Shown: positions 1 through 64,000 of the stretch, piece after piece
How the letters are laid out: every line of letters starts with the position of its first letter
Numbering within the stretch: the first letter of the stretch is position 1
IMG/VR virus record: IMGVR_UViG_3300017998_000010
Location: 1 to 64,000 of that record
DNA from: an uncultured virus (IMG/VR IMGVR_UViG_3300017998_000010)
Taxonomy: Duplodnaviria > Heunggongvirae > Uroviricota > Caudoviricetes
Reading direction: 5' to 3' (one strand)
DNA length: 64,000 bases
Position numbers and translations under genes: made by a program
Notes under the pieces: generated by a model
Told to the model about the DNA's origin: nothing
Seen by the model: the letters and a program-made list of their open reading frames with translations, nothing else
Database searches by the model: none

Positions 1-472
1 AAAGTGAAGGGTACAACAGCAGGTGAACTTGGTGCTACGTGGGTGAAGCCATCATATGTTGTTGGTGAAGGGTATCCAAAAGGTATAGTGTGGATAGATA
101 AAAACGATAAGAATGATTCAACTATAATGATAGTCAATACAGGAGATAATGAATATCAATTACATGTTAGACACGTACTAAATAATGTGTACACAAAATG
201 GGAACATGTAACATCTTTCCATGATTATGAGTTAGAAGAGTTAGCAATATCCATATTAGAAGGTGCAGTTAAAGACGATATAATAATAAGTAAAGTGATG
301 AATAAGGAGTGGCAACGATGATTATATTATACTGTAAAGTTCCAAAAGAATGTAAATTTATGACCAATGGTGATATATGTAATTACTCCCATTCCTGTGA
401 ACGTCAAGCCACAGACTTTGAATTAAAATGGTACAAAGAACATTTATCTGAGAAAAAAACACCATAGGATGA

Positions 473-491
473 ACCGAAACCTTTTTAAGTA
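473..491 (+). promoter_or_regulatory. Archaeal BRE-TATA promoter (class A, ACCGAAA type)
   Basis: accgaaacctttttaagta, about 30 nt before ATG 521. Confidence 0.8.
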
Positions 492-720
492 TCTTCTATC
501 TTCTTTATAATGAACAAAAAATGAAGATAAATATACAGAAAGCACTTGGAATTATTACAATACTCATTGGTGTTGTTTTAGGAAGTATGTATATATTTAA
601 CACAGTACAAACAGGCTCTATGGAACTTGCTGGTATGGGCAAGTGGACGGGTGTTTTTGTCGTACAAGTTATGTCGTGTTTCTTCCTTGGTTATATGCAA
701 TATTCAATTGCAGATTTGTA

Positions 721-740
721 ACCGAAACCCTTTTAAATGA
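721..740 (+). promoter_or_regulatory. BRE-TATA promoter (class A)
   Basis: accgaaacccttttaaatga before ATG 763. Confidence 0.8.
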
Positions 741-762
741 TCATATATTTACATATTATAAA

Positions 763-903
763 ATGGCAAAGCGTAGGGTAAAATGTGAGTTTTGTGGTTT
801 TGTATGGGATACACAATCACCATTTGATAAATTTATGTGTCCCAACCCAGCTTGCTGTAAACAGACAAAGTTAATATTGGTAAAAGATGATAAAAATGTT
901 TAG
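763..903 (+). CDS. Small Zn-ribbon protein
   Basis: MAKRRVKCEFCG...CPNPAC; start moved to ATG 763, downstream of the promoter. Confidence 0.7.
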   Translation: MAKRRVKCEFCGFVWDTQSPFDKFMCPNPACCKQTKLILVKDDKNV

Positions 904-1225
904 ACCGACCAAGTATATTTGTATAAATTGCAAAAAAGAGTGGATGAACTACCTACCAAAAGAAACACCAAACGAATGTTTTTTTGGACACCAGCATACG
1001 TTTGTAAGAGAAAGGGATTTGATTAAACGTAGGGGTTTTAGTGAATATCGAACAGAGCAATTAATACCACATAAAGAAGATCAATCCAACGAACTTCGTG
1101 AAACCAAGGAAAAGTTACAGATTTGTGAACAAGAATTGAAAGAGGCAAATTCTGATCTTGATAAATGGGATGCCTTTGCAGATAGGGCAGAAAAGGTATT
1201 AAAATCTATTTAAGAACTTAAATAG

Positions 1226-1244
1226 ACCGAAAGGCTTTTAAGTA
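1226..1244 (+). promoter_or_regulatory. BRE-TATA promoter (class A)
   Basis: accgaaaggcttttaagta before ATG 1276. Confidence 0.8.
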
Positions 1245-2556
1245 CCTTTGTGTTTCTATAGTCTGATACTATAAAATGCCAAAACTAAACAAATACATCG
1301 AGTTTGTTCCAAACATTCAACCACACAATACAAAGATATGGTCTGTAATCAATATAAAATCAAGATATTTACTTGGATATATTCGATGGTATCCATTTTG
1401 GAGAGAATACTGTTTCTTTCCACAACCAAAAAGGGTGTTTAGTGCTAGTTGCCAACAAGAGATAGTCAATTTCATTCTGGAACATAAGGATGAACGTATT
1501 GAGGTTGAAAAAACACATGGCTGAACCTGATGGTAATGATTTTAACATTACAGTTGTTGCCTTCTTTATTGTTGTTGTGGTTATTCTTGGATCGATGTTT
1601 TATTTGTTTACTTATCTCCCCAGTACCCAACCATATCCTACAGGATACTTCCCTACATACCAACAAAAAATAAAAATAGGCGTTTCTTTACCATATCCAC
1701 ATAAAATTGGAATGTATGAAGATCGTGTTTATACAGGTTATTTTGATAACGACACAATAGTTATATGTCAATCTAGAACGAATTATTTTATCCACATTGG
1801 TGGGGATTTGTGTGTTCAAGACAACTCTGGAAATTACCTCTATCATTTCGTTTCCATTGAAAAACCATCGGGAAATCTGGTTATCGAGATGATTAGCACG
1901 GATTGATGTTGGTGAAAAAATGAGTAAAAACTATTGTAACTTTAGAGAAGAAGTATGTTCATATAAAGTAGGTAATGATGAAAAAGGCAAGAAGGTTAAG
2001 GAACTTGAGGATAAGTTGATAGAGGCTCAAGAAGTCCTTGTTAAGTTTCCTATAGAAACACAAACTAATACGATGACTTACTATAATTACTCAGATGTAA
2101 ATACATGGAAAAAGAAAATGAAGAAGGTTCTACAGGAGAAATAGAAATGATAAATTCCTTCCCATCTTATCCTGTTTGGATTGGCAAAGGCATTTACAAA
2201 GTTTTTAAAGTTGGGGTAACAGATTTCTATAATAAAGTCAAGGAAGTTTGTGAAGTTTTCTACTTTATGATTAGGGGTATTATAATCGGTTTCTACATCA
2301 TTAATTCAGCTTTATTTGGGCACGAAGATAAACGCATAAAACAACACGGCTGGACATTAAAGGGTATGAAACAAACAGCCCTCTTTTTCTGGTTAATTGT
2401 AGTTGGTTGGTCTGTAGTTTTATTCCAATCGTTTTATGGAATTATATTCTTCTTTGTCTTTGCAGTTGCTATTGGTTCTTATGCGGTTTATTCTGATCAG
2501 AAAGAAGAGTTTTATAAAAAATTATTGCCCTCAGATGGTAAAAGTTAGATACGAAA

Positions 2557-2573
2557 ACCGATAAACTTAAATA
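2557..2573 (+). promoter_or_regulatory. BRE-TATA promoter (class A)
   Basis: accgataaacttaaata before ATG 2605. Confidence 0.75.
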
Positions 2574-2604
2574 CCCGCCACGATGTAAGGTGTAGATGAT
2601 GTAA

Positions 2605-2958
2605 ATGACCAAGAAAGAGGAAATAGATAGTAGCCCACATCAAATGTGTTGTCCAAAGTGCAAGGGAATAGAATTCACACATTTCTTTCAAAATATTCCA
2701 ATTGTACCATTTATACCAAATATGGGTCTTGCTCATTTTATAGCGTATCAGTGGCAAGTCTGCACCAAGTGTGGTTGGAATACAGGAATCCCACCAGAGG
2801 TAAAAAACAAGAGAGACTTCAATAAGCTCATAGAGTGGGTTAGGGCAAAGCAACTTGAGGGGTTGCGGAGAATGACCTATGGATATAAGCCATCACAGGA
2901 AGATATTGATAACTCATTCCAGATGGTGGAGGATGATATTAAGGAGATATTAACATGA
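2605..2958 (+). CDS. Zn-ribbon hypothetical protein
   Basis: CPKC...CTKCG. Confidence 0.6.
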   Translation: MTKKEEIDSSPHQMCCPKCKGIEFTHFFQNIPIVPFIPNMGLAHFIAYQWQVCTKCGWNTGIPPEVKNKRDFNKLIEWVRAKQLEGLRRMTYGYKPSQEDIDNSFQMVEDDIKEILT

Positions 2959-3622
2959 AAAAGTCATATATAGATTTTGTTGCTTTTGTTGAATTCTCAG
3001 CAATGGGGATTCCTGTTGTGATAGTTGATGAGATCAAAAAACCAAAGGATTGGCAAATCTTAGTAGATGGTGGAAAAATCTATAGCCTCAGAGAAGAGGG
3101 AGAAATTTTGTCAATTCTAAAACGAAAGTCTTTGCTACCTGTAAATGAGGTTTATACCAGAGAAGAGAGAATTCACGATCCAAAGGAGAGTATGTAAAAA
3201 TGAGGATAGTTGCACCATTGCCCGGAGAAAATGCTGGTGACTTCTTACATAATCTTTACTTTAGAGCCATTGAGAAAAAAGAAACCATAATAACAAACTT
3301 CAACGGTGTAACAATAGTTTTCTGTCAGGATGAAAGGGGATTTGAACATCCATCTTTCCCGTCAAATATATATGCTGTGAAAGCACACTATCTAAGAGAA
3401 TTGGATAGAGATGATCCAACAGGATATAAGGTAATCGAAGATTATGAAAAACGATTCAAGAAGGACTTTGTAGACCTACATCGTAAGAACAAGGAACTGG
3501 AAGATCGCATTGAAAATGCAAGGGGCTGGTCTAAACTCCATTGCTCAAGAGATCAGAACCGCACTTTACAAAGATTATTGACAGATAAAGACAGTATTGA
3601 AAGAATCATTGAGGGTGTATAA

Positions 3623-3880
3623 ATGAGCAACATAGACTTAGATGAAAAGGTCGGTGAACATCTCTGTGATGCCTGTAAAATAAGAAAAGCCAAGCGAAGG
3701 CTTGTTTTCAGTTATAGGCACAATTTATATCTCTGTGATATATGTTTCGATGATATTAGGGACTTAATGCTCAACACGTTCTGGATAGGCTCAAAGAAAA
3801 CCAGAGAACAGTTGGAGAAAGAAAATCCTGTTGTTTTCGTTAGAGAGAAGAGGTTCGATAAAAGAGGGAATCCACTATGA
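3623..3880 (+). CDS. C4 Zn-finger protein
   Basis: LCDAC...LCDIC. Confidence 0.6.
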   Translation: MSNIDLDEKVGEHLCDACKIRKAKRRLVFSYRHNLYLCDICFDDIRDLMLNTFWIGSKKTREQLEKENPVVFVREKRFDKRGNPL

Positions 3881-4420
3881 TCCTACCAGAAACTTTATAT
3901 AGACCGTTCACAATCTAATATGGAGATGTTGTGGCATGGGTAGAAAGTTAGATATATTTACATTTATTATTCTATTGATTAGCTTCCCAGTTATCTTAAC
4001 AGCACTCTATAATCAAAACTGGACTACCGTTGCAATTAATGGTGGGATACTAATATTACTTACTATAACAATTTCAAGCCCAAAGGTGGAGAAAAAAGGT
4101 GAAAAAAATGGTAACATTGGAAGAACTTGAAAAGAAAATCTCTGAGGTTAGACACGAAGTATGGAAAGAAGAAGAATCATACCACCCAGACCCACAAGAT
4201 GGAACTTCTGCTTGGTTCATTGATGCTATGACTTTACTAGGATATATAGACTCAAAAGAAAGACAGATATTTGATAAGGGCTTCCCAGATCGATATGACC
4301 TTATAATTCAAAGACTGAAGTTCAAGATAGATTATATAAAAGAGAATGGGATGTTCTGCGGAAAAGATCACATAAAAATGCTTCAAAAAATATTAGATTT
4401 CACATTGGACGGGTGAAAAA

Positions 4421-4675
4421 ATGAGATGTAAAATCTGTAAGAAAGAGGTTGGAGAATTCTGGTCTGAGCTAGACACACATCTATGGGAAGATCACGAACA
4501 GGTTCAACTTAAACATCTGGAACAATTCTCCCTACCATCACAGAAAGAGAGATATGAATGTACAGCACCAATATTTGCACCTCACTGTTCTGAACCATAT
4601 TCAAAGGAAAAAGGGTGTCTCACAACCAAGCCATGTGGATACAAAAAGACTTTAGCGGAAATTGAAGGAATATAA
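4421..4675 (+). CDS. C2H2 Zn-finger protein
   Basis: CKIC...LDTHLWEDH. Confidence 0.6.
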   Translation: MRCKICKKEVGEFWSELDTHLWEDHEQVQLKHLEQFSLPSQKERYECTAPIFAPHCSEPYSKEKGCLTTKPCGYKKTLAEIEGI

Positions 4676-4911
4676 ATGTTTGATGATCTTATCTGTCCAA
4701 AATGTAAACATGATATGTCTTACATTTCTGATACACAAAAAAGTAAATTCCTAGAGTTTAAAAAAGATAGTTATCATAGCTATTATGATGGTTCTTTTTC
4801 TGGTCATAGATGGACAGAGATCATAACCTGTCGGAAATGTGGTAACAAATGGGAGGTTACTAACTCAGATATTTAAACCTATAAAAGATACAAATAATGG
4901 GTGACTAAAAA

Positions 4912-5505
4912 TTGCCAAAATGTGAATTATGCAAAGAAGATCACGGAAGAAGGAAAAAGAGACTTGTTAATCGAAGTATTAAGATGCTTTGTTGGGACTG
5001 TTGGTGGCAATTAGAAAATGGAAACCTAGTTGATACAACTTTGGAACTAGCCAAATATCGTAAATATTATTTTGATGCTGAAAAAAAGATAAATGAACTT
5101 AAAAAAACTCGACAATGGGAAATAATTAATCAACCAAAAAGGTATCCTTATTCTAATCCTTGGAGTGCAATACCACCAATTCATGTCTTGAAAAACGCAG
5201 TAAAGGCTCTTGATGATCAGGAAAAATATAAAGGCTTCCCCGAAGTTCTAGGTGATTATTATGGTATTGAAACACCGCCTTATAGTTTTGATGCTTCAAA
5301 AGTTCCAGAGGGTGCTATCGCTTGTTATTATCCCACTACTAATATAGTTTACACGAAAGAAAAAACAATAGACAAGCGGGTAGCCTTCCATGAGATGTAT
5401 CATGCTTTAGAGAGGCATGGCATCATCCCTATGAATTCAGATAGTGAGAAAAATGCTGAGTTCTATGCCTACGCCTGTTTAGCTCGTTTGGAGGGTAAAA
5501 TTTGA
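4912..5505 (+). CDS. N-terminal C4 Zn-finger plus HExxH zincin-like metallopeptidase domain
   Basis: CELC...CWDC; VAFHEMYHALE followed by SEKNAEFYA. Confidence 0.6.
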   Translation: MPKCELCKEDHGRRKKRLVNRSIKMLCWDCWWQLENGNLVDTTLELAKYRKYYFDAEKKINELKKTRQWEIINQPKRYPYSNPWSAIPPIHVLKNAVKALDDQEKYKGFPEVLGDYYGIETPPYSFDASKVPEGAIACYYPTTNIVYTKEKTIDKRVAFHEMYHALERHGIIPMNSDSEKNAEFYAYACLARLEGKI

Positions 5506-6882
5506 CTCTTATAATTGATATAAAGGGTATGTCTGAGGTGAAAAAATGAAAGATATAGATGGGGTTGAGGTTATCCAAGAAAAAAACGTCTTGTTTCCCA
5601 TGCGGTTTTCTTTAATGAAAAAACCAGATCATATTGAAGGAAGTTGTCAAAAATGTAATGAGAGACTTGGACAACTAATCTGGATGTGTCACTCAACACC
5701 CACACTTGAGTGGGAAACGGATTATGCCTTTGGAGAATTTATCCTATGTGAATCATGTGGTTCACAATTTGTTATAAAAGAAACGGAGAAAAAAGAAAAT
5801 GGTATTAACTAAAGAGGAAATGAATGAAAAACTCCTGTATGTTCAGGAAATCAACATCTATTATCCAGCCAAGTGGAATACAGCAAACCAGCTTCAAAAT
5901 GAGTTGATAGATGTTATTGAAAGATACTTTGAAGGTGTAAAGAATATAACCAGAATTGCCAACATCCAATATGGTGTAAGACCTGTGAAAAGAGAAAACG
6001 GAGAACTTATAAGAGAGGAACCAATGACCGAAGATGAATATACCATTTGGAAACATAATGTTCAATATCAAATACCACCAGAACACCCAGAAGCTAAGGA
6101 GAGCAATTAAAATGGTAAGTGGATTTTCATTATCACCCGGATATGTGTACACACACGAACAGGAAATGACATCGAAAGATATTCAAGAATTGGCTAAGTC
6201 TGTAACCAGTGATGAACTGTATAACAAATGCTTGGATTATGGGTTAGAAGAGAACCTATCCTGTGGATGCAAACTCAGCGAACTTGTTAATATGTACAAA
6301 AAACTTCCAACTGAGGATTTGACATGTATATTTACTGAACATGGTGTCTTGCAATCTGCATGTGCTGGTAATGGTTACGATCATCGTATGAATAGGGAAA
6401 AGATTTGCAGAGCATTTGGTGTGTTGGTGTTGGATAAAGCATATAAGAACAATAAGTCAGTATCGTTTGAAATAGGTTGATGTGAAATTAACATGAAAGT
6501 AACAATCATAATTGAAGATTTTAACAAGGAACTTGAAAAAGATACACTGGAATCTAGAATGGTAGATGTTAGATTAGAGTGTATCAAGAAAGAGTTTGAG
6601 AATAATGACATACCTGTAACCATAGATGATAAGAAGGACTTTATGGATAGAATGGGTAAGGAAGTAAGTGATGTCATAATTCGTCTTTTTGAGGTGTACG
6701 GAAAATAATGATAGAAGTCTTGTTTTGGTTTTTTGTTGTATTAGTGTTTATTTCTTCTTATTTTTTCATATATATGGAAGTATGGGAAAATGTTAGATTG
6801 GGGAAAGACCCAAGAAATTATGGTCTAGATTGTTGGTATGATGATAAATTGAGATGCAATCCAGCAAAATTACCTGAAAAAA

Positions 6883-6900
6883 ACCGCAACACTTAAATAT
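6883..6900 (+). promoter_or_regulatory. BRE-TATA promoter
   Basis: accgcaacacttaaatat before ATG 6945. Confidence 0.7.
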
Positions 6901-7183
6901 AACTTCTTACACCGTAGTAATTGCAGAAATGGTGACTGAAAAAAATGAAACTTTCAGATGATGTAAAAAGGATTGCTCATGCGTTTGTACTCAGTGTTTT
7001 GATTTCGGTTCCAGTTGGGATTGGAACTGGGCTAGGACCATTCTTCTTTCATTTAGCATATTATGAGAGCATAGATTGGTATGTTATGTTCTGGGGTCCG
7101 GGTATAGCTTCCTTTGGAATGGTGGTGTTGTACCTATTCTTCATAACTGGGAATGATAACAAAGACACCGAGAAGGTGTAATA

Positions 7184-7741
7184 ATGCTAGAAAGGCTCAA
7201 TAGAAACAGACTCAGTAACAGAGTACATTGGGGTAATGTTTTTGTTCTTCTCTTTTTTACCATTGTAATTATTGGTATAGGTGCAATTTCTTTCTCTCTC
7301 TTTACAAATGCACAACAAACAAACCAATCTCCAACTTTAAATCAACCTTCATCAGCAAACATCTTAATAACTTCTTGGAATGAAAATCAAACAAAGTCAA
7401 ATAATTATATACTTTCAGATATAAAGGTAACGGGTAGTAAAATCGTAAATGGCACAATTTCATCAGGAACAACAATCACCACCACAAGGATCGACTTTTT
7501 ATCCCATTTGAGTAATAAGACTGTTGTATATACTTCTCTAGCAGATAAAATCACATTGAAAACTACAGCAAACCCTTATGGTCAAGAAATCACATTGGCA
7601 AGACCATTAAAATGTAGTGCTATTGTGAATGGTGTCACTTATAGTATAAAAGTTGATATTTATCCACTGACGAAACTTAGAAACAAAGATTTAATATATA
7701 TTATTTGGATCAATGATTACTATTGGTGGGGTGGTGCATAA
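7184..7741 (+). CDS. Membrane-anchored exported protein
   Basis: N-terminal TM helix followed by an S/T/N-rich region with N-x-S/T sequons. Confidence 0.55.
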   Translation: MLERLNRNRLSNRVHWGNVFVLLFFTIVIIGIGAISFSLFTNAQQTNQSPTLNQPSSANILITSWNENQTKSNNYILSDIKVTGSKIVNGTISSGTTITTTRIDFLSHLSNKTVVYTSLADKITLKTTANPYGQEITLARPLKCSAIVNGVTYSIKVDIYPLTKLRNKDLIYIIWINDYYWWGGA

Positions 7742-7758
7742 CCACAACATTTAAATAC
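7741..7758 (+). promoter_or_regulatory. BRE-TATA promoter
   Basis: accacaacatttaaatac before ATG 7790. Confidence 0.75.
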
Positions 7759-7789
7759 CACATAGAATAACATATCGTGTTGATTTATC

Positions 7790-7939
7790 ATGGCTGAAAA
7801 GCTACCAAGTTGCTATGGTGAATATACAGAAACAACCAAATGTGATAAATGTCCCTTGGGTTCACTCTGCTTAGAGCAAAAAGAATGGGACGATGCCGAT
7901 TCTGAAGAGACAGGAGAGGAAATAGATGAGTGTCCTTAG
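7790..7939 (+). CDS. 49-aa Cys-rich acidic protein (not in ORF track)
   Basis: MAEKLPSCYGEY...CDKCPLGSLC...; directly follows a promoter. Confidence 0.6.
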   Translation: MAEKLPSCYGEYTETTKCDKCPLGSLCLEQKEWDDADSEETGEEIDECP

Positions 7940-8156
7940 AAGAAAGGTAAGAATTTCCTATGAGGAAGAGAGAATCCCAGAGGGGAATGTCAGATGCCCT
8001 AGTTGTAAGGGAACTGGTCGATATAGGTTCAGGTGGAGTGAGCCAAGTGGATTAAATGATCCATCTGTGAGTGATTATCGAAGATGTTTCCGATGTATGG
8101 GTATGGGCTATATTCCAATTAGTGAACTGAAAAAAGGGGAAAAATCGGAAGAATGA
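7926..8156 (+). CDS. DnaJ-type CxxCxGxG Zn-finger protein
   Basis: CPSCKGTG and CFRCMGMG. Confidence 0.65.
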   Translation: MSVLRRKVRISYEEERIPEGNVRCPSCKGTGRYRFRWSEPSGLNDPSVSDYRRCFRCMGMGYIPISELKKGEKSEE

Positions 8157-10205
8157 CCTACAAATCATCACCACTAGCACCAGTTCAGTTAAAACCAGAG
8201 ATAAAAGAAAGAATGGAAACCTTGAAAAAGGAACTTAGAGAATATTCAAAAAAGTACGATGAGGAACATAAGGATGTTAAATGCTGTTTCTGGGGATGTG
8301 GACTTTGGAGCGATTGTTCCACAAAATGTAATGGAACTGTGTATGATCATATAAAGACCTGTGGCTCTTGGTGGTATGGTTATATGTATGGCTGTGGTGA
8401 GAGGGATGGAACACTAGACGATAGGAGTTGAAGAAATGAACATAACAGGATGGGATTTTTCTAAAACCTTTATGGGTTTGTTTATAGAACATATAATCTT
8501 TTGGTTGTTAATGCCTAGTTGGTACAACAGCCAACTGTTTTCCACAGAAGTATTAACAAGAAGCCAATATTTGATAATGATACTTGGATTTGGACCAATA
8601 TTATTTGGCGGCTGGGCATTTTTCACTATATATATCGAAGTTCCATATTTTTTGATTAAAAAGAAAATTATGAAGGATCGTTATTTGAGTAAGATGGAGT
8701 TAAAAACATGAACAAAACGGATATTATTTTCTGGGGAAATATGCTTGTAATAGATTTCACGTTCTTTCTTACATTATTTTCACCAACTCTCAAGACGAAT
8801 GATACATTTATGAGTTTCTGTCTTATTTTGTTCGTTCCGTTGGTTTTTATTAGTACAGTAAAGTTCTTGTATAAGCCAATGGCAAGGGATATTGGTGAGA
8901 AATATAAAGTAAGACAAATTTTAAAATCTAACCTGTCAAATGATGAGAAGATAAAACTTATGGAGTTGGAGATGAAAAAGGATGGATGAATGTAAGCTAC
9001 TGAGAGGTTTACCAGCCAACAAACAAGGTTGGCGTTGGGTTTGGGGTCAAAAAGGTGGTAATATTCAAGGTGGAAACTGGTACTGCAAGGACTACAGTGT
9101 GCAATGTGAGATATGCAGAGAATGTGAAGTATGTAGAGAATCAAAACTAATAAAGAGAATTAGTGATCAATATGCGGCAGGAGAGGCAATGAATAAACTC
9201 TATGAAAGGGCTATAACTGCTGAAGATAAACTAAAGGAAATAGAGAATCTAATTTATAACCACAAACACCAATATGACCATATTGCACCAAAACATAGAA
9301 TACATGATATCGGTAAAACAGAGTATATCATCGACAAAGTTGAATTTATTGCAAGGGGTTGGTGAAAAAGGATGAAACTTGAGTATGAAGTTCTGTTGAA
9401 AATTAACACATACAAAGAGACAGGTCTTACGTTCCATGAGTTATGTGACATATTTTCCAAAAACACCAAACTAGAAGTTGCAAAGGCAGTTGGTGAGATG
9501 GAAATGATTGGTGCTACCAGAGGATTCTGGATAATGAATAAAGACAGAAGATGGGAAAGACGATATTTTGTAACGGGTGAGGGAACACCAGATTTTATCA
9601 AGACTCTGCTAGAGAATAAAGAATTTAGAGAATCAGTAATAGGCAAATCAGATACATATCAAGCCGATTTAGATGGTCTTTTCCACTTTGATGATGAGGA
9701 TCAAACGTTCTGTCAGTGTCCAGAGCTACGAGACTTGTACAAAAACCTCTTAGAAATACGTAAGGCATACGAGAAGAAACGACATGCAGAGGGTGTTGTT
9801 GCTGAAGATATGGCAATTAAAAAGTTACATGAGGTTATCTATGCCTATCCATTAAAGGAAACACATGTGATGGAAACAGAACCAAAGTTCATCGTTATGG
9901 GTGTTGGAAATGTACCCGACACAGACACGAACACAATCTACTATAAAAAGGATGGTGTTGTACAACCAGAGGTAACACTTAGGGAAGTATTAACATCATA
10001 TCATAATCATAAGAAACGGGTGAAGAAAGTTTGTTAAGAAACCTATTAGGTATAAAAAAGAAATTCACGGAAGAGGAACTTGAAAATAAGAGCCTTGTCA
10101 CACTCCTACGTGAAGGCATGGAAGATGCTGGATATGATGTCACAATCAATGTGTGTGGTAAGAAAGTTTATCCAAAACCATTAAAAGAACAGGTGAGTAA
10201 ATAAA

Positions 10206-10391
10206 ATGCCAATACCACCACATGTTTATAGAGATATGTTTGATGAAATAGAGGATGAAAAGCCTTGGACATGCCCTAAATGTCAACATGTAAATAAGGT
10301 AAATACTGATATGTGTGAAAAATGTAATAGCTTTAGACCTGTGAAAATCACACTGGCTGGTTGGCATGATTCAGAGGGGAGAGTATATTAA
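10206..10391 (+). CDS. RanBP2-type Zn-finger protein
   Basis: WTCPKCQHVNKVNTDMCEKC fits W-x-C-x2-C-x3-N-x6-C-x2-C. Confidence 0.7.
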   Translation: MPIPPHVYRDMFDEIEDEKPWTCPKCQHVNKVNTDMCEKCNSFRPVKITLAGWHDSEGRVY

Positions 10392-10784
10392 AATGGCTGA
10401 TCTTGAATCAATTTGTATGTTATCCGATAGTCCAATATTCTGGAAGAAACACCCAAATTACCGTGAACCGTTAGAAGTACTTGCAGATAATGAAATACTG
10501 GAACGTGTTGATTATATGGAAGTTTTAGATAAATCACACAAAACCAAATTAGTCAAGGAACCTGATATTTATGAGGCAAGTTATAGATATAAACTTGTGA
10601 AAGGCTATAAAGTTAAATATAATAATCATCTTTCATTTGTGAATGACCTATCGGCAGATAAACTAGAAATGGCTTTGAAAAAGGCAAATATAAACTACAA
10701 TCGTAAAGATGATTATCTTTCAATAGAAGAATCGTGGGACCAAATCGAATCCAGTAGTTATATGCACATACGAATAATAAAGTA

Positions 10785-10802
10785 ACCGAAACACTTATAA
10801 AC
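10785..10802 (+). promoter_or_regulatory. BRE-TATA promoter (class A)
   Basis: accgaaacacttataaac before the AEP-like gene. Confidence 0.8.
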
Positions 10803-10822
10803 AACATCGTCATATTGAGCCT

Positions 10823-11683
10823 GTGATAGCTATGCCTGTGGAATACGTTGAATCAGATGTTAAAGAATTCATAAAACGCCTTCCAGACTTAACAGTAAGT
10901 CCACCAACCGTACATCTTGCAATGCTCTGTGTCAGGTCAAAAAAGGTCAAGGAATTGCTTGGCTACAAACTTAGCGATCTTGTAGTTGAACGGGACATAA
11001 TTCGTGCTATAATGACCAACCCAGATACTGTTGGCGAACAGGATGAATTCAACTATGGAGAGATCAGAGCCACATGGCGTGACAGGTACTTCACAAAAAT
11101 TCACAACTTAGCGATTCTACAACATTACGGCTTCTATGATGTAAAGACAGAAAAGAAGTCAATTCCAAGGATGCCAAAAGAGGCTATGGGCATACTAGCT
11201 ACACTTAGCCCAAGAAGTGTATATCAGGCTGTTGCACAGCTTATGAAGGATAATGTCACTCATATGCTCTCACGTGACCAAAGTTCAGATATAGCCCTTG
11301 GAATGGAGAATTCCCGTTTCTTTGGTGATTTGCACAAGAACAAGGCTAAGGGAACACACTTCTGTACCGTTGATGTTGATACACTTGACCCAACTATCGC
11401 TAAGGATGTTATGGATCATACTTCCTCTTATAAAAAGTTCATGGTCACGGAAACGTCAGGTGGGTTTCATATCATTCTGGACTTATGCAAATCTGAGGAT
11501 GCCACAAATTGGCACGGACAGAATGGTGGTCAACAACAATTGGGACTCAAATATCCACCAATAATGGTCGATGGAAAACCCAAGGCTGTGATAGAATTTC
11601 AAACAGACTCGCAGGAGCCTATCGCCGGGAGCCTCTACTGTCGCAAGGGTGGTGAACATCACTTCGTTAGGATCGTGGAGTGA
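10823..11683 (+). CDS. Divergent archaeo-eukaryotic primase (AEP)/prim-pol-like protein (probable start ATG 10832)
   Basis: hhhDhD motif (CTVDVD) and TSGGFH motif at AEP-like spacing; C-terminal EPIAGS. Confidence 0.5.
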   Translation: MIAMPVEYVESDVKEFIKRLPDLTVSPPTVHLAMLCVRSKKVKELLGYKLSDLVVERDIIRAIMTNPDTVGEQDEFNYGEIRATWRDRYFTKIHNLAILQHYGFYDVKTEKKSIPRMPKEAMGILATLSPRSVYQAVAQLMKDNVTHMLSRDQSSDIALGMENSRFFGDLHKNKAKGTHFCTVDVDTLDPTIAKDVMDHTSSYKKFMVTETSGGFHIILDLCKSEDATNWHGQNGGQQQLGLKYPPIMVDGKPKAVIEFQTDSQEPIAGSLYCRKGGEHHFVRIVE

Positions 11684-12918
11684 TAACAATGTCTCAAGAT
11701 ATGTTAAAAAGAAATAGTGAAATATTAGCACTTGTGATTGAAATTCGTGAATTGAAACGTGAAGCTAAACTCATACCAGATTTAAAACACTTCCCAACTT
11801 TATTGTGGGCTATGGCTGTTGATATTACAACTATACATTCTGTACGTTGGGCAAGAGATGAAGTACCAAATTCTATGGTCTACAAACAATACCACTATAT
11901 AGCACCAAATACAACAATATCAATCAAACTTAGAGAAATACATGATAAAATGAATGAATTGTTTGACAATGTTCCAGATCGGTACACAGCACGACTTTTC
12001 GTGATGCAATATCTCACCGATCCAGATATTGATAGTGAAGTATTGTATGACAATTTATTCCACATTGAAGATGCAAGTTTTAGACTAATAAGTGGGCAGT
12101 GGTTGACATAAAATGGATTTAGAAACCGCTAAAAAATTACAATTCAACGACAAAATATTAATTAAGTATCCGAACACAACTATATTAGGTAGGTTCTTCG
12201 AATTGTCAAGAAATGGTTACATATATTATACAGCCCCTTGGACACCACCAAACCAGAAGGCACATAGGTCAATCGTAGAGCTACATTTTGATACAATGGC
12301 TAGATTGAAGAGAGAAGAGGGTGAAGTTGATTGACAACCGGATGTTCTTATTTTATCGTCTTTTTATTGTGGGGGATGCTTGGGACAGTTTTCATTGGTT
12401 GGACATGGTTATATTGCTATCAATCATTTAGAGATTATTTAAAAGATAAAAATAAAGAACATAGATTGTTTGAACTTTTGATATGTTTGGCGTGGTATGG
12501 TACAGGTTGCTTATTTTTATTTTGCTTGGGAAGTATGATGTTTATTGGGATGTATCGGTAAAGAGGTGAGAAAATAAATGGGTGAAAAAGGAGAACCTAA
12601 AGAGATAACACCAGAGAGTATAGAAGAGAGAAAGTCTGGTGTTTCAAAGAAAGAGAGACAAGTGTTAAGCAGAAATGCTAAACCAAAGCCACATACCAAG
12701 AAAGAAATGAAAGAAAGGCGTATGAAAAAAAGACTCAAGGAAGAGGAACAACAAAGATGAGTGTAATAGCATATGTTTTATTTGGAAAAATAAGAAAAAA
12801 GCCATGTAATATTGCTTACAGTGATTTGTGTGGTATGTATTGTGCCACAGCAGATCATAAGCAACACAAATGTTATTATGGAAAAGTACATCATGTAAAA
12901 TGTTTGAGGAATCGTTGA

Positions 12919-12936
12919 ACCAAAAAATTTAAATAC
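12919..12936 (+). promoter_or_regulatory. BRE-TATA promoter
   Basis: accaaaaaatttaaatac before ATG 12970. Confidence 0.7.
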
Positions 12937-14841
12937 TACCTACGTGGATAGGTATGATGGTAAGCATAAATGACCATAAAAGATTCTGGTAAGTATGTCC
13001 ATCTTGGGCACAGTTACGACAAGGATTGGTGCTTTATAGAGGATGATAAGGAACTTCAAGAATGGCTCAAGGATGGTAGCTTGGCTGAAGATGATATTAT
13101 TGTTGAAGTTAAAGCAATCTACAAGATCAAGAAGAACGTAACTATGTCTCTTGAACTGGACCAACAAAGTGATCTAAGATGAAATACAAAGAAGTTCTAG
13201 AAAAACTCAAACAAGGCTGGTGGCTTACAAAATATAGAGGACTCTATGGCAGACCACCAAGATGGCAATTATTCAATCCAAAAGCACCACCAGAATGGAA
13301 ACAAGCCGACCAAAAAATATTGACGTATGGTGTTGTTTACCATCAGACAGGAGAAAAAATAGTACTGCTCGAAAACATAAAGGAGATAAAGCACTTCCCA
13401 GCATTAACATATGCTTGGGTTGAGAAAGTAAATGGTGAAACGAAATGAAGTATTCTGATTTGGTTGTTTTATCCAACCGTAGCACACTCAACAAGATTGG
13501 TAAAGATGGCAAAATCATTCCACACGACAAGTATGATATTAGTCGTGTCGAATATATCTCTCAAGGATTGGAGATAGATTTAAAGAAAAAGTTATATAAA
13601 ACAATATTTGGTGCAGATTCCAGAGGCACTTACATCCAAAATGGGTTTATCATAAGGAATGGTTGGTATCAGATTGGGACAATAATAATTCCTGATTATG
13701 GGCTTAATGGTTATGGTGATGGTCTGCTTGGAGTCTATGACCGTACCAATTTTAAACATCTGTATAGTATGGTATATGACGTTGTAGAAGCAAATACAGA
13801 TTGGTCAAATGCGGATTGATGAAAAATGGAAGATGAAAAAATAATTAGAATAAATGGTAAACTATTCACACTCGACTCAATATTTTTTAACCACGACCCA
13901 GATGTTATAATTACAACAGATAATGATGAGGTTAATAAAAATCTCTTCACAAATGCAACACTGTGTATCACATATGTTTCGGATGAAATCAGCGATTATC
14001 TAGTTAATGGAAAATTTATAGAAGTTAGGAGAAAGAAAAAGTGATGAAAAATGGACAAAACAAGATATAGAAAGCTGTTGGCATATGCTTCCGTCTGTTT
14101 CAAGCATATGACAAATCCCTTTGAGACTATGCACCTTTCCAAGATGAATGTCACCTTGGATGAGTGCAGTGATCTAAGTGAAGTAATAGCCGATGAACTA
14201 GCTGGTATGGTATTCGACCAAGACTTGGTTGAAGCCGAAAAGATATTTCAGGAAACTCAAGGGTGAATGATATGAGTGACATTGAAGAGAGAGTAAGAAT
14301 CCTACCGAAATTCACTGATAAGAAAGTCACTATGCTAGAATATGAGGGCGAATATGTAGAGTTACCACCAAAAATTGGTAAAGCACTTACAAAAGAGCTA
14401 GAGGTAAAGAGGAAGGATAAGGATGATGAATACTATACCCTGCATCATATGAAAGAAGGTTTAGATGCAATGCGTTGGACTCTAGCACGACTTCATCCTG
14501 AAATGTTTGGTACAGAGAAGGCTGTTAAAGAACTATACAAGTGGAAACCAGAGGAATTCCAAGCTGGTGTGAACTTCAAGGAGAGTGGTTATTACAGTGA
14601 TGGTGATGAGGATGCACCCTTTTTCAGCGAAAAGTTCTTATATAATCTACTAGGCAAAGACGATGCAAGATCACTTCTGGGTATGTTAGATAGGGCACTT
14701 GGCACAAGGGGAAGGGTTTAATTTGAAATGCAACATACTAAAATCAAAATTCTATGGGCAATGGTGTAATAAGAGACAATGTGTTTTACATCCCTGTTCT
14801 CAATTGATTTCTGCACACAAACAAAGGTTGGGTGATGTTGT

Positions 14842-15144
14842 ATTAAAGAAAGTATAGAGACTAAGGAGAATATATTCTATCCAGTATATAGATGCCCAAA
14901 ATGTGGATATAAATCAAGTGTTACAAACATTTGTAGAAAATGTGGTAGGAGTATGTATGCCACAGGCGAATGTGATCGTTTTGATAAATTGACAGAACAA
15001 GTTATAAAGAGAAAATTAGAAAAGACAGATATTCATTATGATTTTGCTATTAGTCATAGTGAAATCACATCTGCTAGTGACATGGCTGAAGGTAGAAAGA
15101 TACCTAAATGGGCTTGGTTTGGGGATAAAGACCAAAACCCTTAA
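14842..15144 (+). CDS. Double-CxxC Zn-ribbon protein, probable ATT start
   Basis: Frame of the 14953 ORF stays open upstream through YRCPKCG...ICRKCG to TGA at 14833; GGTGA SD lies 6 nt before ATT 14842. Confidence 0.55.
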   Translation: MKESIETKENIFYPVYRCPKCGYKSSVTNICRKCGRSMYATGECDRFDKLTEQVIKRKLEKTDIHYDFAISHSEITSASDMAEGRKIPKWAWFGDKDQNP

Positions 15145-15148
15145 ATAC
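15131..15148 (+). promoter_or_regulatory. BRE-TATA promoter
   Basis: accaaaacccttaaatac before ATG 15177. Confidence 0.75.
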
Positions 15149-15766
15149 TCTGATATATCCCTATCTTCCGACAGTTATGAACCTATCTGATATCGAAAAG
15201 AATTGGGAAGTTTCCAAGATTTTAGTTACCGAAAATGCACAACCCAACTATCTTGCATACAAACTTGGTGCTTGGGGAATTTATGTTAGTAAAATGAAGC
15301 CAATCGTTACAGATATAAAAAGGAGTGCTTATCAACTTCCGATGCTCGTTGAGGTTCGTTCAAAGGAAAAGGTAGATGTACAGGCGTTCATTCTAGGTGA
15401 GAGACAATTCAAGGCATATAGAGTGTTCAAGCATGGTGAGGACTTTTACAAGATGGAAGATTGCATAGGACTCATAGCCAACACCATGAAAAGTATGTTA
15501 CACCATTTTAAAGAGCCAACAATCTTCTATATAGATTGTAAGTCTGTGGGTCTACGCAAGGCGTTCTATGAGATGGGTGAAAGAATTAACATGGAAGATC
15601 AAACAGGACACATATTTGACTTTGAGACTTATGATTATAAGCTGATTATCAAAAAGTATGATACCTATATTGGTGAGAACAACCCGTTCTACACAGGTTC
15701 CCAAATATTCACAGTTATAACTGGTAAAGATATGCAGAATACTTGGAATCAAGAAGAGTAGTTCCA

Positions 15767-16297
15767 ATGAGAAATGTTGCAATTGTTGGATCAGAAGGTG
15801 GTGAGTGGACACCGAATCAGAGAACAAAAGCTGTAAAAAAGATCAGAGAAATTCTTATTGATGAAACACCAAGAAAAATTGATCCTACTGGATATGATGG
15901 TGAATATAAGGATAGGACAGATATAACTCTAGTTTCTGGTGGCTGTGGTGGTGCAACTTCTGAAAATGAAAAAATCAAATTCTGTGGTGGGATAGATGAA
16001 TGGGCAGAAATTATAGCTGATAGTTTAGGAATTCCTAAAGATATAAAATATCCAGAAATTAACCAGTTTGAAGATGTTGAGAAACCAACAATGTTGAGTA
16101 AAATATACCCAGATGAAACGTGTCACTATAATACTAAAAAAATGAAGGGATATAAGTCTAGAAACATAGAGGTAGCAGAAATGTGTGATGTTCTTTATTG
16201 CCTCGACCCAAAAGGAAGAAAATGGTCTGGGGGAATGTGGGCAATGAACTATGCTAAAAATATAGGTAAAGAGACACATCACATCATTATTGAGTAA
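15767..16297 (+). CDS. SLOG superfamily (DprA/YAcAr-like) nucleotide-binding protein
   Basis: VAIVGS, LVSGGC..GIDEWAE, GYKSRNIEVAE, SGGMWAMNYA..GK. Confidence 0.7.
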   Translation: MRNVAIVGSEGGEWTPNQRTKAVKKIREILIDETPRKIDPTGYDGEYKDRTDITLVSGGCGGATSENEKIKFCGGIDEWAEIIADSLGIPKDIKYPEINQFEDVEKPTMLSKIYPDETCHYNTKKMKGYKSRNIEVAEMCDVLYCLDPKGRKWSGGMWAMNYAKNIGKETHHIIIE

Positions 16298-16302
16298 ATT
16301 TT

Positions 16303-17160
16303 TTAATATCCATTTTCTCTGTGGTTTAGGTAGAGTACACCGATTATAGCCCCAGCACCCAATACTAGAGAGGCATATACTAAGGTTAAGTCTGCATTTT
16401 CACCCGTAGCCCCTGTAGCACCTGTGTCACCCTTTGCTCCTATTGAACCTGTTGTGCCTGTGTCACCTTTTGGTCCTTGTAAACCCGTAGCACCCGTTTC
16501 ACCAATAGGACCAGTTTTACCTATTGTTCCTGTAGTTCCTGTAACACCTATTGGTCCAACAGGTCCAGTTGTACCAGTAGCACCTTTGGCTCCGGTGGCT
16601 CCTGTTGCACCTCTAGCACCTGTAGCACCAGTTCTACCTATTAATCCTCTAATGTTTGCTGTGAAAACCCATGAACCAGATATTTTCTCATAAACAGTTG
16701 AATTTCCTGTATAGAGGCAGAAATCACCATTTACACCTGTTGAATTTACATTTGGTATTGTAGCACTACTATACCATGTTGATCCATTTGTACCGTTAGA
16801 ACCTGTAACACCTTTTAGAATAGGCACGGTGAAGTTTGCTGAAGTTGTATCAGAAGTGAGGGCAGTATCTACAGCAGTAATTGTAAAGTTCCCACCCATT
16901 TGATCTAGAGCAGTGACCATGCATACAAAACCACCCAGAGAGTCAGAGGTGATGTTATATGGAATTGTAACCATCTGTGTTGTGTTCCAATATATTTTGA
17001 TAGTCTGGTTGGCTTGGAATCCAGAACCCATAATTGTTGTTGTCACACCTGTAGATGGATTCAACATGATCGTAGGTGATGGTGTAGCTGAAGCTAAACC
17101 CAGAGACATTACGCCTAGTATAAGTATAATAAACATTCCTAAACTTAGTTTGTTAAACAT
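16303..17160 (-). CDS. Exported collagen-like protein with Ig-like N-domain and C-terminal membrane anchor
   Basis: Signal peptide, beta-rich domain (GSGF...IYWN), about 28 contiguous G-X-Y triplets, C-terminal TM; own promoter at 17192-17209 (-). Confidence 0.85.
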
Positions 17161-17261
17161 CTTCTATCAGTTATATATGAAAACCGTTCTCATTTATAAA
17201 CTTTGTGGTTGGTTAGAAATATTTATATGATAATAAAAATAAAAAAGGGAAGATAGATGGT

Positions 17262-18071
<810 letters not shown>

Positions 18072-18285
18072 GTTTTCTACCGTATATGAAAATACCGAAC
18101 TTATATAAAAGTGTTTCGGTTTATAGGTTATATCATACAATAGGAGTAGAAAGTGGAAGCGTAGATGGAGTAGAAACCCCAGAATTATATTATATTTATA
18201 TAAGATAACTACTAATATCGGAAGGTTTTTATATCACTGTAATATATCCTACATTAGATGATATAACTGGGAAGAGTGTGTGGGA

Positions 18286-18414
18286 ATGAATATAGTATGT
18301 TTAATACTTGGTCATAAGTGGAAAATTGTGAATAAACATCTCCGATATTGCGAGAGATGTCCTGAATCAGAGAGTTTGGCTTATTTGGTTGTTGATGAGT
18401 ATCAAAAAACATAA
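18286..18414 (+). CDS. 42-aa C-x3-GHKW...CxRC protein (DUF1660-like; not in ORF track)
   Basis: MNIVCLILGHKWKIVNKHLRYCERC. Confidence 0.5.
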   Translation: MNIVCLILGHKWKIVNKHLRYCERCPESESLAYLVVDEYQKT

Positions 18415-18435
18415 ATTAATTCGTGGTGTCTAAAA

Positions 18436-18738
18436 ATGGTATGTGATAATTTCACAATCTATAAACGTAAACCAGAAGATTTTGGTTTTGTATGTCTAAG
18501 GAAAGAGGATGGTTACAAGTCAATTTGGTTATCTCTTTCTGGTGTAGATGTGGATAAGCCAGTAAATTTTGTAAAAGCAAATGGTGACAGACTATTTGAT
18601 GTTAATTTCTTTGATCGTTTAGTAGATGTCATAGGGCACGAATCATTACATTCTGTTATTGCAGACTTAGAGAATTGGGAGGTTTCAAAGAGCTATGATA
18701 AACTCTATCATAATAAGGGTGCTTGGTGGTTGCCCTAA
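18436..18738 (+). CDS. Small HExxH protein
   Basis: VIGHESLHSVI. Confidence 0.45.
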   Translation: MVCDNFTIYKRKPEDFGFVCLRKEDGYKSIWLSLSGVDVDKPVNFVKANGDRLFDVNFFDRLVDVIGHESLHSVIADLENWEVSKSYDKLYHNKGAWWLP

Positions 18739-18942
18739 TATAAATGTTTATAAAAAAATTAACCCAAAGGCATATTTCTTAATTTGTAGAAAGCATCATC
18801 AATAGCTTCGTGCATGGTCATTCCGTAACCAGATTCCTTTGCAACCTCATCGTCTGTCTCAGCATCACGGAGTGTACAAATCCACAACCTCACGGACTTG
18901 GAATAATACGGGTCACAGGTGTACTTCTTTCCCTTATAAATT

Positions 18943-19248
18943 CTAACTCTTTTCAAGTACTTTCATCATCCTTTTAGCTGATCTTTCGGCATTTTTCTTT
19001 AATCTATTGACAACAGCCTTAGAAACATCAGTAATGTTTTCATAGTTTGGTGATAATCCCCAAACTAGAAAATATCTATCCTCAAGTGGTAATCCCCAAT
19101 GTTGGGATAATTTTGGAAGTAATTTATATAGAGCATCTTCATAGGATATAGCATGTGAATATGCAACTCTACGCCAAATTTTTCTTTTTGGTTGGTCATC
19201 ATAGGAATCTGTTTCCCACATCAAAGATACTGTTTTTCTAGTTGTCAT
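18943..19248 (-). CDS. Hypothetical protein (start moved to ATG 19248)
   Basis: Promoter accacaacctttttaag at 19277-19293 (-) lies inside the longer ORF-track call. Confidence 0.55.
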   Translation of the reverse strand: MTTRKTVSLMWETDSYDDQPKRKIWRRVAYSHAISYEDALYKLLPKLSQHWGLPLEDRYFLVWGLSPNYENITDVSKAVVNRLKKNAERSAKRMMKVLEKS

Positions 19249-19276
19249 TATATCGTATATTGCATTATCAACCTTG

Positions 19277-19317
19277 CTTAAAAAGGTTGTGGTTATGAAA
19301 CCGAAACTCTTATATAC
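19277..19317. promoter_or_regulatory. Back-to-back divergent BRE-TATA promoters
   Basis: accacaacctttttaag (-, 19277-19293) and accgaaactcttatatac (+, 19300-19317). Confidence 0.75.
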
Positions 19318-19618
19318 ACCACAGCCGTTGTAGTGTGTGATGCAAAATGGATCGAAAAATAATTCCAATCCTTATGATGTTGGGGATAGATATCTTCCTC
19401 TTTGGTATGTGGTATGAAATGCCGGGTATTGGCACTTATACCAACGCTATGGTTTTTGCCAATACCTATGAACGTGGTGTTGGTGGCTTCCTTATTACTC
19501 TTGGACTTTCTCTAGGCTTAGATAGTGTAATACTCATCTTTTTTGATGAGCTTTTTTAATAAAATATTAGGCAAACAACCGAAATGCTTATAAATAACTA
19601 TGATGCTTATATGTTTCA

Positions 19619-20986
19619 ATGATTGAACTAAAGGTTAATCAAACAATTCGTAGTTTGTTTGCTGGTTTAGATGAAAGAGAAATATATGATGAGTTAGAAA
19701 AAGATATTCAGAAACGTGGCATTTTGGTTAAAGGTGTTGTTGCTAATTCACCTGAAGAGTATAAGGGTACGATTGTATGTGGTGATAAACGTCATACACT
19801 TGCCACAAAGCTAGGAAAGGAATTTCCTTATATTTTGGAGGAATTCAAGGATTTTGAGGAAATAATGGAATATGCTAAGAACGATAATCTTCTAAGACGG
19901 CAACTCACGCCAGCACAAAAATTAAAAGTCGAATCAAATTATATTGAATGGTTACGAAAGACACGCCAAGAACATGTAGATATAAGAGGTGTATCAAGTG
20001 ATACACCAATTGGAAATACAAGAGAACTTTTAGCAGAAAAAGTTGGTATGAGTCCAGCCACAGCACAGAGAGCATTGTATGTTATTGAAAATGCTACAGA
20101 CGAAGTTAAAAAAGATATGTATAGTGGTGAAACATCAATTTCTGGTGCTTATAAAAAAGTGAAGAAAACAAAGGAGAAAGGAGAGAAAGATAAGAAAGAC
20201 AACCTTATAAAAAAATTCAACTTTGATAGTGGTGTTGAGTGGTGTGATTATGGCATCAATATCTATGAGGGCTGTTTCCACAATTGCACATACTGTTATG
20301 CAAAACTAATGAATGATCGTTTCAAGTGGGTAGAAGTGTGGAATGAACCTAAAAAGCGAAATCTAGATTTGGTTGCTTTGGAAAAGGCTCTAGAGGGTAT
20401 TCCACCCGGAGTTTTCTTCTTTTGTTCCACATGTGATGCATATCAACCTTTAAACAAGACGTTGAAATGGGCTAGAGAAGTCTTACAAGTTATGCTCAAA
20501 TCTAAACACCACATATTAATTCTCACAAAATCGTCTGATGTTGAAGATGATTTTGATCTCATATCTCAGTATAAAAATGTTGAAGTTGGCTTCACTATAA
20601 CCTCTCTGGATGATATAACATATAAGAAATATGAACCAAATTCTAGTTTACCATCGGAGAAGGTTAGGGTGTTGAAAAAAGCCAAGGAAATGGGAATAAA
20701 GACACTCGTTTCAATTGAGCCTTGGATCATAGGACATACAGACCCACTTGAAATCATAAAACAACTACATCCTTTTGTTGACCGTTGGATAGTTGGTGTC
20801 GCAAACTATATGGGATTCCAACTCGAATCTTACAGAGTGTATGTACCAACACTCATAACATATCTCATTGAAAATAACATAAACTATAGGTTCAAGGCTG
20901 AGTTAGACCGTGTGGTAAAATCATACCCAATATTAAGTAGAGAAAGTTACGAAAAATCTCTGTCTCAGCAGGTGGGAGATCAGTAG
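19619..20986 (+). CDS. ParB-like N-terminal/HTH domain fused to SPL-like radical SAM domain
   Basis: IVCGDKRH and DNLLRRQLT (ParB-N); LAEKVGMSPATAQRA (HTH); GCFHNCTYCYA (CxxxCxxC); STCDAYQP, ILTKS, SIEPWI; promoter accgaaatgcttataaat at 19578. Confidence 0.85.
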   Translation: MIELKVNQTIRSLFAGLDEREIYDELEKDIQKRGILVKGVVANSPEEYKGTIVCGDKRHTLATKLGKEFPYILEEFKDFEEIMEYAKNDNLLRRQLTPAQKLKVESNYIEWLRKTRQEHVDIRGVSSDTPIGNTRELLAEKVGMSPATAQRALYVIENATDEVKKDMYSGETSISGAYKKVKKTKEKGEKDKKDNLIKKFNFDSGVEWCDYGINIYEGCFHNCTYCYAKLMNDRFKWVEVWNEPKKRNLDLVALEKALEGIPPGVFFFCSTCDAYQPLNKTLKWAREVLQVMLKSKHHILILTKSSDVEDDFDLISQYKNVEVGFTITSLDDITYKKYEPNSSLPSEKVRVLKKAKEMGIKTLVSIEPWIIGHTDPLEIIKQLHPFVDRWIVGVANYMGFQLESYRVYVPTLITYLIENNINYRFKAELDRVVKSYPILSRESYEKSLSQQVGDQ

Positions 20987-21039
20987 TGATCGAAAAACTT
21001 TTATACTACATATTATATATGTTCAAGGTGATATAGAAG

Positions 21040-21867
21040 TTGCCATCTTTGATAACGTGGGAAGAACCGTATAAATACAAGCCATATGAAAATATGCCAT
21101 CACGACATACTTTAGATAAAGAAAAGCTAAACATTAGATTACTGGACAAATGCGGTGGTAAACCAATTAGCACAGACCTAGTACCGTTTATAAGTATGAA
21201 AGGATTGCCAAAAATAAAACCATATAGCGGAGAAGAGAATATAGATAAATATAATATACTCAAATATATATTACATATCCTAGTTGATTCTGGTCTTAAA
21301 TCATACGGAACATTTAGAGATTTATGTTGCAAACGTTCTGATACTTTATTGTCAACGGCTGGTTTGGCTCTAAGTTTTGGGTTTTTTGTTTTTGCTTGTG
21401 GTAATGATGTAAGTGAAATGAAAAGTCAAAAAAAACTTACGTTTTGGGTAAACCCAGATATTACTAAGTCACGATTTATAGGTGAAATATCTTTTGATAA
21501 TTTGGGAAAATATGCTGATTGTTCTGTTTGGGATGCTTGTGGAATAGAAAAAGCACATTCACCCTTTATGGAAGAGGTTGTGAAACATAGTAATAGTACA
21601 ATCTGGTTTCTTTCAAGTCTCTGTGGATTGCCAACAAGTATGTATGGTAATAAAAATAATGTTTCAATATATGGTCATCCATATCCAACAGGTAAAGGTG
21701 CTTTATATGATCTGGTGGAAATTATTATTTATCATTTTAGAGATATTGGTTATAATGCTTATGCTTTAAAAACAAATCATGGTGACTATATAATTGTAAT
21801 CACTAAATTAAAAATTCTGAATAAATACATACCTAATAGAGAGCGAATTATGATAGATATAATATAA
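21040..21867 (+). CDS. Hypothetical protein, possibly a degenerate Rossmann methyltransferase (TcmP-like)
   Basis: KYNILKY...FRDLCC...STAGLAL...VWDACG loosely echoes TcmP-type motifs; adjacent to the radical SAM gene. Confidence 0.3.
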   Translation: MPSLITWEEPYKYKPYENMPSRHTLDKEKLNIRLLDKCGGKPISTDLVPFISMKGLPKIKPYSGEENIDKYNILKYILHILVDSGLKSYGTFRDLCCKRSDTLLSTAGLALSFGFFVFACGNDVSEMKSQKKLTFWVNPDITKSRFIGEISFDNLGKYADCSVWDACGIEKAHSPFMEEVVKHSNSTIWFLSSLCGLPTSMYGNKNNVSIYGHPYPTGKGALYDLVEIIIYHFRDIGYNAYALKTNHGDYIIVITKLKILNKYIPNRERIMIDII

Positions 21868-21891
21868 TAAATATTAAATATTTTGAAATTT

Positions 21892-22986
21892 TTAGTTGGT
21901 TGGTATATATTTATTAAAGTAGTAGTCGAGTGCTTCAATTATAACTTCGCTACGTGTTCGCTTTGTTTCCTTTGCACGTTTAAATATATTGTCTAACAAT
22001 TCTTTGGGTATGTTTGTAATTAACTTATTTTTGAGTGTATGTTGTATAGGTAGTCTTTTTCTAAACTCGTTTGCATAATCTTCTAATGGAAACTTTTTTC
22101 TTGCATAATTTTGTCTCAAAAATTCCAATGTGTTACGTATGTCCTGTGTTTGTTTAACATCTTCTTTTTTACCATCACGGTATACCATATTTCTTATAAT
22201 ATTTACTATTTCTTTCTTTTGCGGTGACTTTGGTACTTTTTGAAGTTGAGAGAGAATATTTGAGTCTTTTATTTTACCCTCACTAATGATCTCTTCCATT
22301 TCTTCATCAACATTTCTTAGCCCTTTTTGAACGGCTAATTTTACTGATTTATTTATGTAATTTTCACTAAAAGTACCATCTGCTAACAGGTCTTGTTTAG
22401 CCGCATTTATTACAAAATGTCGTTCCTTTCTGGATAGATCATCGAGTGGTTTACCAAATGTATCAATAGCAATTTTTGGTGCAATTGTACTATAAACAAA
22501 GTTACCGGGATCATCTAGTTTATTTGGTGTGCTTAAATTATATCTTAATTTTGCCTTCCCAATAGATATTTCATCATATTCCTCAAACGGCTTTTTGTCA
22601 ACTAATATTCTCCAATTAATATCTTCCAAGGTATATGGTGTGCCATCTGGTTTGAGGTGTAAACCTTTTTCAACTTCCCTTGCTATAAGTGTTTTTGTTA
22701 CACCATCTAATGCGTAAAAATTACCAAATTTATCTTTTACAACAATGATGGGTCTTTCTATACCACACCTCAAAACACTTTGTTTTAGTGTTTCAATTTC
22801 GGGTTTTGATCTGAGATTTTTAAAATAAGTAATATTTATCTCAGATGGTAATACATACACATCTTTCTTTGGTATTTCTCTGATTACATTTTCTTTATTC
22901 ATATCGATCCAGACATAGGTGGTATTATGTAGTATAAAAGGTTTTCTATATTTAGTCATTAAAAAAAGAGGCTGTATCATCTGCAA
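21892..22986 (-). CDS. ParB/Srx-like N-terminal domain protein with C-terminal RHH
   Basis: LKQSVLRCGIERPIIVV...YALDGVTK; C-terminal NIPKELLD...RTRSEVIIEALDYY. Confidence 0.7.
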   Translation of the reverse strand: MQMIQPLFLMTKYRKPFILHNTTYVWIDMNKENVIREIPKKDVYVLPSEINITYFKNLRSKPEIETLKQSVLRCGIERPIIVVKDKFGNFYALDGVTKTLIAREVEKGLHLKPDGTPYTLEDINWRILVDKKPFEEYDEISIGKAKLRYNLSTPNKLDDPGNFVYSTIAPKIAIDTFGKPLDDLSRKERHFVINAAKQDLLADGTFSENYINKSVKLAVQKGLRNVDEEMEEIISEGKIKDSNILSQLQKVPKSPQKKEIVNIIRNMVYRDGKKEDVKQTQDIRNTLEFLRQNYARKKFPLEDYANEFRKRLPIQHTLKNKLITNIPKELLDNIFKRAKETKRTRSEVIIEALDYYFNKYIPTN

Positions 22987-23686
22987 TGGTTAAATTTACC
23001 CTTTTTAACGCCATCTCATAATAATTCTTATCTAATTCAATTCCTATAAAATTCCTACCCAACTCTTTGGCAATTACACAAGTCGTTCCTGAACCACACA
23101 TAGGGTCTAAAATTAAATCTCCAACTTTACTATGTCTTTCTATAAGTGGTTGAATCATCCACCTATATTTTTCTGTTGGATGTTCTGTCTCTTTTTCACC
23201 AATATTTCCATAAAAAACATTTATCATTTCATCTTGGCTAAAGAAATTCAGTTTGTATTTCTCCCTACTTAGCCACATTGCTAACTCGAAACCACTTCTG
23301 TAATTATTTTTACGTATGTGCGGTACAGGATTTCTTTTTATAAATGCAAAAAGATTTCTATATTTAAACGCCAGTTTTAGTGGTGAAAGCCACTCATCGT
23401 ATCCTCTATTATAAAAAACAATAACAGAACCATCTTGTTTCAGAATACGTGAAAATTCTACAGCCGATTTTTCCATTATATCATTATAATCTTCTTTGTT
23501 AAAAGTATCGACAAACCCATCATCTCCCCAAGCAACATTTGTAGACATTGGATTGTTGCCAATCATAGTGAGTTTTGAATCACTACCAATATTATAAGGT
23601 GGATCAAATATAATTAAATCTATGCTATTAGCTGGTATTGAACACATTATTTCAAAACAATCACCATTAATAATCTGGTTTAACAT
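22952..23686 (-). CDS. N4-C/N6-A DNA methyltransferase (beta class)
   Basis: GDC, DLIIFDPPY, HPTEK, LDPMCGSGTT, FIGIELD. Confidence 0.92.
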   Translation of the reverse strand: MLNQIINGDCFEIMCSIPANSIDLIIFDPPYNIGSDSKLTMIGNNPMSTNVAWGDDGFVDTFNKEDYNDIMEKSAVEFSRILKQDGSVIVFYNRGYDEWLSPLKLAFKYRNLFAFIKRNPVPHIRKNNYRSGFELAMWLSREKYKLNFFSQDEMINVFYGNIGEKETEHPTEKYRWMIQPLIERHSKVGDLILDPMCGSGTTCVIAKELGRNFIGIELDKNYYEMALKRVNLTIADDTASFFND

Positions 23687-23754
23687 AAACGATAGTTAAA
23701 TATAAGTTTAGTATTTAAACCTTTGTCTTTCTCAATCTTGGCATTAGATGGGCA

Positions 23755-23772
23755 ACCGAAACACTTATATAC
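23755..23772 (+). promoter_or_regulatory. BRE-TATA promoter (class A), divergent from the methylase promoter
   Basis: accgaaacacttatatac; opposite-strand agacaaaggtttaaatac at about 23711-23728. Confidence 0.8.
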
Positions 23773-23790
23773 TCACATGTACATTCGCAT

Positions 23791-23943
23791 ATGGTCAATA
23801 TGGGAAAACCAAAAGTAATCCTTCCAGATAAGCATATCGCAAGAAGCAATGCGGCTAAGAAGGCTTGGGAAACAATTCGACACAATGCAAGAAGCAACAC
23901 AGCTAAAAAGGCTTGGAAAACAAGGAGAGCAAAGAAGAAATAA
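23791..23943 (+). CDS. 50-aa basic protein with two ARSNxAKKAWxTxR repeats (not in ORF track)
   Basis: ARSNAAKKAWETIRHN / ARSNTAKKAWKTRRAK; own promoter upstream and T-tract downstream. Confidence 0.75.
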   Translation: MVNMGKPKVILPDKHIARSNAAKKAWETIRHNARSNTAKKAWKTRRAKKK

Positions 23944-23961
23944 CTGCCGTAATCTTTCCAG

Positions 23962-23977
23962 TTTTTGTTTTTTTTTT
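23962..23977 (+). terminator. Oligo-T archaeal terminator
   Basis: tttttgtttttttttt just after stop 23943 and before the next promoter at 23982. Confidence 0.6.
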
Positions 23978-24027
23978 CTAAACCGAAATGTTTATATATG
24001 TTGTTAAATATTATGGTTTGATAAACA

Positions 24028-24348
24028 ATGAATAAGATTATTCAAAACAACTATAGTTTGTTGGGTAAGGTTTTTTACACAAAGACAAAGGATCAACCTA
24101 CAATCACATCCGATGATTTTAGGGAACTTGGACTTGAACAGTATCTTGACAATGAAACCTTTAGTATTGGTGGTTTCTTTAGATACCTGAGTATGTATGG
24201 TCACATCGTACCGACTGGTAAGATGGTTAGATCAGAAATTCCATCCAGCCATTACAGAAAAATCACTGTCTGGAAATGGAGTAAGGTATCTCACGATACC
24301 AAGAAACATTGTGGTTCCTGTGTTCTGTTAGGTCTAGTTTTAGATTAA
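24028..24348 (+). CDS. Winged-helix-like DNA-binding protein
   Basis: IGGFFRYL...GHIVPTGKMVRS...SHYRKITVW; promoter accgaaatgtttatatat at 23982. Confidence 0.45.
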   Translation: MNKIIQNNYSLLGKVFYTKTKDQPTITSDDFRELGLEQYLDNETFSIGGFFRYLSMYGHIVPTGKMVRSEIPSSHYRKITVWKWSKVSHDTKKHCGSCVLLGLVLD

Positions 24349-24550
24349 AATCCATTTTTTATATTAATTACCACAAACTTTATAGGTAACTGCATATATT
24401 TTATATATGATCAACATGTCTGATGATATTATCAAAAGTGCTATTGAAGGCATCGTGATTGCTGTAAGTGTAATGGTTGTTATTTTTACTATTGTAGCTC
24501 TGGTTGTAGCTTACTTACTTATTTTTCATTAACCTCATCGTGGTTTTTAT

Positions 24551-24568
24551 ATCATAACATTTAAATAC
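24551..24568 (+). promoter_or_regulatory. BRE-TATA promoter (class B, TAACA type) heading the basic-protein operon
   Basis: atcataacatttaaatac. Confidence 0.7.
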
Positions 24569-24638
24569 TACTGAACACAATACTATATTGATTAAATTGG
24601 GAAAGCGTTATGTAATTTACGTGAGGGTGAAAAAGTAA

Positions 24639-24830
24639 ATGCAAGATCATCCATTAACAGCCACATATAGACGTAAATTCTACAGATATGATTCCACTTT
24701 CAGAAAAAAACAAAACTCAGCACTTAGGGTAATAGAAATTATGGAATCTGGAAAATATCAAGCTATCGTTGCTGAACGCAAGACTGATGATGGTAAGTCT
24801 GTATTTGATGTATATAGGAGGAAAAAGTAA
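24639..24830 (+). CDS. Small basic protein, repeated-domain family member
   Basis: YRRKFYRY...A...G.YQAIV...VFDVYRRKK. Confidence 0.7.
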   Translation: MQDHPLTATYRRKFYRYDSTFRKKQNSALRVIEIMESGKYQAIVAERKTDDGKSVFDVYRRKK

Positions 24831-24832
24831 AA

Positions 24833-24997
24833 ATGCCAAAAGGTATGTTAGCAACACAACCAACAACTTTAAATAAGTTGTTTGTGCCAAAACAATCACC
24901 TGTTTTACAGGTAACTACCATAAAAAACAAACCCATACCAATTCCCAAAATAAAATCAGTAAAAAAGAAGGTTAAAAAAACAAGGAGAAAGAAGTAA
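24833..24997 (+). CDS. 54-aa basic protein with Lys/Arg tail (not in ORF track)
   Basis: MPKGML...KSVKKKVKKTRRKK; abuts both neighbours. Confidence 0.6.
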   Translation: MPKGMLATQPTTLNKLFVPKQSPVLQVTTIKNKPIPIPKIKSVKKKVKKTRRKK

Positions 24998-24999
24998 TA

Positions 25000-25086
25000 A
25001 TGAAAAATAGAGGAATGTCACGGAAGGGTGACAAAAGTAGGGCAAAGAAAGCTAGAAGAAGAAAAAAGCAGAGGATGTCTAAGTAA
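25000..25086 (+). CDS. 28-aa ultra-basic peptide (not in ORF track)
   Basis: MKNRGMSRKGDKSRAKKARRRKKQRMSK; fits exactly between two operon genes. Confidence 0.55.
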   Translation: MKNRGMSRKGDKSRAKKARRRKKQRMSK

Positions 25087-25087
25087 A

Positions 25088-25462
25088 ATGGTATTTATAT
25101 ATCAAACTGGTGGGAAGATTCCCAAAGAAGTAACCCATAACGGGTTAATTTACAGGCATGAATGGAACGCAAAGTCCATGTCAGATGCAAAGAGAATAGG
25201 TAAAGATCGCAAACTTTTCAAAGAGTCTATGATTTACATTAAGAAGATTCCATATGCTAGAGAAACAGTATATGCTATCTACATTCATCACTCAACTACA
25301 GATCGTATCCTCAAGGGTACACGATTTGAGATGGCTGGTTCAGCACCCCTAAAAACGCAAGCTGTCAAGATGGGTAAGGACATTTATGGAAGGGGTAACT
25401 ACAAGCTGATAAAACATCCACACGGATATGGTGTTTGGAGAAGGAAGAGAGGAAAAGACTAA
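25088..25462 (+). CDS. Basic protein with two copies of the repeated domain
   Basis: HNGLIYRH...A...VYAIYIH and LKGTRFEM...A...GYGVWRRKR; start moved to ATG 25088. Confidence 0.7.
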   Translation: MVFIYQTGGKIPKEVTHNGLIYRHEWNAKSMSDAKRIGKDRKLFKESMIYIKKIPYARETVYAIYIHHSTTDRILKGTRFEMAGSAPLKTQAVKMGKDIYGRGNYKLIKHPHGYGVWRRKRGKD

Positions 25463-25464
25463 AA

Positions 25465-25668
25465 ATGGTAACAAAGTATATTCGTAGAAAAGGTATTTCT
25501 ATAGATGCTGATTATAGATACTATCTAGGAAGTGAAGGTTTGTATGGTATTCTGTTTGGACATCGTTTGAAACCAGCACAGGCTCGGAAAGCTAACTATA
25601 TTTGGAAAACACTACTTGCACAAGAAGGTAAAAAGTCATACATTTCCAAAAACAGAAGAAAAAAGTAG
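25465..25668 (+). CDS. Small basic protein
   Basis: MVTKYIRRKG...KNRRKK. Confidence 0.6.
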   Translation: MVTKYIRRKGISIDADYRYYLGSEGLYGILFGHRLKPAQARKANYIWKTLLAQEGKKSYISKNRRKK

Positions 25669-25686
25669 GGTGAGGAAAAGACAAAA

Positions 25687-26199
25687 ATGGTAACAAAAAG
25701 AAGTCCACCACTTAGACACATTGTAAGCGGTTATAAGACAAAGAGTGGGAAAAAGATAAGCCCACACACCAGAGGTAGCTTTGGTATACGTATGGGTAGC
25801 TATAAAAAAATGGAGAAAAACCCACTATACTTAGACTCTAAAAAGACAAAGCGTATTGGTGGAAGTAAACCAATGCCCGGAGATGTAGTTAAGCCAATCA
25901 ATTCTCAGGATATGCTTGTTAGATCAACTTCATATGGCGTTATAGAGGGAGCAATTGGTAAAAGTAAATCAGAGTACATGGTAACATTCAACCCATCTCC
26001 TGCACCTTGGTGGGACAGGGGGTTTGTTCAATCTTCAGGTGGACCCGCCTTCTATATAAAAGCCTCAAGAATGAAACCAGCAGGATGGAAGAATCAGACT
26101 TTCCAATATTTCCCACATGGTTTCATGGGTGCTGGTCTTGCTAAAACAAAGACTGTGAAGGTAAAGGTTTGGAAAGTAAACTTAAGGGAAAAAAAGTAA
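25687..26199 (+). CDS. Basic protein with N-terminal H-x-V-x2-Y-K-x3-G-x6-RGS motif
   Basis: SPPLRHIVSGYKTKSGKKISPHTRGS; motif shared with the 36849 ORF. Confidence 0.65.
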   Translation: MVTKRSPPLRHIVSGYKTKSGKKISPHTRGSFGIRMGSYKKMEKNPLYLDSKKTKRIGGSKPMPGDVVKPINSQDMLVRSTSYGVIEGAIGKSKSEYMVTFNPSPAPWWDRGFVQSSGGPAFYIKASRMKPAGWKNQTFQYFPHGFMGAGLAKTKTVKVKVWKVNLREKK

Positions 26200-26200
26200 A

Positions 26201-26380
26201 ATGAAACTAGAGTCTAAATTTCCATATAAGGATTTTAATGGAAAGCCTTATAAGTTCCATGAAGCATATCCTACAAGGAAACTTGCAGAGAAAAGCGTAA
26301 AACATTTGCATGATTATGGAGATTTAGCACGTATTGTGGTTGAAGATCATAAATACGTAGTTTATTGGAGAGAAAAGTAA
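26201..26380 (+). CDS. 59-aa repeated-domain family member (not in ORF track)
   Basis: KDFNGKPYKF...TRKLAEKSVKHL...G.LARIV...YVVYWREK. Confidence 0.75.
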   Translation: MKLESKFPYKDFNGKPYKFHEAYPTRKLAEKSVKHLHDYGDLARIVVEDHKYVVYWREK

Positions 26381-26381
26381 A

Positions 26382-26501
26382 ATGGCAGAGATATTCAAAG
26401 CATTTGGAGATTCTGCTAAAAAAGGGTTTAGGATGGCATTTCCTAAGAAGAAAAAAACCAGAAAACGAAAGAGTAAGAAAAAAGTGGTAAAAAGTAAATG
26501 A
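26382..26501 (+). CDS. 39-aa Lys-rich peptide (not in ORF track)
   Basis: MAEIFKAFGDSAKKGFRMAFPKKKKTRKRKSKKKVVKSK; ATGA overlap with 26498. Confidence 0.6.
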   Translation: MAEIFKAFGDSAKKGFRMAFPKKKKTRKRKSKKKVVKSK

Positions 26502-26770
26502 CACACACAATTATTGCACGCGGTATGAAACTCGAAATTCCAGAATATATTATCTACAGAGGTAAACGTTATGAGGTTATGTCATCTCATAGCACATACA
26601 GACCACATGCTCTAGAATGGGCAGAGTCTGATAGAAAACGTGGGCACAAAACCATAGTAAAAACCTTCCCAACAAAGGAGAAGGGAATCAAGGTTTATGT
26701 ATTGTACAGGCACAGACCAACCAAGGTATATAACCAGAAAACTGGAAAAGCAGAATGGGAAAAGAGGTGA
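26498..26770 (+). CDS. Repeated-domain family member
   Basis: YRGKRYEV...HALEWAESDRKRGHKTIVK...VYVLYRHR. Confidence 0.7.
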   Translation: MTHTIIARGMKLEIPEYIIYRGKRYEVMSSHSTYRPHALEWAESDRKRGHKTIVKTFPTKEKGIKVYVLYRHRPTKVYNQKTGKAEWEKR

Positions 26771-26774
26771 AAAA

Positions 26775-26972
26775 ATGTCATATAAATTAGCGTATGTTTG
26801 GGAAACCAAAAAAGAAGCCGATGAACATGCAAAGAGTCTAAGAAAAACCAAGCATGGTGTTATGAAACATAAGACCTATGTTGGTATAAAGGTAAAGCGT
26901 ACCAAGAAAGGGTATGGTGTTTACTACAAGGAAACCAAAAACTACAATAAGTGGCTGAGGACGGGAAAATAA
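26775..26972 (+). CDS. Repeated-domain family member
   Basis: MSYKL...TKKEADEHAKSLR...VKRTKKGYGVYYK; GAGGTGA SD before ATG 26775. Confidence 0.7.
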   Translation: MSYKLAYVWETKKEADEHAKSLRKTKHGVMKHKTYVGIKVKRTKKGYGVYYKETKNYNKWLRTGK

Positions 26973-27160
26973 ATGATAGAAAAAATAAGAAAAATAGGTA
27001 AAAAGAATATTTTTTTTAATGGTAAAATGATAAAACGAACAGTTTATCAAGACCCTTATAATGGTAATATATGGATTGAATCTAAAGATGGTGGAATACA
27101 TTATGTTAAATGGGTTGGGGATTGTTATGAACCAACAGGACATGGTAGGGGTAAGAGGTA

Positions 27161-27400
27161 ATGTCCGAAACCAAATTAAATAAAAAGCTAGAAAAGGCAC
27201 AGCAATCTTCTGGTAAGAAGGGTGGTCGGGGAACGCACGGTTCAATTACCAAGGCGGGGAAAGTCAGAGATCAAACACCGAAAATAGCCAAGTCCAACCT
27301 CAAGAAACACTCTGGTCCGTTGAAGAAAAACAGGGAAAAGTATTTCAGGTTCACACACAAGCCGAAAGATACAAATACTAGAACAGAATATAAAATGTGA
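27161..27400 (+). CDS. rps30e: Ribosomal protein eS30 (S30e) homologue with basic N-terminal extension
   Basis: THGSITKAGKVRDQTPKI...P.KKNREKY matches the S30e signature HGSLxKAGKVRxQTPK...PR..NR..Y. Confidence 0.9.
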   Translation: MSETKLNKKLEKAQQSSGKKGGRGTHGSITKAGKVRDQTPKIAKSNLKKHSGPLKKNREKYFRFTHKPKDTNTRTEYKM

Positions 27401-28012
27401 TTGAAGATGCCTGAGTATTCTTTTTATAAGAATCACAAACTTGTAAAGGTAACATATGAAAATCTAGGCACTGCCCTCACATTAAAAAAGTTCAAAGACA
27501 TACCCAAGCATACACGTGTTGAAGCAAGGTATAATATCATAAAAGGTAGAAAACCATTCATCACAATACAGGTTGGTTATGGTACTGGTTGGTCAAGGGT
27601 CGATGGTCGTTGGCTTAACCTGATTGACAAAAATATGGATGGTTGGGAATTTCTCAGCCGAAAAACAAAAGGCTTATAAGCAACACAGATAGCTGTGTAT
27701 TTTGAGAGATATTGGTGGATCGTAAAATAAAATTTAAACCAAGTCTGCATGATGTTCATGCCTGTGAGTCATTAATGGATGCTCTTGGTGAAGTCGATGT
27801 GAATGTTGGTCAATTCTGGTATCAACCAGTCATTGAGATGCTTTCATATTTTAAACTTCCAGACAAACGCTGTTCTGAGTGTCACAAAAAAATGCCATTT
27901 ATGGATTATTATATCAAACAGGGCATGTGTGACGAGTGTGCAAGTAAATTCAGTTCCGATGAGAACTAGAAAAGTTTATAAGTAACCTGACATATACTTT
28001 ATTGGATAATGT

Positions 28013-28183
28013 ATGGGCAGAACTGGTCGAAAGTATGTTAAGGGAAAGGGAAGCAAACCTATCCAGTGTAAATATTGCATAGATGTCTTACAGGGAGAAA
28101 CCAGATATGGAAGACATATAGTAGCAAAGCATCCAGAGCATATTGAAGATTATATACAAGGAAGGGCACACTATGGTAAGTAA
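28013..28183 (+). CDS. C2H2 Zn-finger protein (not in ORF track)
   Basis: CKYC...YGRHIVAKHPEHIEDY; promoter actagaaaagtttataag at 27965. Confidence 0.75.
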   Translation: MGRTGRKYVKGKGSKPIQCKYCIDVLQGETRYGRHIVAKHPEHIEDYIQGRAHYGK

Positions 28184-28481
28184 AAAGGTTATGGGTTATA
28201 GTCGTTGTGGAATACCATGCGGTGAATGTTATGACAACTATGACAAGAAGTTAAAGCATGGTTGTGAGAGATACCCGCAAAAGATTACCAATCCAGATGG
28301 TGTGGATGATGAATATAGAATCAAGCAACGAGAAAAGTACAGACCAAAGAAACAACTATCACCAAAAAAGGTCTGCCCAAAGTGTGGGGCAAACATGGTG
28401 TATAAATCTGTCAAAGGATACCGATACACAAACAACTATTTCAAGTGCCCCAAGTGTCGTTGGTTGGAAAGAGTAAAGTAA
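28173..28481 (+). CDS. Cys-rich Zn-ribbon protein
   Basis: CGIPCGEC; CPKCG...CPKC. Confidence 0.6.
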   Translation: MVSKKVMGYSRCGIPCGECYDNYDKKLKHGCERYPQKITNPDGVDDEYRIKQREKYRPKKQLSPKKVCPKCGANMVYKSVKGYRYTNNYFKCPKCRWLERVK

Positions 28482-28500
28482 GTCAGTGGTGTGTTTTAAA

Positions 28501-28647
28501 ATGATATGGACAAAGGATAAAGAAGCCGATGTTTTGAGGCTACATGATGAAGGTTTCTCTGCGGCTGAGATTGCCAAGAAGCTGGACATACAAATTTATG
28601 AGGTGGATTTAAAGCTAGACGATTTTCATAAACTACATTCAAAATAA
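28501..28647 (+). CDS. 48-aa HTH protein (GcrA N-terminal-like; not in ORF track)
   Basis: MIWTKDKEADVLRLHDEGFSAAEIAKKL. Confidence 0.65.
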   Translation: MIWTKDKEADVLRLHDEGFSAAEIAKKLDIQIYEVDLKLDDFHKLHSK

Positions 28648-28690
28648 AGGCTTATGATAATTAAAATATAACTTTAAATTACTCGAAACG

Positions 28691-28733
28691 TGGAATACTC
28701 ATAAACATCTGGAATATTCATAAACATCTGGTA
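28691..28733. repeat. 19-bp tandem repeat, 2 copies plus a partial
   Basis: tggaatactcataaacatc / tggaatattcataaacatc / tggta. Confidence 0.85.
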
Positions 28734-28742
28734 TATAATTTT

Positions 28743-29231
28743 CTAAATTCGGATGCCCCGTCGGTTTATCCGAAATAGTTTTTGTGTTTTATCTTTTTCC
28801 TTTGGATCAAACACCACAATAACCGATGGAAATGGTGCTGGTGATTCACAATTTCCAAATGTCAGTCTACCCTCAACAAACCCAAGGCTTGTACATCTCA
28901 GACAATATTCTTGAAAATATTTTGTATCTGTTCTAGCAGGAATTAACAGGATAACAGTTGCATTATAAAGAGTATATTCATAATAACACTTACTTACCCA
29001 ACTCGATATATCTCCATAAGGTGGATTTACGAATACTATTTCATCTTTCCAATTCTGAATTAGACCATCATCTTCGATTGTGTAGAATTTTGGGCATTTT
29101 GCGTTCTCTTTTATGGCACATGGGTCTAGGGTAAAATGGTATTCTTTGTTCAGTCCATCATAGAAATCTTGGGGGGTTTCCCAGTTATCGGACTTCTTTG
29201 AGAACATTACATCTAAGGTATTCTTGTTCAT
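28743..29231 (-). CDS. Phage-type DNA N6-adenine methyltransferase (Dam family)
   Basis: DNWETPQ, FTLDPCA, VFVNPPY, LIPARTDT, GRLTF, APFPS. Confidence 0.92.
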   Translation of the reverse strand: MNKNTLDVMFSKKSDNWETPQDFYDGLNKEYHFTLDPCAIKENAKCPKFYTIEDDGLIQNWKDEIVFVNPPYGDISSWVSKCYYEYTLYNATVILLIPARTDTKYFQEYCLRCTSLGFVEGRLTFGNCESPAPFPSVIVVFDPKEKDKTQKLFRINRRGIRI

Positions 29232-29351
29232 TGGTATTATGTACTTTAGAAATGTTTATATATCTTTCGATCTATCACAAGTAGTTTTTTGATACTAGAA
29301 ATATTAAATATATCTTGAAAATGCTTTTTCTATTATATGAATTGGGAGTGA

Positions 29352-30320
29352 TTAAAAGTTGTGGCTGAAGTGTTGCCAATTAACTAAATCTTTAAGATCA
29401 ATAGGTCTGAGTTCCACCGACATTTTGGGTACTTGTAATACAATGGCGTATTTGGTCATAAGATCAGGTAGTTTTTCTGGATTATCACAACCCCCAACCT
29501 CAATTATCAGTATTTCATTACCTCTTGTAGCATAGATGTCTGGTGAGTATCTGTGTCCGTTTATTATAACAAATCTCTCACCTGTGGTAGACCAGCTTTG
29601 TACTTTCCAACCAAGCCTTTCAAGTTGGCTACTAATGAGGGCTATGGTGACTGTGTGTGGTGTATTTCCACCTTTGTTGTGGTCGGTTCGTAATTGTTGG
29701 GATTTACTCATTTTTATTATTGACTCTGGTGTGTGATGTTTACCGAACATGGGGGAGGTATTTCCTTTCATTGGAGAGGGTCTGCCTTTATTTTTTTCAC
29801 TTATTTTTTTTACAGTATTTGGTAATCTATGTTTACCATATTGGGGATGGTTCTCACCAGATGTAATGTCACTTAAATATTTTATAGTCTCTGGTGTGTG
29901 TTTCTTGCCATAAAATGGATTTTTCTCACCAGAAAATCTACCTTTCATATCCTTACTGTGTTGTATACACCACTCTGGTGTGCGTTTTTTACCCCACATA
30001 GGGTTATTCTTACCACTATGTTTGCCCCTTCCTCCTTCACTTTGTTTTTTTCTTGTAGCTTCTGATGGGTGTTTACCATAGTTAGGATTTAACGTCCCTT
30101 TTTTATCAAACATATGGTTTTTTTCACCTTTTTGTGCGTCACCTATTTTTTTCTTATGCTCTGGTGTTTGCGACTTACCATACACAGGGCTTAATATCCC
30201 AGACCTACCATACATTGGGTTTTTCTCACCAGATGCAACACCTCTACGTTTACGTGTTTCACTCATTTTTAATTTCTGCTCATCAGACATCTTCTCTCCT
30301 TTCTTCATAATTTCAATCAC
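29352..30320 (-). CDS. NUMOD3-repeat protein with C-terminal PD-(D/E)XK-like nuclease domain (homing-endonuclease-like)
   Basis: Repeated GEKNPMYGKxHT/SxE units; YSPDIYA...IIEVG. Confidence 0.8.
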   Translation of the reverse strand: MIEIMKKGEKMSDEQKLKMSETRKRRGVASGEKNPMYGRSGILSPVYGKSQTPEHKKKIGDAQKGEKNHMFDKKGTLNPNYGKHPSEATRKKQSEGGRGKHSGKNNPMWGKKRTPEWCIQHSKDMKGRFSGEKNPFYGKKHTPETIKYLSDITSGENHPQYGKHRLPNTVKKISEKNKGRPSPMKGNTSPMFGKHHTPESIIKMSKSQQLRTDHNKGGNTPHTVTIALISSQLERLGWKVQSWSTTGERFVIINGHRYSPDIYATRGNEILIIEVGGCDNPEKLPDLMTKYAIVLQVPKMSVELRPIDLKDLVNWQHFSHNF

Positions 30321-30388
30321 CCTACAGAGTGTAAAACTACTATATAAGTCTTACTATATCTTTTTTTATATGAAAGATTTCAACCTCA

Positions 30389-31099
30389 TCACTTAGGCAT
30401 ACGTTCAGGTGATGGTATCAAGTCATCTGCTGTTAGTTCCATGTAGTGATCAGGCATTGGGCTATCTTCTGCCCATCCAAAGAACTTACGTAATTTCTGG
30501 TTGTTATACTCATAATCCCTCAAAAGTTGACAGGCACGAATACTTCGTAATTCATGCGGGAACAGCCCACACCCTTCATCCAAATGATATGCCCAATCCT
30601 TCATAGGAACACCTTCTGGTAACTCCATCCCAATGGTACAAATTCTATAATAGATTTGGCTGTAAGTAAATGGAAATACCTGATCTTTTGGGTTTTCTAC
30701 TTGATCGACAAATTTTAAAAATTGTTTAGAGTATTTTTCATTCTTTGGGAACGCATAAGTTCTCCATCCCTCAATATGCTCAAATCTGTATAGCCTTCTC
30801 ATTCCATCATACATATATTTACCATCTTTATCAACTAATTGTATAGCCTTTTTTTGTTTCTCTAGTGGTTGTGACTTTATAAGAATCATTTCTTTACCTT
30901 TTTCTTTATAGGTATCCACATCTACCATTTGTTTAGTTAATTTGTTTAATTCATTACTTCTCGAACCTGTTTTTAAAAGCCCTATTAAAATTGCCTTTTG
31001 TTCCAAATTTTTACATTTATTGTAAATAGCATCAAACCACTCCCATCCTTTCCAGCCCCCAATATCCAGCCTGAACGTTTCTACACTTCTGTGATCCAT
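30389..31099 (-). CDS. Tyrosine recombinase, catalytic domain only
   Basis: TGSRSNEL (R), PHELRSIR (HxxR), FFGW, PDHY (Y). Confidence 0.88.
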   Translation of the reverse strand: MDHRSVETFRLDIGGWKGWEWFDAIYNKCKNLEQKAILIGLLKTGSRSNELNKLTKQMVDVDTYKEKGKEMILIKSQPLEKQKKAIQLVDKDGKYMYDGMRRLYRFEHIEGWRTYAFPKNEKYSKQFLKFVDQVENPKDQVFPFTYSQIYYRICTIGMELPEGVPMKDWAYHLDEGCGLFPHELRSIRACQLLRDYEYNNQKLRKFFGWAEDSPMPDHYMELTADDLIPSPERMPK

Positions 31100-31152
31100 G
31101 ATTATAACCCTGTATTATATACCAAATCGAGCCTTTTTATATGTTACGTAAA

Positions 31153-31181
31153 ATTTATGAGAGTTACCTACTCTCATAAAT
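31153..31181. repeat. Perfect 12-bp inverted repeat with 5-bp spacer; candidate recombination site or operator
   Basis: atttatgagagt-tacct-actctcataaat, directly upstream of the recombinase promoter (31133-31149, -). Confidence 0.8.
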
Positions 31182-31326
31182 ATACTGATATATAACCATA
31201 GTTTATGAGTATGCGATTGTCTTGTATGACAGGCTATATAATATAGTATATGCTGGCATCCTTTCTGTGAAAAAAACAAAAAACTAAAAATCTCCTGTAT
31301 TACAAAAATTTTTGGGATAGATCATT

Positions 31327-32421
31327 CTATTTTTCTTTTGGTTTGACTAAATAATTTAACATCTGCACCGTGTCCATCGTATCGGTATCTACATCCAGTT
31401 CTCTACACGCCTTTTTAACAAAATTGTCTGGAATCCCACTTCCCAGAAATTGGCGTATTATGGCAGACGCAGAGTTTATGTCTATGCGGTTTCTCTTGGT
31501 CTTTCTGAGCATAGTAGTATGTTCTTTCAATGTGGCAACTATATCAGAAAGCTGTGTCTTTTTCATTTGGGCTTCCCTTCTCTTCTCATTGGCGATCTCA
31601 GCCATCTCTGTCAGGAAGAATTTCTTTTTCCTCTCATATAAAGCTCTTATTGTTTGACATAATGGTGTATTTAGTTCTTCCCATCTGTTTCTAAGTTTCC
31701 ATTGTGGCTGTGCTACACCAGAGTATGGGCATTTTAAACACGAAGAGTGTTCACAGTATTCCGCACCCGGAAGTGTCATTTTCTCATCCTTGCTGATTGT
31801 TCGGGGATAAGGCTTCGTAGAAAAAGGTCCGGTTTGATATGAATACACTCTAGCTCTACCTCTTTTCATTAGATGTATTTTATGTGTTATGACCCACGAT
31901 CTTGCTATAACATCTAGAGTTGCCTCTGACAAACAGACTATGAAGATTATGAATCCCTTTGAACGAATAGCCTCAAGTTGCTTCATCAAGTCCTTCTGAA
32001 TGTCTGCATACCAGTCCCGGCTAGAGATCGCAAATTGACTTTCATCGACCACTATTACCCTGCCAATACCCAAAGGACTATCTGGACCAATCAGTTCCAT
32101 GAATTCATCTGGACCAAATGGAACTTGAACGTCTACATCGAACTTAGGGTCTAAAATTTCTGCAAGTCTCAGAGTGAAATAGGTTTTCCCTTTTCCACCA
32201 CCGCCTGTTACGACAACAATACAAGCCTCAATATTATCCCTTTTTTCCTGTAGCTCATCGAGCAAGAAAGTGCCATAACCCGAACCAAACTCAGCCCTGA
32301 CCCCATGCCAATTTGTCCAACGATTTGCACCCTTGTACCCCTTTGGTGGATCAACGAATTCATCACCACCAACTTTTCTTATTGTGGTTCTTTTAAAAAT
32401 TCTTTTAGATTTTGTACTCAT
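31327..32421 (-). CDS. P-loop ATPase, probably FtsK/HerA-like genome packaging/extrusion type
   Basis: Walker A VVTGGGGKGKT, Walker B VIVVDESQ, RSKG arginine-finger position; Cys cluster CEHSSCLKC. Confidence 0.75.
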   Translation of the reverse strand: MSTKSKRIFKRTTIRKVGGDEFVDPPKGYKGANRWTNWHGVRAEFGSGYGTFLLDELQEKRDNIEACIVVVTGGGGKGKTYFTLRLAEILDPKFDVDVQVPFGPDEFMELIGPDSPLGIGRVIVVDESQFAISSRDWYADIQKDLMKQLEAIRSKGFIIFIVCLSEATLDVIARSWVITHKIHLMKRGRARVYSYQTGPFSTKPYPRTISKDEKMTLPGAEYCEHSSCLKCPYSGVAQPQWKLRNRWEELNTPLCQTIRALYERKKKFFLTEMAEIANEKRREAQMKKTQLSDIVATLKEHTTMLRKTKRNRIDINSASAIIRQFLGSGIPDNFVKKACRELDVDTDTMDTVQMLNYLVKPKEK

Positions 32422-32423
32422 GT

Positions 32424-33425
32424 TTATTCATCTATGTTTTTCATTGTTAATTTTTTCTTTTTTATTGGTTTTGACATAATTGCTTCTGGTTGTGTATTTG
32501 TAGTTGGTATCTCTTCACTAACTAATATAATATTTCCTATCTCCGTTTCTTTTAATTTCTGTTGTGTCTCGTTATCAAACTTTTCTTTATCTATTTTTTG
32601 TTTTAATTTTTTATCTTTTCTTTCTTCTAATATTACTTTATATTCTGCAAATTCCTTATCTTCCTCTTTCTCTAATTCCTTGGTTACCTCATCAATGGTT
32701 TCCTCATATACTTCGTGTTTTATAGGTTCTAGTGACGTTTTTGGTTCATTCATATCCTTATCCTCATCATCATTAATGTCCTCATTTTCATCATCAGATT
32801 CTGGTTCCATTATTGGTTCTGGTGGTGTGGGTTCTAGTGATGCTGATTCTTTATCCACAATTATACCTTCCTTCACACCCTCAATACCTCTTTCAACCAA
32901 TACTCTAACAAAACTTCCATTCTTGAGTCTTAACAGTGGTATTGGTGGTGGGTCGATCTTCTTTTCCACATTACCTCTCGGTTCGATTTTCCAAGTCACG
33001 CCAACATCCTGTAGTTCATTGAGTATTATCTTGTATAATTTCTGGTAGTCTGTCTGTTCGACTTCCTCAACCATCGGAGAAATTCTGATAGGTTCTCCAC
33101 CGTCATAGTTCCAATCTGTTGGTTTGTTACGGAAAATCGGATTTTCCAAAGTTCCCATTGGTTTGCCACAGGAATATTTATATACAGGCTGTTCAACTTT
33201 AGCTGTGTATTGTTCTCTAGTCTTGTCATTTTCTATCCTAAGTCTGTTCTCCTTTGGTAACATTGCCAAGAGAGATTCAACAGCATTTGAGAACTTTATC
33301 TCATCTCCCTCTAGTGCGGCATTATTGCAACGGTCTATCTGTTTCAGTACAAGATACTCAACATTGACTTTCTGTTTAAATTCTGCATCAACAGGTGTTT
33401 CTTCAAAGTCTCTACTATATGCCAT
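32424..33425 (-). CDS. Acidic hypothetical protein co-transcribed with the ATPase
   Basis: 333-aa ORF, E/D-rich C-terminal half, 2 nt from the ATPase start. Confidence 0.7.
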   Translation of the reverse strand: MAYSRDFEETPVDAEFKQKVNVEYLVLKQIDRCNNAALEGDEIKFSNAVESLLAMLPKENRLRIENDKTREQYTAKVEQPVYKYSCGKPMGTLENPIFRNKPTDWNYDGGEPIRISPMVEEVEQTDYQKLYKIILNELQDVGVTWKIEPRGNVEKKIDPPPIPLLRLKNGSFVRVLVERGIEGVKEGIIVDKESASLEPTPPEPIMEPESDDENEDINDDEDKDMNEPKTSLEPIKHEVYEETIDEVTKELEKEEDKEFAEYKVILEERKDKKLKQKIDKEKFDNETQQKLKETEIGNIILVSEEIPTTNTQPEAIMSKPIKKKKLTMKNIDE

Positions 33426-33427
33426 TT

Positions 33428-33583
33428 TTAAACACCATTTTTCCTTTTCTCTTGTAGTAAAAGAATAGCTTCTCTAAAAACATCGTTTGGCGATTCTCTT
33501 GGATTTCTTTTGAGACTATTCATTATGCACCAAACATCATTGGTAATACAAACAGTAGTTGGATCATCATTCTTCTTAGTCAT
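33428..33583 (-). CDS. 51-aa RHH-type regulator (not in ORF track)
   Basis: PTTVCITNDVWCIMNSLKRNPRESPNDVFREAI; first gene of the ATPase operon. Confidence 0.65.
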   Translation of the reverse strand: MTKKNDDPTTVCITNDVWCIMNSLKRNPRESPNDVFREAILLLQEKRKNGV

Positions 33584-33682
33584 ATATGTATATAGGCATA
33601 TAGGCATATTTATATGTTACGAATAGATAAATAGTAGTAGTAATGTTTATAAATGTCTACACTCTAATATATATAGATTAAT

Positions 33683-34210
33683 TTGAGTTCTGACGATGAA
33701 TGGAAAGAGGATGAGGAATGGACTCTTTCACAAAAAATAATAAAAAAGGTAAAGTCTATTCTATTTCCACCTAGAAAGCCAAGAGAGCAAAGAGGAAAAA
33801 GGATAAAGAGGAAAAATAGAAATTTTGATGATGTAGTAATAGATATTTCATCTGTGAAACAACCAGTAGAACAAGTAGTGAAACAACCAGTAGTAGAAAC
33901 AAAAGTAGAACCAAAACCAGAACCCGAATTAAAGTCAGAAAAATCAAGGAAACCAAAACAGGAAGAAAAATGGGATGAAGATAAGCCACAGAAAGCAAGG
34001 TTTATTCCAAACTTAGATAGAACTTTTCCCGGTCCTATGGTTGTCAAGAGGCTTATAGCAACGGTTCTTTTGCTCTGCTTTACAGGTCTTTTGATATTCG
34101 TACTTAGAGACTCACCGATACCAGCAATTATTTGTTTCCTGACAATGATCATATTCATTGATTATCTGATTATAACTGGACCGCAAAAAACGGAGAAATG
34201 GGCTGATTAA
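33683..34210 (+). CDS. Membrane protein with two C-terminal TM helices
   Basis: Charged linker followed by two hydrophobic helices. Confidence 0.7.
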   Translation: MSSDDEWKEDEEWTLSQKIIKKVKSILFPPRKPREQRGKRIKRKNRNFDDVVIDISSVKQPVEQVVKQPVVETKVEPKPEPELKSEKSRKPKQEEKWDEDKPQKARFIPNLDRTFPGPMVVKRLIATVLLLCFTGLLIFVLRDSPIPAIICFLTMIIFIDYLIITGPQKTEKWAD

Positions 34211-34211
34211 A

Positions 34212-34382
34212 ATGTCTATATGTTGTTTAGAATGTGGATGCTATAAAGATTGTCATCCAGAACCAGAACACAAACGTGGTGTTAAAATAAAGTATAATGA
34301 TCCTGTACACGAAGCATGGAGAATATCATCAAGAGATAGTTATATGAAACGGAAAGCAAAGAATGTAGGAGTTGAAAAGTAA
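34212..34382 (+). CDS. 56-aa Cys-rich protein (not in ORF track)
   Basis: MSICCLECGCYKDCH...; fills the gap exactly. Confidence 0.55.
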   Translation: MSICCLECGCYKDCHPEPEHKRGVKIKYNDPVHEAWRISSRDSYMKRKAKNVGVEK

Positions 34383-35056
34383 TGTCTGTAGTAGATATGT
34401 TGTTCTCTCCATATGGAGTGATGGGATTATTAGTTGTCTTGGGTGGTCTTGGTGTATATTACTATTACACTAATATCATGTCAAAAGGTGGTAGTGGAAC
34501 CAAAAAGACACTAGTTCTAATCAGACCCGGAGAAAAGAGAGCCTTAGAGATTCCTATTTTGAAGGAAACAGCACACTGGCTATACTGTAAGACAATCGAA
34601 GATGTCCCACGTAAATTCTATAAAGTTGCACCCGGATATGTTTTCCCAAACGTAACCAAGTTCTTTGCTATTGAGGGAGTTGGATATACAGCAGACATTA
34701 GAACACCCGAAAATACAGCACCCGAACCCACAACAATCGACAGGGCATTACGCATACTTTGGGGAGATGACAAATATGAAAGGATGCCAAAATCCAATAG
34801 GAAGTTGGTTGAGGACACCCGATGGGGTCTTACAATCGCAATCGAAGCGTATGAAGGGGAAGATATGCCAAATATTTCCTCTGAGGCACTTAGAGAGAAG
34901 GATGACGAAGCAATCCTGAAGATATTGGCTGAAGATGCTATGGATCAGCAGAAAAAGAGTAAGTTCGATTTCCAGCAGATTCTTATTGGTGTTGGTATTG
35001 GTGCTTTGGCAGTATATATCATGGTCAATCAAGGTTGGTTGAGAGTAGCACATTAA
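34382..35056 (+). CDS. Membrane protein with N- and C-terminal TM helices, putative morphogenesis protein
   Basis: Hydrophobic termini; lies opposite the ATPase operon. Confidence 0.65.
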   Translation: MSVVDMLFSPYGVMGLLVVLGGLGVYYYYTNIMSKGGSGTKKTLVLIRPGEKRALEIPILKETAHWLYCKTIEDVPRKFYKVAPGYVFPNVTKFFAIEGVGYTADIRTPENTAPEPTTIDRALRILWGDDKYERMPKSNRKLVEDTRWGLTIAIEAYEGEDMPNISSEALREKDDEAILKILAEDAMDQQKKSKFDFQQILIGVGIGALAVYIMVNQGWLRVAH

Positions 35057-35070
35057 AGAGGTAATGTAAA

Positions 35071-35439
35071 ATGGCAGAACAAGAAAGTTTATCACCACAG
35101 TTGGGTACAGACCCAATCGACCTAGAAATGGGTCGTGTAGATATGAGAAGGCTAACTGTCCTGAAACACAACAAGATGGGGGCTGTTCTTTATGCGGCTG
35201 TCAGGGCTAAGAATTCTCCAAGTTGGGCAACTGTCTTGGATTGGTACTTAAACCTAAATGTTGGTTTCGGTGGTCGTGGTAGGCGTGACATCATCCGTAT
35301 GGAACAGGTTTCTCGTGGTGGTTCGGTTAACGTTGAGTCTGAGATTGAAGCCGCAAAACCAACAAGTTGGACACAACGTAATATAACTAAGAGAGATTGG
35401 AAACAGGAAGCTATGGAAGAACTGGGTGAAGAGGTTTAA
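35071..35439 (+). CDS. Hypothetical protein, putative morphogenesis
   Basis: GAGGT SD; LNVGFGGRGRRD motif; operon position. Confidence 0.55.
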   Translation: MAEQESLSPQLGTDPIDLEMGRVDMRRLTVLKHNKMGAVLYAAVRAKNSPSWATVLDWYLNLNVGFGGRGRRDIIRMEQVSRGGSVNVESEIEAAKPTSWTQRNITKRDWKQEAMEELGEEV

Positions 35440-35465
35440 GTAAACTTAATTTATACTAGATAATT

Positions 35466-36360
35466 ATGATTAGAATATTGGTATACAGTAATCCAAAAGC
35501 GAAAGGAAGAAAATATGGTTTAACCTCATTATTAAGTAATATTCCAAATTTGAGTTTCAATTTTGTAGGTACTGGTATTAAAGAAAATATTAAGAATTTG
35601 TTAAGTGCAGATATTGTTCAAATTATGTCTGCTAAACTTAATGGTATAGAGGGCATGTTTTGGATTTTTTTATTTGTATTTTTTAAGATTATTGGTAAAA
35701 AAATATTGTTTTATTGGATTGGATCAGATGTCATGGATTCGGATAAAAAAATAGTGTTAATTTGTTCTAAATTAATAGATAAAAATCTTGTTCATGCACC
35801 TTTGGTTAGTAAATGAATTAAAAGAAAAGGGGGTTGTGGCTGAGTTTGCTCCCATACCATCATGGAATATTAGGGCAAAGAAGATAGGTCCATTACCAGA
35901 AACACCAACAGCACTTGTATATTTTGGAAATAGAGAATATTTTTATGGTCTTGAGATAGTGAGAAGGTTAGTTTCAATGCCATATAAATTTATTATTCTT
36001 GGCAAGAGGGATGTGTTGAAAGCACCAAATATTGAATATTTAGGTCATGTTAATGTTGAGGACATGGATGAAATATATTCTCGAACAACTGTTCTTCTCA
36101 GAATAACCAAACATGATGCTTTATCAAAAATGGTTCAAGAGGCATTGGCTAGAGGAAGATATGTGATCTGGTCATACAAATTTCCAAATTGTTTATATGC
36201 CACCGATTATGACATGGTGTATAAACATATGAGAGAGCTAGAAAATGTAAAACAACTTAATACATCTGGTATATCATTTATAAATAATTATATGAATATG
36301 AACAAATGTGTGAAAATATTTACTAATGTCTACAATCAAACTATATTAGAAAAAAAGTAA
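35466..36360 (+). pseudogene. GT-B (GT4-like) glycosyltransferase split by a single extra base
   Basis: YWIGSDV in part 1; removing one T in cctttgg (35799-35805) joins NLVHAP to WLVNELKEKG; part 2 has HDALSKMVQEALARG. Confidence 0.7.
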
Positions 36361-36362
36361 TT

Positions 36363-36530
36363 TCATTTCCACCCAAGATATTTTGCTATTATTTTTAATG
36401 CAATATATCCAAAGACACCAGTACCAAACGTGTAAAAGAGGGAGTCAAGCCCACCGTTGAAACCAGAAGCTATTGAAATAAAAATTAGACCAATGAAGTA
36501 AAGTGTGTCAATGCTCATTCCCTTTGCCAT
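36363..36530 (-). CDS. 55-aa two-TM membrane protein (not in ORF track)
   Basis: MAKGMSIDTLYFIGLIFISIASGFNGGLDSLFYTFGTGVFGYIALKIIAKYLGWK. Confidence 0.6.
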   Translation of the reverse strand: MAKGMSIDTLYFIGLIFISIASGFNGGLDSLFYTFGTGVFGYIALKIIAKYLGWK

Positions 36531-36569
36531 TATAATCAAAGATATAAGTGTGAGGTGAGTATAAAAAGA

Positions 36570-36728
36570 TTATGCTTTTGGTTTTTTAAATTTATCAGAA
36601 ATGTCTGGATAAAATTTCCTATTAAAATCTTCCAAATTTTCTGGGTGCTTCTTTTTTACATGTTTTCTAACGGCTTCCATACTCAATGATGGATTGCCAC
36701 AGTATGGGCAAATATAATCCGTTAGCAT
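36570..36728 (-). CDS. C2H2 Zn-finger protein (not in ORF track)
   Basis: YICPYCG...VRKHVKKKHPENLEDF. Confidence 0.75.
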   Translation of the reverse strand: MLTDYICPYCGNPSLSMEAVRKHVKKKHPENLEDFNRKFYPDISDKFKKPKA

Positions 36729-36785
36729 GATATTCACTACCATATGTGCCTATTACCAACATATATATCTTTCTATGAGTATCTT

Positions 36786-36804
36786 ATCATAACATTTATA
36801 TAAG
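36786..36804 (+). promoter_or_regulatory. BRE-TATA promoter (class B)
   Basis: atcataacatttatataag before 36849. Confidence 0.75.
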
Positions 36805-36848
36805 AACGAACAGAACATTATGATAGAGTAGTCTGAGGTGTCTGAAAA

Positions 36849-37154
36849 ATGAGAAAATCTCCAATTGAACACACGGTTCACAGATATAAGCGTCAAACAG
36901 GCACTGTGGTAAATGATTATCTTAGAGGTAGTGGAGAGGCAAAAGTAGTAGTAAAAACACCCAAGCTATCAGGAAAAGTCCTAGGGAAAAAAGTAAATGG
37001 TACAGATAAAGGTGGATTCAACATGCTTATAAAATATGCAGATGATAATACTAAAGAGGTTATTTTAAAGGAGAAAACTTATTTGACAGCACTACCAGTT
37101 GGTATAGGATATGCTGATAGGCAAATCAGACGTATTACTCTACGTAAGGTATAA
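36849..37154 (+). CDS. Basic protein sharing its N-terminal motif with 25687 and a C-terminal segment with the 1160-aa protein
   Basis: SPIEHTVHRYKRQTGTVVNDYLRGS. Confidence 0.7.
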   Translation: MRKSPIEHTVHRYKRQTGTVVNDYLRGSGEAKVVVKTPKLSGKVLGKKVNGTDKGGFNMLIKYADDNTKEVILKEKTYLTALPVGIGYADRQIRRITLRKV

Positions 37155-37183
37155 CCTTAGACTACGGAGGTGAAAAAGTAAAA

Positions 37184-37327
37184 ATGGTAAAGAATAAGGC
37201 AACGGCTACAAGTAAGCCAAAGTTGGTCACGGTTGTTACACCGATTGGTTATCTAACAACAACACCAGAGATAGCAAAGAAGATAATTGCGTCACAAAAG
37301 AAGAACGCAATGAAAGTAAAGAAGTAA
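37184..37327 (+). CDS. 47-aa basic protein (not in ORF track)
   Basis: GGAGGTGA SD; MVKNKATATSKPKLV... Confidence 0.6.
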   Translation: MVKNKATATSKPKLVTVVTPIGYLTTTPEIAKKIIASQKKNAMKVKK

Positions 37328-37423
37328 TTAAAAATGCGTATATATGATATATGTGTAGTAGGTATTACACCGATCCTAGATCATATATATCATATTTCTA
37401 AATTTGGTGGTAGTGACTAATAT

Positions 37424-40400
37424 ATGTCAGAAGAATATCAACAATCAGAGCAACAAGCACAAGCATTACGTACACAAGAATTGAATAGATCACAAGCATT
37501 AATTCAACAAAATGTTATAGAACAAACTAGAATACAACCAAAACCAGTAATAGTATCGACACCAATACAAGCCCAAAAAGCAACTATCGTACCATCAAAT
37601 TATGTTGATGCAATAAATAGGGTAAATGTACACAACACATCAATAACATCAATAAAACCAGTAATATCTTCAACACCAGTAAAAGTAATACCACCAGTAT
37701 CATCAATAATGGCAAAGATAGACAATTCACAGAATATGATTGAACAAAGTAGATTAAAACTAACATCAAATCCTTTAGCACTTGCTATAGGAGATAGCCC
37801 ACAAGCCGCCCCAACAGAATTTGGTAGAAGTGATCCAAAAATTAGGGCTGGATTAGAAACAACTCTTCTTAAAGTTAATACGGCTGAGTATGATAAAAAT
37901 GTAGCATCATATACAACTTTTATTAAAGATGGAAATGATGCACTAGCACAATATAATGATATAGTAAAACTACATAAATGGGATGAATATGATTTTTCTT
38001 CATATAAATCTACCAAAAATGGAACGGGTAAACAAGCATATATTAAAGATATGAATGATTTAAAAATGGCACTTTCAACAGCACCAACAGACTTAGATAC
38101 ATATAAGAAAAACTTTGATACTTATACCAAGTCGAAAACACAACTTATATCATCACTTCAAACAGCATCTATAGCAAAGACTTCTTGGACACTTAATTAC
38201 ACGGATAATGGGGTTAAAAAAACACAAATATTTAATAATTATGATGATATGCAAAAGTTTATAGTAGATATTAATACAAAAGCCGCAAGCACATTGATTT
38301 TAAGTCCAGCAGAGGGTTCTACTATACAGAAGTTTGATACAAGTGCAAAGAGTTCTACAGCAAATAAAATAGACGCAACAGAGATGCAATTTAAGACACC
38401 TGATGAATTACATAGATATATTGAAGGTTTATCTGAGACACAAATTAAAGCGAATGTAGATGTTCTCAGCAATAAATTATGGCAACTTGCATCACAAGCA
38501 CCTGAGTATGCACAATCAAATGATTTAAAAGTTGCGTTGGATATGCTTTATCCGGCATTTTCGGCAATAAAAGGTCAAAATGGTGAGTACAATCCCAAGG
38601 GAGTTTTACAGGCAGAGGCTATAATTGCAGAAGCTACAGAAAAACAACTGTCACCATTCTTAAATTTACTACCAAGAAAGGCAGATGGATCAAACTATTT
38701 ATTCCAAGTTCTTCCTGAACAGGAAACCTTTACATATAAAGATTTAGAGGATAGAGGGCTTACACCAGACAAGGTAATTGTTGGCAAGGCAATGGGATAT
38801 GCTACAGAGGGTGCAGAAATATACTTCACATCTATGGTTGAAGGTGCTGTTCTTGGTTTTGCTTATGGTGCGGCAGGTAAACTTGTAGCTAAAATTCCCG
38901 CAATTGGTGGTTTGGCTGAAAGGGGTGGTATGGCATTAACAACAGCAACAGGGGCAAGTTTACCATCAAGTATTCTTTCTACAATAAAAGCAGGTTTAAC
39001 AAAACTAGGTATTATTGATGAGGCTACACAATTAGTGACTGATGAAGAGGGAAAAGTTATACCTCTTACGGTTGAAAGTATTACAACTAAAGCACCAACA
39101 CTTACAGGTCAACTTAAAAATGCTATAACAATTGGTATGGACAAACTATCACTTGGTGTTACTGAGATGGATACATTAAATCAATTAGCGGCAATTACAC
39201 AAATGCCACTGGTTACTATAGCAGGAACGGCTGGTCTTGCCGCATATGAATATGATAGACTTGAAAAAGTGCTACAGACAAAAGGGGCAGAAGATTGGTT
39301 GGGTCAATTTGCTGTAGATTCTTCTGCTTTCCTTGGTGGTATAAAAGGTTTCCAAGTAGGATTCTCATATAGTGATACACCTTTTAACTATATTCAAATG
39401 AAGCTAACAAAAGGACAACCACTAAGTGCATATGAAGTTGCAGAGGCAAATGTTATAGAGGGCAGGGCTAAGTATCCGGGCTTTGAAGAACAACGAATGA
39501 AAGCAACACCAGAAAACTTCAAGATGCTAAGTGTGAACTATACACCACCTGAACTGGAACAGGAGGGGAAAGTTATTGTATATTCAGGAACCCAAGACCC
39601 ACAATTAGTTGCAAGTCTAGCAAAAGTCGGTGTTACAGGTGGAGATGCACCATTACTTTGGGCATCACATAGTTGGAGTACTGCATTTTCTGGTATAGGA
39701 CAAGCAGAAGAGGTAGCTTTGCCAAGTGCTTTTGTCAACCCATTTGCTAAGGCAAGCGTAATCTCAATTGGAATTGATGATGTTACCAATGAAGATTTTA
39801 TAAGTAAGATGGATCGTAAAGACTTAGGAAAACTTTATCAGGATATACTGGATAGATCAGGACAGTATGTCGGTGTTATGCCCTCAGAACAGGGGATGGA
39901 ATCACAAATAATCATTGGACCGGGGCAGAAATTCATAAAAGTTGGTGATCAGTTGTGGGTCAATATAAACGGTAGAATTGTCCCACTACAGATGATGCAA
40001 CCAATTGGTAATGCAGGTACTGTTACAGAAGATGCAATTAGCAAAATTGTGAATCTTGATTCGGGTTCTTCTAGTATTAAGGCAAACACAATGTATATAC
40101 CAACACTCAATGCTGTTTTATCAACCGATTATAGCATCTCAGCAACCACAGGCTCTATAAAATTATCAACGTCACAAATAAATGATTTATCTACTATTAT
40201 TTCAAGTGGGAAACTATCAGCCACACAGTTAGATTCTGCGATTAATGCTTTATCTGCACCTACAATAGAGAAACTTGTTGATATTTCTAGTCCAGAGCAA
40301 GTTTCTAAGATATATAATTCTGTACCAGAGTCTGTGAAGAGTAATCTATCTGAAAGAATTAGTTCAAAAATAGCATCTTCTATTAAATCTGTGCAATCAG

Positions 40401-40906
40401 AAGATAGTATAAGTTCTATAGAATCTGCATCAGAAAAGGTAAGTTCAAATCAGGTAGAGAAATATATAAGTTCAGTAGAATCAGCAAAATCACCATCAGA
40501 TATAAGCTCAATATCTGAGGTAAGTAATATTTCTGAGCAAAGTAAAATTTCATCTGTGTCAGAAACATCAGAACCAAGTGAACTTTCATCTATATCTGAA
40601 TTATCAGAACCAAGTGAACCCTCACCATCATCTCAGTCATATGAAGAAAAAGAATATCCATCTTTGAAACTTCCCGCACCAGCAAAGCCAACAGATAAAG
40701 ACTATGCGGATAAGCCATCAAAAAGCATATCAAAGTTTAAAGTGACATATACATTCATGGATAACGAAAATGAAAAAGAAGTTTCTGCACGTACATTTAG
40801 AGAAGCACTCGGAAATACATGGAACAAGAGAGGATCATTAGAGATACCAAAACAGGTTAGTATAGTAAAAATGCCAAATGTGAAGAGTACGAATGTATTA
40901 TTTTAG
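37424..40906 (+). CDS. 1160-aa putative virion protein
   Basis: No signal peptide; central G/A-rich hydrophobic helices; Ser/Glu-rich low-complexity C-terminal tract. Confidence 0.6.
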   Translation: MSEEYQQSEQQAQALRTQELNRSQALIQQNVIEQTRIQPKPVIVSTPIQAQKATIVPSNYVDAINRVNVHNTSITSIKPVISSTPVKVIPPVSSIMAKIDNSQNMIEQSRLKLTSNPLALAIGDSPQAAPTEFGRSDPKIRAGLETTLLKVNTAEYDKNVASYTTFIKDGNDALAQYNDIVKLHKWDEYDFSSYKSTKNGTGKQAYIKDMNDLKMALSTAPTDLDTYKKNFDTYTKSKTQLISSLQTASIAKTSWTLNYTDNGVKKTQIFNNYDDMQKFIVDINTKAASTLILSPAEGSTIQKFDTSAKSSTANKIDATEMQFKTPDELHRYIEGLSETQIKANVDVLSNKLWQLASQAPEYAQSNDLKVALDMLYPAFSAIKGQNGEYNPKGVLQAEAIIAEATEKQLSPFLNLLPRKADGSNYLFQVLPEQETFTYKDLEDRGLTPDKVIVGKAMGYATEGAEIYFTSMVEGAVLGFAYGAAGKLVAKIPAIGGLAERGGMALTTATGASLPSSILSTIKAGLTKLGIIDEATQLVTDEEGKVIPLTVESITTKAPTLTGQLKNAITIGMDKLSLGVTEMDTLNQLAAITQMPLVTIAGTAGLAAYEYDRLEKVLQTKGAEDWLGQFAVDSSAFLGGIKGFQVGFSYSDTPFNYIQMKLTKGQPLSAYEVAEANVIEGRAKYPGFEEQRMKATPENFKMLSVNYTPPELEQEGKVIVYSGTQDPQLVASLAKVGVTGGDAPLLWASHSWSTAFSGIGQAEEVALPSAFVNPFAKASVISIGIDDVTNEDFISKMDRKDLGKLYQDILDRSGQYVGVMPSEQGMESQIIIGPGQKFIKVGDQLWVNINGRIVPLQMMQPIGNAGTVTEDAISKIVNLDSGSSSIKANTMYIPTLNAVLSTDYSISATTGSIKLSTSQINDLSTIISSGKLSATQLDSAINALSAPTIEKLVDISSPEQVSKIYNSVPESVKSNLSERISSKIASSIKSVQSEDSISSIESASEKVSSNQVEKYISSVESAKSPSDISSISEVSNISEQSKISSVSETSEPSELSSISELSEPSEPSPSSQSYEEKEYPSLKLPAPAKPTDKDYADKPSKSISKFKVTYTFMDNENEKEVSARTFREALGNTWNKRGSLEIPKQVSIVKMPNVKSTNVLF

Positions 40907-41142
40907 AATTTATAATAATACTTATATATAAAATGATTATTTAACTATCTAATTAGTGATTAATAAATAAAAACGGTTCTTTTCTATATAAAATAGATTA
41001 TGAAACTGTTTAAAAATTATTCATATTATATTTGATAAAATGCATTTAAATCTACAGAGTTTACGAATGAATTATACTTATTTAGGTAATTAAAAACCAC
41101 AAACTTTAAATAGTTATGATGCACATCTTTATATGATACAAA

Positions 41143-41493
41143 ATGTTTGAAAGCCTGAAACAGAAAATGAAAGCGAGAGAGATCAATCAAAAAGAGAAAT
41201 CAAAAGAGAGAGCAATTAGGCAAAAAGAAAAAGAAGACAAAGAAAATGAAAAGTATCTAAAAACGCATTGGGAGAGAATAGGAACTTATGGTATGCCAAA
41301 TTCATATCCAGATGAAATACCAAAATGGTTATTGGAAAAGAATAAATCGGGTGGAACAGGAATTTTTAAGGGTAAAACTTTTGTTTACAAGGTTGGTTAT
41401 AATGGTGGTAAAAAACAGGGAGATGGATATTATATATACTATAGAAAGCTACGTTCAGATGTAAAATACGATCCTTCCAAACACAAAGAATAA
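41143..41493 (+). CDS. Basic hypothetical protein
   Basis: Own promoter accacaaactttaaatag (about 41096); FKGKTF...GYYIYYRK resembles part of the repeated basic domain. Confidence 0.6.
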   Translation: MFESLKQKMKAREINQKEKSKERAIRQKEKEDKENEKYLKTHWERIGTYGMPNSYPDEIPKWLLEKNKSGGTGIFKGKTFVYKVGYNGGKKQGDGYYIYYRKLRSDVKYDPSKHKE

Positions 41494-41530
41494 ATCCACA
41501 AACCTTATATAATAGTTTTATATCTATTAA

Positions 41531-42385
41531 TTGATTGAAATGGAATGGTTACTTTCTGATGTTGATGAAATGCCACAACAACATCTCTCAGAAGCAACAA
41601 AAATAAAAATAAGTAAGACCAAGAAAAGTATGGGTAGGACAGGTGAGAAAGCACCTAATTATGGTAAACATCTCACACCAGAAACCAAAGTGAAAATTGG
41701 TAGTGCCAATTCAGGTAAACATTACTCTAAAGAGACAAATATGAAAAAAGGTCATAAAGGTGAAAGTAACCCTATGTTTGGTAGGATAGGTGAAAAATGC
41801 CCTGCGTTTGGTAGAACTGGTGATAAAAATCCAATGTTTGGCAAACACCACTCGGAAGCAACAAGAATAAAAATCGGAAACGCACAAAAAGGCAAGATAG
41901 GTGTGTTATGTCCTAATTATGGTAAACATCCATCAGAGGCAACAAAAATAAAATTAAGTGTGGCAAATAAGGGTAGACCTTCTCCTATGAAGGGAAAACA
42001 CCAATCAGAGGCATCAAGAGAAAAAATGAGAGAAAAAGCACCATTAAAAGAAAAACATAATAGAGGTGGAAAAACATCTCATTTGGTTACGATATCACTC
42101 ATTAGTAATCAATTGGAGAGATTAGGGTGGGCAGTACAGAGTTGGACTACAACGGGAGAGAGATTTGTTAGAATAGATAAATATAATTATGTACCCGACA
42201 TCTATGCCAAGAAGGGTAATGATATCATTCTAGTTGAGGTTGGGGATTGTTCTACACAGAAACTATGCAATCTTATGATCAAATATCCAATAGTGTTGCA
42301 AGTCCCAAAAATGAAAATGGAACTAAAACCTATTGATATTAGAGACTTAGTTAATTGGCATAAATTTTATCGTTGGATGGTGTGA
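41531..42385 (+). CDS. NUMOD3-repeat plus PD-(D/E)XK-like nuclease (paralogue of 29352)
   Basis: NPMFGKHHSE repeats; YVPDIYA...LVEVG. Confidence 0.8.
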   Translation: MIEMEWLLSDVDEMPQQHLSEATKIKISKTKKSMGRTGEKAPNYGKHLTPETKVKIGSANSGKHYSKETNMKKGHKGESNPMFGRIGEKCPAFGRTGDKNPMFGKHHSEATRIKIGNAQKGKIGVLCPNYGKHPSEATKIKLSVANKGRPSPMKGKHQSEASREKMREKAPLKEKHNRGGKTSHLVTISLISNQLERLGWAVQSWTTTGERFVRIDKYNYVPDIYAKKGNDIILVEVGDCSTQKLCNLMIKYPIVLQVPKMKMELKPIDIRDLVNWHKFYRWMV

Positions 42386-42632
42386 TTATCTTATATAAAA
42401 CTAGTAAATAGTAGAAATATATTTATCTAGATATTATAATAACATTTATATGTAAACAATATTACTTATTATTGATGGTTTTTTCATAAAAATATTTTTA
42501 ATATAATCTATATATGTCTTTTTAAAATGTTGTGAAAAAGCTATGATATAGGTGGTATTTTGAATGTTGTTTTTTATACTAACATTTATATATATTTAGT
42601 GTAAATAATATACAGATCATACCGTTAAACCT

Positions 42633-45600
42633 GTGGTAGATAATATGAAGTTTAAATCTTTAGTTGTGTTACTCATTTTCATTATGAGTGCATTTATTAT
42701 GCCACAACAGATTGCACACTCTACCCCATCAATCACAACAACATCACCAACGGCTTTTGGATATAACTTCCAAAGACACACTTTTAATGCTTCAGGTCTG
42801 ACTTGGTACTTCTATTCAGATGGCATAGACATGAAATGGACATCCACACCAGACTATATCACATTTAACACAATTTATACTGCTGTGACAGGTGTTGCTT
42901 CTGGTAATCTATTTTCTGTGTTTTCTAATGGTCCGTATGTTGCTTATGTACGTGTGACCACCGCAGGTGTATTATACTATCGTTATGGAATAACACAAAC
43001 GAATGGTAGTATTGTTTGGTTAATCTCTGAGACAAAAATAAAAACAAATAATTACTATGTAACAGCACCATCAGTTTGCATAGATACTGCTGGATATTTA
43101 TGGATTGGTTATTGTAACTCAAACGGTGTTATAGGTGGAAATGCTACATATACAGCCGCATATGTTATGAGAAGTGACCGTGACAATGGCACAGTTGGAT
43201 ACCCTATGCCAATAGAACTTGAGAGATCACTTGCTTTTGTACAATATGGTGTTTGCCCAACACCAACAGTTGATGGTCATGTCATCGTTGCTTATGGGAG
43301 CGATTCTACACCACTAAAAACTAAGTCTTTTAACTCTGCATATGGTTTAGATGGAGAACCACTTGGTTCAATTCTTGAACAGGGTATAAAGACACTTTCA
43401 AGTATTGTTTTTGATAGTGGATATAGTTCTCAGTCAGAAAATTGTTTGATCCAGTTGAATAGCATAAGTACCTTTACAGCATCAGCCACCATGTATTCTA
43501 CTGGTAGTGGACCTGTTTATGGAACATTTATAATTTATTATTCTGATGGTACAACTCTCACAATACAAGTGCCACTTAATGGTGATGTTTTAGGTGCTAT
43601 TTACAAATATAATGCGGAACATGGTATTTCAAATGCAAAAGTGATAACCAAGATCACTTATAATGATGCTACCATGTGGGAAAACTTTAGTTCAGACTTA
43701 GAATATTATGTTGATGGTATAGCATCACATGATAGATATGGTGGGGATGATTACTATGGTGGTGTTGGCACACTAAATTATATAAAAACTCTACCTGCAA
43801 TATTTGTTTGGCACTCGTATGTTAATAGCTGGTATTATACCACAGACCCAATAACAGGAAGAGATATTATATATTACAATTTTACATCACCGCTAAGTTC
43901 AACAGAACTAAATAATATTGGTATTACATATCAAACAGACCCATCTCATACATTACAACTCAACTGTACGGTTGTATATGGTGATCACACATCAACCAAA
44001 ACTATTATAAATGTTGCTAAAGATAAGCAATTAACATCACCAGTATCCTTTGTTGGTGGGAAGTCTGTCACAAGTTTTGTGGTAAGTACAAGTTCTTATG
44101 GTTTTCTTGATTCTGGTTATGAAATTCAGAATGTCTTATTTAATTCTACCAACACGGAAAATTCACTTAATAATGCAGTTAGTGATGGAACGTACCTTTA
44201 TGAATCACTATATCAAAGTCCATTAGTCATTAAAAAACTAACCGTAGATGGTCTTTTCCCCGTTGATGTTTGGCAATATAATTCAACACTTCCCGCAAAT
44301 AATACACTGGTATATGATGCTGGTTTCTTATATATTGGCTGTGAAGGATACGGAAACTTAGTAATAACTAAAGTAAATGCGGTAACAATGAAAACAGCAC
44401 AATCATACAAAGCAGACCCAAGTTATAATCTTGATTATGCTCTTGGCTTGTGTTCAGATGGCACATATTTGTATGCATTAGCAAGAAATATGGCAACTAA
44501 TCATCTTGTTGTAGTGAAAATTCTCGAATCTACTATGACATATGATTCCAAGGATGTGACAAGCTATATTTATGTAGGTACAAACACGATTATGTATGAT
44601 GCCGCAGATGGTAATGTCTATATAAGTATGTCACAAGCATCAAATTGTGCGGCTATACAGATGAATACTACAACATTATCCACCACAGGCACATGGAGTG
44701 GTGCAGGTTATGGTGCGAATGTTTATAGTAGTTCGGCATATGGTAGTTTCATATACATTGGTGTAGATTCAAAGATCGTAAAGATAAATATAACACCATT
44801 TATGTTAACCGTAGCTAATTGGTCTGTTCTTCCTAGTTATCATGCAAATCCAACATCCATAGTAAATGATGGTACATATCTATATACTGTATATAATTAT
44901 ACAACACCAGTATTGACAAAAATAGACATAAATACTATGAGTACAATATCATATCTACTTCCATCAGTGGGTGGTAAGAGTGCCAAACTTATCTTTACAA
45001 CAGGTATATTTGATGTTTGTTTTGATAGTGATAGTAGTGCAACTTCAATTAGCAATTATATGTTGTGTTTAAGAACATCTGTATTTAATACTGTTTCTCA
45101 AACCTCATATTCTCTGAAATCATTCTCATCATTCAGTTGTGTCAATAAAGATAATGATGTTTTTATTGCTTATACAACATCGACAAACAAAATAGATTCA
45201 GATTTTTATAGTGGTGAAATGGGGGCTATCACAGCAGAAACAATTCTATATACTTCCTTGGGTACAGCACCATCACCAACAATCTCAAGAAATAGCTATG
45301 AGGATATCTCTGTTATTTGGATGAATGATCCAGTAACGGACAAAATATATTACAATATATATAGAAATTCAACATCTTCATGGAGTGGTGTTACAGTAGG
45401 TATTACTAGTTCTGGTATAACAACAGGAACACCGATAATATCTGTTTATCAATCTTTCTCACCAACAGGTGTAGGTTGGATGACAGGTGCTGGACCACCA
45501 TACACAATTGTAGTAAATGGTCTTTTGACAGGTGATGAACCAACACTAAATTATCTGGTAGTACCAGACTTGAGTGCTGGAATTTCAACGTTCAGGAATA

Positions 45601-46895
45601 TTTATAGCATGGATAAGTATTACACTTTTGTAGCATCTACAACCACAGTAAATTCACCCAATGATGTCACGGATATATATATTACAGCTATGAAAGGGGC
45701 ACAGATTTATTTCAAGGTTCATGGTGCAAGCCTAAATACTGTTCCTGTTTGGTCAATAATTTCCAACTCAACAATAATAAATCTTGACACTGCACACTGT
45801 GTCTGGGCTAAATCAGGCACACTTGGAACGGCAACATTCAAGATTGAAACAAAATGGAATTTCCCAACTACGGCTGATTTAGACTTATATCTTGAGGCTG
45901 TGAATGGTGCTGGTTCTTCAGGCATAATTAAAATGCAAACAGCCTATTGTGATGTTATATCCGATTTAGTTGCAACCATAACGACAACAACACCACAGGT
46001 CTTTCTAGGTGTTCAGATAGCCATAACAGGTGGTGTTTTTTATGAAATTTCTCCTGCAAACATTAATCTGTATACAGTTATGGTTTCACCACCAGATGCA
46101 CAATTTACTAGAGTGGAGGTTTGGAATAAGACTTTAGTTGCCCAAGACCCTGCTATCGTAAATGGTACATATCAGGTTGTTTTCACTCCTTACTTAGCCA
46201 CTGGCAATCAGACATATCATCTTAAACTGTTTATGTTATTACCATTTGTTGCTGGTCCTTCGGCAAACAACGCCACATTAACAGTCTATGTTACTGCAAA
46301 CTTTGTTCCAAGCCTAAGCCCACTTACCATATTACTTCAGCCAGTATTCAACCTTTTTGGTATTGGTGGCGGTGTAGTGGCTATTTGGGCTATGATAACA
46401 TCTATTGGTATATGGTTCGTGGCGTCAATAACTATGATGGTGTCATTTGTTACAACGTTGGGAACGATGTTCTTTAACTTCGCAGTGTTCCTATTTACTT
46501 GGATTTCAATAATGGGAAGTTTTATAATTGCACTTGTTACTATAATGATAAATCTTTTGAATGGTACTAGTACAGCTATAACCTATGGCGGTAATGTTGT
46601 AGGTAGTATCAGTTTTGGTTTAGGAAACATTTGGAACCTCTTTGGTGGTACTAATTTGATAATCTTTATGCCATTTGTTATCTTCATTGTTTGGATACAA
46701 AGCCTAGATTCTCGGCAGGAGACAATGGGTATAGGTTTACTTTCACTTGCACTTAATGACTTCCAAACATTGTACGGACTCATAAACGTGTTGACAGGTT
46801 TCGCTATGTTTATATACTCCGTTGTGTCCGACTGGATCAGATGGATATTTGGTTACTTATCGGGTTTCTTCACACGCCTCTTTTCAAGTATATAG
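42633..46895 (+). CDS. 1420-aa exported beta-rich glycoprotein with C-terminal multi-TM anchor; putative adhesin/receptor-binding spike
   Basis: Signal peptide, repeated DGTYLY propeller-like units, many N-x-S/T sequons, several C-terminal TM helices. Confidence 0.75.
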   Translation: MVDNMKFKSLVVLLIFIMSAFIMPQQIAHSTPSITTTSPTAFGYNFQRHTFNASGLTWYFYSDGIDMKWTSTPDYITFNTIYTAVTGVASGNLFSVFSNGPYVAYVRVTTAGVLYYRYGITQTNGSIVWLISETKIKTNNYYVTAPSVCIDTAGYLWIGYCNSNGVIGGNATYTAAYVMRSDRDNGTVGYPMPIELERSLAFVQYGVCPTPTVDGHVIVAYGSDSTPLKTKSFNSAYGLDGEPLGSILEQGIKTLSSIVFDSGYSSQSENCLIQLNSISTFTASATMYSTGSGPVYGTFIIYYSDGTTLTIQVPLNGDVLGAIYKYNAEHGISNAKVITKITYNDATMWENFSSDLEYYVDGIASHDRYGGDDYYGGVGTLNYIKTLPAIFVWHSYVNSWYYTTDPITGRDIIYYNFTSPLSSTELNNIGITYQTDPSHTLQLNCTVVYGDHTSTKTIINVAKDKQLTSPVSFVGGKSVTSFVVSTSSYGFLDSGYEIQNVLFNSTNTENSLNNAVSDGTYLYESLYQSPLVIKKLTVDGLFPVDVWQYNSTLPANNTLVYDAGFLYIGCEGYGNLVITKVNAVTMKTAQSYKADPSYNLDYALGLCSDGTYLYALARNMATNHLVVVKILESTMTYDSKDVTSYIYVGTNTIMYDAADGNVYISMSQASNCAAIQMNTTTLSTTGTWSGAGYGANVYSSSAYGSFIYIGVDSKIVKINITPFMLTVANWSVLPSYHANPTSIVNDGTYLYTVYNYTTPVLTKIDINTMSTISYLLPSVGGKSAKLIFTTGIFDVCFDSDSSATSISNYMLCLRTSVFNTVSQTSYSLKSFSSFSCVNKDNDVFIAYTTSTNKIDSDFYSGEMGAITAETILYTSLGTAPSPTISRNSYEDISVIWMNDPVTDKIYYNIYRNSTSSWSGVTVGITSSGITTGTPIISVYQSFSPTGVGWMTGAGPPYTIVVNGLLTGDEPTLNYLVVPDLSAGISTFRNIYSMDKYYTFVASTTTVNSPNDVTDIYITAMKGAQIYFKVHGASLNTVPVWSIISNSTIINLDTAHCVWAKSGTLGTATFKIETKWNFPTTADLDLYLEAVNGAGSSGIIKMQTAYCDVISDLVATITTTTPQVFLGVQIAITGGVFYEISPANINLYTVMVSPPDAQFTRVEVWNKTLVAQDPAIVNGTYQVVFTPYLATGNQTYHLKLFMLLPFVAGPSANNATLTVYVTANFVPSLSPLTILLQPVFNLFGIGGGVVAIWAMITSIGIWFVASITMMVSFVTTLGTMFFNFAVFLFTWISIMGSFIIALVTIMINLLNGTSTAITYGGNVVGSISFGLGNIWNLFGGTNLIIFMPFVIFIVWIQSLDSRQETMGIGLLSLALNDFQTLYGLINVLTGFAMFIYSVVSDWIRWIFGYLSGFFTRLFSSI

Positions 46896-46986
46896 TGTGA
46901 TTAAACATACCTAGAGAAATAAAAGACGAAAATAATAGGACAAGCCTAATAGATGGTATGTTTAGCAAACATTTGAGATTAAGTAG

Positions 46987-47703
46987 TTAAAGTAGCCTGT
47001 TAAATAAATTCCATTTATATAGTGTGGACATTTCATTCTTAGAGAATTGAAATTCTAACTCCATTTTCAGCTTTGACACATGTAATACCACAGGATAATG
47101 GGACATTAAGTGGCATAGTTTTTGTGTTGTGCAACTTCCAACCTCAACCAAAATTGGATTATTATTATCCTTTGTAGCATAAATATCAGGTGAGTATTTG
47201 TGTTTATCTATCGTGATAAATCTCTCTCCTGTTGTACACCAACTTTCAACTTTCCATCCCAGACTCTCTAATCGACTACTAATGAGTGCTATAGTAACTA
47301 GGTGGGATGTACCTCCACCTTTGGTGTGATGAACACGTAGTTGGTGTGCTACACTTATTTTTACTCTTTCCTCTTGCGTGTGATGTCTGCCATAATTAGG
47401 GCATAACCCACCAGTTTTACCAAACATAGGACTTTTTTCACCTCTATTAGCATCACCAATTAGTTTTTTTGTTTCCTTTGTGTGATGTTTGCCAAACATA
47501 GAGGTTTTCTCACCAGTTAAATGTATACCAAACGCAGGGCATTTTTCACCTGTCACACCAAACATGGGGTTATTCTCACCTTTATTAATCTCACTTAATA
47601 GCTTTTTTGTTGTGTCTGAGAGATGCTTACCTTTCTTAGCCTCACTCTGTAGTTTTCTTGTTACATCTGATGGGTGTTCTCCTTTCTTTGGCATTTCAAT
47701 CAA
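46987..47703 (-). CDS. NUMOD3-repeat plus PD-(D/E)XK-like nuclease (paralogue)
   Basis: MFGKHHTKE repeats; YSPDIYA...LVEVG. Confidence 0.8.
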   Translation of the reverse strand: MIEMPKKGEHPSDVTRKLQSEAKKGKHLSDTTKKLLSEINKGENNPMFGVTGEKCPAFGIHLTGEKTSMFGKHHTKETKKLIGDANRGEKSPMFGKTGGLCPNYGRHHTQEERVKISVAHQLRVHHTKGGGTSHLVTIALISSRLESLGWKVESWCTTGERFITIDKHKYSPDIYATKDNNNPILVEVGSCTTQKLCHLMSHYPVVLHVSKLKMELEFQFSKNEMSTLYKWNLFNRLL

Positions 47704-47815
47704 TCCATAGTGTACGAGACTATTATATAAGGATTATGGTTTAACAGTAATGATCAACCGTTAACAAATATACATTAACATAACCTTTATAAACACATAT
47801 ATAGTATGATCAACC

Positions 47816-48133
47816 ATGTCTAAAAGAAATAGAATAGATGAATTGGGTGAACAAGCTACACAGACTCTTGCTCAAGTTTATGTTAGATCACCAAAACGGA
47901 TGAGGGGTCTTGTCAAGCCACTGGTTAAGACAGCAATACATACAGAAAGAAAATTCAAACCGTATGTAGAAACAAGCAAAGTAAAAGCAGATATGTGGAT
48001 AGAAACCAACATCAAGGGTAACAGGGCTGTTAGAATAGGAAGTGCTATTGTAAAGCCACTCACATCAAAGAAGAAACCAACACCACAAAAGAAAAAGAAA
48101 AGCATGTTTGAGTCTATAATATCTGTATTCTAA
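47816..48133 (+). CDS. Basic hypothetical protein
   Basis: Class B-like promoter aacataacctttataaac at 47777. Confidence 0.6.
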   Translation: MSKRNRIDELGEQATQTLAQVYVRSPKRMRGLVKPLVKTAIHTERKFKPYVETSKVKADMWIETNIKGNRAVRIGSAIVKPLTSKKKPTPQKKKKSMFESIISVF

Positions 48134-48196
48134 AAAAGTCAGGGAAAACATAACATTTATATATCTATGTTATTATTATTATAACACGATTGTAAG

Positions 48197-48334
48197 ATGG
48201 GAACATATTATATACCAGACGAGCTAGTTATAAGAATATCCAAACTTGGAATCAACATCCATTCTTTTATTAAAACCGCTTTAGAGAAAGCAGTATCTGA
48301 GGAAGAAAAGAAAAAAGAGGTGAAAAGACAATAG
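48197..48334 (+). CDS. 45-aa RHH-type regulator heading the glycosylation island (not in ORF track)
   Basis: MGTYYIPDELVIRISKLGINIHSFIKTALEKAV; promoter aacataacatttatatatc at 48147. Confidence 0.65.
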   Translation: MGTYYIPDELVIRISKLGINIHSFIKTALEKAVSEEEKKKEVKRQ

Positions 48335-48462
48335 AAACAGATTTCATATTTACTGTAGCGGCATCAATGCTAGGTGGTATATTCATCTGGGAGGTTGTTG
48401 CTAGAGTACGTTTGGCAAAGTTAAGGAAACAATTATCTAAGGCATAAACTGAAGGTTTTTTA

Positions 48463-48879
48463 ATGTCAACAACAGAATTAGAATTACTCAAGCAACAAGT
48501 TGAAAACTTAAAGTCACAACTCAAAGTAGCTGAGAATAAGAAGGTTATTGAGGTAAATGAATCTACACAAACAATTGACAACCCAATGTCTAGATTAATT
48601 CTTCTCGGTTTGGATAAGATTTCTGATGATTCAGGTCCAATTGCAAGTTTTTATAAGAAAATTTGGAGTTTTGGTAATTATGCTATTATTTGTGGTATAG
48701 GTGGAACTGCCGTAAATTATTTAGTTCTTTCATCTCTTGTTAGTATTTTACCATTAATTATAGCGGATATTTGTGCAATTCTGGTTGCCGCTTTCTGGAA
48801 CTATTCATTAACAGTTGGTGCATTAGGATACTTAACAGGATTAGCACCCAAGAGAAAGAATAAAGGGCAATGGCTCTAA
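48463..48879 (+). CDS. GtrA-like membrane protein
   Basis: YAIICGIGGTAVNY...AILVAAFWNY. Confidence 0.7.
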   Translation: MSTTELELLKQQVENLKSQLKVAENKKVIEVNESTQTIDNPMSRLILLGLDKISDDSGPIASFYKKIWSFGNYAIICGIGGTAVNYLVLSSLVSILPLIIADICAILVAAFWNYSLTVGALGYLTGLAPKRKNKGQWL

Positions 48880-49430
48880 TGTTTGAAGAATTTTATCTTT
48901 TTTTACTTTCCACAATACCTTCTCTTGGTAATATCCACGTGTGGTCTTTGGTTGTATATATTGCCTTTTGTTTAGTTGCATTTTATAAAATCTCCAAGTA
49001 TTATAATATTGTTATTAGTGCATTATTAACTCTTTTAGTTGGTATAATAGCAAATGATTTTTATGAAACTATCTGGACAGCCTTTGCACAGATTCCATCC
49101 AGAACAGTGTTAATACCACAAGATATGATAATTCTAAGTTCTCTTGTTGTCCTTTTGTTTGTCGTTAATAGAAAAACAGTATTTTTAAGAATAAATAAAA
49201 CTTTTGTTATTTTAATTTCTCTTGAAATTCTTTCATTTTTTGTATTATATTTCACAGGGCATTATGAGGTACTTAGACCTTGGTTCTTGTCTGGTGGACA
49301 AACACCAGACCCACATAATTGGTTATGGATGATCAATAAGGGTTTGGGTGCTTTTGCTTTATATCCGCTTATATTGAGTAAGGAACAGCGAAATTTAAGA
49401 TTGAAGGGGGGAAAGAGAAAACGTCAATAA
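48870..49430 (+). CDS. Multi-TM protein, family member 1
   Basis: HVWS, NDFYETIW, TPDPHNWLWMINKGLG. Confidence 0.75.
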   Translation: MALMFEEFYLFLLSTIPSLGNIHVWSLVVYIAFCLVAFYKISKYYNIVISALLTLLVGIIANDFYETIWTAFAQIPSRTVLIPQDMIILSSLVVLLFVVNRKTVFLRINKTFVILISLEILSFFVLYFTGHYEVLRPWFLSGGQTPDPHNWLWMINKGLGAFALYPLILSKEQRNLRLKGGKRKRQ

Positions 49431-49441
49431 TCGACTTCTGG

Positions 49442-49993
49442 TTGTGGATTTATAATCTTTTATTATTAGAAGTTCATATTGGTGGTTATCAGCTTCACGT
49501 TTGGTCATTTGTAACATATGCAGTTTTCTGTTTTGTGGCTTTCTATAAAATATCTAGATATACAAACATTGTCTATGCCCTTATGTTAGCTTATTTATTG
49601 GGTGCTTTTGGAAATGATCTTTATGAATCCATTTGGCAGTATATGACATATGAGACAAATATAAATTCCTATTTTATGCAGTATATTGTTGTGGTTATCG
49701 GATTGTTTGTAGCACTTATTGTCTGTAATTATTTGTTTAAATTCATACATCTAACCAAACTGAGCATTGCTTTATATTTGATTGAACTTTCAACATTTTA
49801 TATCTTCACATTTACAGGTTACTATCCACTAGTACGTGCTTGGTTGGCTTCTGGTATGACAACACCAAATCCACATGATTGGCTGTGGATGATTAACAAG
49901 GGACTTGGCGTATGGTTCCTATACCCAATGATACTTAACAAAAAGCAACATGAGGAACGAACGAAGAAACATGAACAACCCAAAACTAAGTAA
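49442..49993 (+). CDS. Multi-TM protein, family member 2
   Basis: HVWS, NDLYESIW, TPNPHDWLWMINKGLG. Confidence 0.75.
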   Translation: MWIYNLLLLEVHIGGYQLHVWSFVTYAVFCFVAFYKISRYTNIVYALMLAYLLGAFGNDLYESIWQYMTYETNINSYFMQYIVVVIGLFVALIVCNYLFKFIHLTKLSIALYLIELSTFYIFTFTGYYPLVRAWLASGMTTPNPHDWLWMINKGLGVWFLYPMILNKKQHEERTKKHEQPKTK

Positions 49994-50618
49994 AAATATA
50001 AATGTTATAGTGACTTGGGTTATTCCAATTTTGATCATTATATATTGTACCATTCCTATTTTACAGACCAAAAGTATATATGCAGTATCACAGATTCCAT
50101 TCACAATTAATTATGTTCATAGTTATTCTATGATATTGTTTTCAATTGCTTTTATGATGTATCAAAGAGTATTAAAACATATTCCTATTATAACTAGAAT
50201 AGTTGCTTCTTTTCTCATAGTTGCCATACATAGTTACTTTGGTGGATTTCTATGGGACTTCAATAACTTTGCAATAAATGGTGTTTGGAATATCATGTTC
50301 ATCACGGATGTGACCGTAATTGTGTGGTTTTACTGGATTCTTCTAATTTTGAATAAACACTATCCAATATTGAAGAAAAAGTTGAGTATTTCTGATAAAC
50401 TAAAGACAGTAGGGCTTCTACTTTTACAGGGAATTGGTTATCTTGCTTTGTGGATTAATGGTTTCTGGACACACTTTGCCGTCGGTAGTTCCTATAATTA
50501 TGATCCAAACGCCAATGTCTTTTGGCTGTTTATGCGTACAACAACGTTCTTCCTATTTTACTACCTAGTTGAGCATGGTAAAGAAGAAAATTATAAAATT
50601 GAATCACCAAGGTTTTAA
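49950..50618 (+). CDS. Multi-TM protein, distant family member
   Basis: VHSYS, GFLWD, YDPNANVFW at equivalent positions. Confidence 0.65.
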   Translation: MRNERRNMNNPKLSKNINVIVTWVIPILIIIYCTIPILQTKSIYAVSQIPFTINYVHSYSMILFSIAFMMYQRVLKHIPIITRIVASFLIVAIHSYFGGFLWDFNNFAINGVWNIMFITDVTVIVWFYWILLILNKHYPILKKKLSISDKLKTVGLLLLQGIGYLALWINGFWTHFAVGSSYNYDPNANVFWLFMRTTTFFLFYYLVEHGKEENYKIESPRF

Positions 50619-50620
50619 AA

Positions 50621-51292
50621 ATGGATGAAGCAACTTTAATGTCACTATTAGCATATTTTGTGATGTGGATACTTCCTGCTTTTGCAATAATGTTCTACTA
50701 CTATAAAACATCAAAGTTAAACAAAATATATATATTTTTGTATATTGGTCTTTTATTTACACTATTTATGCAAGTATTTTATACATTTATACAGTCTAAT
50801 GGATCATATTTAACATATATATTAAATGCTACTTCTATAACATATTTAATATCTTTTTATGGTTTTATTGGTCTTTCATTTATAATGTACCTTATGGTTG
50901 ATAGAAAATGGGACTTCCCACAAGCATTTGCTATTTCGGTTGTGTCTGTTGGTGTAGGAAGATTTTTCTGGGAAGCACCAACAATTATATATAACGTACT
51001 TCAAAAAGGATTTGTGATAGATATTTTCTTACAGCTTGTTGGTCTTTTGTTTGTTCTTTTCATATATATTACCTGTGGATGGAAAAGTGATAGAAAAACA
51101 ATAATTGCTGTTTTATCTGGTGTTATCATTTCAATATTATTCTTATATTTTAGATCACCAGTTCCAACAGAGAATAGTAGTATTATAGCTAGTTATTGGA
51201 ATTCACCTTATTTTATGATCAACAGGTTTATAAACATCTTGATAGTACTATATTGTGTTAATAAATCGAAACCTATGGAGAAATCTAAATAG
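50621..51292 (+). CDS. Multi-TM protein
   Basis: About 7 hydrophobic helices; FFWEAP and YFMINR. Confidence 0.65.
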   Translation: MDEATLMSLLAYFVMWILPAFAIMFYYYKTSKLNKIYIFLYIGLLFTLFMQVFYTFIQSNGSYLTYILNATSITYLISFYGFIGLSFIMYLMVDRKWDFPQAFAISVVSVGVGRFFWEAPTIIYNVLQKGFVIDIFLQLVGLLFVLFIYITCGWKSDRKTIIAVLSGVIISILFLYFRSPVPTENSSIIASYWNSPYFMINRFINILIVLYCVNKSKPMEKSK

Positions 51293-51334
51293 AATGTCTA
51301 TTGTTAGAATGTGTTGTTTCTGGTGATTTAAAAA

Positions 51335-51967
51335 GTGAAAGGACATAACTATGGACTCTGCCGTAAGTGTGGCAAGGTACACATACATCCGTTTAATGGA
51401 AAGCCCAGAAGCAGGGAATGGGGGGATAATATATCAAAAACTAAGAAAGGTATGTGTGTTTCAGAAGAACAAAAAGAAAAGACATCTAAAAGTTTAAAAA
51501 AATTATATGAAAATGGTGAACGAACCGTTTGGAATATTGGTAAAACTAAGTATAATAATGAAAGTGTAAAAAGAATTAGTGATGCTAATATAGGGCACAT
51601 TCCTTGGAATAAAGGAAAAACAAATGTCTATTCACAAAAAACATTAGATTCAATTAGTAATAAACTTCATATATATTTTGAAAATGATGCTAAATATCTT
51701 AATATTTCAAGAGAGTCTGATGAACATAAAACTATAAAAAATAAAATAGCAAACGAAATACGTTCTCTTGGTATGGTTGTAGAAACAGAGAGATTTATAA
51801 CAATTAATGGACATCGTTATGCTGTAGATGTTTATGCAAAAAAGCAAAATGGTGATGTTATGATTTTTGAGGTAGGAAATTGTAAAAAGAAAAAGATGAA
51901 TGATTTACAAACACATTATTCACTTATATTTCATGTGCCAAAAACCAGTGGTGGTCGTTTAGTATGA
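51335..51967 (+). CDS. NUMOD3-like plus PD-(D/E)XK-like nuclease (divergent paralogue)
   Basis: PWNKGKT; ERFITINGHRYAVDVYA...FEVG. Confidence 0.7.
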   Translation: MKGHNYGLCRKCGKVHIHPFNGKPRSREWGDNISKTKKGMCVSEEQKEKTSKSLKKLYENGERTVWNIGKTKYNNESVKRISDANIGHIPWNKGKTNVYSQKTLDSISNKLHIYFENDAKYLNISRESDEHKTIKNKIANEIRSLGMVVETERFITINGHRYAVDVYAKKQNGDVMIFEVGNCKKKKMNDLQTHYSLIFHVPKTSGGRLV

Positions 51968-52905
51968 TCATTACAAGAACACCTTTACGTATAACACTTG
52001 GGGGTGGTGGAACAGACATACCAGAATACTATCAAGAAAACGGTGGTTTCTGGATTTCAGCTACAATCGACAAATACATATATATAGCTATAAACACTAG
52101 GTTTGAGAAAGAACTTAGAATAGTTTATTCAAATCTAGAAATTACTAAAGGCAATCGAGATATTCAACATCCAATAATCAGGGAGATATTCAAGAAGTTT
52201 AACATATGGCAGAATCAGGAATTTATCACATTTGCTGATCTACCCGGAAGTTCAGGATTAGGTTCTTCTGGTGCTTTCACAGTTGGTGCAATAAAGGCAT
52301 TTAATCCTACAATAAGTAAAACCGACTTGGCTGAACAGGCATATTCCATTGAACGGAACAATCTTTCAAGACCCATCGGAAAGCAGGATCAATATTCGGC
52401 TTCTTTTGGTGGAACTAGAGTTTATATGATTGGTAGGGATGGTAAAGTTGATGATATAATTCTCACAGAACCAGAACTTACAAACCACTTAATGTTAATT
52501 TATACCTCAAATATACGTGATTCGGGAAGGATACTCAATACTGTAAAGGAATCCACACGGCAACTTAAAGATATTGAAGAGATTGGTAGAGAATCCGCTA
52601 AGGCTATTATGAATCTGGATTATCAAAAACTTGGTGAACTTATGGATGATCACTGGAAAATTAAAAAGACAATTTCACCTGAGATGTCTACACCAGAGAT
52701 AGATAATCTCTATGATGAATTGAGACAAAACGGTGCTATTGGTGGAAAATTAGTCGGTGCAGGTAGTGGTGGATTCCTCATGGTAGTTATTCCAGATAAT
52801 AAAACAAGAACAAAAATTCTTCAGTCTGGTTGTTTCGAGAGTAGGGCATATGTTCCATTCAAAATGACATATACAGGCTCAGAGGTGATAGCAGGTGACA
52901 GCTAG
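51964..52905 (+). CDS. hddA: GHMP kinase, D-glycero-alpha-D-manno-heptose-7-phosphate kinase-like
   Basis: TPLRITLGGGGTD, PGSSGLGSSG, GKQDQY, GGKLVGAGSGG. Confidence 0.85.
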   Translation: MIITRTPLRITLGGGGTDIPEYYQENGGFWISATIDKYIYIAINTRFEKELRIVYSNLEITKGNRDIQHPIIREIFKKFNIWQNQEFITFADLPGSSGLGSSGAFTVGAIKAFNPTISKTDLAEQAYSIERNNLSRPIGKQDQYSASFGGTRVYMIGRDGKVDDIILTEPELTNHLMLIYTSNIRDSGRILNTVKESTRQLKDIEEIGRESAKAIMNLDYQKLGELMDDHWKIKKTISPEMSTPEIDNLYDELRQNGAIGGKLVGAGSGGFLMVVIPDNKTRTKILQSGCFESRAYVPFKMTYTGSEVIAGDS

Positions 52906-53464
52906 ACAGGTAATTGATGAAGTTGTAAAATATTTACCAGAAACGAATATAATTCTTATAAAAGATATTGCAAATGCAATTTTCATCAGGGCACACCGTT
53001 TTAATGCTACGGTGTGGTTAGTTGGTAATGGTGGTTCGTCAGCAACGATGAGTCACTTAGCATCAGACCTTACAAACCTTGGAATACAAGCAATCTGCAT
53101 AACAGATAATGTCCCCTCCCTCACAGCCAAGATAAATGATGATGGTTGGGATGATGTTTACTCTTCCGTTGTCAAGGGTAGGATCAAGAATGGTGACATT
53201 CTCATTATGGCTAGTGTGAATGGTTCAAGTGGCAAGAGTCCGAATGATGAGTTGTGGAGTTCTAATTTGTTTAATTTAGCAAAGTATTTTAAATCTATGC
53301 ACGGTTATAGATATGCTTTTATAGGCAATAATGGTGGTAATTTAAAAGAGTTATGTGATATTTCACTCTGTGTAGATACAAGAAATCCTTATATAGTTGA
53401 GGGAATACATAGTGTCTTAGCACATGCATTAGTATCGGAAATAAATGTATTGAAGGTAACATGA
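52895..53464 (+). CDS. gmhA: Phosphoheptose (sedoheptulose-7-P) isomerase, SIS domain
   Basis: GNGGSSA..SH...D, LTAKIND, EGIH...H. Confidence 0.85.
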   Translation: MTARQVIDEVVKYLPETNIILIKDIANAIFIRAHRFNATVWLVGNGGSSATMSHLASDLTNLGIQAICITDNVPSLTAKINDDGWDDVYSSVVKGRIKNGDILIMASVNGSSGKSPNDELWSSNLFNLAKYFKSMHGYRYAFIGNNGGNLKELCDISLCVDTRNPYIVEGIHSVLAHALVSEINVLKVT

Positions 53465-53868
53465 TGTCGATAACAAAAATAACAGAAGATATATTTATAG
53501 GAAACGATAAATATACTTTAGACGATCTTAGAAGTAATAATATTTGTTTCGTTATAAATGTGGGTGGAAGTGATACAGGATTTGAGGATTATAAGTTCCA
53601 TCTAGTGGATGGTCACAATCCTATTAAGCACTATAATCTAGTCTTGAAGAAGATTAGAGAACAAGTTAATAAAAGAAAGAGAATACTAATTCATTGTCGT
53701 GAAGGTAAGTCTCGTTCAGCGTTTGTGGTCGCACTATATCTAGCTAGACACGAAAAAATAACAGTTCTAACTGCTATAGATATGATTACTAAACTGAACA
53801 AAAAGACTGAGATAAATGAAGAAATGTTAAAAACGTATATGGAGGATGTTGGGCTATATTATACTTAG
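53461..53868 (+). CDS. Dual-specificity (CX5R) phosphatase
   Basis: IHCREGKSRS. Confidence 0.9.
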   Translation: MMSITKITEDIFIGNDKYTLDDLRSNNICFVINVGGSDTGFEDYKFHLVDGHNPIKHYNLVLKKIREQVNKRKRILIHCREGKSRSAFVVALYLARHEKITVLTAIDMITKLNKKTEINEEMLKTYMEDVGLYYT

Positions 53869-54533
53869 ATTCGGCAGACTTGAAAGAGATAGATGAGATT
53901 CTTAGCCTTGGTTTATGTGATGGTATTACAACCAACCCAAGTCTAATGGCAAAATCTGGTGTGAAAGACATACAGAAGATGATACATGATATATGTCAAT
54001 ATGATATATATGATGTATCTGTTGAGTTGATTGATCCATTTTTATCTATAGATAAACTTGTTGATGAAGCAACAGAATACTATATGTGTTGTATGGAAAA
54101 GGTAGTAGTAAAAGTACCTATGATTGATACTCGCACATCAGAATTAATAAATGCTTTAAAAAGAAAACATATTCCAGTAAATCTAACATGTCTAATGTCT
54201 GCTTATCAGGCTATCATTGGTCTTGAGTCAGAACCATATTATATCTCCCTTTTCTACAGGAGAATGATTGATTTCAAGAACTTTGATTACGCAAAGGAAC
54301 AGATCAGAATAACAGCCGAATATTTACAGAGATTTGGTAGTGGTGATAGACCACTCCTAATCTGTGGAAGTATCAGAAGTCCAGAGGATGTTCAGGTCTG
54401 TATGGATAGCGGTGCTGATATTGTAACAGTTCCGTACAAAGTCCTAAATGAGATGTACAAACATCCCAAAACAGAGGAAGCTGTAAAAGAATTCACTGAA
54501 AAATGGAAAACAGCTTTAAAACCAGTTGTGTAA
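53856..54533 (+). CDS. tal: Transaldolase (TalC/FSA family), probable ATA start
   Basis: LYLDSAD upstream of the track start; GITTNPSL, VVVKVP, GSIR, GADIVTVP, HPKT. Confidence 0.88.
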   Translation: MLYLDSADLKEIDEILSLGLCDGITTNPSLMAKSGVKDIQKMIHDICQYDIYDVSVELIDPFLSIDKLVDEATEYYMCCMEKVVVKVPMIDTRTSELINALKRKHIPVNLTCLMSAYQAIIGLESEPYYISLFYRRMIDFKNFDYAKEQIRITAEYLQRFGSGDRPLLICGSIRSPEDVQVCMDSGADIVTVPYKVLNEMYKHPKTEEAVKEFTEKWKTALKPVV

Positions 54534-54801
54534 GATAAAATGTCAATCAACATAGACAAAAAACAAATATTTCATATATCTGTCTATGTAGATGTAATTT
54601 CTATTCTTTTTTGTTTCATGGTTTTTTGTCCAATGGGTTATACAACGGCTGTGATACAAACCGAACCTGCTAGGACACTGTGTGCTTTAAGTTATAACCC
54701 AATAATACAAACAATTCTTATTATAACGATTTTATATACAATAATTTTGGTGGTATATGATGATTATTTCTCAAAGAATTCAATTTTGAGAGGTAATTAA
54801 A

Positions 54802-56001
54802 ATGTCTGAATGTTCACTCTGTACTATTCCTCAACGAGAAAAACTTATTTACACAGATGAATTAGTATATGTTGTGGAAACTAAAGATAAGAAAGGGCAT
54901 AAAATTCGTCTGATGTCCAGCATAATTAGACACTCTGATAAACCTACTTTTGAAGAACAGATACGTGTCAAAGCCAAGCTCATAGAATACATGAACAAGT
55001 ATGTCGGTATCAAGCCTTGGTATTTCTGTGATTCTACACACTGCTCAATACCAGAACACTATCATTTTGTTGCCTGTGATGCAGAATCAACCGATCCAGA
55101 GGAAATGGCACTATTAGATAATACACTAAAAGTGAAGTTTCCATTAGGTCATAATATCCTGATTGGTATTCCTGCATATAATGAACAGGATAACATTAAA
55201 GATGTAGTAAAAGAGTCCAAGAAATATGGTGATGTTCTTGTTGTTTCCAATGGATCAACAGATGGAACAGCTTTTCTTGCAAAATCTTATGGTGCTAAGG
55301 TTCTAGAATTTGATTGGTCTGGATATGGCAGAGCTTTACAAGAAATCTTCAAATATGCTAAGGTTAATGATTATGATGTCCTCATTACGCTTGATGGAGA
55401 TGGACAGCATGATCCTAATGAAATTCCAAAGTTTTTAGATAAAATTCAAGATTCAGATATTGTTGTTGGTAATAGGTTTTCAGTAACAAATAATATGCCT
55501 TACCATAGAAGAGTTGTTGTTCAGGGAATTAATATGATCTATGGTATTGGTGATACTCAGTGCGGTTTCAGGGCATATAATAAATTTGCAATTGATAGGC
55601 TACATTTGACAGCAGATGGAATGGAAGCATCCCTTGAGATAATTAATAGGGCAAGAGAGAAGGGTTTAAACATAACAGATGTGCCATGTAATGTCACTTA
55701 TAACAAACCAGAACATCCCACAAAATTTATATATCAGGGTCTGACACTCATTGAGATAATATTCTGGGGTGCTGTATGGAATAGACCCTACACATATATT
55801 GGAATACCAACAGCCATCTTATTCTTAACATCATTATTCTCTGGTCTATACACGACAGGTTTATATCTCGAAACATTCAAACTCAATATATCTATGGCAC
55901 TCATCTGTGGTATAAGTTTTATAGCTTCTCTGATGCTGGGAACCATAACATTTATAATCAGTATGCAACGTAGATTAGTGAAAGAGTTGAATGTCAAATG
56001 A
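54802..56001 (+). CDS. HIT-like N-terminal domain fused to DPM1-like GT2 glycosyltransferase with C-terminal TMs
   Basis: CSLC...RH...SIPEHYHFV; IPAYNE, GSTDGT, LDGDGQH, DTQCGFRAY. Confidence 0.8.
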   Translation: MSECSLCTIPQREKLIYTDELVYVVETKDKKGHKIRLMSSIIRHSDKPTFEEQIRVKAKLIEYMNKYVGIKPWYFCDSTHCSIPEHYHFVACDAESTDPEEMALLDNTLKVKFPLGHNILIGIPAYNEQDNIKDVVKESKKYGDVLVVSNGSTDGTAFLAKSYGAKVLEFDWSGYGRALQEIFKYAKVNDYDVLITLDGDGQHDPNEIPKFLDKIQDSDIVVGNRFSVTNNMPYHRRVVVQGINMIYGIGDTQCGFRAYNKFAIDRLHLTADGMEASLEIINRAREKGLNITDVPCNVTYNKPEHPTKFIYQGLTLIEIIFWGAVWNRPYTYIGIPTAILFLTSLFSGLYTTGLYLETFKLNISMALICGISFIASLMLGTITFIISMQRRLVKELNVK

Positions 56002-56242
56002 GCAAAATTAACGATTTTTATTTTATTTTATTTATAACTGTTTCTACTGCCTTTGCTATATTAACGGTATCTTTTTTGGGTGGATTGTTTGTTGGATCGC
56101 AAGAATTATTTAATACAATGCTTATAACTAATGATGCTGTTGAAATTGTTTGCGGGTTTATTTCAATACCATTCATTTTTATGTATGGTTATATTTTATT
56201 TAAGTTTTGTGAAAAAATTGGTTTTAAGGAATTAAACATCAA

Positions 56243-57196
56243 ATGACCGACTTTACTTTAATTGTTACGGGTGGATCAGGATTTATCGGGTCAAACCTCT
56301 TGGATATGTTGGTTGAGAAATATAAAAAATACTATGATGTTAAAATAATATCTATTGACAAAAGACCACCTGACAAAATGTTCGATGATGTTGAATATAT
56401 TGTGGAAGATTTAGCCGATCCAGAATTCAAATATATAAATGAGAAACCAAGGGCTGTTATTCATTTGGCAGGTTCTCCTTGGTCAAAAGTCAAGGGTGAT
56501 CAGGGCTGGTTAGCAGAGGCAGATAATTGCTTCTATAATAACACGGTTGCAACATATAACGTTCTTTCAAAAATTCGACCAGAGAAAATTATATTTTCCT
56601 CTTCGGCTAATATATATGGTCAAGGCAGGAGAATGAGAGAGATACATCCCATTCAAATCTCAAGTCCGTATGGCTATTCAAAGTGGGTTTGTGAAGAGGA
56701 AATTAGGAAGTCTGGTATAGAGTATGTGATCTATAGATTCGGAACGGTTATTGGAATAAGAGGCAGAACCTTCCCTAATAGGCTTGTTTACTGTGCTGTG
56801 CATGGTATTCCAATAGAACTATTCAACAACGGAAAAGCCTATAGAGATTTAATATCCGTACATGATATTTGTAGGGCATTAATATCTGCCATATACATGC
56901 AGACCTGTGAACCGTTTGAGAATACATATAATGTCTCGATGGGGATGGAGGTAAGTGGTTCGACAATAGCGGAAATTGTTGCAAGGACAGCCACAAAATA
57001 TGGTTATAAACTTGATTATTCCAAGACACCGTTTGCACCAAATGGATATGTGCTAGAATCTACGCTAAATATTGAAAAAATATACAAACGTTTCGGCTGG
57101 AAACCAGAGAAGAATGTCTCAACTGTGTTGGATGAACTTTTCAAGTATTATGTGGAACCAGATGCAAAAATCCCCCCAGCTTGGGAGAGTTTATAA
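56243..57196 (+). CDS. NAD-dependent nucleotide-sugar epimerase/dehydratase (extended SDR)
   Basis: VTGGSGFIG, FSSSA, YGYSK. Confidence 0.9.
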   Translation: MTDFTLIVTGGSGFIGSNLLDMLVEKYKKYYDVKIISIDKRPPDKMFDDVEYIVEDLADPEFKYINEKPRAVIHLAGSPWSKVKGDQGWLAEADNCFYNNTVATYNVLSKIRPEKIIFSSSANIYGQGRRMREIHPIQISSPYGYSKWVCEEEIRKSGIEYVIYRFGTVIGIRGRTFPNRLVYCAVHGIPIELFNNGKAYRDLISVHDICRALISAIYMQTCEPFENTYNVSMGMEVSGSTIAEIVARTATKYGYKLDYSKTPFAPNGYVLESTLNIEKIYKRFGWKPEKNVSTVLDELFKYYVEPDAKIPPAWESL

Positions 57197-57667
57197 ATAT
57201 GGTATTTGAAAATAGAAAAATCGACCCACTTTTTACATGGTTTTCAGCATTAATATTGATTATTGTAATAATCATACTCATGGCTATAGGAAGGTTTACT
57301 AATTGAGTATCGTAGGTGATCCACCAAATCCAGTATCATTATATATGTTTTCTATACTCATATTGGTTGCTGGAATTGTAGATTTTATAAGTCCAGAGAA
57401 ACATTTAGGTACGTTTTTATTAACAATAGGTGGTTTGGGTTTTATCCTTATTTATTTTATATTTCGTAATGATGAGTACAATCTTGAACCACCAACAATC
57501 AAAGAATTTGTCATTGGTTGTGGGCTTTTAACAATTTCTGCAATTACATATTTTGTGCCTTGGTTAAGATTAACATCTCTTGTCCTTATAGGATTTGGTG
57601 CATATACTAGTGGTGTTTGGATTTGGATTTTTTGGGAAATACACTTTGGAAAGGAGAAAGGTAAAAA

Positions 57668-59023
57668 TTGAAAGTTCTTTTATTGAACCCACCGGGAGAA
57701 GCAATAAGAACGGGAAGGCTAGTTCGTAAATCAAAGATTAGTACACAATCATGGTATCCTATCCATCTTGCGTATGCTACTGGAACACTAGAGAAATTTG
57801 GACATGAATGTTATTTATATGATGCTTCTGTGAAAAAAGATTCGTGTTTAGACGTTAAGTTTCTTGTTAATAGTCTGAAACCAGAAGCCATAGCCTATTT
57901 CTGGGCATATGATACGGCAGAATCCGATCTTTCATTCGCTAATGAATTGGGTAAGGATTACCATGTAACTCTCGTTGGTCCTTGGTCTGCTCATATGCCC
58001 GATGCTCTAGATAAATGCCCAAACGTTAATGAAATGACTTTCGGAAATTTTGAATACACGTTACAAGACCTTTATACAGATGAGCCAAAGAGATTAATAC
58101 AAGGTCTAAAATATAGAGAAGGTAAAGATATTCTCTTCAATCCACAGGCTGAACCGTATACACAGGAAGAATTTGATTGGATGCCTTTCGTTACAAAGGT
58201 TTATGCTGAACACTTAGACTTTTTTGATTATCATCAGACAAGTTTCAGGTATCCGTTTATTGATTTATTTTCAGCTTTAAGTTGCCCTCACCGTTGTGCG
58301 TTTTGTAGTTGGACAAATGGTTGTGATCTCTTACATCCAAAGCGTTATGTACAGCGTAGCATCAAGAATGTGATGGAAGAACTTTGGTATGTCAAAAATG
58401 AACTTCCACAGATCAAACAACTTTTCTTTCAAGATTCAACACTTATTGGATCAAGGGCAAGGGAAATCAGTCTTACAATGCTCAGTGAAGGACTCAAATT
58501 GTGTTGGGGTTGCTATTCACGTGCTGATAAGGATTATGATACACTGAGACTGATGAAAGATGCTGGTTGCCGGACTTTGCACGTTGGCTATGAAGTTCCA
58601 ATTCAGAGCTATTTAGATGAGATGAAAAAGGATATTACAGTCAAACAGGAAGCACAATTTATCAAGGATGTCAACAAGCTCAAGCTCTGGACTTCCTCTA
58701 GTTTTATGATCTTCCCTTGGATGTCGAAAGCTGATATAAGATATATGGTCAAATGGATAAAGGATAACGGTGCTACCCGTATTAATGTGGCACAATTGCA
58801 GGAGTATCCAAACACGACTATAGTTGATGTTAGAAAGGCACATCAAGACATGCCGGGAACGTATATGATGAACTTTGAGGAAATGAAGAAATGGGAGCAA
58901 TACTGTTTTAACGAATTCTATATCAAAAACCCAAAGTTCTGGTGGAATGTTGCCACAAACCCAAGAGAGTGGGTTAATGTTTTCAACGATGCCAAAGGTA
59001 TGGTGGGATTCTTATTTGAATGA
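57668..59023 (+). CDS. B12-binding radical SAM enzyme (HpnJ-like)
   Basis: VLLLNPP...WYPIHLAY; SCPHRCAFC; FFQDST; HVGYE. Confidence 0.85.
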   Translation: MKVLLLNPPGEAIRTGRLVRKSKISTQSWYPIHLAYATGTLEKFGHECYLYDASVKKDSCLDVKFLVNSLKPEAIAYFWAYDTAESDLSFANELGKDYHVTLVGPWSAHMPDALDKCPNVNEMTFGNFEYTLQDLYTDEPKRLIQGLKYREGKDILFNPQAEPYTQEEFDWMPFVTKVYAEHLDFFDYHQTSFRYPFIDLFSALSCPHRCAFCSWTNGCDLLHPKRYVQRSIKNVMEELWYVKNELPQIKQLFFQDSTLIGSRAREISLTMLSEGLKLCWGCYSRADKDYDTLRLMKDAGCRTLHVGYEVPIQSYLDEMKKDITVKQEAQFIKDVNKLKLWTSSSFMIFPWMSKADIRYMVKWIKDNGATRINVAQLQEYPNTTIVDVRKAHQDMPGTYMMNFEEMKKWEQYCFNEFYIKNPKFWWNVATNPREWVNVFNDAKGMVGFLFE

Positions 59024-59717
59024 TATAACAACCACAGAAAAACACATACTAAGTGTTCTATATATATTACATAAAAAGTCAATTCCACCAGTATTTATTG
59101 TATCCATTCTGGGGTTTTTGAATAGAAAATATAAAGATCAAAGATTAGTGATATATTTTTATAAGAAGTATTTTAACATAGAAATAGGCAGATATACATA
59201 TGGTGTTATACAGTTACTTAATTCTGAATATCATACACTTAAAAGCATAGGAAATTTCTGTGCAATAGCACGTAATTTGGTTCTTGCTGGATATGATCAT
59301 CCAATCCACAGATTTACTACACACCCAATAACAACCGAACGTAAATATGGTTTTATTGAAAAAGAGTTAGCTGAAGAATATCTCCAAGAAAGTAATCTAA
59401 TTACAATTGGAAATGATGTTTGGATAGGTTCAAATGTGATAATTCTGCCACCTGTAAATATATCCACAGGTGCTGTTATCGGTGCTGGTGCTGTTGTCAC
59501 CAAGGATGTTCCACCATATGCGGTTGTTGTTGGTGTTCCAGCGAAGGTTATTAAATATAGGTTTTCACAAAAGACCATAGATATGTTGCTTAAATCTGAA
59601 TGGTGGAATATGGAAGATTCAAAGATATGTGAAATATGTAGTATCTTATATCATAAAGAAAACAAGATGGATAGTGATTATGAGGGTGCAATACAAAAAT
59701 GTTTTTCAACTCTTTAA
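58947..59717 (+). CDS. Hexapeptide-repeat O-acetyltransferase (CatB/Vat-like; real start probably near 59016)
   Basis: IGRYTY, IGNDVWIG, GAVIGAGAVVTKDVPPYAVVVGVPAK. Confidence 0.88.
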   Translation: MLPQTQESGLMFSTMPKVWWDSYLNDITTTEKHILSVLYILHKKSIPPVFIVSILGFLNRKYKDQRLVIYFYKKYFNIEIGRYTYGVIQLLNSEYHTLKSIGNFCAIARNLVLAGYDHPIHRFTTHPITTERKYGFIEKELAEEYLQESNLITIGNDVWIGSNVIILPPVNISTGAVIGAGAVVTKDVPPYAVVVGVPAKVIKYRFSQKTIDMLLKSEWWNMEDSKICEICSILYHKENKMDSDYEGAIQKCFSTL

Positions 59718-59729
59718 AAACAAGAAAAG

Positions 59730-60446
59730 GTGAATACAATGAATAAAATAAAAACAAAGTATCTATTATCAAATCCACTTGTTCTTGCATCTTATATTGT
59801 CACCAAACCCAGAACATACAGATTAACGTCTAAATTCAAGTGTGTTGTTAGTGATTTTAATTATAGATATATGTTAGGAGATTGTGGACCTGTTTGGTAT
59901 GATTGTTGTGAGTATATATATGCTCTAGTCAGAGAATATAAACCAGAAATAGTTGTTGAAACGGGTATTAATAGCGGCTTTTCCTCTTATTTTATATTAA
60001 GGGCACTTCACGATAATAACATGGGAAAATTATACTCTATTGACCCAGATGAGTTTTGTTTAGGTATAGGTAGATTGGCAGGTGATCGTAACTCAAGTGA
60101 AACAGGTAAGAAAATTGGTTGGTTTGTTCCAGATGAACTAAAGGATAGATGGGAAATAGTGCGTGGTCTTAGCAGTGATGTTTTGGTTCCTCTGTTGGAT
60201 AGACTAGGTTCAATAGATATGTTCTTACATGATAGTGAACATAGTTACGAAGTTATGTCATTTGAATACAATACCGCTTGGAAATATCTGAAATCTGGTG
60301 GTATATTGCTTTCAGATGATGTATTACACACACCAGCATTTAAGGAATTTTCGTCTGGTAAAAACAGTAATATTTATTATTTTAGGCTTGGAGTAGTGAA
60401 GAAAGTCAAAGCACCACTATATTCCATCGTTGATAGTGTAAGGTGA
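59730..60446 (+). CDS. Class I SAM methyltransferase (Methyltransf_24-like)
   Basis: VVETGINSGFSS, FLHDSEHSY, GGILLSDD. Confidence 0.85.
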   Translation: MNTMNKIKTKYLLSNPLVLASYIVTKPRTYRLTSKFKCVVSDFNYRYMLGDCGPVWYDCCEYIYALVREYKPEIVVETGINSGFSSYFILRALHDNNMGKLYSIDPDEFCLGIGRLAGDRNSSETGKKIGWFVPDELKDRWEIVRGLSSDVLVPLLDRLGSIDMFLHDSEHSYEVMSFEYNTAWKYLKSGGILLSDDVLHTPAFKEFSSGKNSNIYYFRLGVVKKVKAPLYSIVDSVR

Positions 60447-61087
60447 TGGTTGGTATGTCTATTGAAGATGTTGCAAGGTTATGGGAAGAGGAATGGATAA
60501 AATCAGCCGATATACATGAACACAGTTCCATTATTGGTAAATTCCTTCGTGTCCAGAGAATGGGAATAATAAGAAAAATGTTAAAATCAATATCTAAAGA
60601 ACTATCAGCAATTGATGTAGGTTGTGGAAGTGGGGAAACATTACTACTCTTGCGAGATATAGGTTTTAAAAACTCAATCGGAATAGACATATCATCACAT
60701 GCAATGAGAAAATCAGAACTACATGGATTAACAGAAAATGTAGATGTTTTCAGAAAAGATGGTTCCAATACAGGCTATCCAGATAGAAAGTTTGATTTTA
60801 TGTTTTCTGAGGGTTTGTGGGAACATTTTAAAGACCCACTACCGTTCATAAAAGAAGGTTGCCGAATCTCAGATAAGTGGTTAATGATAGTTCAACCAAA
60901 CCATTTTTCTTTCTTTGGTGGTCTACTTAATTGGGGTTGGGAACACTTTAGTCAGCAGGGTGTACATGAATATTCATTCCCTATGAGTTATTTCATAGAC
61001 AATGTTACAAGAAATGGGTTTACAATCATTGACAGAAGAGGAACATATTTAAATGAACAAAATGTTTTGTTTTTTAGAAGAGACTAA
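60443..61087 (+). CDS. Class I SAM methyltransferase
   Basis: IDVGCGSG, GIDIS, GLWEHF. Confidence 0.85.
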   Translation: MMVGMSIEDVARLWEEEWIKSADIHEHSSIIGKFLRVQRMGIIRKMLKSISKELSAIDVGCGSGETLLLLRDIGFKNSIGIDISSHAMRKSELHGLTENVDVFRKDGSNTGYPDRKFDFMFSEGLWEHFKDPLPFIKEGCRISDKWLMIVQPNHFSFFGGLLNWGWEHFSQQGVHEYSFPMSYFIDNVTRNGFTIIDRRGTYLNEQNVLFFRRD

Positions 61088-62624
61088 GGCTAAAATCAGC
61101 AAAACTAGCATATGGCTATTTATATTATCTATTGCAGGTATTTTTTACAGATCATATCCGCATCTTTATCTCATACCACGTTGGATTATTGAAGAGGAAG
61201 GATATGTATACACAATTCTTGACTTAATAAAAACAGGTACAACCTTTCGCCTTGGTTATCAACCTGTTTTAGAACAATACTTAGTATATTTTATCTACTT
61301 AATAACACACATTGATCCAACAATTTTATGCCAATATGTAAACCCAATCATCGGTGGATTGACAATAATTCCTATTTATTATATACTAAGAAAAATATCA
61401 ACCCAGAAAGTAGCACTTGTAGCAACAACACTATGGACATTTAGTGAAAATATGATATATAGATCGAGCATATTCAATAGTACAGAATCGTTAGGTTTCT
61501 TTTTTGCAATGCTTGCTCTTTATATGTATTTAAATACAAAAGATAAAGAACAAAGAAACAGCAAAATAAAATTCTTTTGTGGTTTCTTAGTGTTTATAGT
61601 AATATCAATGTATACACACATATTACCAGCAGTTTTTATTATAGGCTTGGTATTGTTAGATATTTTCTTAAATGGAAACTATAGACACAAAGTTTATGTA
61701 GCCGTTGTGTTATGTCTGGTTGTTTTATTTTTGATTTCATCATTAAATCCACATCAAGTAATGACATATTTTATTCTACCTAGTTCAATGTCATCACAAT
61801 TCAAATTATCTAATATATTTTTATACTCCATATCTGATTTATTACTTGGTGTGTCTATTTTCTTTGGTAGTGTTGTTATGGTTATATTATCATTAATATC
61901 AATATTGTTATATAAACCAAAGATAAATATTATGTTTGAATATTTATTTGGTTGTATTTTATTATTTGTCGTTAGTTGGTTATTCTATTCACCATATCTA
62001 ATTGCACCAACAAGAGTAATTTTTTATTTTATTTTACCATTATCATTCTTTACTTCTTTACTAATTAGCAAATTTAAAACAATATTGTCTATTATTTTTA
62101 TATTAATTATTATTACAACTATGATATTAACATCTATAAATGGTGCTAATACTATGTTATATATTAATAATGCAATGACATCGGATGAATATGAATTCTT
62201 AGGACACAGTTCAATTATACACAATACATATAATTTTACCGAATGGTGGACAGATGTACCAATGAAAAATTCACTTATATTTTACTCTTCAGACCTCAGA
62301 TTACCGTTGCTACAGGATAGTTTTTATACTATAGAAAATCAAAGAATTGAAGTAAATTTGAACTTAACTGTATCTACGACAAAAACAACAATAAATGCAA
62401 ATGAAACCACAACCGTAGAGATAATACCACCATTTTTTAAATATATCATTCTGAGTCCTAGAATGGAGAAATCTGCTTTCTTTTTCTTCAAAACCAAGTA
62501 TAGAACAGTTCAAATCAATCAACCAATTCCAGATATTTGGAAAGACTTACCTGATTGGAAATTAGTTGAAGAGTATAAAAACATAAAGATTTATAAATGG
62601 ATAGGAACAAGTATAGATGGATAG
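61053..62624 (+). CDS. Polytopic membrane protein, GT-C/oligosaccharyltransferase-like
   Basis: Many TM helices, acidic EEE in the first external loop, soluble C-terminal domain containing WWTD. Confidence 0.55.
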   Translation: MNKMFCFLEETKAKISKTSIWLFILSIAGIFYRSYPHLYLIPRWIIEEEGYVYTILDLIKTGTTFRLGYQPVLEQYLVYFIYLITHIDPTILCQYVNPIIGGLTIIPIYYILRKISTQKVALVATTLWTFSENMIYRSSIFNSTESLGFFFAMLALYMYLNTKDKEQRNSKIKFFCGFLVFIVISMYTHILPAVFIIGLVLLDIFLNGNYRHKVYVAVVLCLVVLFLISSLNPHQVMTYFILPSSMSSQFKLSNIFLYSISDLLLGVSIFFGSVVMVILSLISILLYKPKINIMFEYLFGCILLFVVSWLFYSPYLIAPTRVIFYFILPLSFFTSLLISKFKTILSIIFILIIITTMILTSINGANTMLYINNAMTSDEYEFLGHSSIIHNTYNFTEWWTDVPMKNSLIFYSSDLRLPLLQDSFYTIENQRIEVNLNLTVSTTKTTINANETTTVEIIPPFFKYIILSPRMEKSAFFFFKTKYRTVQINQPIPDIWKDLPDWKLVEEYKNIKIYKWIGTSIDG

Positions 62625-62650
62625 TATGGTGAAAATAAGGAGAGAATGAT

Positions 62651-63316
62651 ATGAATACAGATTTGATAGAAAGAGTAATAAAAAACAAATGGGAACATTC
62701 ACAAGAGTTAGAAAGAAAATATAATGAGGAAAATAAACCACAGAAATGGGGGGTTCCATATAGTTTCAAGTTTTGGGCAGACCTAATTGAGTTGAAAGAT
62801 TTTGATGGCTTAAATATAGAAGTTGGGTGTGGTTCTGATGGCTTTTGGAGATTTTCGGATAAAATAATTGGGACAGATTCACTAGATTTTAGCCAATATG
62901 GAAAGAATTTTATTCAAGCAAATGCTGAAAACCTACCTTTTGAGGATAACCATTTTAGAGATTGTTATGCCATGAATATGTTAGACCACACCGAACATCC
63001 GCAAAAAGCACTAAATGAAATGATTCGTGTTTCCACAAATAGAATTTATATTTTTTCAAATATTTTCTCACCCATTGTCAAACCAATAATGAATGAGTTT
63101 GATCAGATACACCCATATCATTTCACTGAGAAAGACTTGATCAGTCTTGTACCAGATACGGTTTTTATCTCAATGTCCAAGCGAAAGCTATTTGTAGAAT
63201 CTCTCACAGCAGGAATATTACTAAAATTGAAATTGGATTTTGCTCTATTATTAGGTACACACCGTTTATTGGTGCATCTGGACAAGAAAGACCCATTATT
63301 AATATATAAGAAGTGA
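62651..63316 (+). CDS. Class I SAM methyltransferase
   Basis: IEVGCGS, AENLPF, MLDH. Confidence 0.85.
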   Translation: MNTDLIERVIKNKWEHSQELERKYNEENKPQKWGVPYSFKFWADLIELKDFDGLNIEVGCGSDGFWRFSDKIIGTDSLDFSQYGKNFIQANAENLPFEDNHFRDCYAMNMLDHTEHPQKALNEMIRVSTNRIYIFSNIFSPIVKPIMNEFDQIHPYHFTEKDLISLVPDTVFISMSKRKLFVESLTAGILLKLKLDFALLLGTHRLLVHLDKKDPLLIYKK

Positions 63317-63321
63317 AAAAA

Positions 63322-64000
63322 ATGATGTCCTCTGTTGTTCTTCCGACCCGTAATGCAGAGTGGTGTCTACCATATTCATTAAAGATGTTGTTAGAACAGG
63401 TAGTTCAACCAGATGAATATGTGGTTTGCATAGGTAAAAGTGAAGATAAAACAGAGGAATTAATATTAGACTTTCAGAAAAAATGTAGTGTGCCTGTTAG
63501 ACTGTGCTATGATAGAGAGGGCATAGGTACAGGTTATGCTATGAGTCTATCACTATCAAAAGCTAAGGGGGATATAATTCTCTGGGCAAGTTCAGATGGA
63601 ATCAAGTCAAAACATTGGGTAGAAAGAATGATGGGCTTTTTTGTCAGTAATGAAAATTTGTCTTATTTATGTAATTCGGGCACACCAGAGAATCCAAGTA
63701 AAATATCTGAGGTTGATCCAGAGAAAATTCCAGCTTCGACAGAACTGAAATACACAAATGGTGCTGATCCACTATCTGGAATAATTGCATTTAGGAGAAA
63801 GGATGCTATTGAAGTTGGTGGTTTTGATCCATTATTTACACGTGGTCAAGACTTTGATTTAGTTATACGTTTATCACAGGCAGGAAAAATAGGTGCTGAT
63901 TGTGGCTCGGAAGGATACCATTTTGGTATATATGGAATGAGAAATATAACCAAAGCCCTAAAAACAGGTACTTTTTTCAGGTTTTTTTATAAATATGGTT
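63322..64000 (+). CDS. GT2 glycosyltransferase, running off the window end
   Basis: SVVLPTRNAE, SEDKT, GGFDP...GQDFDLVIRL. Confidence 0.8.
   Translation, partial: MMSSVVLPTRNAEWCLPYSLKMLLEQVVQPDEYVVCIGKSEDKTEELILDFQKKCSVPVRLCYDREGIGTGYAMSLSLSKAKGDIILWASSDGIKSKHWVERMMGFFVSNENLSYLCNSGTPENPSKISEVDPEKIPASTELKYTNGADPLSGIIAFRRKDAIEVGGFDPLFTRGQDFDLVIRLSQAGKIGADCGSEGYHFGIYGMRNITKALKTGTFFRFFYKYG

Follow-up and report, generated by a model that had tools for sequence, protein, structure and literature searches.

Basic core and internal proteins of viruses, such as T4 IPI-III and adenovirus VII and mu, are thought to travel with or to coat the genome. Two further described systems have folds comparable to the one discussed here. 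SPOR domains (PF05036), which are bacterial and periplasmic, have an RNP-like fold and bind peptidoglycan glycan strands, not nucleic acid, and in LAGLIDADG enzymes a four-stranded antiparallel sheet rests on DNA. For the ribosomal protein eS30, passages of PMC11698992 report a Met-Pro start in most archaeal sequences and contacts of the S. solfataricus N-terminus (Pro2) with h44 beside the A site.

Here we describe a locus of an uncultured large virus-like element, present in IMG/VR viral contigs and in metagenome contigs of 162-214 kb, for which an archaeon of the TACK/Asgard type is the most likely host. The window, i.e., the whole 64,000-nt stretch analysed, contains no recognised capsid, portal or terminase gene within its 64 kb. 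Like T4 and adenovirus, it has grouped genes for a number of small and highly basic proteins that contain Lys/Arg tracts; these have no known sequence or fold relationship to IPI-III, VII or mu. Unlike in those viruses, 5 of the 13 operon proteins consist of folded copies of a single domain.

A translationally coupled operon of small basic proteins

Positions 24639-27679 of the plus strand hold 13 ORFs tiled back to back with gaps of -4 to +18 nt, in agreement with the nearly gap-free run of about 13 tiny basic ORFs described in the initial annotation. All 13 products have a pI of 9.4-12.0, compared with a window median of 8.4 (120 ORFs), and a K+R content of 20-54%; no hydrophobic segment, signal peptide or membrane segment was detected in any of them (maximum KD score 0.58). 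SD-like matches of at least 5 nt lie 3-13 nt upstream of the start in 5/13 ORFs, compared with 5.7% of random positions, and matches of at least 4 nt in 9/13, compared with 22%. The annotated frame has the top codon-usage score among the three same-strand frames for every ORF, and among all six frames for 11 of the 13, the exceptions being 24833 and 25000. The 13 gene calls are supported by exact tiling, SD-like sites and codon frames. No homologue was found for three ORFs (24833, 25000 and 26382), and in two of these an antisense frame scores equally well or better. Apart from eS30, no Pfam match was obtained for the 13 ORFs. We conclude that the region forms a translationally coupled operon whose products, at least 13 in number, are small, soluble and strongly basic.

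Several of these genes stand outside any recognised family. The 54-aa peptide at 24833..24997 (pI 12.0, Lys/Arg tail) fills the space between its neighbours exactly and has AGGAGG 11 nt upstream of its start; its frame scores best on its own strand, with one antisense frame slightly higher, and we assign its coding status moderate confidence. The operon's least certain gene encodes a 28-aa peptide with 54% K+R (25000..25086), called from tiling with a weak codon score (0.041, versus 0.103 in an antisense frame). Tiling and codon frame also define a 67-aa basic protein with an RRKK tail (25465..25668) and a 92-aa basic protein with a TTG start (27401..27679), for neither of which a family was detected. 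For the 39-aa peptide with a Lys/Arg tail at 26382..26501, whose stop overlaps the start of 26498 by 4 nt, and for the 62-aa basic protein with an FNGK motif at 26973..27161, the annotated frame is the best of six.

The 106-nt gap preceding the operon contains the putative archaeal TATA-like elements TTTTTATATC and TTTAAATA (24544..24567, plus strand), the octamer TTTAAATA being located at 24560. TATA-like octamers occur in this window at 7.9 per kb of intergenic DNA versus 1.07 per kb of coding DNA. Sigma-70-type matches are not above shuffles (15 versus 19.6 +/- 3.8), which leaves the single promoter initially placed at 24551 unsupported. Translation of the same gap reveals a 16-codon mini-ORF (24588..24638, plus strand; LIKLGKRYVIYVRVKK followed by a stop) ending in a AAAAAGTAAATG junction that is common to it and to real operon genes; speculatively, it may be the relic of an internally deleted domain copy. 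Downstream, ORF calls at 27712..28647 comprise four small plus-strand genes, encoding a Cys4 zinc-ribbon-like, a C2H2-like, a multi-CxxC and a 53-aa protein, among which 28486 matches DUF6115 (24.2 bits) and 28143 weakly matches HVO_2753_ZBP (19.4 bits) and PRK14890 (18.6 bits). These genes probably belong to the transcription unit of the operon, which would then probably end before the convergent gene at 28743-29231.

Six copies of one rare mini-domain

A shared pattern had been proposed for 24639, 25088 (twice), 26201, 26498 and 26775. Within the window alone these copies do not align significantly: pairwise BLAST between the domain-bearing ORFs gave a best composition-corrected E of 0.39 (0.19 over all pairs), and leave-one-out HMMs ranked the five ORFs 24, 6, 11, 3 and 61 of 984 with E of 2-40. 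Such a result would suit a mere compositional resemblance among Lys/Arg/Tyr-rich ORFs. Relatives from outside the window speak against it. A profile of the six copies retrieved 42 of 1.84 billion (1.84e9) proteins at E <= 1e-3, 3 of them identical to window proteins and 39 others. An HMM built exclusively from 34 of the non-window proteins and run on the 984 window ORFs recovered 26201 (E 4.9e-17), 26498 (2.6e-10), 24639 (2.7e-10), 25088 (8.9e-9; per-domain values 1.2e-3 and 6.2e-5) and 26775 (2.1e-6), the next-best window ORF reaching 0.53; the best reversed ORF gave 0.25 and the best of 1000 shuffles 0.047. The repeats thus align significantly via outside relatives, at E 5e-17 to 2e-6, and the proposed pattern corresponds to a true domain. 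The remaining ORFs of the operon, although just as basic, do not score, so that composition does not account for the matches, and a confident fold prediction for the domain points the same way. The outsider-only HMM and its reversed and shuffled controls rule out the compositional explanation, to which we give next to no credence. Two candidates fall outside the family: 26973 (E 4.6) and 41143, which does not appear at E <= 20 with this HMM, so the partial copy earlier seen there is not a member.

Five genes hence bear six copies of a mini-domain of ~50 residues, an expanded family of one domain. The cleanest single copy constitutes the 59-aa protein 26201 (26201..26380), supported by the external-only HMM and an AF2 model. 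The same HMM defines a 63-aa basic protein with one copy and an RRKK tail (24639..24830), identical to the public protein P0010; a 124-aa protein with two tandem copies (25088..25462), whose orthologue P0009 is 72% identical and keeps both domain stretches; a 90-aa protein with one copy and a C-terminal extension (26498..26770), identical to P0011; and a 65-aa protein whose single copy lacks the N-terminal hairpin (26775..26972), with an 82% identical orthologue, P0032. Mutual identity among the six window copies, including that to 26201, is 17-29%, while 26201 is 58% identical to the outsider P0016. The family that the domain defines is rare and known only from metagenomes; its members are mostly stand-alone proteins of ~60 residues and have a pI of at least 9.7 (36 outside members; median 10.4, minimum 9.7). 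Neither PHROGs nor NCBIfam matched the window's domain copies, nor did Pfam, and the earlier observation that no described family is recognisable holds for these libraries.

Predicted fold and a remote relationship to SPOR domains

AF2 predicts a beta-beta-alpha-beta-beta fold for 26201 (pLDDT 88.2). The top Foldseek match is the SPOR domain of CwlC (1x60; prob 0.99, TM 0.62, rmsd 1.4, 41 columns, E 0.35), and VIA-align aligned the SPOR domain of RlpA (PDB 6i0n) with Z 4.4 and rmsd 1.9 over 45 residues. The highest VIA-align scores were obtained for designed EHEE mini-proteins (Z 5.8), and no VIA-align match of the mini-domain attains the level that the tool's notes treat as meaningful; as modelled, the domain adopts a very common mini-fold. 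Its beta-beta-alpha-beta-beta core, with a four-stranded antiparallel sheet, also resembles the beta-saddle of LAGLIDADG half-domains (I-Tsp061I, I-DmoI, WhiA), the DNA-binding half-domain of I-Tsp061I (PDB 2dch) aligning with Z 5.2 over 58 residues. This likeness is one of shape only, with an rmsd of 3.5 A and a score no better than that of designed mini-proteins, and unlike LAGLIDADG enzymes the mini-domain has neither the LAGLIDADG helix nor catalytic residues.

At the sequence level, SPOR PF05036, the nearest Pfam model, matches 7/39 family members below threshold (best E 1e-4), all window copies stay under the Pfam gathering score, and the domain profile retrieves a bona fide SPOR protein, P0046, at E 6.6e-4. 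These weak signals from several directions make SPOR the nearest known relative of the mini-domain, a remote one. Both share a strand-helix-strand-strand unit and, after the helix motif K..A...A..lR..G, a hydrophobic strand. The mini-domain differs from SPOR domains in having a single helix where they have two, in an added N-terminal hairpin (FNGKxY) and in occurring in a virus- or metagenome-borne family whose members are all strongly basic. The proteins of the window are, in addition, soluble and carry no export signal.

Retention of a true SPOR function, with the domains binding envelope glycan (e.g., pseudomurein or the element's own glycans) at entry or release, would fit these remote sequence and fold signals, the large glycosylation cluster, including an STT3-type transferase, that the window carries, and the N-terminal membrane anchor that 3/38 profile matches (P0009 left out; P0046 is one of the three) have in common with bacterial SPOR proteins. 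We consider it very unlikely, as 0/13 window proteins have a signal peptide or membrane segment, the SPOR gathering score is unreached by every window copy, the domain has one helix and not two, and eS30-bearing archaea are not known to possess either peptidoglycan or pseudomurein. The glycan preference of SPOR domains is also a point against a DNA-binding role.

ORF 25687 recurs in related arrays

The 170-aa protein encoded at 25687..26199 combines a basic arm at the N-terminus (about residues 1-60), which is disordered, with a conserved all-beta C-terminal domain marked by FNPSPxPWW, SSGGP and YFPHG motifs, as supported by seven homologues (E 3e-95 to 1e-22) and by AF2 (pLDDT about 90 for residues 61-140). 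Fold matches are weak (PRC barrel Z 4.0, RimM 3.2/3.0, KOW 2.9). DUF4121 (PF13497) matches the window protein at E 0.22 and the same region of the L020 homologue at E 5.7e-5, over profile positions 99-146 and 73-152, respectively, both under the gathering score of 27 bits; the function of DUF4121 is not known, and a full-text literature search gave no paper.

Three contigs fetched through 25687 homologues alone (L017, L018 and L019) contain stretches in which 10 to about 22 small ORFs with pI 9-11.6 follow one another. A window-only HMM finds the mini-domain in such arrays (L011 1e-7, L018 2e-6, L017 6e-5), the A3 HMM reaches 3e-11 on them, and L011 harbors a syntenic 26201 homologue downstream of its 25687 homologue. 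Thus, in distant contigs a 25687-type gene is again found within arrays of small basic proteins, the mini-domain being present among them as well, and 25687 belongs to a second conserved family and is the anchor gene of related arrays. In the window, the operon is flanked by an N6_N4 methylase, ParB-like genes and a Dam methylase; L017 has an N6_N4 methylase about 1 kb before its small-basic run and L019 a weak ParB_N match 1.7 kb beyond it, so that the neighbourhood argument for a DNA-directed role is based on three contigs.

The 25687-type domain further occurs inside larger proteins, a 1249-aa multidomain protein (L020) and a 345-aa protein (L014). Together with the weak DUF4121 match, the methylase and ParB_N neighbours and the old, divergent paralogues, whose diversification fits an arms race, this would be consistent with early proteins for host takeover or anti-defence, blocking for example nucleases or chromatin proteins like modules of the 'polyvalent' proteins of phages and plasmids, with a basic charge that is incidental or serves protein-protein inhibition. 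Small proteins with a known anti-defence role are, however, typically acidic and mimic DNA. A pI of at least 9.7 is conserved in 36/36 outside members, and the charge is therefore likely functional, which renders this explanation unlikely.

A divergent eS30 as a probable passenger

The presence of an eS30 homologue among the domain copies was borne out. The 79-aa product of 27161..27400 matches PF04758 (E 2e-10, 41.1 bits; gathering cutoff 27), PDB eS30 chains (E 5e-7 and weaker) and NCBIfam NF006817 (48 bits, under the equivalog cutoff of 75). It shares the core HGS(I/L)xKAGKVRxQTPK with cellular eS30 (e.g., PDB 9fhl chain e, 52 aa) and, unlike these, is encoded on a viral contig. In place of the Met-Pro start, a basic extension of 24 residues ending in GGRGT precedes the position equivalent to the eS30 N-terminus. 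Twenty metagenomic relatives have the same form, the GGRGTHGS junction being intact in 15 of them and altered by one or two residues in 3 more. ORF 27161 thus encodes a genuine, although divergent, eS30.

The arrays of L017-L019 lack eS30: a phmmer search with all small window proteins detected no families there other than those of 25687 and 26201. Two other IMG/VR contigs (L025 and L026) carry eS30 alone among ordinary genes, outside any basic array, and no member of the domain family. The eS30 therefore looks like an independent passenger of the operon.

These data bear on the possibility of a ribosome- or RNA-directed set, in which operon proteins would attach to host ribosomes or viral mRNAs and shift translation in favor of the virus, with the SPOR-like mini-domains as RNP-type RNA binders acting beside the 25687 barrel, the zinc ribbons and the long eS30. 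In its favor, eS30 lies inside the operon, all members resemble ribosomal proteins in size and charge and are coupled as in ribosomal-protein operons, the best fold matches of 25687 are ribosome-linked small barrels, 28143 weakly matches an archaeal 'Zn-ribbon RNA-binding protein' (PRK14890) and an HVO_2753-like zinc finger, and the SPOR fold is RNP-like. It nevertheless appears doubtful, given that just 1/13 proteins matches a ribosomal family, the fold matches all have Z <= 4, and eS30 and the domain family occur apart from each other in the contigs described above.

Discussion

The operon proteins are most likely binders of a polyanion, i.e., nucleic acid, and we favor coating or protection of viral DNA over ribosome remodelling. 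The presence of eS30 in the operon, all of whose members resemble ribosomal proteins in size and charge, suits a ribosome- or RNA-directed role equally well. In the favored DNA-coating model, a polyanion, most likely the element's own DNA, would be bound by the folded basic domains together with the Lys/Arg tails and the N-terminal arm of 25687, and would thereby be coated, compacted or shielded. The DNA-bound proteins would act packaged with the DNA or right after entry, together with the DNA methylases and ParB-like genes located next to the operon. Separately, the long eS30 would take the place of its host counterpart on the small ribosomal subunit, or compete with it there, at the mRNA entry channel and the A site.

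As a whole, the best explanation, which we put forward tentatively, is that the operon proteins coat, compact or shield the DNA of the element and that the long eS30 acts at the ribosome. The mini-domain family itself is new to curated libraries, as Pfam, PHROGs and NCBIfam file none of the window copies.

A near gap-free run of small basic genes

The operon comprises 13 ORFs of 28–170 codons on the + strand (24639..27679), with stop-to-next-start spacings of -4 to +18 nt that yield an almost gap-free tiling. All encoded proteins are basic (pI 9.4–12.0, Lys+Arg 20–54%), compared with a window-wide median pI of 8.4 among 120 greedily called ORFs. Their Kyte-Doolittle maximum over 17 residues is 0.58; because no hydrophobic stretch is present in any of them, they are expected to be soluble and devoid of export signals. 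Codon-usage scores rank the annotated frame at the top of the three same-strand frames for 13/13 ORFs and at the top of all six for 11/13, the exceptions being 24833 (54 aa) and 25000 (28 aa). Shine-Dalgarno (SD)-like matches located 3–13 nt before the start were identified for five of the 13 ORFs at a length of at least 5 nt (5.7% of random positions) and for nine at a length of at least 4 nt (22% of random positions), an enrichment somewhat inflated by the purine-rich local sequence, as the background is window-wide. The majority of gene junctions read ...AAAAGTAAA(A)ATG, and the SD and A-rich spacer of each gene are embedded in the terminal Arg/Lys/Glu codons of the preceding one. Part of the “K/R tail” therefore doubles as translation signal, and the operon genes look translationally coupled, judging from their junctions.

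Immediately 5′ of the first operon gene, a 16-codon ORF (24588–24638, + strand; LIKLGKRYVIYVRVKK*) fuses a GKRY hairpin motif with a YVRVKK end, and its stop-start junction matches that of the real genes. By its sequence, this mini-ORF may be the relic of a domain copy with an internal deletion. ORF calls place four further small genes on the + strand after the operon, to 28647, three of them Cys/His-rich, and Pfam identifies a Dam methylase gene beyond 28647, convergent with the operon. The initial annotation had placed a single promoter (24551) ahead of the run, which is not supported here; sigma-70-type matches are no commoner than in shuffles. Intrinsic terminators in the window likewise do not exceed those of shuffled sequence.

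Outside relatives reveal a genuine repeated domain

A domain of ~55 residues had been proposed to recur in ORFs 24639, 25088 (twice), 26201, 26498, and 26775, with a partial copy in 41143. This repeat cannot be demonstrated from the window alone. Pairwise BLAST among 17 small window ORFs gave no significant match after composition correction, with a lowest E of 0.19 over all pairs, for a pair without domain copy, and of 0.39 among domain-bearing ORFs. Leave-one-out HMMs built from window copies only ranked the left-out ORFs 24, 6, 11, 3, and 61 of 984 (E 2–40).

The profile of the six window copies (A1) was then run against 1.84 billion representative proteins and matched 42 of them at E ≤ 1e-3. 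Three of these duplicate window proteins exactly, while ORFs 25088 and 26775 have orthologues in P0009 (72% identity) and P0032 (82%); the remaining matches are diverse and mostly 53–83 aa long. The family consensus reads FNGKxYxL...sK..A...AK.LR..G.lARVv...Y.VY.R. An HMM built exclusively from 34 non-window proteins and searched among the 984 window ORFs recovered the five domain-bearing ORFs, namely 26201 (E 4.9e-17), 26498 (2.6e-10), 24639 (2.7e-10), 25088 (8.9e-9, its domains scoring 1.2e-3 and 6.2e-5), and 26775 (2.1e-6), with the best-scoring non-member ORF at E 0.53. Reversed ORFs reached at best E 0.25, and 1000 shuffles of the five members 0.047. The test is not fully independent, as its 34 sequences were found via the window's own profile; each of them individually lies at E ≤ 1e-3 against 1.84e9 sequences. 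The other basic operon ORFs do not score, composition therefore not being the cause, and together with the outsider-only recovery and the reversed and shuffled controls, this leaves a negligible chance that the repeats are a purely compositional artefact. The alignment and HMM check of the repeats is hence significant once outside relatives are brought in, not from the window by itself. The six copies share 17–29% identity with 26201 as reference, and 26201 shares up to 58% with an outsider (P0016); by this measure of sequence divergence, the window paralogues are old.

The outsider-only HMM does not support the partial copy in 41143, which is absent at E ≤ 20 and was rejected as a member, as was 26973 (E 4.6). 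A similarity between 27401 and 41143 was also discarded, its E of 0.002 falling to 0.52 once composition was corrected.

The annotation's view that no described family is involved stands, as the window copies are contained in no Pfam, PHROGs, or NCBIfam model. None of the five domain-bearing ORFs matches Pfam at E ≤ 0.01, scores staying below the SPOR gathering threshold; PHROGs match 0/13 operon ORFs and one of the 39 sequences of the family alignment (A3), at 0.0087, and no NCBIfam model matches the mini-domain. The family member P0017 had no tblastn match among 50,697 phage records, scans with the single proteins P0034 and P0022 yielded no viral locus, and the ESM Atlas gave no usable match for 25088. 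A word-based sequence search with 26201 returned only itself, and none of ten family clusters examined is named after an organism or a function, one member having a gene-call string only.

The mini-domain resembles a trimmed SPOR fold

AlphaFold2 modeled 26201 on the A3 alignment with a pLDDT of 88.2, predicting strands at residues 9–12 and 15–23, a helix at 26–39, and strands at 41–48 and 51–58. As suggested for follow-up, this confident single-helix model was submitted to Foldseek, where the SPOR domain of B. subtilis CwlC (1x60) ranks first (probability 0.99, TM 0.62, rmsd 1.4 over 41 columns), at an E of 0.35. A second, Foldseek-independent fold search (VIA-align) placed designed EHEE mini-proteins on top (Z 5.8 and 5.3), followed by a LAGLIDADG half-domain of I-Tsp061I (Z 5.2), CwlC (Z 4.6), and the RlpA SPOR domain (Z 4.4, rmsd 1.9 over 45), all within the range that the tool's notes term common. 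At the sequence level, 7/39 A3 members match Pfam SPOR (PF05036) at E ≤ 1, the best at 1e-4; the family member P0019, scored singly, reaches 17.4 bits vs a gathering threshold of 21. The family profile matches CwlC at E 0.058, and the A1 profile retrieved a genuine two-SPOR protein, P0046, at E 6.6e-4 (PF05036 at 1.4e-35).

Whereas the SPOR domain adopts an RNP-like beta-alpha-beta-beta-alpha-beta fold with four strands and two helices, the 26201 model is beta-beta-alpha-beta-beta with one helix. From sequence and model, we read the mini-domain as a remote, trimmed SPOR relative that has one helix and an extra N-terminal hairpin and falls outside the SPOR family itself. True SPOR-like glycan binding, to which the fold resemblance might point, is very unlikely: SPOR proteins are exported or membrane-anchored and bind denuded peptidoglycan, in contrast to the 13 operon proteins, which are without a hydrophobic segment. 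Outside the window, all 36 members examined are basic (median pI 10.4, minimum 9.7), and a membrane-anchor-like segment is present in 3 of 38 profile hits examined (P0009 left out), including the SPOR protein P0046. The outside member P0023 (768 aa) combines a membrane segment and two mini-domains with a C-terminal ferritin/rubrerythrin-like domain, the sole multidomain architecture observed in the family.

ORF 25687 leads to related arrays on other contigs

Seven homologues of ORF 25687 (E 3e-95 to 1e-22) have in common a C-terminal all-beta domain marked by the invariant motifs FNPSP.PWW, SSGGP, and YFP.G. This domain was modeled by AF2 at a pLDDT of about 90; the model leaves the basic N-terminal arm (about 60 residues) disordered, and only the two closest relatives possess this arm. 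Fold comparison gave weak matches (PRC barrel Z 4.0, RimM 3.2, KOW 2.9), Foldseek with the 25687 model returned nothing, and the ESM Atlas gave only leads below 0.8. The same region matches DUF4121 (PF13497) in the homologue on contig L020 (E 5.7e-5, 22.9 bits) and in ORF 25687 (E 0.22, 11.1 bits), both under the gathering score of 27 bits; DUF4121 is mentioned in no paper found by literature search. The 25687-type domain also forms part of larger acidic proteins of 345 aa (contig L014) and 1249 aa (L020). A contig scan with the 25687 family alignment (A2) gave one 33-residue match in a 70% GC bacterial MAG contig, dismissed as spurious. For 24833, 25000, 25465, 26382, 26973, and 27401, no relatives were detected.

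Contigs related to the window were retrieved via the 25687 homologues alone, and three of them (L017, L018, L019) display a similar small-gene array. On L017, about 20 consecutive + strand ORFs of 54–111 aa and pI 9.2–11.6 occupy 2428–8718; L018 carries a run resembling it at 28–8249, and L019 ten such ORFs, the related arrays spanning 10 to about 22 genes. The mini-domain itself is present on these loci: the window-only HMM matched L011 (1e-7), L018 (2e-6), and L017 (6e-5), and the A3 HMM reached E-values down to 3e-11, with four L018 and two L017 ORFs at E ≤ 0.003. The L011 mini-domain gene lies directly downstream of the 25687 homologue, in the same order as in the window. The arrangement is conserved in distant elements.

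The L017 and L018 contigs consist almost wholly of about 20 or more small, basic, often Cys-rich ORFs in series, with MVK/MAK starts being common. Some ORFs are duplicated within a contig, and a 44-aa Cys-rich ORF is present twice on L018, at 1370 and 3816. Pfam yielded a single match for the run ORFs of L017 and L018, a sub-threshold DUF6582. A Pfam scan of 59 proteins of L017–L019 identified an N6_N4 methylase on L017, about 1 kb before the run, and a weak ParB_N 1.7 kb past the L019 run, in addition to a few weak, unrelated matches.

An eS30 protein with an extended head

The presence of an eS30 gene in the operon was confirmed: ORF 27161 matches PF04758 with an E of 2e-10 and 41.1 bits, above the gathering cutoff of 27, and its conserved core aligns with eS30 chains from ribosome structures (best E 5e-7). 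The NCBIfam archaeal S30e equivalog (NF006817) scores 48 bits, under its cutoff of 75. Ahead of the conserved THGS, the protein carries 24 residues (MSETKLNKKLEKAQQSSGKKGGRG). According to PMC11698992, eS30 is restricted among archaea to TACK and Asgard, sits in the mRNA entry channel, and contacts h44 beside the A site via its N-terminal Pro2; most archaeal eS30 start with Met-Pro directly at the conserved core, unlike ORF 27161 with its 24-residue extension (PMC11698992). Given the location of Pro2, the added basic head would be in a good position to influence decoding or the binding of factors.

Among 20 metagenomic relatives of ORF 27161, the GGRGTHGS junction is intact in 15 and off by one or two residues in three more. 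Head length varies among them, the two most distant relatives having the shortest heads. One relative, P0067 (98 aa), joins a C-terminal CxxC...CxxC zinc-ribbon-like extension to the eS30 core.

Two further IMG/VR contigs of 76.8 and 136.4 kb (L025, 5995–6177; L026, 5995–6165) encode an eS30 of canonical length (MPTHGSLTKAGKVR..., MPTHGS... form) surrounded by ordinary genes. eS30 genes therefore recur in putative archaeal viruses. No member of the mini-domain family was found on L025 or L026, and eS30 was not found in the L017–L019 arrays, therefore array and eS30 are separable modules. In the excerpted text of PMC10541130, L21e is named as the only ribosomal protein detected in archaeal viruses before the bL19 homologue reported there, and the excerpt of Mizuno et al. 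(PMC6375957) gives a viral eS30 for a murine retrovirus only. Our literature searches turned up no description of eS30 from an archaeal virus.

The element, its host, and other cargo

Four IMG/VR contigs and two metagenome contigs (162,755 and 193,754 bp) carry the operon with 100% identity, and protein 26201 has been recorded from 39 contigs of up to 213,709 bp. The nearest record, of 59 kb and 33% completeness, has a provirus classification. The window contains a weak integrase match and no tRNA, and the scan of its ORFs gave no capsid, portal, or terminase match. The host is probably an archaeon of TACK/Asgard type, which fits the eS30 gene, the SD-coupled polycistronic genes, and the TATA-like octamers, present at 7.9 per kb in intergenic vs 1.07 per kb in coding regions.

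Further cargo includes a roughly 13-kb sugar/glycosylation cluster (51335–64000, + strand), unusual for a virus-like element. It encodes a GHMP kinase, a SIS domain, a dual-specificity phosphatase, a transaldolase/FSA-like protein, GT2 glycosyltransferases, an NAD epimerase, a radical SAM protein, a hexapeptide transferase, several methyltransferases, and a 523-aa STT3-type oligosaccharyltransferase (PF02516, E 9e-11). Two adjacent collagen triple-helix repeat proteins (PF01391; 16303–17160, E 2e-14, and 17262–18140, E 1e-29; both - strand) reside in a local 43.6% GC patch, vs about 35% elsewhere. Three genes with multiple NUMOD3 motifs, a homing-endonuclease feature, are scattered at 29352–30320 (-), 41531–42385 (+), and 46987–47703 (-). 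Two very large acidic ORFs of 1160 and 1420 aa (37424–40906 and 42633–46895, +; pI about 5) have no match in Pfam, PHROGs, or NCBIfam, and phmmer against PDB sequences found nothing. At 19619–20986 (+), a 455-aa fusion combines a weak ParB N-terminal match with radical SAM/DUF5131. After it, the - strand encodes a ParB-like protein (phrog_4715, E 8e-4) and, just upstream of the operon, an N6_N4 DNA methylase.

Candidate roles of the basic proteins

The operon encodes co-oriented, coupled, small soluble basic proteins with six mini-domain copies and Lys/Arg tails. A family-wide pI of at least 9.7 on a folded domain, together with conserved aromatic/basic strand residues, suggests that these basic ~50-residue domains would bind a polyanion. 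The target that we favour, though tentatively, is the element's own DNA, because arrays occur without eS30 and lie near DNA methylase/ParB-type genes, which adjoin the operon in the window and are 1–2 kb off on L017 and L019. The proteins might coat or shield the element genome, in the particle or on entry, and host ribosomes would be the separate target of the eS30 variant.

A ribosome- or RNA-directed set is a less probable reading. The location of eS30 within the operon, the ribosomal protein-like size and charge of all members, and the weak resemblance of the 25687 domain to ribosome-linked barrels speak for it; in Pfam and NCBIfam, just one of the 13 operon proteins (27161) matches a ribosomal family, short of what defines a ribosomal-protein operon. 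In its most far-reaching form, to which we give somewhat less credence still, the operon, together with its relatives of 10 to about 22 genes on other contigs, would constitute a viral suite of ribosome/RNA-binding mini-proteins, including the long-headed eS30, that rebuilds the host small subunit during infection. If so, the SPOR superfamily would gain, in the SPOR-like mini-domain, its first branch that binds nucleic acid, and the array would be the viral equivalent of a ribosomal-protein operon. An anti-defence or takeover role of the proteins is improbable, ranking behind both DNA and ribosome or RNA as targets. As the proteins are short, soluble, and confidently modeled, they are amenable to gel-shift, pull-down, and structural tests under either reading, DNA coating or ribosome/RNA binding.

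Literature searches on SPOR domains in the context of archaeal viruses returned unrelated papers only, and those on small basic proteins of archaeal viruses nothing relevant. The eS30 described here extends the small set of ribosomal proteins so far reported in viruses of archaea, and its extension would be located where archaeal eS30 contacts the decoding site. The operon defines a real protein family absent from Pfam, PHROGs, and NCBIfam; the family, basic and soluble, is related to the SPOR fold, has a single helix, and is so far metagenome-only. Its genomic setting is unusual, with six domain copies in a single operon and recurrence within much longer arrays of tiny basic proteins on distant contigs.

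Follow-up and report, generated by a model that had tools for sequence, protein, structure and literature searches.

The ribosomal protein eS30 is one of the three small-subunit proteins that are common only to eukaryotes and TACK/Asgard archaea. The archaeal protein lies in the mRNA entry channel, where it contacts h16, and the Pro2 at its N-terminus, which is present in most archaeal eS30, touches h44 at G1448-A1449, close to the A site (Bourgeois et al. 2025, PMC11698992). In eukaryotes, a His of the eS30 N-terminal tail stabilises the A-site codon-anticodon pair and this tail contacts eEF2 and eIF1A (PMC11698992).

Apart from bacterial types in phages, hardly any virus-encoded ribosomal proteins are known. 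In the available part of Mizuno et al. 2019 (PMC6375957), the only viral eS30 is an antisense fau copy of a murine retrovirus. As for archaeal viruses, the available part of Duan et al. 2023 (PMC10541130) names only L21e and the bL19 of a Bathyarchaeia virus. The initial annotation of the locus considered here, according to which known virus-borne ribosomal proteins are mostly of bacterial types, agrees with both sources. No report of eS30 in archaeal viruses was found in the literature.

The window, i.e., the whole 64-kb stretch of DNA that was analysed, carries a gene encoding a 79-aa eS30, hereafter the long eS30. Like the bS21, bL12, bL9 and others of phages (PMC6375957), it is a single small ribosomal-protein gene located off an r-protein operon. 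In the same way, the archaeal-virus L21e and bL19 are lone small genes whose products, like this one, presumably act on host translation (PMC10541130). However, the long eS30 differs from known viral ribosomal proteins by its archaeal/eukaryotic type, by the site of its family in the ribosome (mRNA entry channel/decoding site) and by a family-wide N-terminal addition. It differs from cellular archaeal eS30 by its length (79 aa versus about 50-68 aa for genome loci among the matches listed), by a 23-residue basic extension that takes the place of the Met-Pro terminus contacting h44 (PMC11698992) and by its location on a mobile element rather than among cellular genes. Nevertheless, it belongs to the same family as the Saccharolobus solfataricus protein (PDB 9fhl chain e, from 30S initiation complexes), with which it shares HGS(I/L)TKAGKVRxQTPK...P...NR..Y.

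The eukaryotic FUBI-eS30 (FAU) precursor is also comparable, in that both proteins have extra residues before the conserved His with a diglycine two to three residues upstream, and this precursor provides the best PDB sequence matches of the long eS30. Maturation of the 40S subunit requires FUBI-eS30 to be cleaved. However, the leader found here is 23 aa long and not ubiquitin-like, its GG is shifted by one residue and a GG is lacking in many members of the long eS30 family. A diverse, element-borne family that alters the N-terminus of eS30 would represent a natural experiment on the part of the protein that differs between archaea and eukaryotes.

An extended eS30 and its relatives

The gene (27161..27400, + strand, stop codon included) was delimited from its ORF and its match to Pfam PF04758, and its product reads MSETKLNKKLEKAQQSSGKKGGRGTHGSITKAGKVRDQTPKIAKSNLKKHSGPLKKNREKYFRFTHKPKDTNTRTEYKM. 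The initial annotation had described a near-complete S30e signature with a basic N-terminal extension of about 23 aa and had proposed a search against the Ribosomal_S30 profile, the lack of a significant match being one of the two outcomes that would overturn its proposal. The signature (HGSITKAGKVRDQTPKI...KNREKY) is indeed found at exactly this ORF, residues 1-23 have a net charge of +5 and the match to PF04758 (Ribosomal_S30) is significant (E = 2e-10, 41.1 bits, above the gathering cut-off of 27), spanning residues 25-66, i.e., profile positions 2-44 of 58. The NCBIfam equivalog NF006817 (30S ribosomal protein S30e) is matched with an E of 8e-13 and 48 bits, below its cut-off of 75. According to these profiles, the window protein is an eS30 homologue that is not filed as a cellular equivalog. 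PHROGs contain no family for it, and tblastn found no match in GenBank phage and archaeal-virus records.

The conserved eS30 core (residues 24-66, GTHGSITKAGKVRDQTPKI...KNREKYFRFTH; 27230..27358, + strand), as defined by the Pfam profile and a PDB chain alignment, includes the signature H-G-S-(I/L)-x-K-A-G-K-V-R followed downstream by P...N-R..Y. This alignment pairs residues 25-67 with residues 3-44 of the S. solfataricus chain 9fhl_e, taken from solved 30S structures. The C-terminal tail (residues 67-79; 27359..27397, + strand) is variable, with a mean identity of 23% across 20 relatives, compared with 85% for residues 24-44 and 50% for the mid region. The gene is intact. A Shine-Dalgarno-like purine-rich stretch read by eye, AGGGGTAAGAGGT (27147..27159, + strand), lies just upstream of its ATG, which overlaps the stop of the upstream ORF (TAATG). 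With a score below the cellular equivalog cut-off and a divergent C-terminal half, the protein may no longer fit the ribosome.

The N-terminal extension (residues 1-23, MSETKLNKKLEKAQQSSGKKGGR; 27161..27229, + strand) is absent from cellular eS30. An in-frame stop is located 3 codons 5' of the start codon and no ATG, GTG or TTG occurs in frame between codons 1 and 54, so that translation of the core necessarily includes the extension. Its 23 residues precede G24-T25-H26, and the archaeal form of the terminus, with Pro2 directly before (T/S)HGS, does not occur in this protein. Among the matches listed, eS30 from cellular loci start with MP(T/S)HGS, MPGSHGS or similar, and none of 66 eS30 ORFs from cellular genome loci carries the extension. 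The leader does not correspond to a FUBI-eS30-type fusion either, as it comprises 23 aa with no domain detected by Pfam. Furthermore, a screen of 801 sampled genomes for the extended junction pattern gave 0 matches in 401 from Thermoproteota and 0 in 400 from the Asgard phylum; its positive control matched the window's own gene and nothing else.

Among 5.8 billion proteins, 20 relatives of 63-98 aa were identified, nearly all of them with a basic extension. The 21 members of the family (window included) share 39-91% identity; H26, G27, K31, A32, G33, K34, V35, R36, T39, P53 and R58 are invariant in all 21, across the relatives the extension is conserved too, and G22, R23 and G24 hardly vary. 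A sub-branch carries ...(K/V/T)SGHGS without GG, and a few extended forms (P0019, P0020, L152) keep a cellular-looking ...KRKSGQNW C-terminus. A set of 1.84 billion proteins includes 982 eS30-like representatives; among the 165 inspected, 44 have an extension of the GxG/SG type and 59 a canonical start. In a tree based on 56 columns, 21 of the 26 extended sequences cluster together (support 83/94), and a core clade of 16 long eS30 has a support of 97/90. The junction motif separated these 44 long forms from the 59 canonical ones and was absent from the 801 genomes; it could therefore be used as a marker of such elements, confining their hosts to archaea that have eS30.

The other contexts in which extended eS30 were found (L090, L100, L152, L105 and L144) all look mobile-element-like, five out of five among the matches listed. 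Their genes are ORFans or encode HNH endonucleases, nucleotide-modification enzymes or DUF2341, and housekeeping genes are lacking. For example, L090 encodes a long eS30 that is 45% identical to that of the window and is followed, after two other ORFs, by an ORF with a '(F/Y)YKNHKL' motif. In the window, the ORF with this motif is located immediately 3' of the eS30 gene (27401..27679, + strand) and encodes a basic protein of 92 aa; the similarity of the two ORFs was judged by eye. L152 and L144 carry their extended eS30 in unrelated contexts that lack an array of small basic ORFs. Judging from sequences and neighbourhoods, the long eS30 are a diverse element-borne family. The invariant core at 39-91% identity, the 97/90 clade and the likeness of the L090 neighbourhood at 45% identity indicate that this family is kept by selection and is not a recent accidental pickup.

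The carrier element and its host

The eS30 gene lies within a series of about 16 tightly packed small ORFs on the same strand, hereafter the array (24639..28647, + strand, from ORF lists), most of which encode very basic proteins (20-30% K+R). Except for eS30, no convincing family match was obtained for the array ORFs, with just zinc-ribbon and HTH hints, and for a neighbouring basic protein of 170 aa the Atlas model gave only weak SH3/KOW-like leads. The absence of other ribosomal-protein genes nearby, already pointed out in the initial annotation, holds for the 69 ORFs of at least 100 aa searched with Pfam (24 of which have any match) and for the small ORFs of the surrounding array searched with lenient thresholds. 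Likewise, neither the near-identical record G001 nor the unrelated record G003 has a match to Ribosomal_S26e or Ribosomal_S25.

A TATA/BRE-like motif, AACATTTAAATA (24556..24567, + strand), revealed by motif statistics, precedes the array. With at most one mismatch, AACATTTAWATA is matched 18 times versus 4.9 expected, a value reached by 0 of 100 shuffles, and its exact copies (7746, 24556, 36791, 42581 and 48152) are all on the + strand upstream of gene blocks. At the head of the array, it probably acts as a promoter, from which the long eS30 would be transcribed within an operon of small basic proteins. Some of the other blocks that have this motif encode proteins of 1160 aa and 1420 aa, which may be structural. 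Small basic ORFan neighbours and a promoter motif in common with very large, possibly structural proteins would also suit a non-ribosomal, nucleic-acid-binding role.

The identical long eS30 protein is encoded by 4 IMG/VR contigs whose DNA matches that of the window at 99.99% identity along 20 kb, and offset arithmetic indicates an element of more than 100 kb. IMG/VR labels G001, which extends roughly 11.5 kb upstream of the window, as 'provirus', and CheckV considers 59 kb as 33% of the genome, which implies that about two thirds of the element genome are unseen. The sequencing runs listed for the element are 24 DNA runs from wetland and peat metagenomes, 23 of which are flagged as possible sources, and include no RNA run.

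In the window, the element carries four paralogous genes (BLASTP) related to homing endonucleases. Three match Pfam NUMOD3 and phrog_314 (29352..30320, - strand; 41531-42385, + strand; 46987-47703, - strand) and the fourth (51335-51967, + strand) was identified by its BLASTP paralogy with the others. A putative P-loop ATPase (31327..32421, - strand), with Walker A (GGGGKGKT) and Walker B (VIVVDES) motifs read by eye, has no Pfam, PHROG or PDB sequence match (phmmer for PDB). Its nearest ESM-Atlas clusters (score 0.98) are 100% viral and belong to Uroviricota where the phylum is known, which is to be taken as a lead, and its single-sequence AlphaFold model was unusable (mean pLDDT 37.7). The last part of the window (51964..64000, + strand) is the start of a sugar-modification/glycosylation island of about 22 kb, internal to the element, in which Pfam detected genes for a GHMP kinase, a transaldolase, GT2s, an epimerase, a radical SAM protein, methyltransferases and an STT3/AglB-like protein. 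The island continues in L089 and L176 and is followed by genes for clamp loaders, an exonuclease and a dCMP deaminase, the clamp loaders being of phage type (phrog_168, 2.9e-46). The element also encodes two DNA methylases and a ParB/radical-SAM fusion, and has a weak integrase-like match. No tRNA, rRNA or Rfam match and no housekeeping gene were found in the 64-kb window.

Pfam/PHROG scans of about 92 kb (the window and about 28 kb beyond) gave no match to any family of capsid, terminase, portal or tail proteins. These scans covered ORFs of at least 100 aa in the window (Pfam and PHROG), at least 90 aa in L089 (Pfam only) and at least 80 aa in L176 and L177 (PHROGs only for L177). Terminase_6N, Terminase_6C, TerL_ATPase, Phage_portal and Phage_capsid had no match in G001 and G002, and G003 gave a sub-threshold match to Phage_capsid (23.4 bits versus 24.2). 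This negative result is weak, as the same models also miss the hallmarks in G003, which is 89% complete. As these 92 kb yielded neither a capsid nor a terminase gene, the element is likely but not proven to be a virus. The viral setting initially proposed is in line with the element-type genes and with the IMG/VR classing, whereas the capsid, terminase and portal genes that would go with it were not found; the word virus rests here on gene content, this classing and the atlas leads.

Besides this reading, the carrier could be another large mobile or extrachromosomal element, such as an integrative island or a megaplasmid-like element, in which case the gene would still be element-borne. The lack of any capsid, terminase, portal or tail family in the 92 kb or in G001, the ParB-like genes, the weak integrase-like match, the long glycosylation island and the 'provirus' label of G001 would all suit such an element. 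However, a large virus would account for the four paralogs related to homing endonucleases, the phage-type clamp loaders, the exonuclease and the dCMP deaminase, the nearest Atlas clusters of the ATPase are all viral, CheckV leaves two thirds of the genome unseen and the same Pfam models also miss the hallmarks in G003; a non-viral carrier appears rather unlikely. It is far less probable still that the window is host chromosome and the gene the usual rps30e of an archaeal lineage that is poorly sampled and has a naturally long eS30. The junction screen was limited to Thermoproteota and the Asgard phylum, the scans of genomes and metagenomes cover just the matches listed and P0019, P0020 and L152 have a cellular-looking C-terminus, all of which leave some room for such a lineage. 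Against it stand 64 kb without tRNA, rRNA, Rfam match, other ribosomal protein or housekeeping gene, the element-type genes that flank the glycosylation island on both sides, the HNH endonucleases and nucleotide-modification genes that flank L152 in spite of its cellular-looking tail, and a SAM synthetase of the element whose identity does not exceed 53% in any of the 502 genomes sampled. This chromosomal origin, which the initial annotation had given as what would overturn its proposal, is largely refuted by the ORFan-rich, element-type content, by the absence of any other ribosomal protein and by the 4 near-identical IMG/VR copies. A resident rps30e was also rejected on the position of the gene, mid-operon among small basic ORFans in an element of more than 100 kb.

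The host was narrowed to an eS30-bearing archaeon, TACK or Asgard, with Bathyarchaeia or Asgard as candidates. The idea that the gene constrains the host lineage holds to this extent, and not for a lineage within these groups. A phylogeny against archaeal eS30, proposed in order to find the donor, was built; the 56-column tree places the long eS30 family on the Promethearchaeota side, weakly (87/91), whereas the highest eS30 identities among the matches listed are with Bathyarchaeia (54-62% over the core). For the element's SAM synthetase, the best identity is 53% among 251 genomes of Thermoproteota and 50% among 251 of the Asgard phylum, values that are not decisive for the host.

Possible roles of the long eS30

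The long eS30 would be a functional, diverged archaeal/eukaryotic eS30 homologue carried by a virus-like element of an eS30-bearing archaeon. As its rRNA-binding core is kept almost intact, it most likely takes the eS30 site of the host 30S subunit, at the mRNA entry channel, where it would replace the host protein. Its 23-residue basic head, which ends in a conserved GGRGT, would start exactly where the cellular Pro2 packs on h44 beside the A site, and this position makes ribosome modification the likely role. The head would project into or beside the decoding centre and the initiation-factor site, so that ribosomes of infected cells could start or decode differently, to the advantage of the element. 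We give a probability of roughly 55% to this reading, i.e., a long eS30 on the host ribosome with its head at the decoding site, altering translation for the element. If true, it would be a direct route for archaeal viruses to manipulate translation. A more specific proposal is tentative: the long eS30 could be virus-specific ribosome-reprogramming factors that replace the host eS30, insert their basic head (G-R-G-T end) into the h44/A-site/aIF1A region and switch initiation or decoding in favour of viral messages or shut host translation down.

The protein could also be a co-opted basic nucleic-acid binder, involved in genome condensation, the virion core or RNA binding, that never enters the ribosome. 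The surrounding small ORFs, about 16 in number, mostly rich in K+R (20-30%) and devoid of family matches, and a promoter-like motif common to the blocks of the possibly structural 1160-aa and 1420-aa proteins also fit this non-ribosomal role; the score below the cellular equivalog cut-off, the divergent C-terminal half and the weak SH3/KOW-like leads of the neighbouring 170-aa protein point in the same direction. However, the invariant residues are those of the ribosomal signature (H26, G27, KAGKVR, T39, P53, R58), for which a generic polycation has no need, L152 and L144 have extended eS30 without such an array, and the supposed structural genes are candidates only, so that we consider this role unlikely. 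The long eS30 could, alternatively, be a pro-protein whose basic leader is cut, for example after the GG of KKGG/RGTHGS, to release a near-normal eS30 that tops up or replaces that of the host. The analogy is with eukaryotic FUBI-eS30, which is cleaved after GG/KVHGS: uncleaved FUBI-eS30 precursors are the best PDB sequence matches, SGKKGGRGTHGS of the viral protein aligns with AGRMLGGKVHGS with the GG pairs one residue out of register, and G22, R23 and G24 are nearly invariant. Such processing at the diglycine may occur, and would then provide an extended, processed eS30 outside eukaryotes, in archaeal viruses. It is nonetheless improbable as the main role, given a leader of 23 residues that is not a ubiquitin-like domain, a whole ...(K/V/T)SGHGS sub-branch devoid of GG and the lack of any protease gene identified nearby.

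eS30 genes are also found on other contigs classed as viral. IMGVR_UViG_3300033149_001352 (G003, i.e., L006/L175; 136 kb, with a near-threshold match to an HK97 capsid) and IMGVR_UViG_3300021591_000018 (77 kb) are both classed as viral by IMG/VR and, like the window, encode an archaeal-type eS30, but theirs start with MPTHGS, without extension. G003 has in common with the window only eS30 (42% identity) and a methyltransferase. As the viral contigs G003 and L174 carry eS30 without any extension, this extension is not required for viruses to keep eS30.

An eS30 gene with a conserved basic extension

The HMM search against Ribosomal_S30 (PF04758) proposed in the initial annotation gave a significant match for the 79-aa ORF that this annotation had placed at 27161-27400 (+ strand), with an E-value of 2e-10 and 41.1 bits for a Pfam gathering cut-off of 27, residues 25-66 covering positions 2-44 of the 58 of the profile. 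With NF006817, the NCBI equivalog model of cellular S30e, the E-value is 8e-13 and the score, 48 bits, is well under the cut-off of 75, so that the protein, although a true homologue, is not scored as a cellular orthologue. The basic N-terminal extension of about 23 aa that had also been described counts 23 residues, with a net charge of +5. The reading frame is closed by a stop three codons upstream of the ORF, and there is no ATG, GTG or TTG between codons 1 and 54. The extension is therefore not an annotation artefact, since translation of the core entails that of the extension. The start codon shares bases with the stop codon of the ORF before it (TAATG), and a purine-rich stretch is visible by eye just 5' of it. 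The initial observation is thus confirmed, and its main reading, eS30 encoded by a putative archaeal virus, is supported.

Among 5.8 billion proteins, a word-indexed search identified 20 relatives of 63-98 aa, nearly all of which carry at the N-terminus a basic extension with KKGGRGTHGS or ...KSGHGS at its end. In an alignment of 21 sequences, H26, G27, K31, A32, G33, K34, V35, R36, T39, P53 and R58 are invariant and G22, R23 and G24 nearly so. The mean identity to the window protein is 48% in the extension (1-23), 72% at the junction (18-25), 85% in the core (24-44), 50% in the middle (45-66) and 23% in the tail (67-79). From 1.84 billion representatives, 982 eS30-like proteins were retrieved by an exhaustive search with a profile (E <= 0.001). 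When 165 sequences were inspected for start type by regular expression, 59 had a canonical start and 44 a GxG/SG-type extension; 33 had other extensions (further basic archaeal forms, eukaryotic FUBI/ubiquitin fusions, miscalled starts), 6 were miscalled starts with an internal Met-Pro, and 23 had no motif under the expression used.

Among the matches listed, none of the 66 eS30 ORFs from cellular genome loci (mostly Bathyarchaeia, Thermoprotei, Nitrososphaerota and Asgard) carries a basic GxG-type extension. They start with MP(T/S)HGS, MPGSHGS, MGTHGS or similar, with a few extra residues at most; in some of them, longest-ORF calling ran upstream of an internal Met-Pro. Furthermore, the junction pattern G-R-G-T-H-G-S-(I/L)-(T/N)-K-A-G-K-V, sought at the DNA level, is absent from 401 Thermoproteota and 400 Asgard-phylum genomes, while the positive control returned a single match, the window's own gene.

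The survey of virus databases that had been suggested did find eS30 in viral records. Scanned with the family alignment, the 2.9 million contigs of IMG/VR yielded 216 pattern matches but an eS30 relative in only six contigs, namely four copies of the window element, L174 (77 kb) and G003 (136 kb); tblastn against 50,697 GenBank phage and archaeal-virus records gave no match. The eS30 of L174 and G003 is archaeal-type, with an MPTHGS start and no extension, so that eS30 on contigs classed as viral exists in short and long forms. G003, which has a near-threshold (sub-threshold) HK97 capsid match, shares with the window eS30 and a methyltransferase, nothing else. No eS26 or eS25 was found in G003 or in G001, the IMG/VR record nearest to the window.

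Gene content and nature of the carrier

The eS30 gene belongs to an array of about 16 small, tightly packed ORFs on the + strand, at about 24.64-28.65 kb (24639-28647), most of them very basic (20-30% K+R). Family searches at lenient thresholds gave no convincing match for array ORFs other than eS30, with hints of zinc ribbons and one helix-turn-helix; no second ribosomal protein appeared among them, in agreement with the claim that eS30 has no such neighbours. Several array proteins end in similar, beta-hairpin-like motifs (...GYGVYYKE, ...GYGVWRRK, ...YVVYWREK, ...KVYVLYRHR, ...VFDVYRRKK), a resemblance that points to small nucleic-acid binders of one paralogous family. For a 170-aa member, the Atlas model gave weak SH3/KOW-like leads and nothing else.

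At the head of the array lies the motif AACATTTAAATA. This shared intergenic motif, AACATTTAWATA, has 18 copies across the window at one mismatch or fewer, for 4.9 expected, a count that 0 of 100 shuffles reached. Five exact copies (7746, 24556, 36791, 42581 and 48152, all +) lie upstream of gene blocks, and one-mismatch copies are found for example at 10285 (+) and 33607 (-). It is probably an archaeal TATA/BRE-type promoter for one (temporal) gene class. This class takes in the eS30 array and the genes for a 1160-aa protein (37424-40906, +), whose middle is hydrophobic and rich in Gly/Ala and whose C-terminus is repetitive and rich in Ser, and a 1420-aa protein (42633-46895, +), which has a signal peptide, beta-propeller-like units in which 'DGTYLY' recurs, and a multi-TM C-terminus. 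Both are without family match and are candidate virion or surface proteins.

Only 24 of the 69 window ORFs of at least 100 aa have any Pfam match. These matches include N6/N4 and Dam DNA methylases, a weak integrase-like match, three NUMOD3 proteins and two proteins with collagen triple-helix repeats (16303-17160 and 17262-18140, both -). The latter have hydrophobic N- and C-terminal segments and resemble phage collagen-like tail fibre families (PHROG). BLASTP added a fourth NUMOD3 homing-endonuclease-like paralog (29352-30320, -; 41531-42385, +; 46987-47703, -; 51335-51967, +); the pairwise identity of the four is 29-47%, and between them lie long inverted DNA repeats. A ParB_N-like and radical SAM/DUF5131 fusion (19619-20986, +) matches phrog_13321 (7.6e-36), and a 286-aa ORF without family match (10823-11683, +) displays by eye primase-polymerase-like motifs (...CTVDVDTLD..., ...SGGFHIILD...). 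A P-loop ATPase (31327-32421, -) also lacks a family match; the ESM-Atlas clusters nearest to it (score 0.98, 235 of 256 features shared) are 100% viral, and Uroviricota where the phylum is known, a lead only.

A sugar-modification/glycosylation island of roughly 22 kb occupies 51964-64000 and goes on into contigs of the same element past the window end (L089:10001-20687 and L176:10001-11191). It encodes a GHMP kinase, SIS, a DSP phosphatase, a transaldolase, GT2s, epimerases, a DegT aminotransferase, a UDP-GlcNAc 2-epimerase, radical SAM, hexapeptide transferases, many methyltransferases and an STT3/AglB-like oligosaccharyltransferase. On an 82-kb contig, the island runs about 10 kb past the window end and is followed by other genes: a complete archaeal-type SAM synthetase, a zf-AN1 protein, a second AAA+ ATPase, an RFC-like clamp loader (phrog_168, 2.9e-46), a PD-(D/E)XK exonuclease (phrog_69), a dCMP deaminase (phrog_174, 1.4e-39) and more ORFans. 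Since element-type genes lie past its far end, the island lies within the element.

An identical eS30 protein is encoded by four IMG/VR contigs (38-82 kb), with 99.99% identity to the window over 20 kb. G001 (59,210 bp, class 'provirus', CheckV 33% complete) has the same S30 match; if its upstream part is collinear, offset arithmetic on contig ranges would give the element a span of at least about 100 kb. That the gene could be a resident cellular rps30e is largely excluded: the window has no tRNA, Rfam match or housekeeping gene, and its content is element-type. Its GC content is even (0.31-0.39). Capsid, terminase and portal families were found neither by Pfam in the window, its continuation and G001 nor by PHROGs in the window and continuation. 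This is a weak negative, because the same Pfam models matched no hallmark in the 89%-complete G003 except its sub-threshold capsid. The carrier is thus a large virus-like mobile element and probably a large archaeal virus, its virion genes being unseen; that it is a non-viral element seems quite unlikely.

Extended relatives have a comparable context. Among the matches listed, 5 of 59 eS30 ORFs are extended forms with DNA context (L090, L100, L152 and L105/L144). Their neighbours are ORFans, HNH endonucleases, DUF6899, a dATP/dGTP diphosphohydrolase-like gene and DUF2341, with no housekeeping gene beside any of them. L090, whose long eS30 is 45% identical to that of the window, repeats the gene neighbourhood. 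By eye, an ORF with a 'YKNHKL' N-terminal motif, as in the window, lies two ORFs after eS30, and a 'MRKSP.(E/K)H' ORF resembles the window ORF at 36849 and, more loosely, that at 25687. A 95-aa variant adjoining a DUF2341 protein (L105:590-874 and L144:560-847) has an insertion of roughly 30 residues after the conserved core (...KPIKGKGKESGKIQGSVTMIMHHKKKH...).

A possible role at the decoding site

According to Bourgeois et al. 2025 (PMC11698992), eS30 of the S. solfataricus 30S occupies the mRNA entry channel and touches h16, and its Pro2, the first residue once Met is removed, makes a van der Waals contact with h44 G1448-A1449 beside the A site. The same source reports Pro at position 2 in most archaeal eS30 and, in eukaryotes, an N-tail His that stabilises the A-site codon-anticodon pair and a tail that contacts eEF2 and eIF1A. 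Residues 3-44 of the solved S. solfataricus chain (9fhl_e) align with window residues 25-67, which places G24 at the Pro2 position, so that it is precisely at the h44/A-site contact that the 23-residue head starts. Conservation of the core speaks for continued binding to the eS30 site, and the junction (G-R-G-T before His), conserved across the family, for a function of the head at this site. The long eS30 may thus take the place of host eS30 in the ribosome, where its basic head would modify initiation-factor binding or decoding, a reading of incorporation, geometry and effect to which we give slightly better than even odds (about 0.55).

The location of the gene within an array of basic proteins, and the promoter motif that this array has in common with the 1160-aa and 1420-aa genes, would also suit a non-ribosomal nucleic-acid-binding or virion protein, which we consider unlikely. 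Trimming of a pro-protein near GG is suggested by the best PDB sequence matches, which are uncleaved FUBI-eS30 precursors, and by the resemblance of ...RMLGG/KVHGS in FUBI-eS30 to ...KKGG/RGTHGS, aligned one residue out of register; however, the ...SGHGS sub-branch has no GG, and such processing appears very unlikely.

Relationships, precedents and occurrence

The phylogeny advised for finding the donor lineage groups most of the long forms and designates no single donor. In a tree of 91 rows, weakly resolved because it has 56 usable columns, 21 of 26 extended sequences form one cluster (83/94), including a 16-member core clade with the window protein (97/90). The long family falls weakly (87/91) with Promethearchaeota, whereas the highest core identity, among the matches listed, is to Bathyarchaeia (54-62%). 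The SAM synthetase of the element reaches at most 53% identity in Thermoproteota and 50% in Asgard genomes (502 archaeal genomes sampled).

In the portions seen of Mizuno 2019 (PMC6375957), the only viral eS30 is the fau that a murine retrovirus carries in antisense; those of Duan et al. 2023 (PMC10541130) name for archaeal viruses only L21e and bL19, the latter from a Bathyarchaeia virus, and those of a 2026 archaeal-provirus survey name S6e, L15, L15e and L30 (PMC13573593). No published report of eS30 in an archaeal virus was found in the texts seen, whose supplementary tables could list such genes. The window eS30 is probably a virus-encoded ribosomal protein, a known kind, here of archaeal/eukaryotic type and with a family-wide addition at the decoding-site end.

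The eS30 operon is present in contigs from 24 DNA runs that bear a wetland or peat metagenome label; 23 of these runs are flagged as possible sources, so that this occurrence is not independent support. At about 10200-10450, the window contains an assembly branch point where three IMG/VR contigs begin; contigs of runs X1 and X12 run leftward into different sequence, a contig of run X24 bridges it as in the window, and depth is lower on its left in three of four runs. Related strains thus seem to share the eS30 side and to differ upstream of the branch point.

Follow-up and report, generated by a model that had tools for sequence, protein, structure and literature searches.

Related viruses and elements

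His1 (Halspiviridae, Salterprovirus) is a spindle-shaped virus of Haloarcula whose linear genome of 14.5 kb has terminal repeats and encodes a protein-primed type B polymerase. In its genome an operon for small and membrane proteins ends in an ATPase gene (ORF20-19-18-17-16) and is divergent from a block encoding a two-helix coat protein, proteins with a signal and an anchor (ORF26 and ORF27) and a glycosyltransferase (ORF31). LSV-48N (PP151251), an unclassified lemon-shaped virus of the halophile Haloferax, has a 24.9-kb circular genome in which the order is small gene, small gene, ATPase, one gene and short integrase (206 aa), likewise divergent from a block that encodes two giant proteins (824 and 904 aa). 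It is described as temperate and chronically shed, with particles that were imaged as lemon-shaped (PMC12714723). The largest known spindle-type genomes, those of ATV (Bicaudaviridae) and STSV1, measure 63 to 75 kb, encode giant proteins and belong to viruses of hyperthermophilic Sulfolobales; ORF286 of ATV lies within a block of large structural-type genes. Huangdivirus, a spindle-type provirus of Bathyarchaeia whose ATPase is reported to match that of ATV best, was assigned through homologues of fusellovirus VP1-3, and the same source gives 32 kb for the Fuxivirus genome and a median of 54.3 kb for archaeal tailed viruses, with no genome as large as the present DNA named alongside these figures (PMC10541130). 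Among bacterial systems, Inoviridae carry a pI/Zot ATPase on a small single-stranded genome, and IME1 of Dehalococcoides, a double-stranded DNA element of more than 20 kb, is described as combining a pI-like ATPase with small hydrophobic proteins, with release proposed to occur by budding or extrusion (10.64898/2026.09.15.751708).

Gene plan of the module

The window, meaning the whole 64,000-nucleotide stretch of DNA that was analysed, carries a comparable set of genes at 30.4 to 46.9 kb. These and the adjoining features are as follows.

28743-29231, minus: Dam-type DNA methyltransferase (Pfam Dam, 5e-28)
29352-30320, minus: NUMOD3 homing-endonuclease-like gene (Pfam NUMOD3, 3e-35; PHROG homing endonuclease)
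30389-31099, minus: small tyrosine recombinase, 236 aa, just downstream of the ATPase
31327-32421, minus: 364-aa Walker A/B ATPase, Zot/pI-like P-loop type, marker gene of the family; four cysteines are conserved and the C-terminal domain is helical
32424-33425, minus: 333-aa protein, directly upstream of the ATPase
33428-33607, minus: 59-aa ORF, RHH-like by eye, with tblastn matches in four close relatives (L014, L015, L016 and L028)
33683-34210, plus: 175-aa protein, charged in its N-terminal half and with two hydrophobic helices forming a hairpin at the C-terminus
34212-34382, plus: cysteine-rich 56-aa protein, conserved in L014, L016 and L039, no Pfam match
34382-35056, plus: 224-aa conserved membrane protein, N- and C-terminal transmembrane helices flanking a small beta-barrel and helices
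35071-35439, plus: conserved 122-aa protein, soluble, carrying a GGRGRRD motif (alignment A3)
35466-36360, plus: glycosyltransferase (GT1/GT4-like), split between two ORFs (116 and 190 aa) that overlap and use different frames
36363-36539, minus: 58-aa hydrophobic ORF with one or two hydrophobic segments
36570-36743, minus: C2H2 zinc-finger protein, 57 aa (zf-Di19, 4.6e-5; zf-C2H2_4, 1e-3)
36849-37154, plus: basic 101-aa protein
37424-40906, plus: 1160-aa protein of a small family (members of 567 to 1225 aa)
41531-42385, plus: NUMOD3 homing-endonuclease-like gene, separating the genes of the 1160-aa and 1420-aa proteins (Pfam NUMOD3, 2e-20; PHROG homing endonuclease)
42633-46895, plus: 1420-aa surface protein with a signal-like N-terminus, a variable, sequon-rich outer part and a multi-helix C-terminal membrane domain
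46987-47703, minus: third NUMOD3 homing-endonuclease-like gene (Pfam NUMOD3, 5e-21)
48463-64000, plus: glycan-synthesis cluster of about 26 kb (Pfam and PHROGs), continuing for 10 kb beyond the window, as read in L009
61053-62624: AglB/STT3, within the glycan-synthesis cluster

The original prediction, which these results partly confirm as an observation and partly support as an interpretation, described an ATPase operon divergent from membrane-protein genes and the genes for the 1160-aa and 1420-aa proteins. Coordinates and strands confirmed this arrangement: the ATPase and 333-aa genes are divergent from the plus-strand genes for the membrane proteins at 33683-34210 and 34382-35056 and for both giant proteins. 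The three NUMOD3 genes, the split glycosyltransferase and the small tyrosine recombinase had been missed. A promoter-like box, TAACATTTATATA, is present in six copies in the window versus 0.78 expected (0 of 100 shuffles reached six), among them one at 36790, ahead of the gene for the basic 101-aa protein, and one at 42580, upstream of the 1420-aa gene.

We compared the module with 32 related loci and with a complete relative genome, G005. The conserved block consists of the ATPase (31 of the 32 loci), the approximately 200-aa N-terminal domain of the 333-aa protein (matched in 23), the two-anchor 224-aa membrane protein (11), the 122-aa protein (9) and the small tyrosine recombinase, which is positioned after the ATPase (7). 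In distant relatives the module genes are colinear and lie on a single strand. Because it recurs across related loci, the block represents more than a chance association of genes, and these sequence comparisons support its identification as a recurring viral-type module.

The recombinase was matched weakly by Phage_integrase (3.5e-4) and by XerA. Its homologue in L022 matched Phage_integrase at 7.8e-6 across nearly the whole catalytic domain, and the translation of the window's own gene shows the catalytic residues R (TGSRSNEL), HxxR (HELR) and Y (DHY). Members of this family are short (207 to 255 aa; 314 aa in L012), without an N-terminal core-binding domain. In relative L013, whose ATPase is 80% identical, the recombinase gene has the window's eS30 block as its neighbor, at a distance of about 0.9 kb and without a methyltransferase or NUMOD3 gene. 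Since they are absent at this spot in L013, the methyltransferase and NUMOD3 genes at 28743-30320 are probably a later insertion; the shared eS30 neighbor further suggests that the left ORFan arm moves as a unit with the module. Of the several C2H2 and RHH regulators that had been predicted, one C2H2 finger was recovered, with Pfam matches all under the curated cut-offs, and the RHH-like small ORFs at 33428-33607 and 48197-48334 matched nothing in Pfam.

The ATPase and its partner protein

The ATPase family comprises 52 relatives. Pfam Zot (PF05707) was detected in 13 of 18 ATPase relatives, the window's own ATPase falling below detection, and PDB entry 2r2a was matched by the ATPase profile (3e-5) and was the top PDB match by Foldseek (2.5e-5). 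The best named match was the LSV-48N ATPase (tblastn, 6e-4), which was also found by hhalign (97.9%, E of 4e-13, 103 columns) and gave blastp E values as low as 6e-16 with ATPase relatives; this LSV-48N protein is annotated as a DnaA-like replication initiator. Alignment A1 of the ATPase family matched His1 ORF16 (hhalign, 92%, E of 6.6e-7, 143 columns). Judged by sequence and profile comparison, the ATPase is homologous to the ATPases of His1 and LSV-48N. It also resembles ATV ORF286 (Foldseek in BFVD, 2.6e-6), with a weak profile match (hhalign, 35%, E of 4e-4), the sequence links to ATV being marginal. An Inoviridae Zot was matched in the same database (9e-5), some unnamed top matches there may be STSV1 or ATSV proteins, and relative L025 retrieved the inovirus "phage assembly protein" and "zonular occludens toxin" by tblastn (2-3e-3). 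Of the two patterns put forward in the original prediction, that of spindle-shaped viruses was supported by these homologies and by the shared gene plan. That of pleomorphic viruses was not, as alignment A1 gave no match to VP8 of the pleolipovirus HRPV-1 (hhalign, 4.3%, E of 0.009).

The P-loop domain resembles inovirus pI/Zot in both profile and structure. Unlike in inovirus pI, the transmembrane C-terminal half is replaced by four conserved cysteines and a helical domain; no membrane-spanning C-terminal part is present, and the sole hydrophobic window (residues 155-173) lies inside the P-loop domain. The structure model shows a beta region and helices along with a cysteine loop. The genomic context also differs from that of Inoviridae, being double-stranded DNA of 41 to >100 kb rather than a small single-stranded genome.

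The 333-aa protein consists of the conserved N-terminal domain and an acidic low-complexity tail (alignment A2). It has no Pfam or PHROG family, and A2 compared with HRPV-1 ORF7 gave 1.2%. In L031 and L033 to L038, one ORF of 382 to 546 aa matches both this protein and the ATPase; by these matches, distant relatives carry the N-terminal domain and the ATPase as one fused protein.

Small hydrophobic proteins and giant proteins

The 175-aa protein has hydrophobic segments at residues 115-133 and 135-153, relatives in L014, L016 and L028 and similarly built analogues in L020 and L022. It showed no similarity to His1 VP21, although such short hydrophobic proteins rarely align, and we consider it the best candidate for a coat-protein precursor. 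The 58-aa ORF at 36363, previously offered as a weak coat candidate, has no relative in the fetched loci, no Pfam match and no alignment with VP21. The 122-aa protein has no family match in Pfam or PHROGs, and the second ORF of the split glycosyltransferase gave weak matches to Glyco_trans_1_2 and Glyco_trans_1_4. The Atlas neighbor clusters of the 224-aa protein are mostly labelled Uroviricota, these labels being automatic.

Among 1.84 billion representatives, the 1160-aa protein has 21 relatives (E <= 0.001), conservation being concentrated in residues 572-1150, and it shows no similarity to Pfam, PHROG, PDB or LSV-48N entries. It is a candidate virion component. The 1420-aa protein consists of an N-terminal hydrophobic segment, an outer part of about 1,200 aa and about five C-terminal hydrophobic helices (residues 1231-1398). 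It contains 21 N-x-S/T sequons, or 1.48 per 100 aa compared with 0.63 in the other window ORFs of at least 100 aa. Only two matches were found among 5.8 billion proteins, and none in Pfam, PHROGs or PDB. Only the C-terminal third (residues 989-1410) is conserved in L023 and L033, and this third matches a 654-aa protein of G005 (28.5% over 424 aa, 2e-39). The protein had been described as a C-terminally anchored glycoprotein; the C-terminal membrane domain was upheld, with about five helices in place of a single anchor, and the sequons suggest that it may be a glycoprotein. It is a candidate for a virion-anchored, host-recognition protein.

Comparison with named viruses and a complete relative

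G005 is 40,904 bp long with a 127-bp direct terminal repeat (CheckV completeness, 100%). It shares the module layout, in that its ATPase operon is next to 17 kb of genes for hydrophobic and giant membrane proteins, and has a separate D5-type primase-helicase. By blastp, its ORFs match those of the window only in the module, an epimerase and the 1420-aa protein. The window, His1, LSV-48N and G005 have a gene plan in common, in which an ATPase operon is divergent from small hydrophobic proteins, giant anchored proteins and a glycosyltransferase. The link between the module and named viruses at the level of individual proteins is the ATPase only; profile searches placed it with His1 and LSV-48N, whereas the 224-aa, 122-aa and 333-aa proteins and the recombinase gave nothing against the proteins of LSV-48N, His1, ATV and HRPV-1. 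A Dam-type DNA methyltransferase is a further feature shared with LSV-48N (blastp, 3.9e-10).

Unlike His1, the element carries a tyrosine recombinase, no type B polymerase family was found in the approximately 112 kb scanned, and the terminal repeats of G005 are direct, not inverted. The 224-aa protein did not match His1 ORF20 (Foldseek rank 49, E of 1.1), nor did its family match ATV ORF277. Compared with LSV-48N, the element is at least four times larger, and the giant and other virion proteins showed no similarity by blastp or hhalign, the sensitivity of which is limited by single-sequence templates. The fusellovirus VP1-3 homologues of Huangdivirus were not found here, which sets that provirus apart by description, and the IME1 elements, likened here by description only, are bacterial and about 20 kb in size.

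Relatives of the module were located in genomes of Bathyarchaeota (TACK), the host class of Fuxiviridae, Kunpengviridae, Chiyouviridae and Huangdiviridae. The G+C content of the element is 33 to 37%, far lower than the 45 to 53% of the Bathyarchaeota contigs holding relatives. Of the TACK or Asgard hosts predicted, the former agree with the location of these relatives, and nothing points to Asgard.

Extent and nature of the element

Pfam was run on all chosen window ORFs of at least 60 aa and throughout the flanks; the PHROGs scan covered 41 ORFs at 28.7-64 kb, 24 ORFs of at least 120 aa in the first 28.7 kb of the window and, beyond the window, ORFs of at least 120 aa only, exclusive of L009 and of G005 at 12-40.9 kb. 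As predicted, no head-tail genes were found in the 64-kb window, and no terminase, portal or HK97 capsid was detected in the approximately 112 kb read (window and flanks). The only "tail fibre" matches in PHROGs were to collagen repeats. The flanks hold ORFans, the glycan cluster with AglB, clamp loaders, nucleases and a dCMP deaminase, and genes for SAM synthetase and ribosomal protein eS30 are also on the element. The glycan cluster itself encodes membrane proteins, a GHMP kinase, SIS, phosphatase and transaldolase proteins, GT2s, an epimerase, a radical SAM protein and methyltransferases. The same DNA is present on contigs of 163 and 194 kb and is near-identical in peat and wetland metagenome runs dated 2017-2021. 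The approximately 112 kb of contiguous mobile-element-like DNA fits the unusually large size that had been proposed. This DNA, at least about 112 kb around the module, is most likely one very large non-tailed virus or provirus. Within it, the stretch at 30.4-46.9 kb is probably the module by which an uncultured archaeal virus lineage, kin to His1 and LSV-48N through the ATPase, assembles its particles and integrates.

The alternative that survives best, though we think it unlikely, is that a His1/LSV-48N-like provirus of 20 to 40 kb has a second mobile element, or a variable island of the chromosome, around or next to it, in which case no single virus would have the large size. Where ends or contig sizes of relatives are known, they give only 28 to 41 kb; the recombinase adjoins the ATPase, and in the Bathyarchaeota contig L008 this pair has host and restriction-modification genes as neighbors. 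The region is classed as "provirus" in IMG/VR with differing trims (51-59 kb), and another element could be the owner of the clamp loaders, the SAM synthetase and the glycan cluster. However, no att-type direct repeat flanks the module in 27-49 kb, G+C and strand bias are even throughout the window, and the L013 recombinase stays beside the eS30 block of the left arm. Contigs of four runs showed no excised or module-skipping joint over 28.5-48.4 kb, although contigs hide rare forms, and no run of host housekeeping genes, which would have placed the DNA in a chromosome, occurs in the approximately 112 kb.

It is more improbable still that the DNA is a large plasmid-like or integrative element, with an ATPase for replication initiation or DNA transfer and giant proteins belonging to the host cell surface. 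The DnaA-like annotation in LSV-48N would suit such an element, as would the resemblance of the ATPase fold to VirB4, RecA and RFC at similar Z, the lack of a coat protein among our findings and the many accessory genes (glycan synthesis, methylases and eS30). Against this, the closest named carriers of the ATPase, His1 and LSV-48N, are described as viruses with imaged particles (PMC12714723; His1 record), profile matches indicate a Zot/pI assembly ATPase, and no conjugation genes were seen by Pfam. G005, moreover, pairs the ATPase operon with its hydrophobic and giant membrane-protein block while replication falls to the separate primase-helicase.

A head-tailed giant archaeal virus of the Caudoviricetes, with the module accessory or captured and its capsid, portal and terminase too divergent or elsewhere on the contigs, is very improbable. 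Large tailed viruses typically have genomes of this size and encode clamp loaders, nucleotide enzymes, homing endonucleases and collagen-like fibre proteins; the Atlas labels of the 224-aa protein point that way and the 194-kb contig extends at least 80 kb beyond the DNA read. But no head-tail family was found in the approximately 112 kb (divergent versions would escape family searches), few ORFs are big enough (besides annotated enzymes, only unknowns of 269 to 504 aa near the clamp loaders), and the complete 40.9-kb G005, of which the family scans covered the first 12 kb, holds the module and otherwise matches the window by blastp only in the epimerase and the 1420-aa protein.

Proposed function of the module

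Under our preferred reading, that of a particle-assembly and integration module, the ATPase would act together with its three conserved partners at the membrane of the cell, in the manner of pI of filamentous phages, and would drive the loading of DNA into a coat of small hydrophobic hairpin proteins, for which the 33683-34210 product is the best candidate. Particles would be released without lysis. The 1420-aa protein would be fixed in the particle through its conserved multi-helix C-terminal domain, with the fast-evolving and probably glycosylated outer part displayed for host recognition; the 1160-aa protein would be a further particle component, and the recombinase would insert the genome into that of the host.

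We suggest more tentatively, and with some doubt, that the whole stretch is the single genome of a non-tailed spindle-type archaeal virus of at least about 112 kb, possibly the full 163 to 194 kb. Since ATV and STSV1 have the largest spindle-type genomes fetched, such a genome would be about two to three times larger than any of these. If this is true, it would be a virus with its own N-glycosylation pathway, including AglB/STT3, together with clamp loaders, nucleotide enzymes and an eS30 gene.

Organization of the module

The G+C content of the window is 30 to 44% per 2-kb bin, mostly 32 to 37%, and the plus strand carries most of the open reading frames (ORFs). A minus-strand operon encodes the ATPase, and a plus-strand gene set runs divergently from it. 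The original prediction had at its core a P-loop ATPase operon divergent from genes for membrane and giant proteins, and this arrangement stands.

Genes of the module in the window
32424-33425, minus: first gene of the operon, 333-aa protein
31327-32421, minus: second gene of the same operon, 364-aa Walker A/B ATPase
30389-31099, minus: third gene of the same operon, 236-aa tyrosine-recombinase-like protein
plus: 175-aa protein, two hydrophobic helices paired at the C terminus
plus: 56-aa protein, cysteine rich
plus: 224-aa protein, one transmembrane helix at either end
plus: 122-aa protein of the divergent set
35466-36360, plus: glycosyltransferase, two overlapping ORFs of 116 and 190 aa in different frames
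plus: basic 101-aa protein of the divergent set
plus: 1160-aa protein of the divergent set
41531-42385, plus: NUMOD3 homing-endonuclease-like gene between the two giant genes
plus: 1420-aa protein, signal-like N terminus, ~1,200 residues, about five C-terminal hydrophobic helices

Gene decay, a frameshift or a programmed shift would account for the split in the glycosyltransferase. The 1420-aa protein, which contains 21 N-x-S/T sequons (1.48 per 100 aa versus a background of 0.63), had been assigned a single C-terminal anchor; its C-terminal helices are in fact a multihelix domain. Several regulators had also been proposed, and one C2H2 finger has weak Pfam support while Pfam supports none of the others. 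The promoter-like box TAACATTTATATA lies upstream of the 101-aa and 1420-aa genes and occurs in six copies in the window, versus 0.78 expected. Promoter-like stretches of 18 to 26 bases (36784-36802 and 41487-41512) are the sole part that other contigs of the same runs have in common with the window before diverging from it, indicating further copies of the box in other parts of this genome or in a co-occurring one. The NUMOD3 gene is one of three paralogues, at 29352-30320 (minus), 41531-42385 (plus) and 46987-47703 (minus), two of which have a common C-terminal domain.

Neither giant protein gave a match in Pfam, PHROGs, NCBIfam or a PDB sequence search, and an Atlas search with the 1420-aa protein gave no usable match. 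A word-indexed search with the 1160-aa protein retrieved no sequences, not even the query, and an exhaustive search was used instead. It identified 21 relatives, in which a Pfam scan detected no informative domain.

The ATPase is related to ATPases of spindle-shaped viruses and to the assembly ATPase of filamentous phages

The window ATPase itself reached no Pfam family. Among its aligned relatives, 13 of 18 matched Pfam Zot (best E value, 6e-7) and 15 of 18 matched AAA_22. The family profile matched the N-terminal domain of Neisseria Zot (PDB 2r2a) at 3e-5, and the same entry was the best Foldseek match in the PDB (2.5e-5) for an AlphaFold model of the ATPase (pLDDT 79). In tblastn, the relative from the related locus L025 matched inovirus genes for a "phage assembly protein" and a "zonular occludens toxin" at 2-3e-3. 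Among viral models, Foldseek returned three nameless best matches followed by ATV ORF286 (2.6e-6), with Inoviridae Zot at rank 10 (9e-5); no 280-aa ORF corresponding to the BFVD match Q684C2 was present in the first 50 kb of the STSV1 record. Other leading BFVD matches include A0A7L4XRS4, A0A0N9NKD7, G3CAX5, A0A1C9EG51 and A5Y2D3. The ATPase lacks a pI-type membrane segment, and beyond its P-loop it carries four conserved cysteines and a helical domain.

Comparison with named viruses singled out the "DnaA-like" protein of LSV-48N, the sole tblastn record at an E value of ≤0.01 (6e-4), which hhalign aligned with the ATPase at 97.9% (E value, 4e-13; 103 columns) and blastp matched to ATPase relatives at values as low as 6e-16. 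The hhalign results were 92% for His1 ORF16 (E value, 7e-7; 143 columns), 35% for ATV ORF286 (E value, 4e-4) and 4% for VP8 of the pleolipovirus HRPV-1 (E value, 0.009). We conclude that the ATPase joins His1, LSV-48N and the filamentous-phage pI protein, and possibly ATV.

The gene plans agree as well. LSV-48N has lemon-shaped particles, is shed chronically and exists in circle and provirus forms (PMC12714723). Its genes follow the order small, small, ATPase, one gene and 206-aa integrase; its ATPase operon is likewise divergent from a block encoding 824- and 904-aa proteins. In His1, ORF20-19-18-17-16, the last encoding the ATPase, is divergent from a block in which a glycosyltransferase gene and genes for signal-plus-anchor proteins accompany the VP21 coat gene. 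No detectably similar pair was found between the module proteins other than the ATPase and these viruses, and the 224-aa, 122-aa and 333-aa families showed no similarity to the neighbours of the ATPase in LSV-48N, ATV, His1 or HRPV-1. The sole further LSV-48N match was its Dam-type DNA methyltransferase, which resembles a window protein (blastp, 3.9e-10).

A block of genes is conserved in related loci and in a complete genome

A search of 5.8 billion proteins returned 52 relatives of the ATPase, and no functional name is attached to any of them. The ORFs of 32 related loci, of which 30 come from metagenomes and 2 from MAG contigs, were compared with those of the window by blastp. The ATPase was matched in 31/32 loci, the N-terminal ~200 aa of the 333-aa protein in 23, the 224-aa membrane protein in 11, the 122-aa protein in 9, the recombinase in 7, the 175-aa hairpin protein in 3 and the C-terminal third of the 1420-aa protein in 2; these counts are floors, because many of the loci span just 1.5 to 5 kb. 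In seven loci (L031 and L033 to L038), one ORF of 382 to 546 aa matched the 333-aa domain and the ATPase together, a natural fusion. Distant relatives encode the 224-aa type, the 122-aa type, the ~200-aa domain, the ATPase and the recombinase colinearly on one strand (e.g., locus L022, 1485-5024), so that the window owes its divergent arrangement to a local inversion.

Locus L013, whose ATPase is 80% identical, has the eS30 block of the window next to its recombinase gene; the Dam methylase and endonuclease genes are absent from this interval. Two diverged relatives thus keep the module and the left arm together. The eS30 ribosomal protein gene itself (27161-27400, plus) lies among ORFans and matches Pfam S30 at 2e-10 and NCBIfam S30e at 8e-13, the latter under its cutoff. 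The copy in L013 is 62% identical and in the same place, indicating that the gene has been kept by the lineage of the element.

The IMG/VR record G005 is a complete relative of 40,904 bp with direct terminal repeats, measured at 127 bp, a CheckV completeness of 100% and a G+C content of 51%. Its ATPase is 46% identical to that of the window. The operon is interrupted by a TnpB/Cas12f-like gene (405-1523), inserted between the genes for the ~200-aa domain and the ATPase. Divergent from this operon is a minus-strand block of ~17 kb encoding at least eight hydrophobic proteins (68 to 232 aa; one to six predicted helices each) together with proteins of 401, 654, 1,053 and 1,881 aa. The one of 654 aa is similar to the C-terminal part of the window's 1420-aa protein (28.5% over 424 aa; 2e-39). 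A family-library scan up to 12 kb identified a D5-type primase-helicase and an HNH nuclease.

Related genes in Bathyarchaeota

Among 80 pattern matches in genome collections, two were relatives, both on Bathyarchaeota MAG contigs. In the first (L007), the ATPase pair forms a tiny island amid metabolic genes: 9376-12320 holds just the ~200-aa domain gene, the ATPase, a 113-aa ORF and an Mrr-type nuclease. Either decay has left this remnant behind or the ATPase pair has been domesticated. In the second (L008), the ATPase and recombinase adjoin a restriction-modification system, with host genes beyond. Neither of these MAGs, both incomplete genomes, yielded a match to the 1420-aa protein or the 224-aa family. 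The G+C content is 45 to 53% in the Bathyarchaeota host stretches and 51% in G005, versus roughly 35% in the window; because of this gap, the host of the relatives is not carried over to the window element.

The module is surrounded by extensive virus-like DNA

The flanks were reached by walking outward through IMG/VR contigs with the same DNA. The upstream 20 kb (L046 and L043) adds ~56 small ORFs, mostly on the plus strand, among which just a NADAR domain, a DNA-repair-exonuclease-type protein (PHROG) and a few marginal Pfam matches were recognizable. In the downstream 28.2 kb (L009, L042 and L045), a glycan cluster continues to about +74 kb and is followed by an archaeal S-adenosylmethionine (SAM) synthetase. 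This glycan-synthesis cluster of ~26 kb (window 48463-64000 plus L009 1-10000) includes an AglB/STT3-type oligosaccharyltransferase (61053-62624), several GT2 glycosyltransferases, epimerases, an aminotransferase, a radical SAM protein, methyltransferases and a diacylglycerol kinase. Further downstream, ~76 to 88 kb from the window start (L042 3191-8015 and L045 4616-5107), are two phage-type clamp-loader subunits (PHROG; 3e-46 and 1e-30), a PD-(D/E)XK exonuclease, a DUF6011 protein, a weakly primase-like protein of 504 aa and a dCMP deaminase, along with more ORFans. Apart from the ORFans, these genes together resemble a module with which a large virus would handle replication and nucleotides. 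The identical ATPase was found on metagenome contigs of 193,754 and 162,755 bp, and the 1420-aa protein is encoded on a contig of 128,705 bp.

A small provirus nested within a larger element would suit the "provirus" label that IMG/VR gives its excerpts (CheckV completeness of the 59-kb excerpt, 33%), and we consider this reading unlikely. Contigs from four runs were near-identical across 28.5 to 48.4 kb, with one 47.6-kb contig covering the stretch in one run, and showed no joint, with the caveat that contigs hide rare forms. A search for att sites in 27 to 49 kb returned NUMOD3 repeats and the promoter-like box alone, and the window contains no tRNA genes. A nonviral element that uses the ATPase for replication or transfer appears quite improbable. 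A tailed virus with undetected head genes is very improbable: in the ~112 kb covered (20.0 + 64.0 + 28.2), neither a terminase, a portal nor an HK97 capsid was detected. The same ~112 kb also showed no stretch of consecutive host housekeeping genes. The tandem repeats in the window are collagen or low-complexity coding repeats alone, and we therefore dropped a Borg-like element, which would have tandem repeats throughout.

Two collagen-repeat proteins (16303-17160 and 17262-18140, minus; 285 and 292 aa) have a hydrophobic helix at each end, and their PHROGs "tail fibre" matches are due to the collagen repeats alone. A 455-aa fusion (19619-20986, plus) of a ParB-like N-terminal domain and a radical SAM/DUF5131 domain neighbours a DNA methylase gene (22952-23686); G005 also encodes a DUF5131 protein. 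IMG/VR record G002 lacks window positions 1286-10200 (8.9 kb, ~30 small ORFs) but is identical elsewhere; its junction falls within shared ATAAAATGCCAA at the starts of two genes, and three further IMG/VR contigs break near 10.2 to 10.4 kb. All 24 listed peat and wetland runs (2017 to 2021) carry 95 to 100% of the sampled words; 21 are possible DNA sources, and no RNA run is among them.

A model for assembly and its implications

For a particle-assembly module of an archaeal virus akin to His1 and LSV-48N, we propose, taking pI and the chronic shedding of LSV-48N as models, that the ATPase and its three conserved partners may assemble at the membrane. The complex would load DNA into a coat made of small hydrophobic hairpin proteins. 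We infer that the best coat candidate is the 175-aa family, which combines a charged N-terminal half with a two-helix hairpin that ends in a conserved D/H-Y motif, a build that we take to resemble the processed VP1 precursor of SSV1. The 1420-aa protein would be anchored through its conserved C-terminal domain, with an outer part that may vary like host-recognition proteins.

We regard the finding as an assembly module of the His1/LSV-48N type carried by a far larger genome. To our knowledge, spindle-shaped and other nontailed archaeal viruses are thought to be restricted to modest genomes; the largest spindle-type genomes in our comparison were 63 to 75 kb. The spindle coat has been argued in a published study to have evolved for packing more DNA. 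Neither this lineage nor a spindle-type virus this large came up in searches of the literature on Bathyarchaeia viruses, archaeal Zot ATPases, LSV-48N and Halspiviridae, or in passages of PMC10541130, PMC12451623, PMC13573593 and preprint 10.64898/2026.09.15.751708.

A complete 41-kb member and a relative within >100 kb of virus-like DNA would stretch the genome-size limit. The lineage would extend the known Bathyarchaeia-associated virome, and the conserved five-gene block would serve as a marker for such viruses in anoxic soils and sediments. If true, a virus-borne AglB and ~26-kb glycan cluster would mean that viral enzymes reshape the glycan coat, either the virus's own or the host's. Because the ATPase is common to His1, LSV-48N, possibly ATV, and pI, a common membrane-extrusion assembly of budding archaeal and bacterial DNA viruses becomes directly testable.
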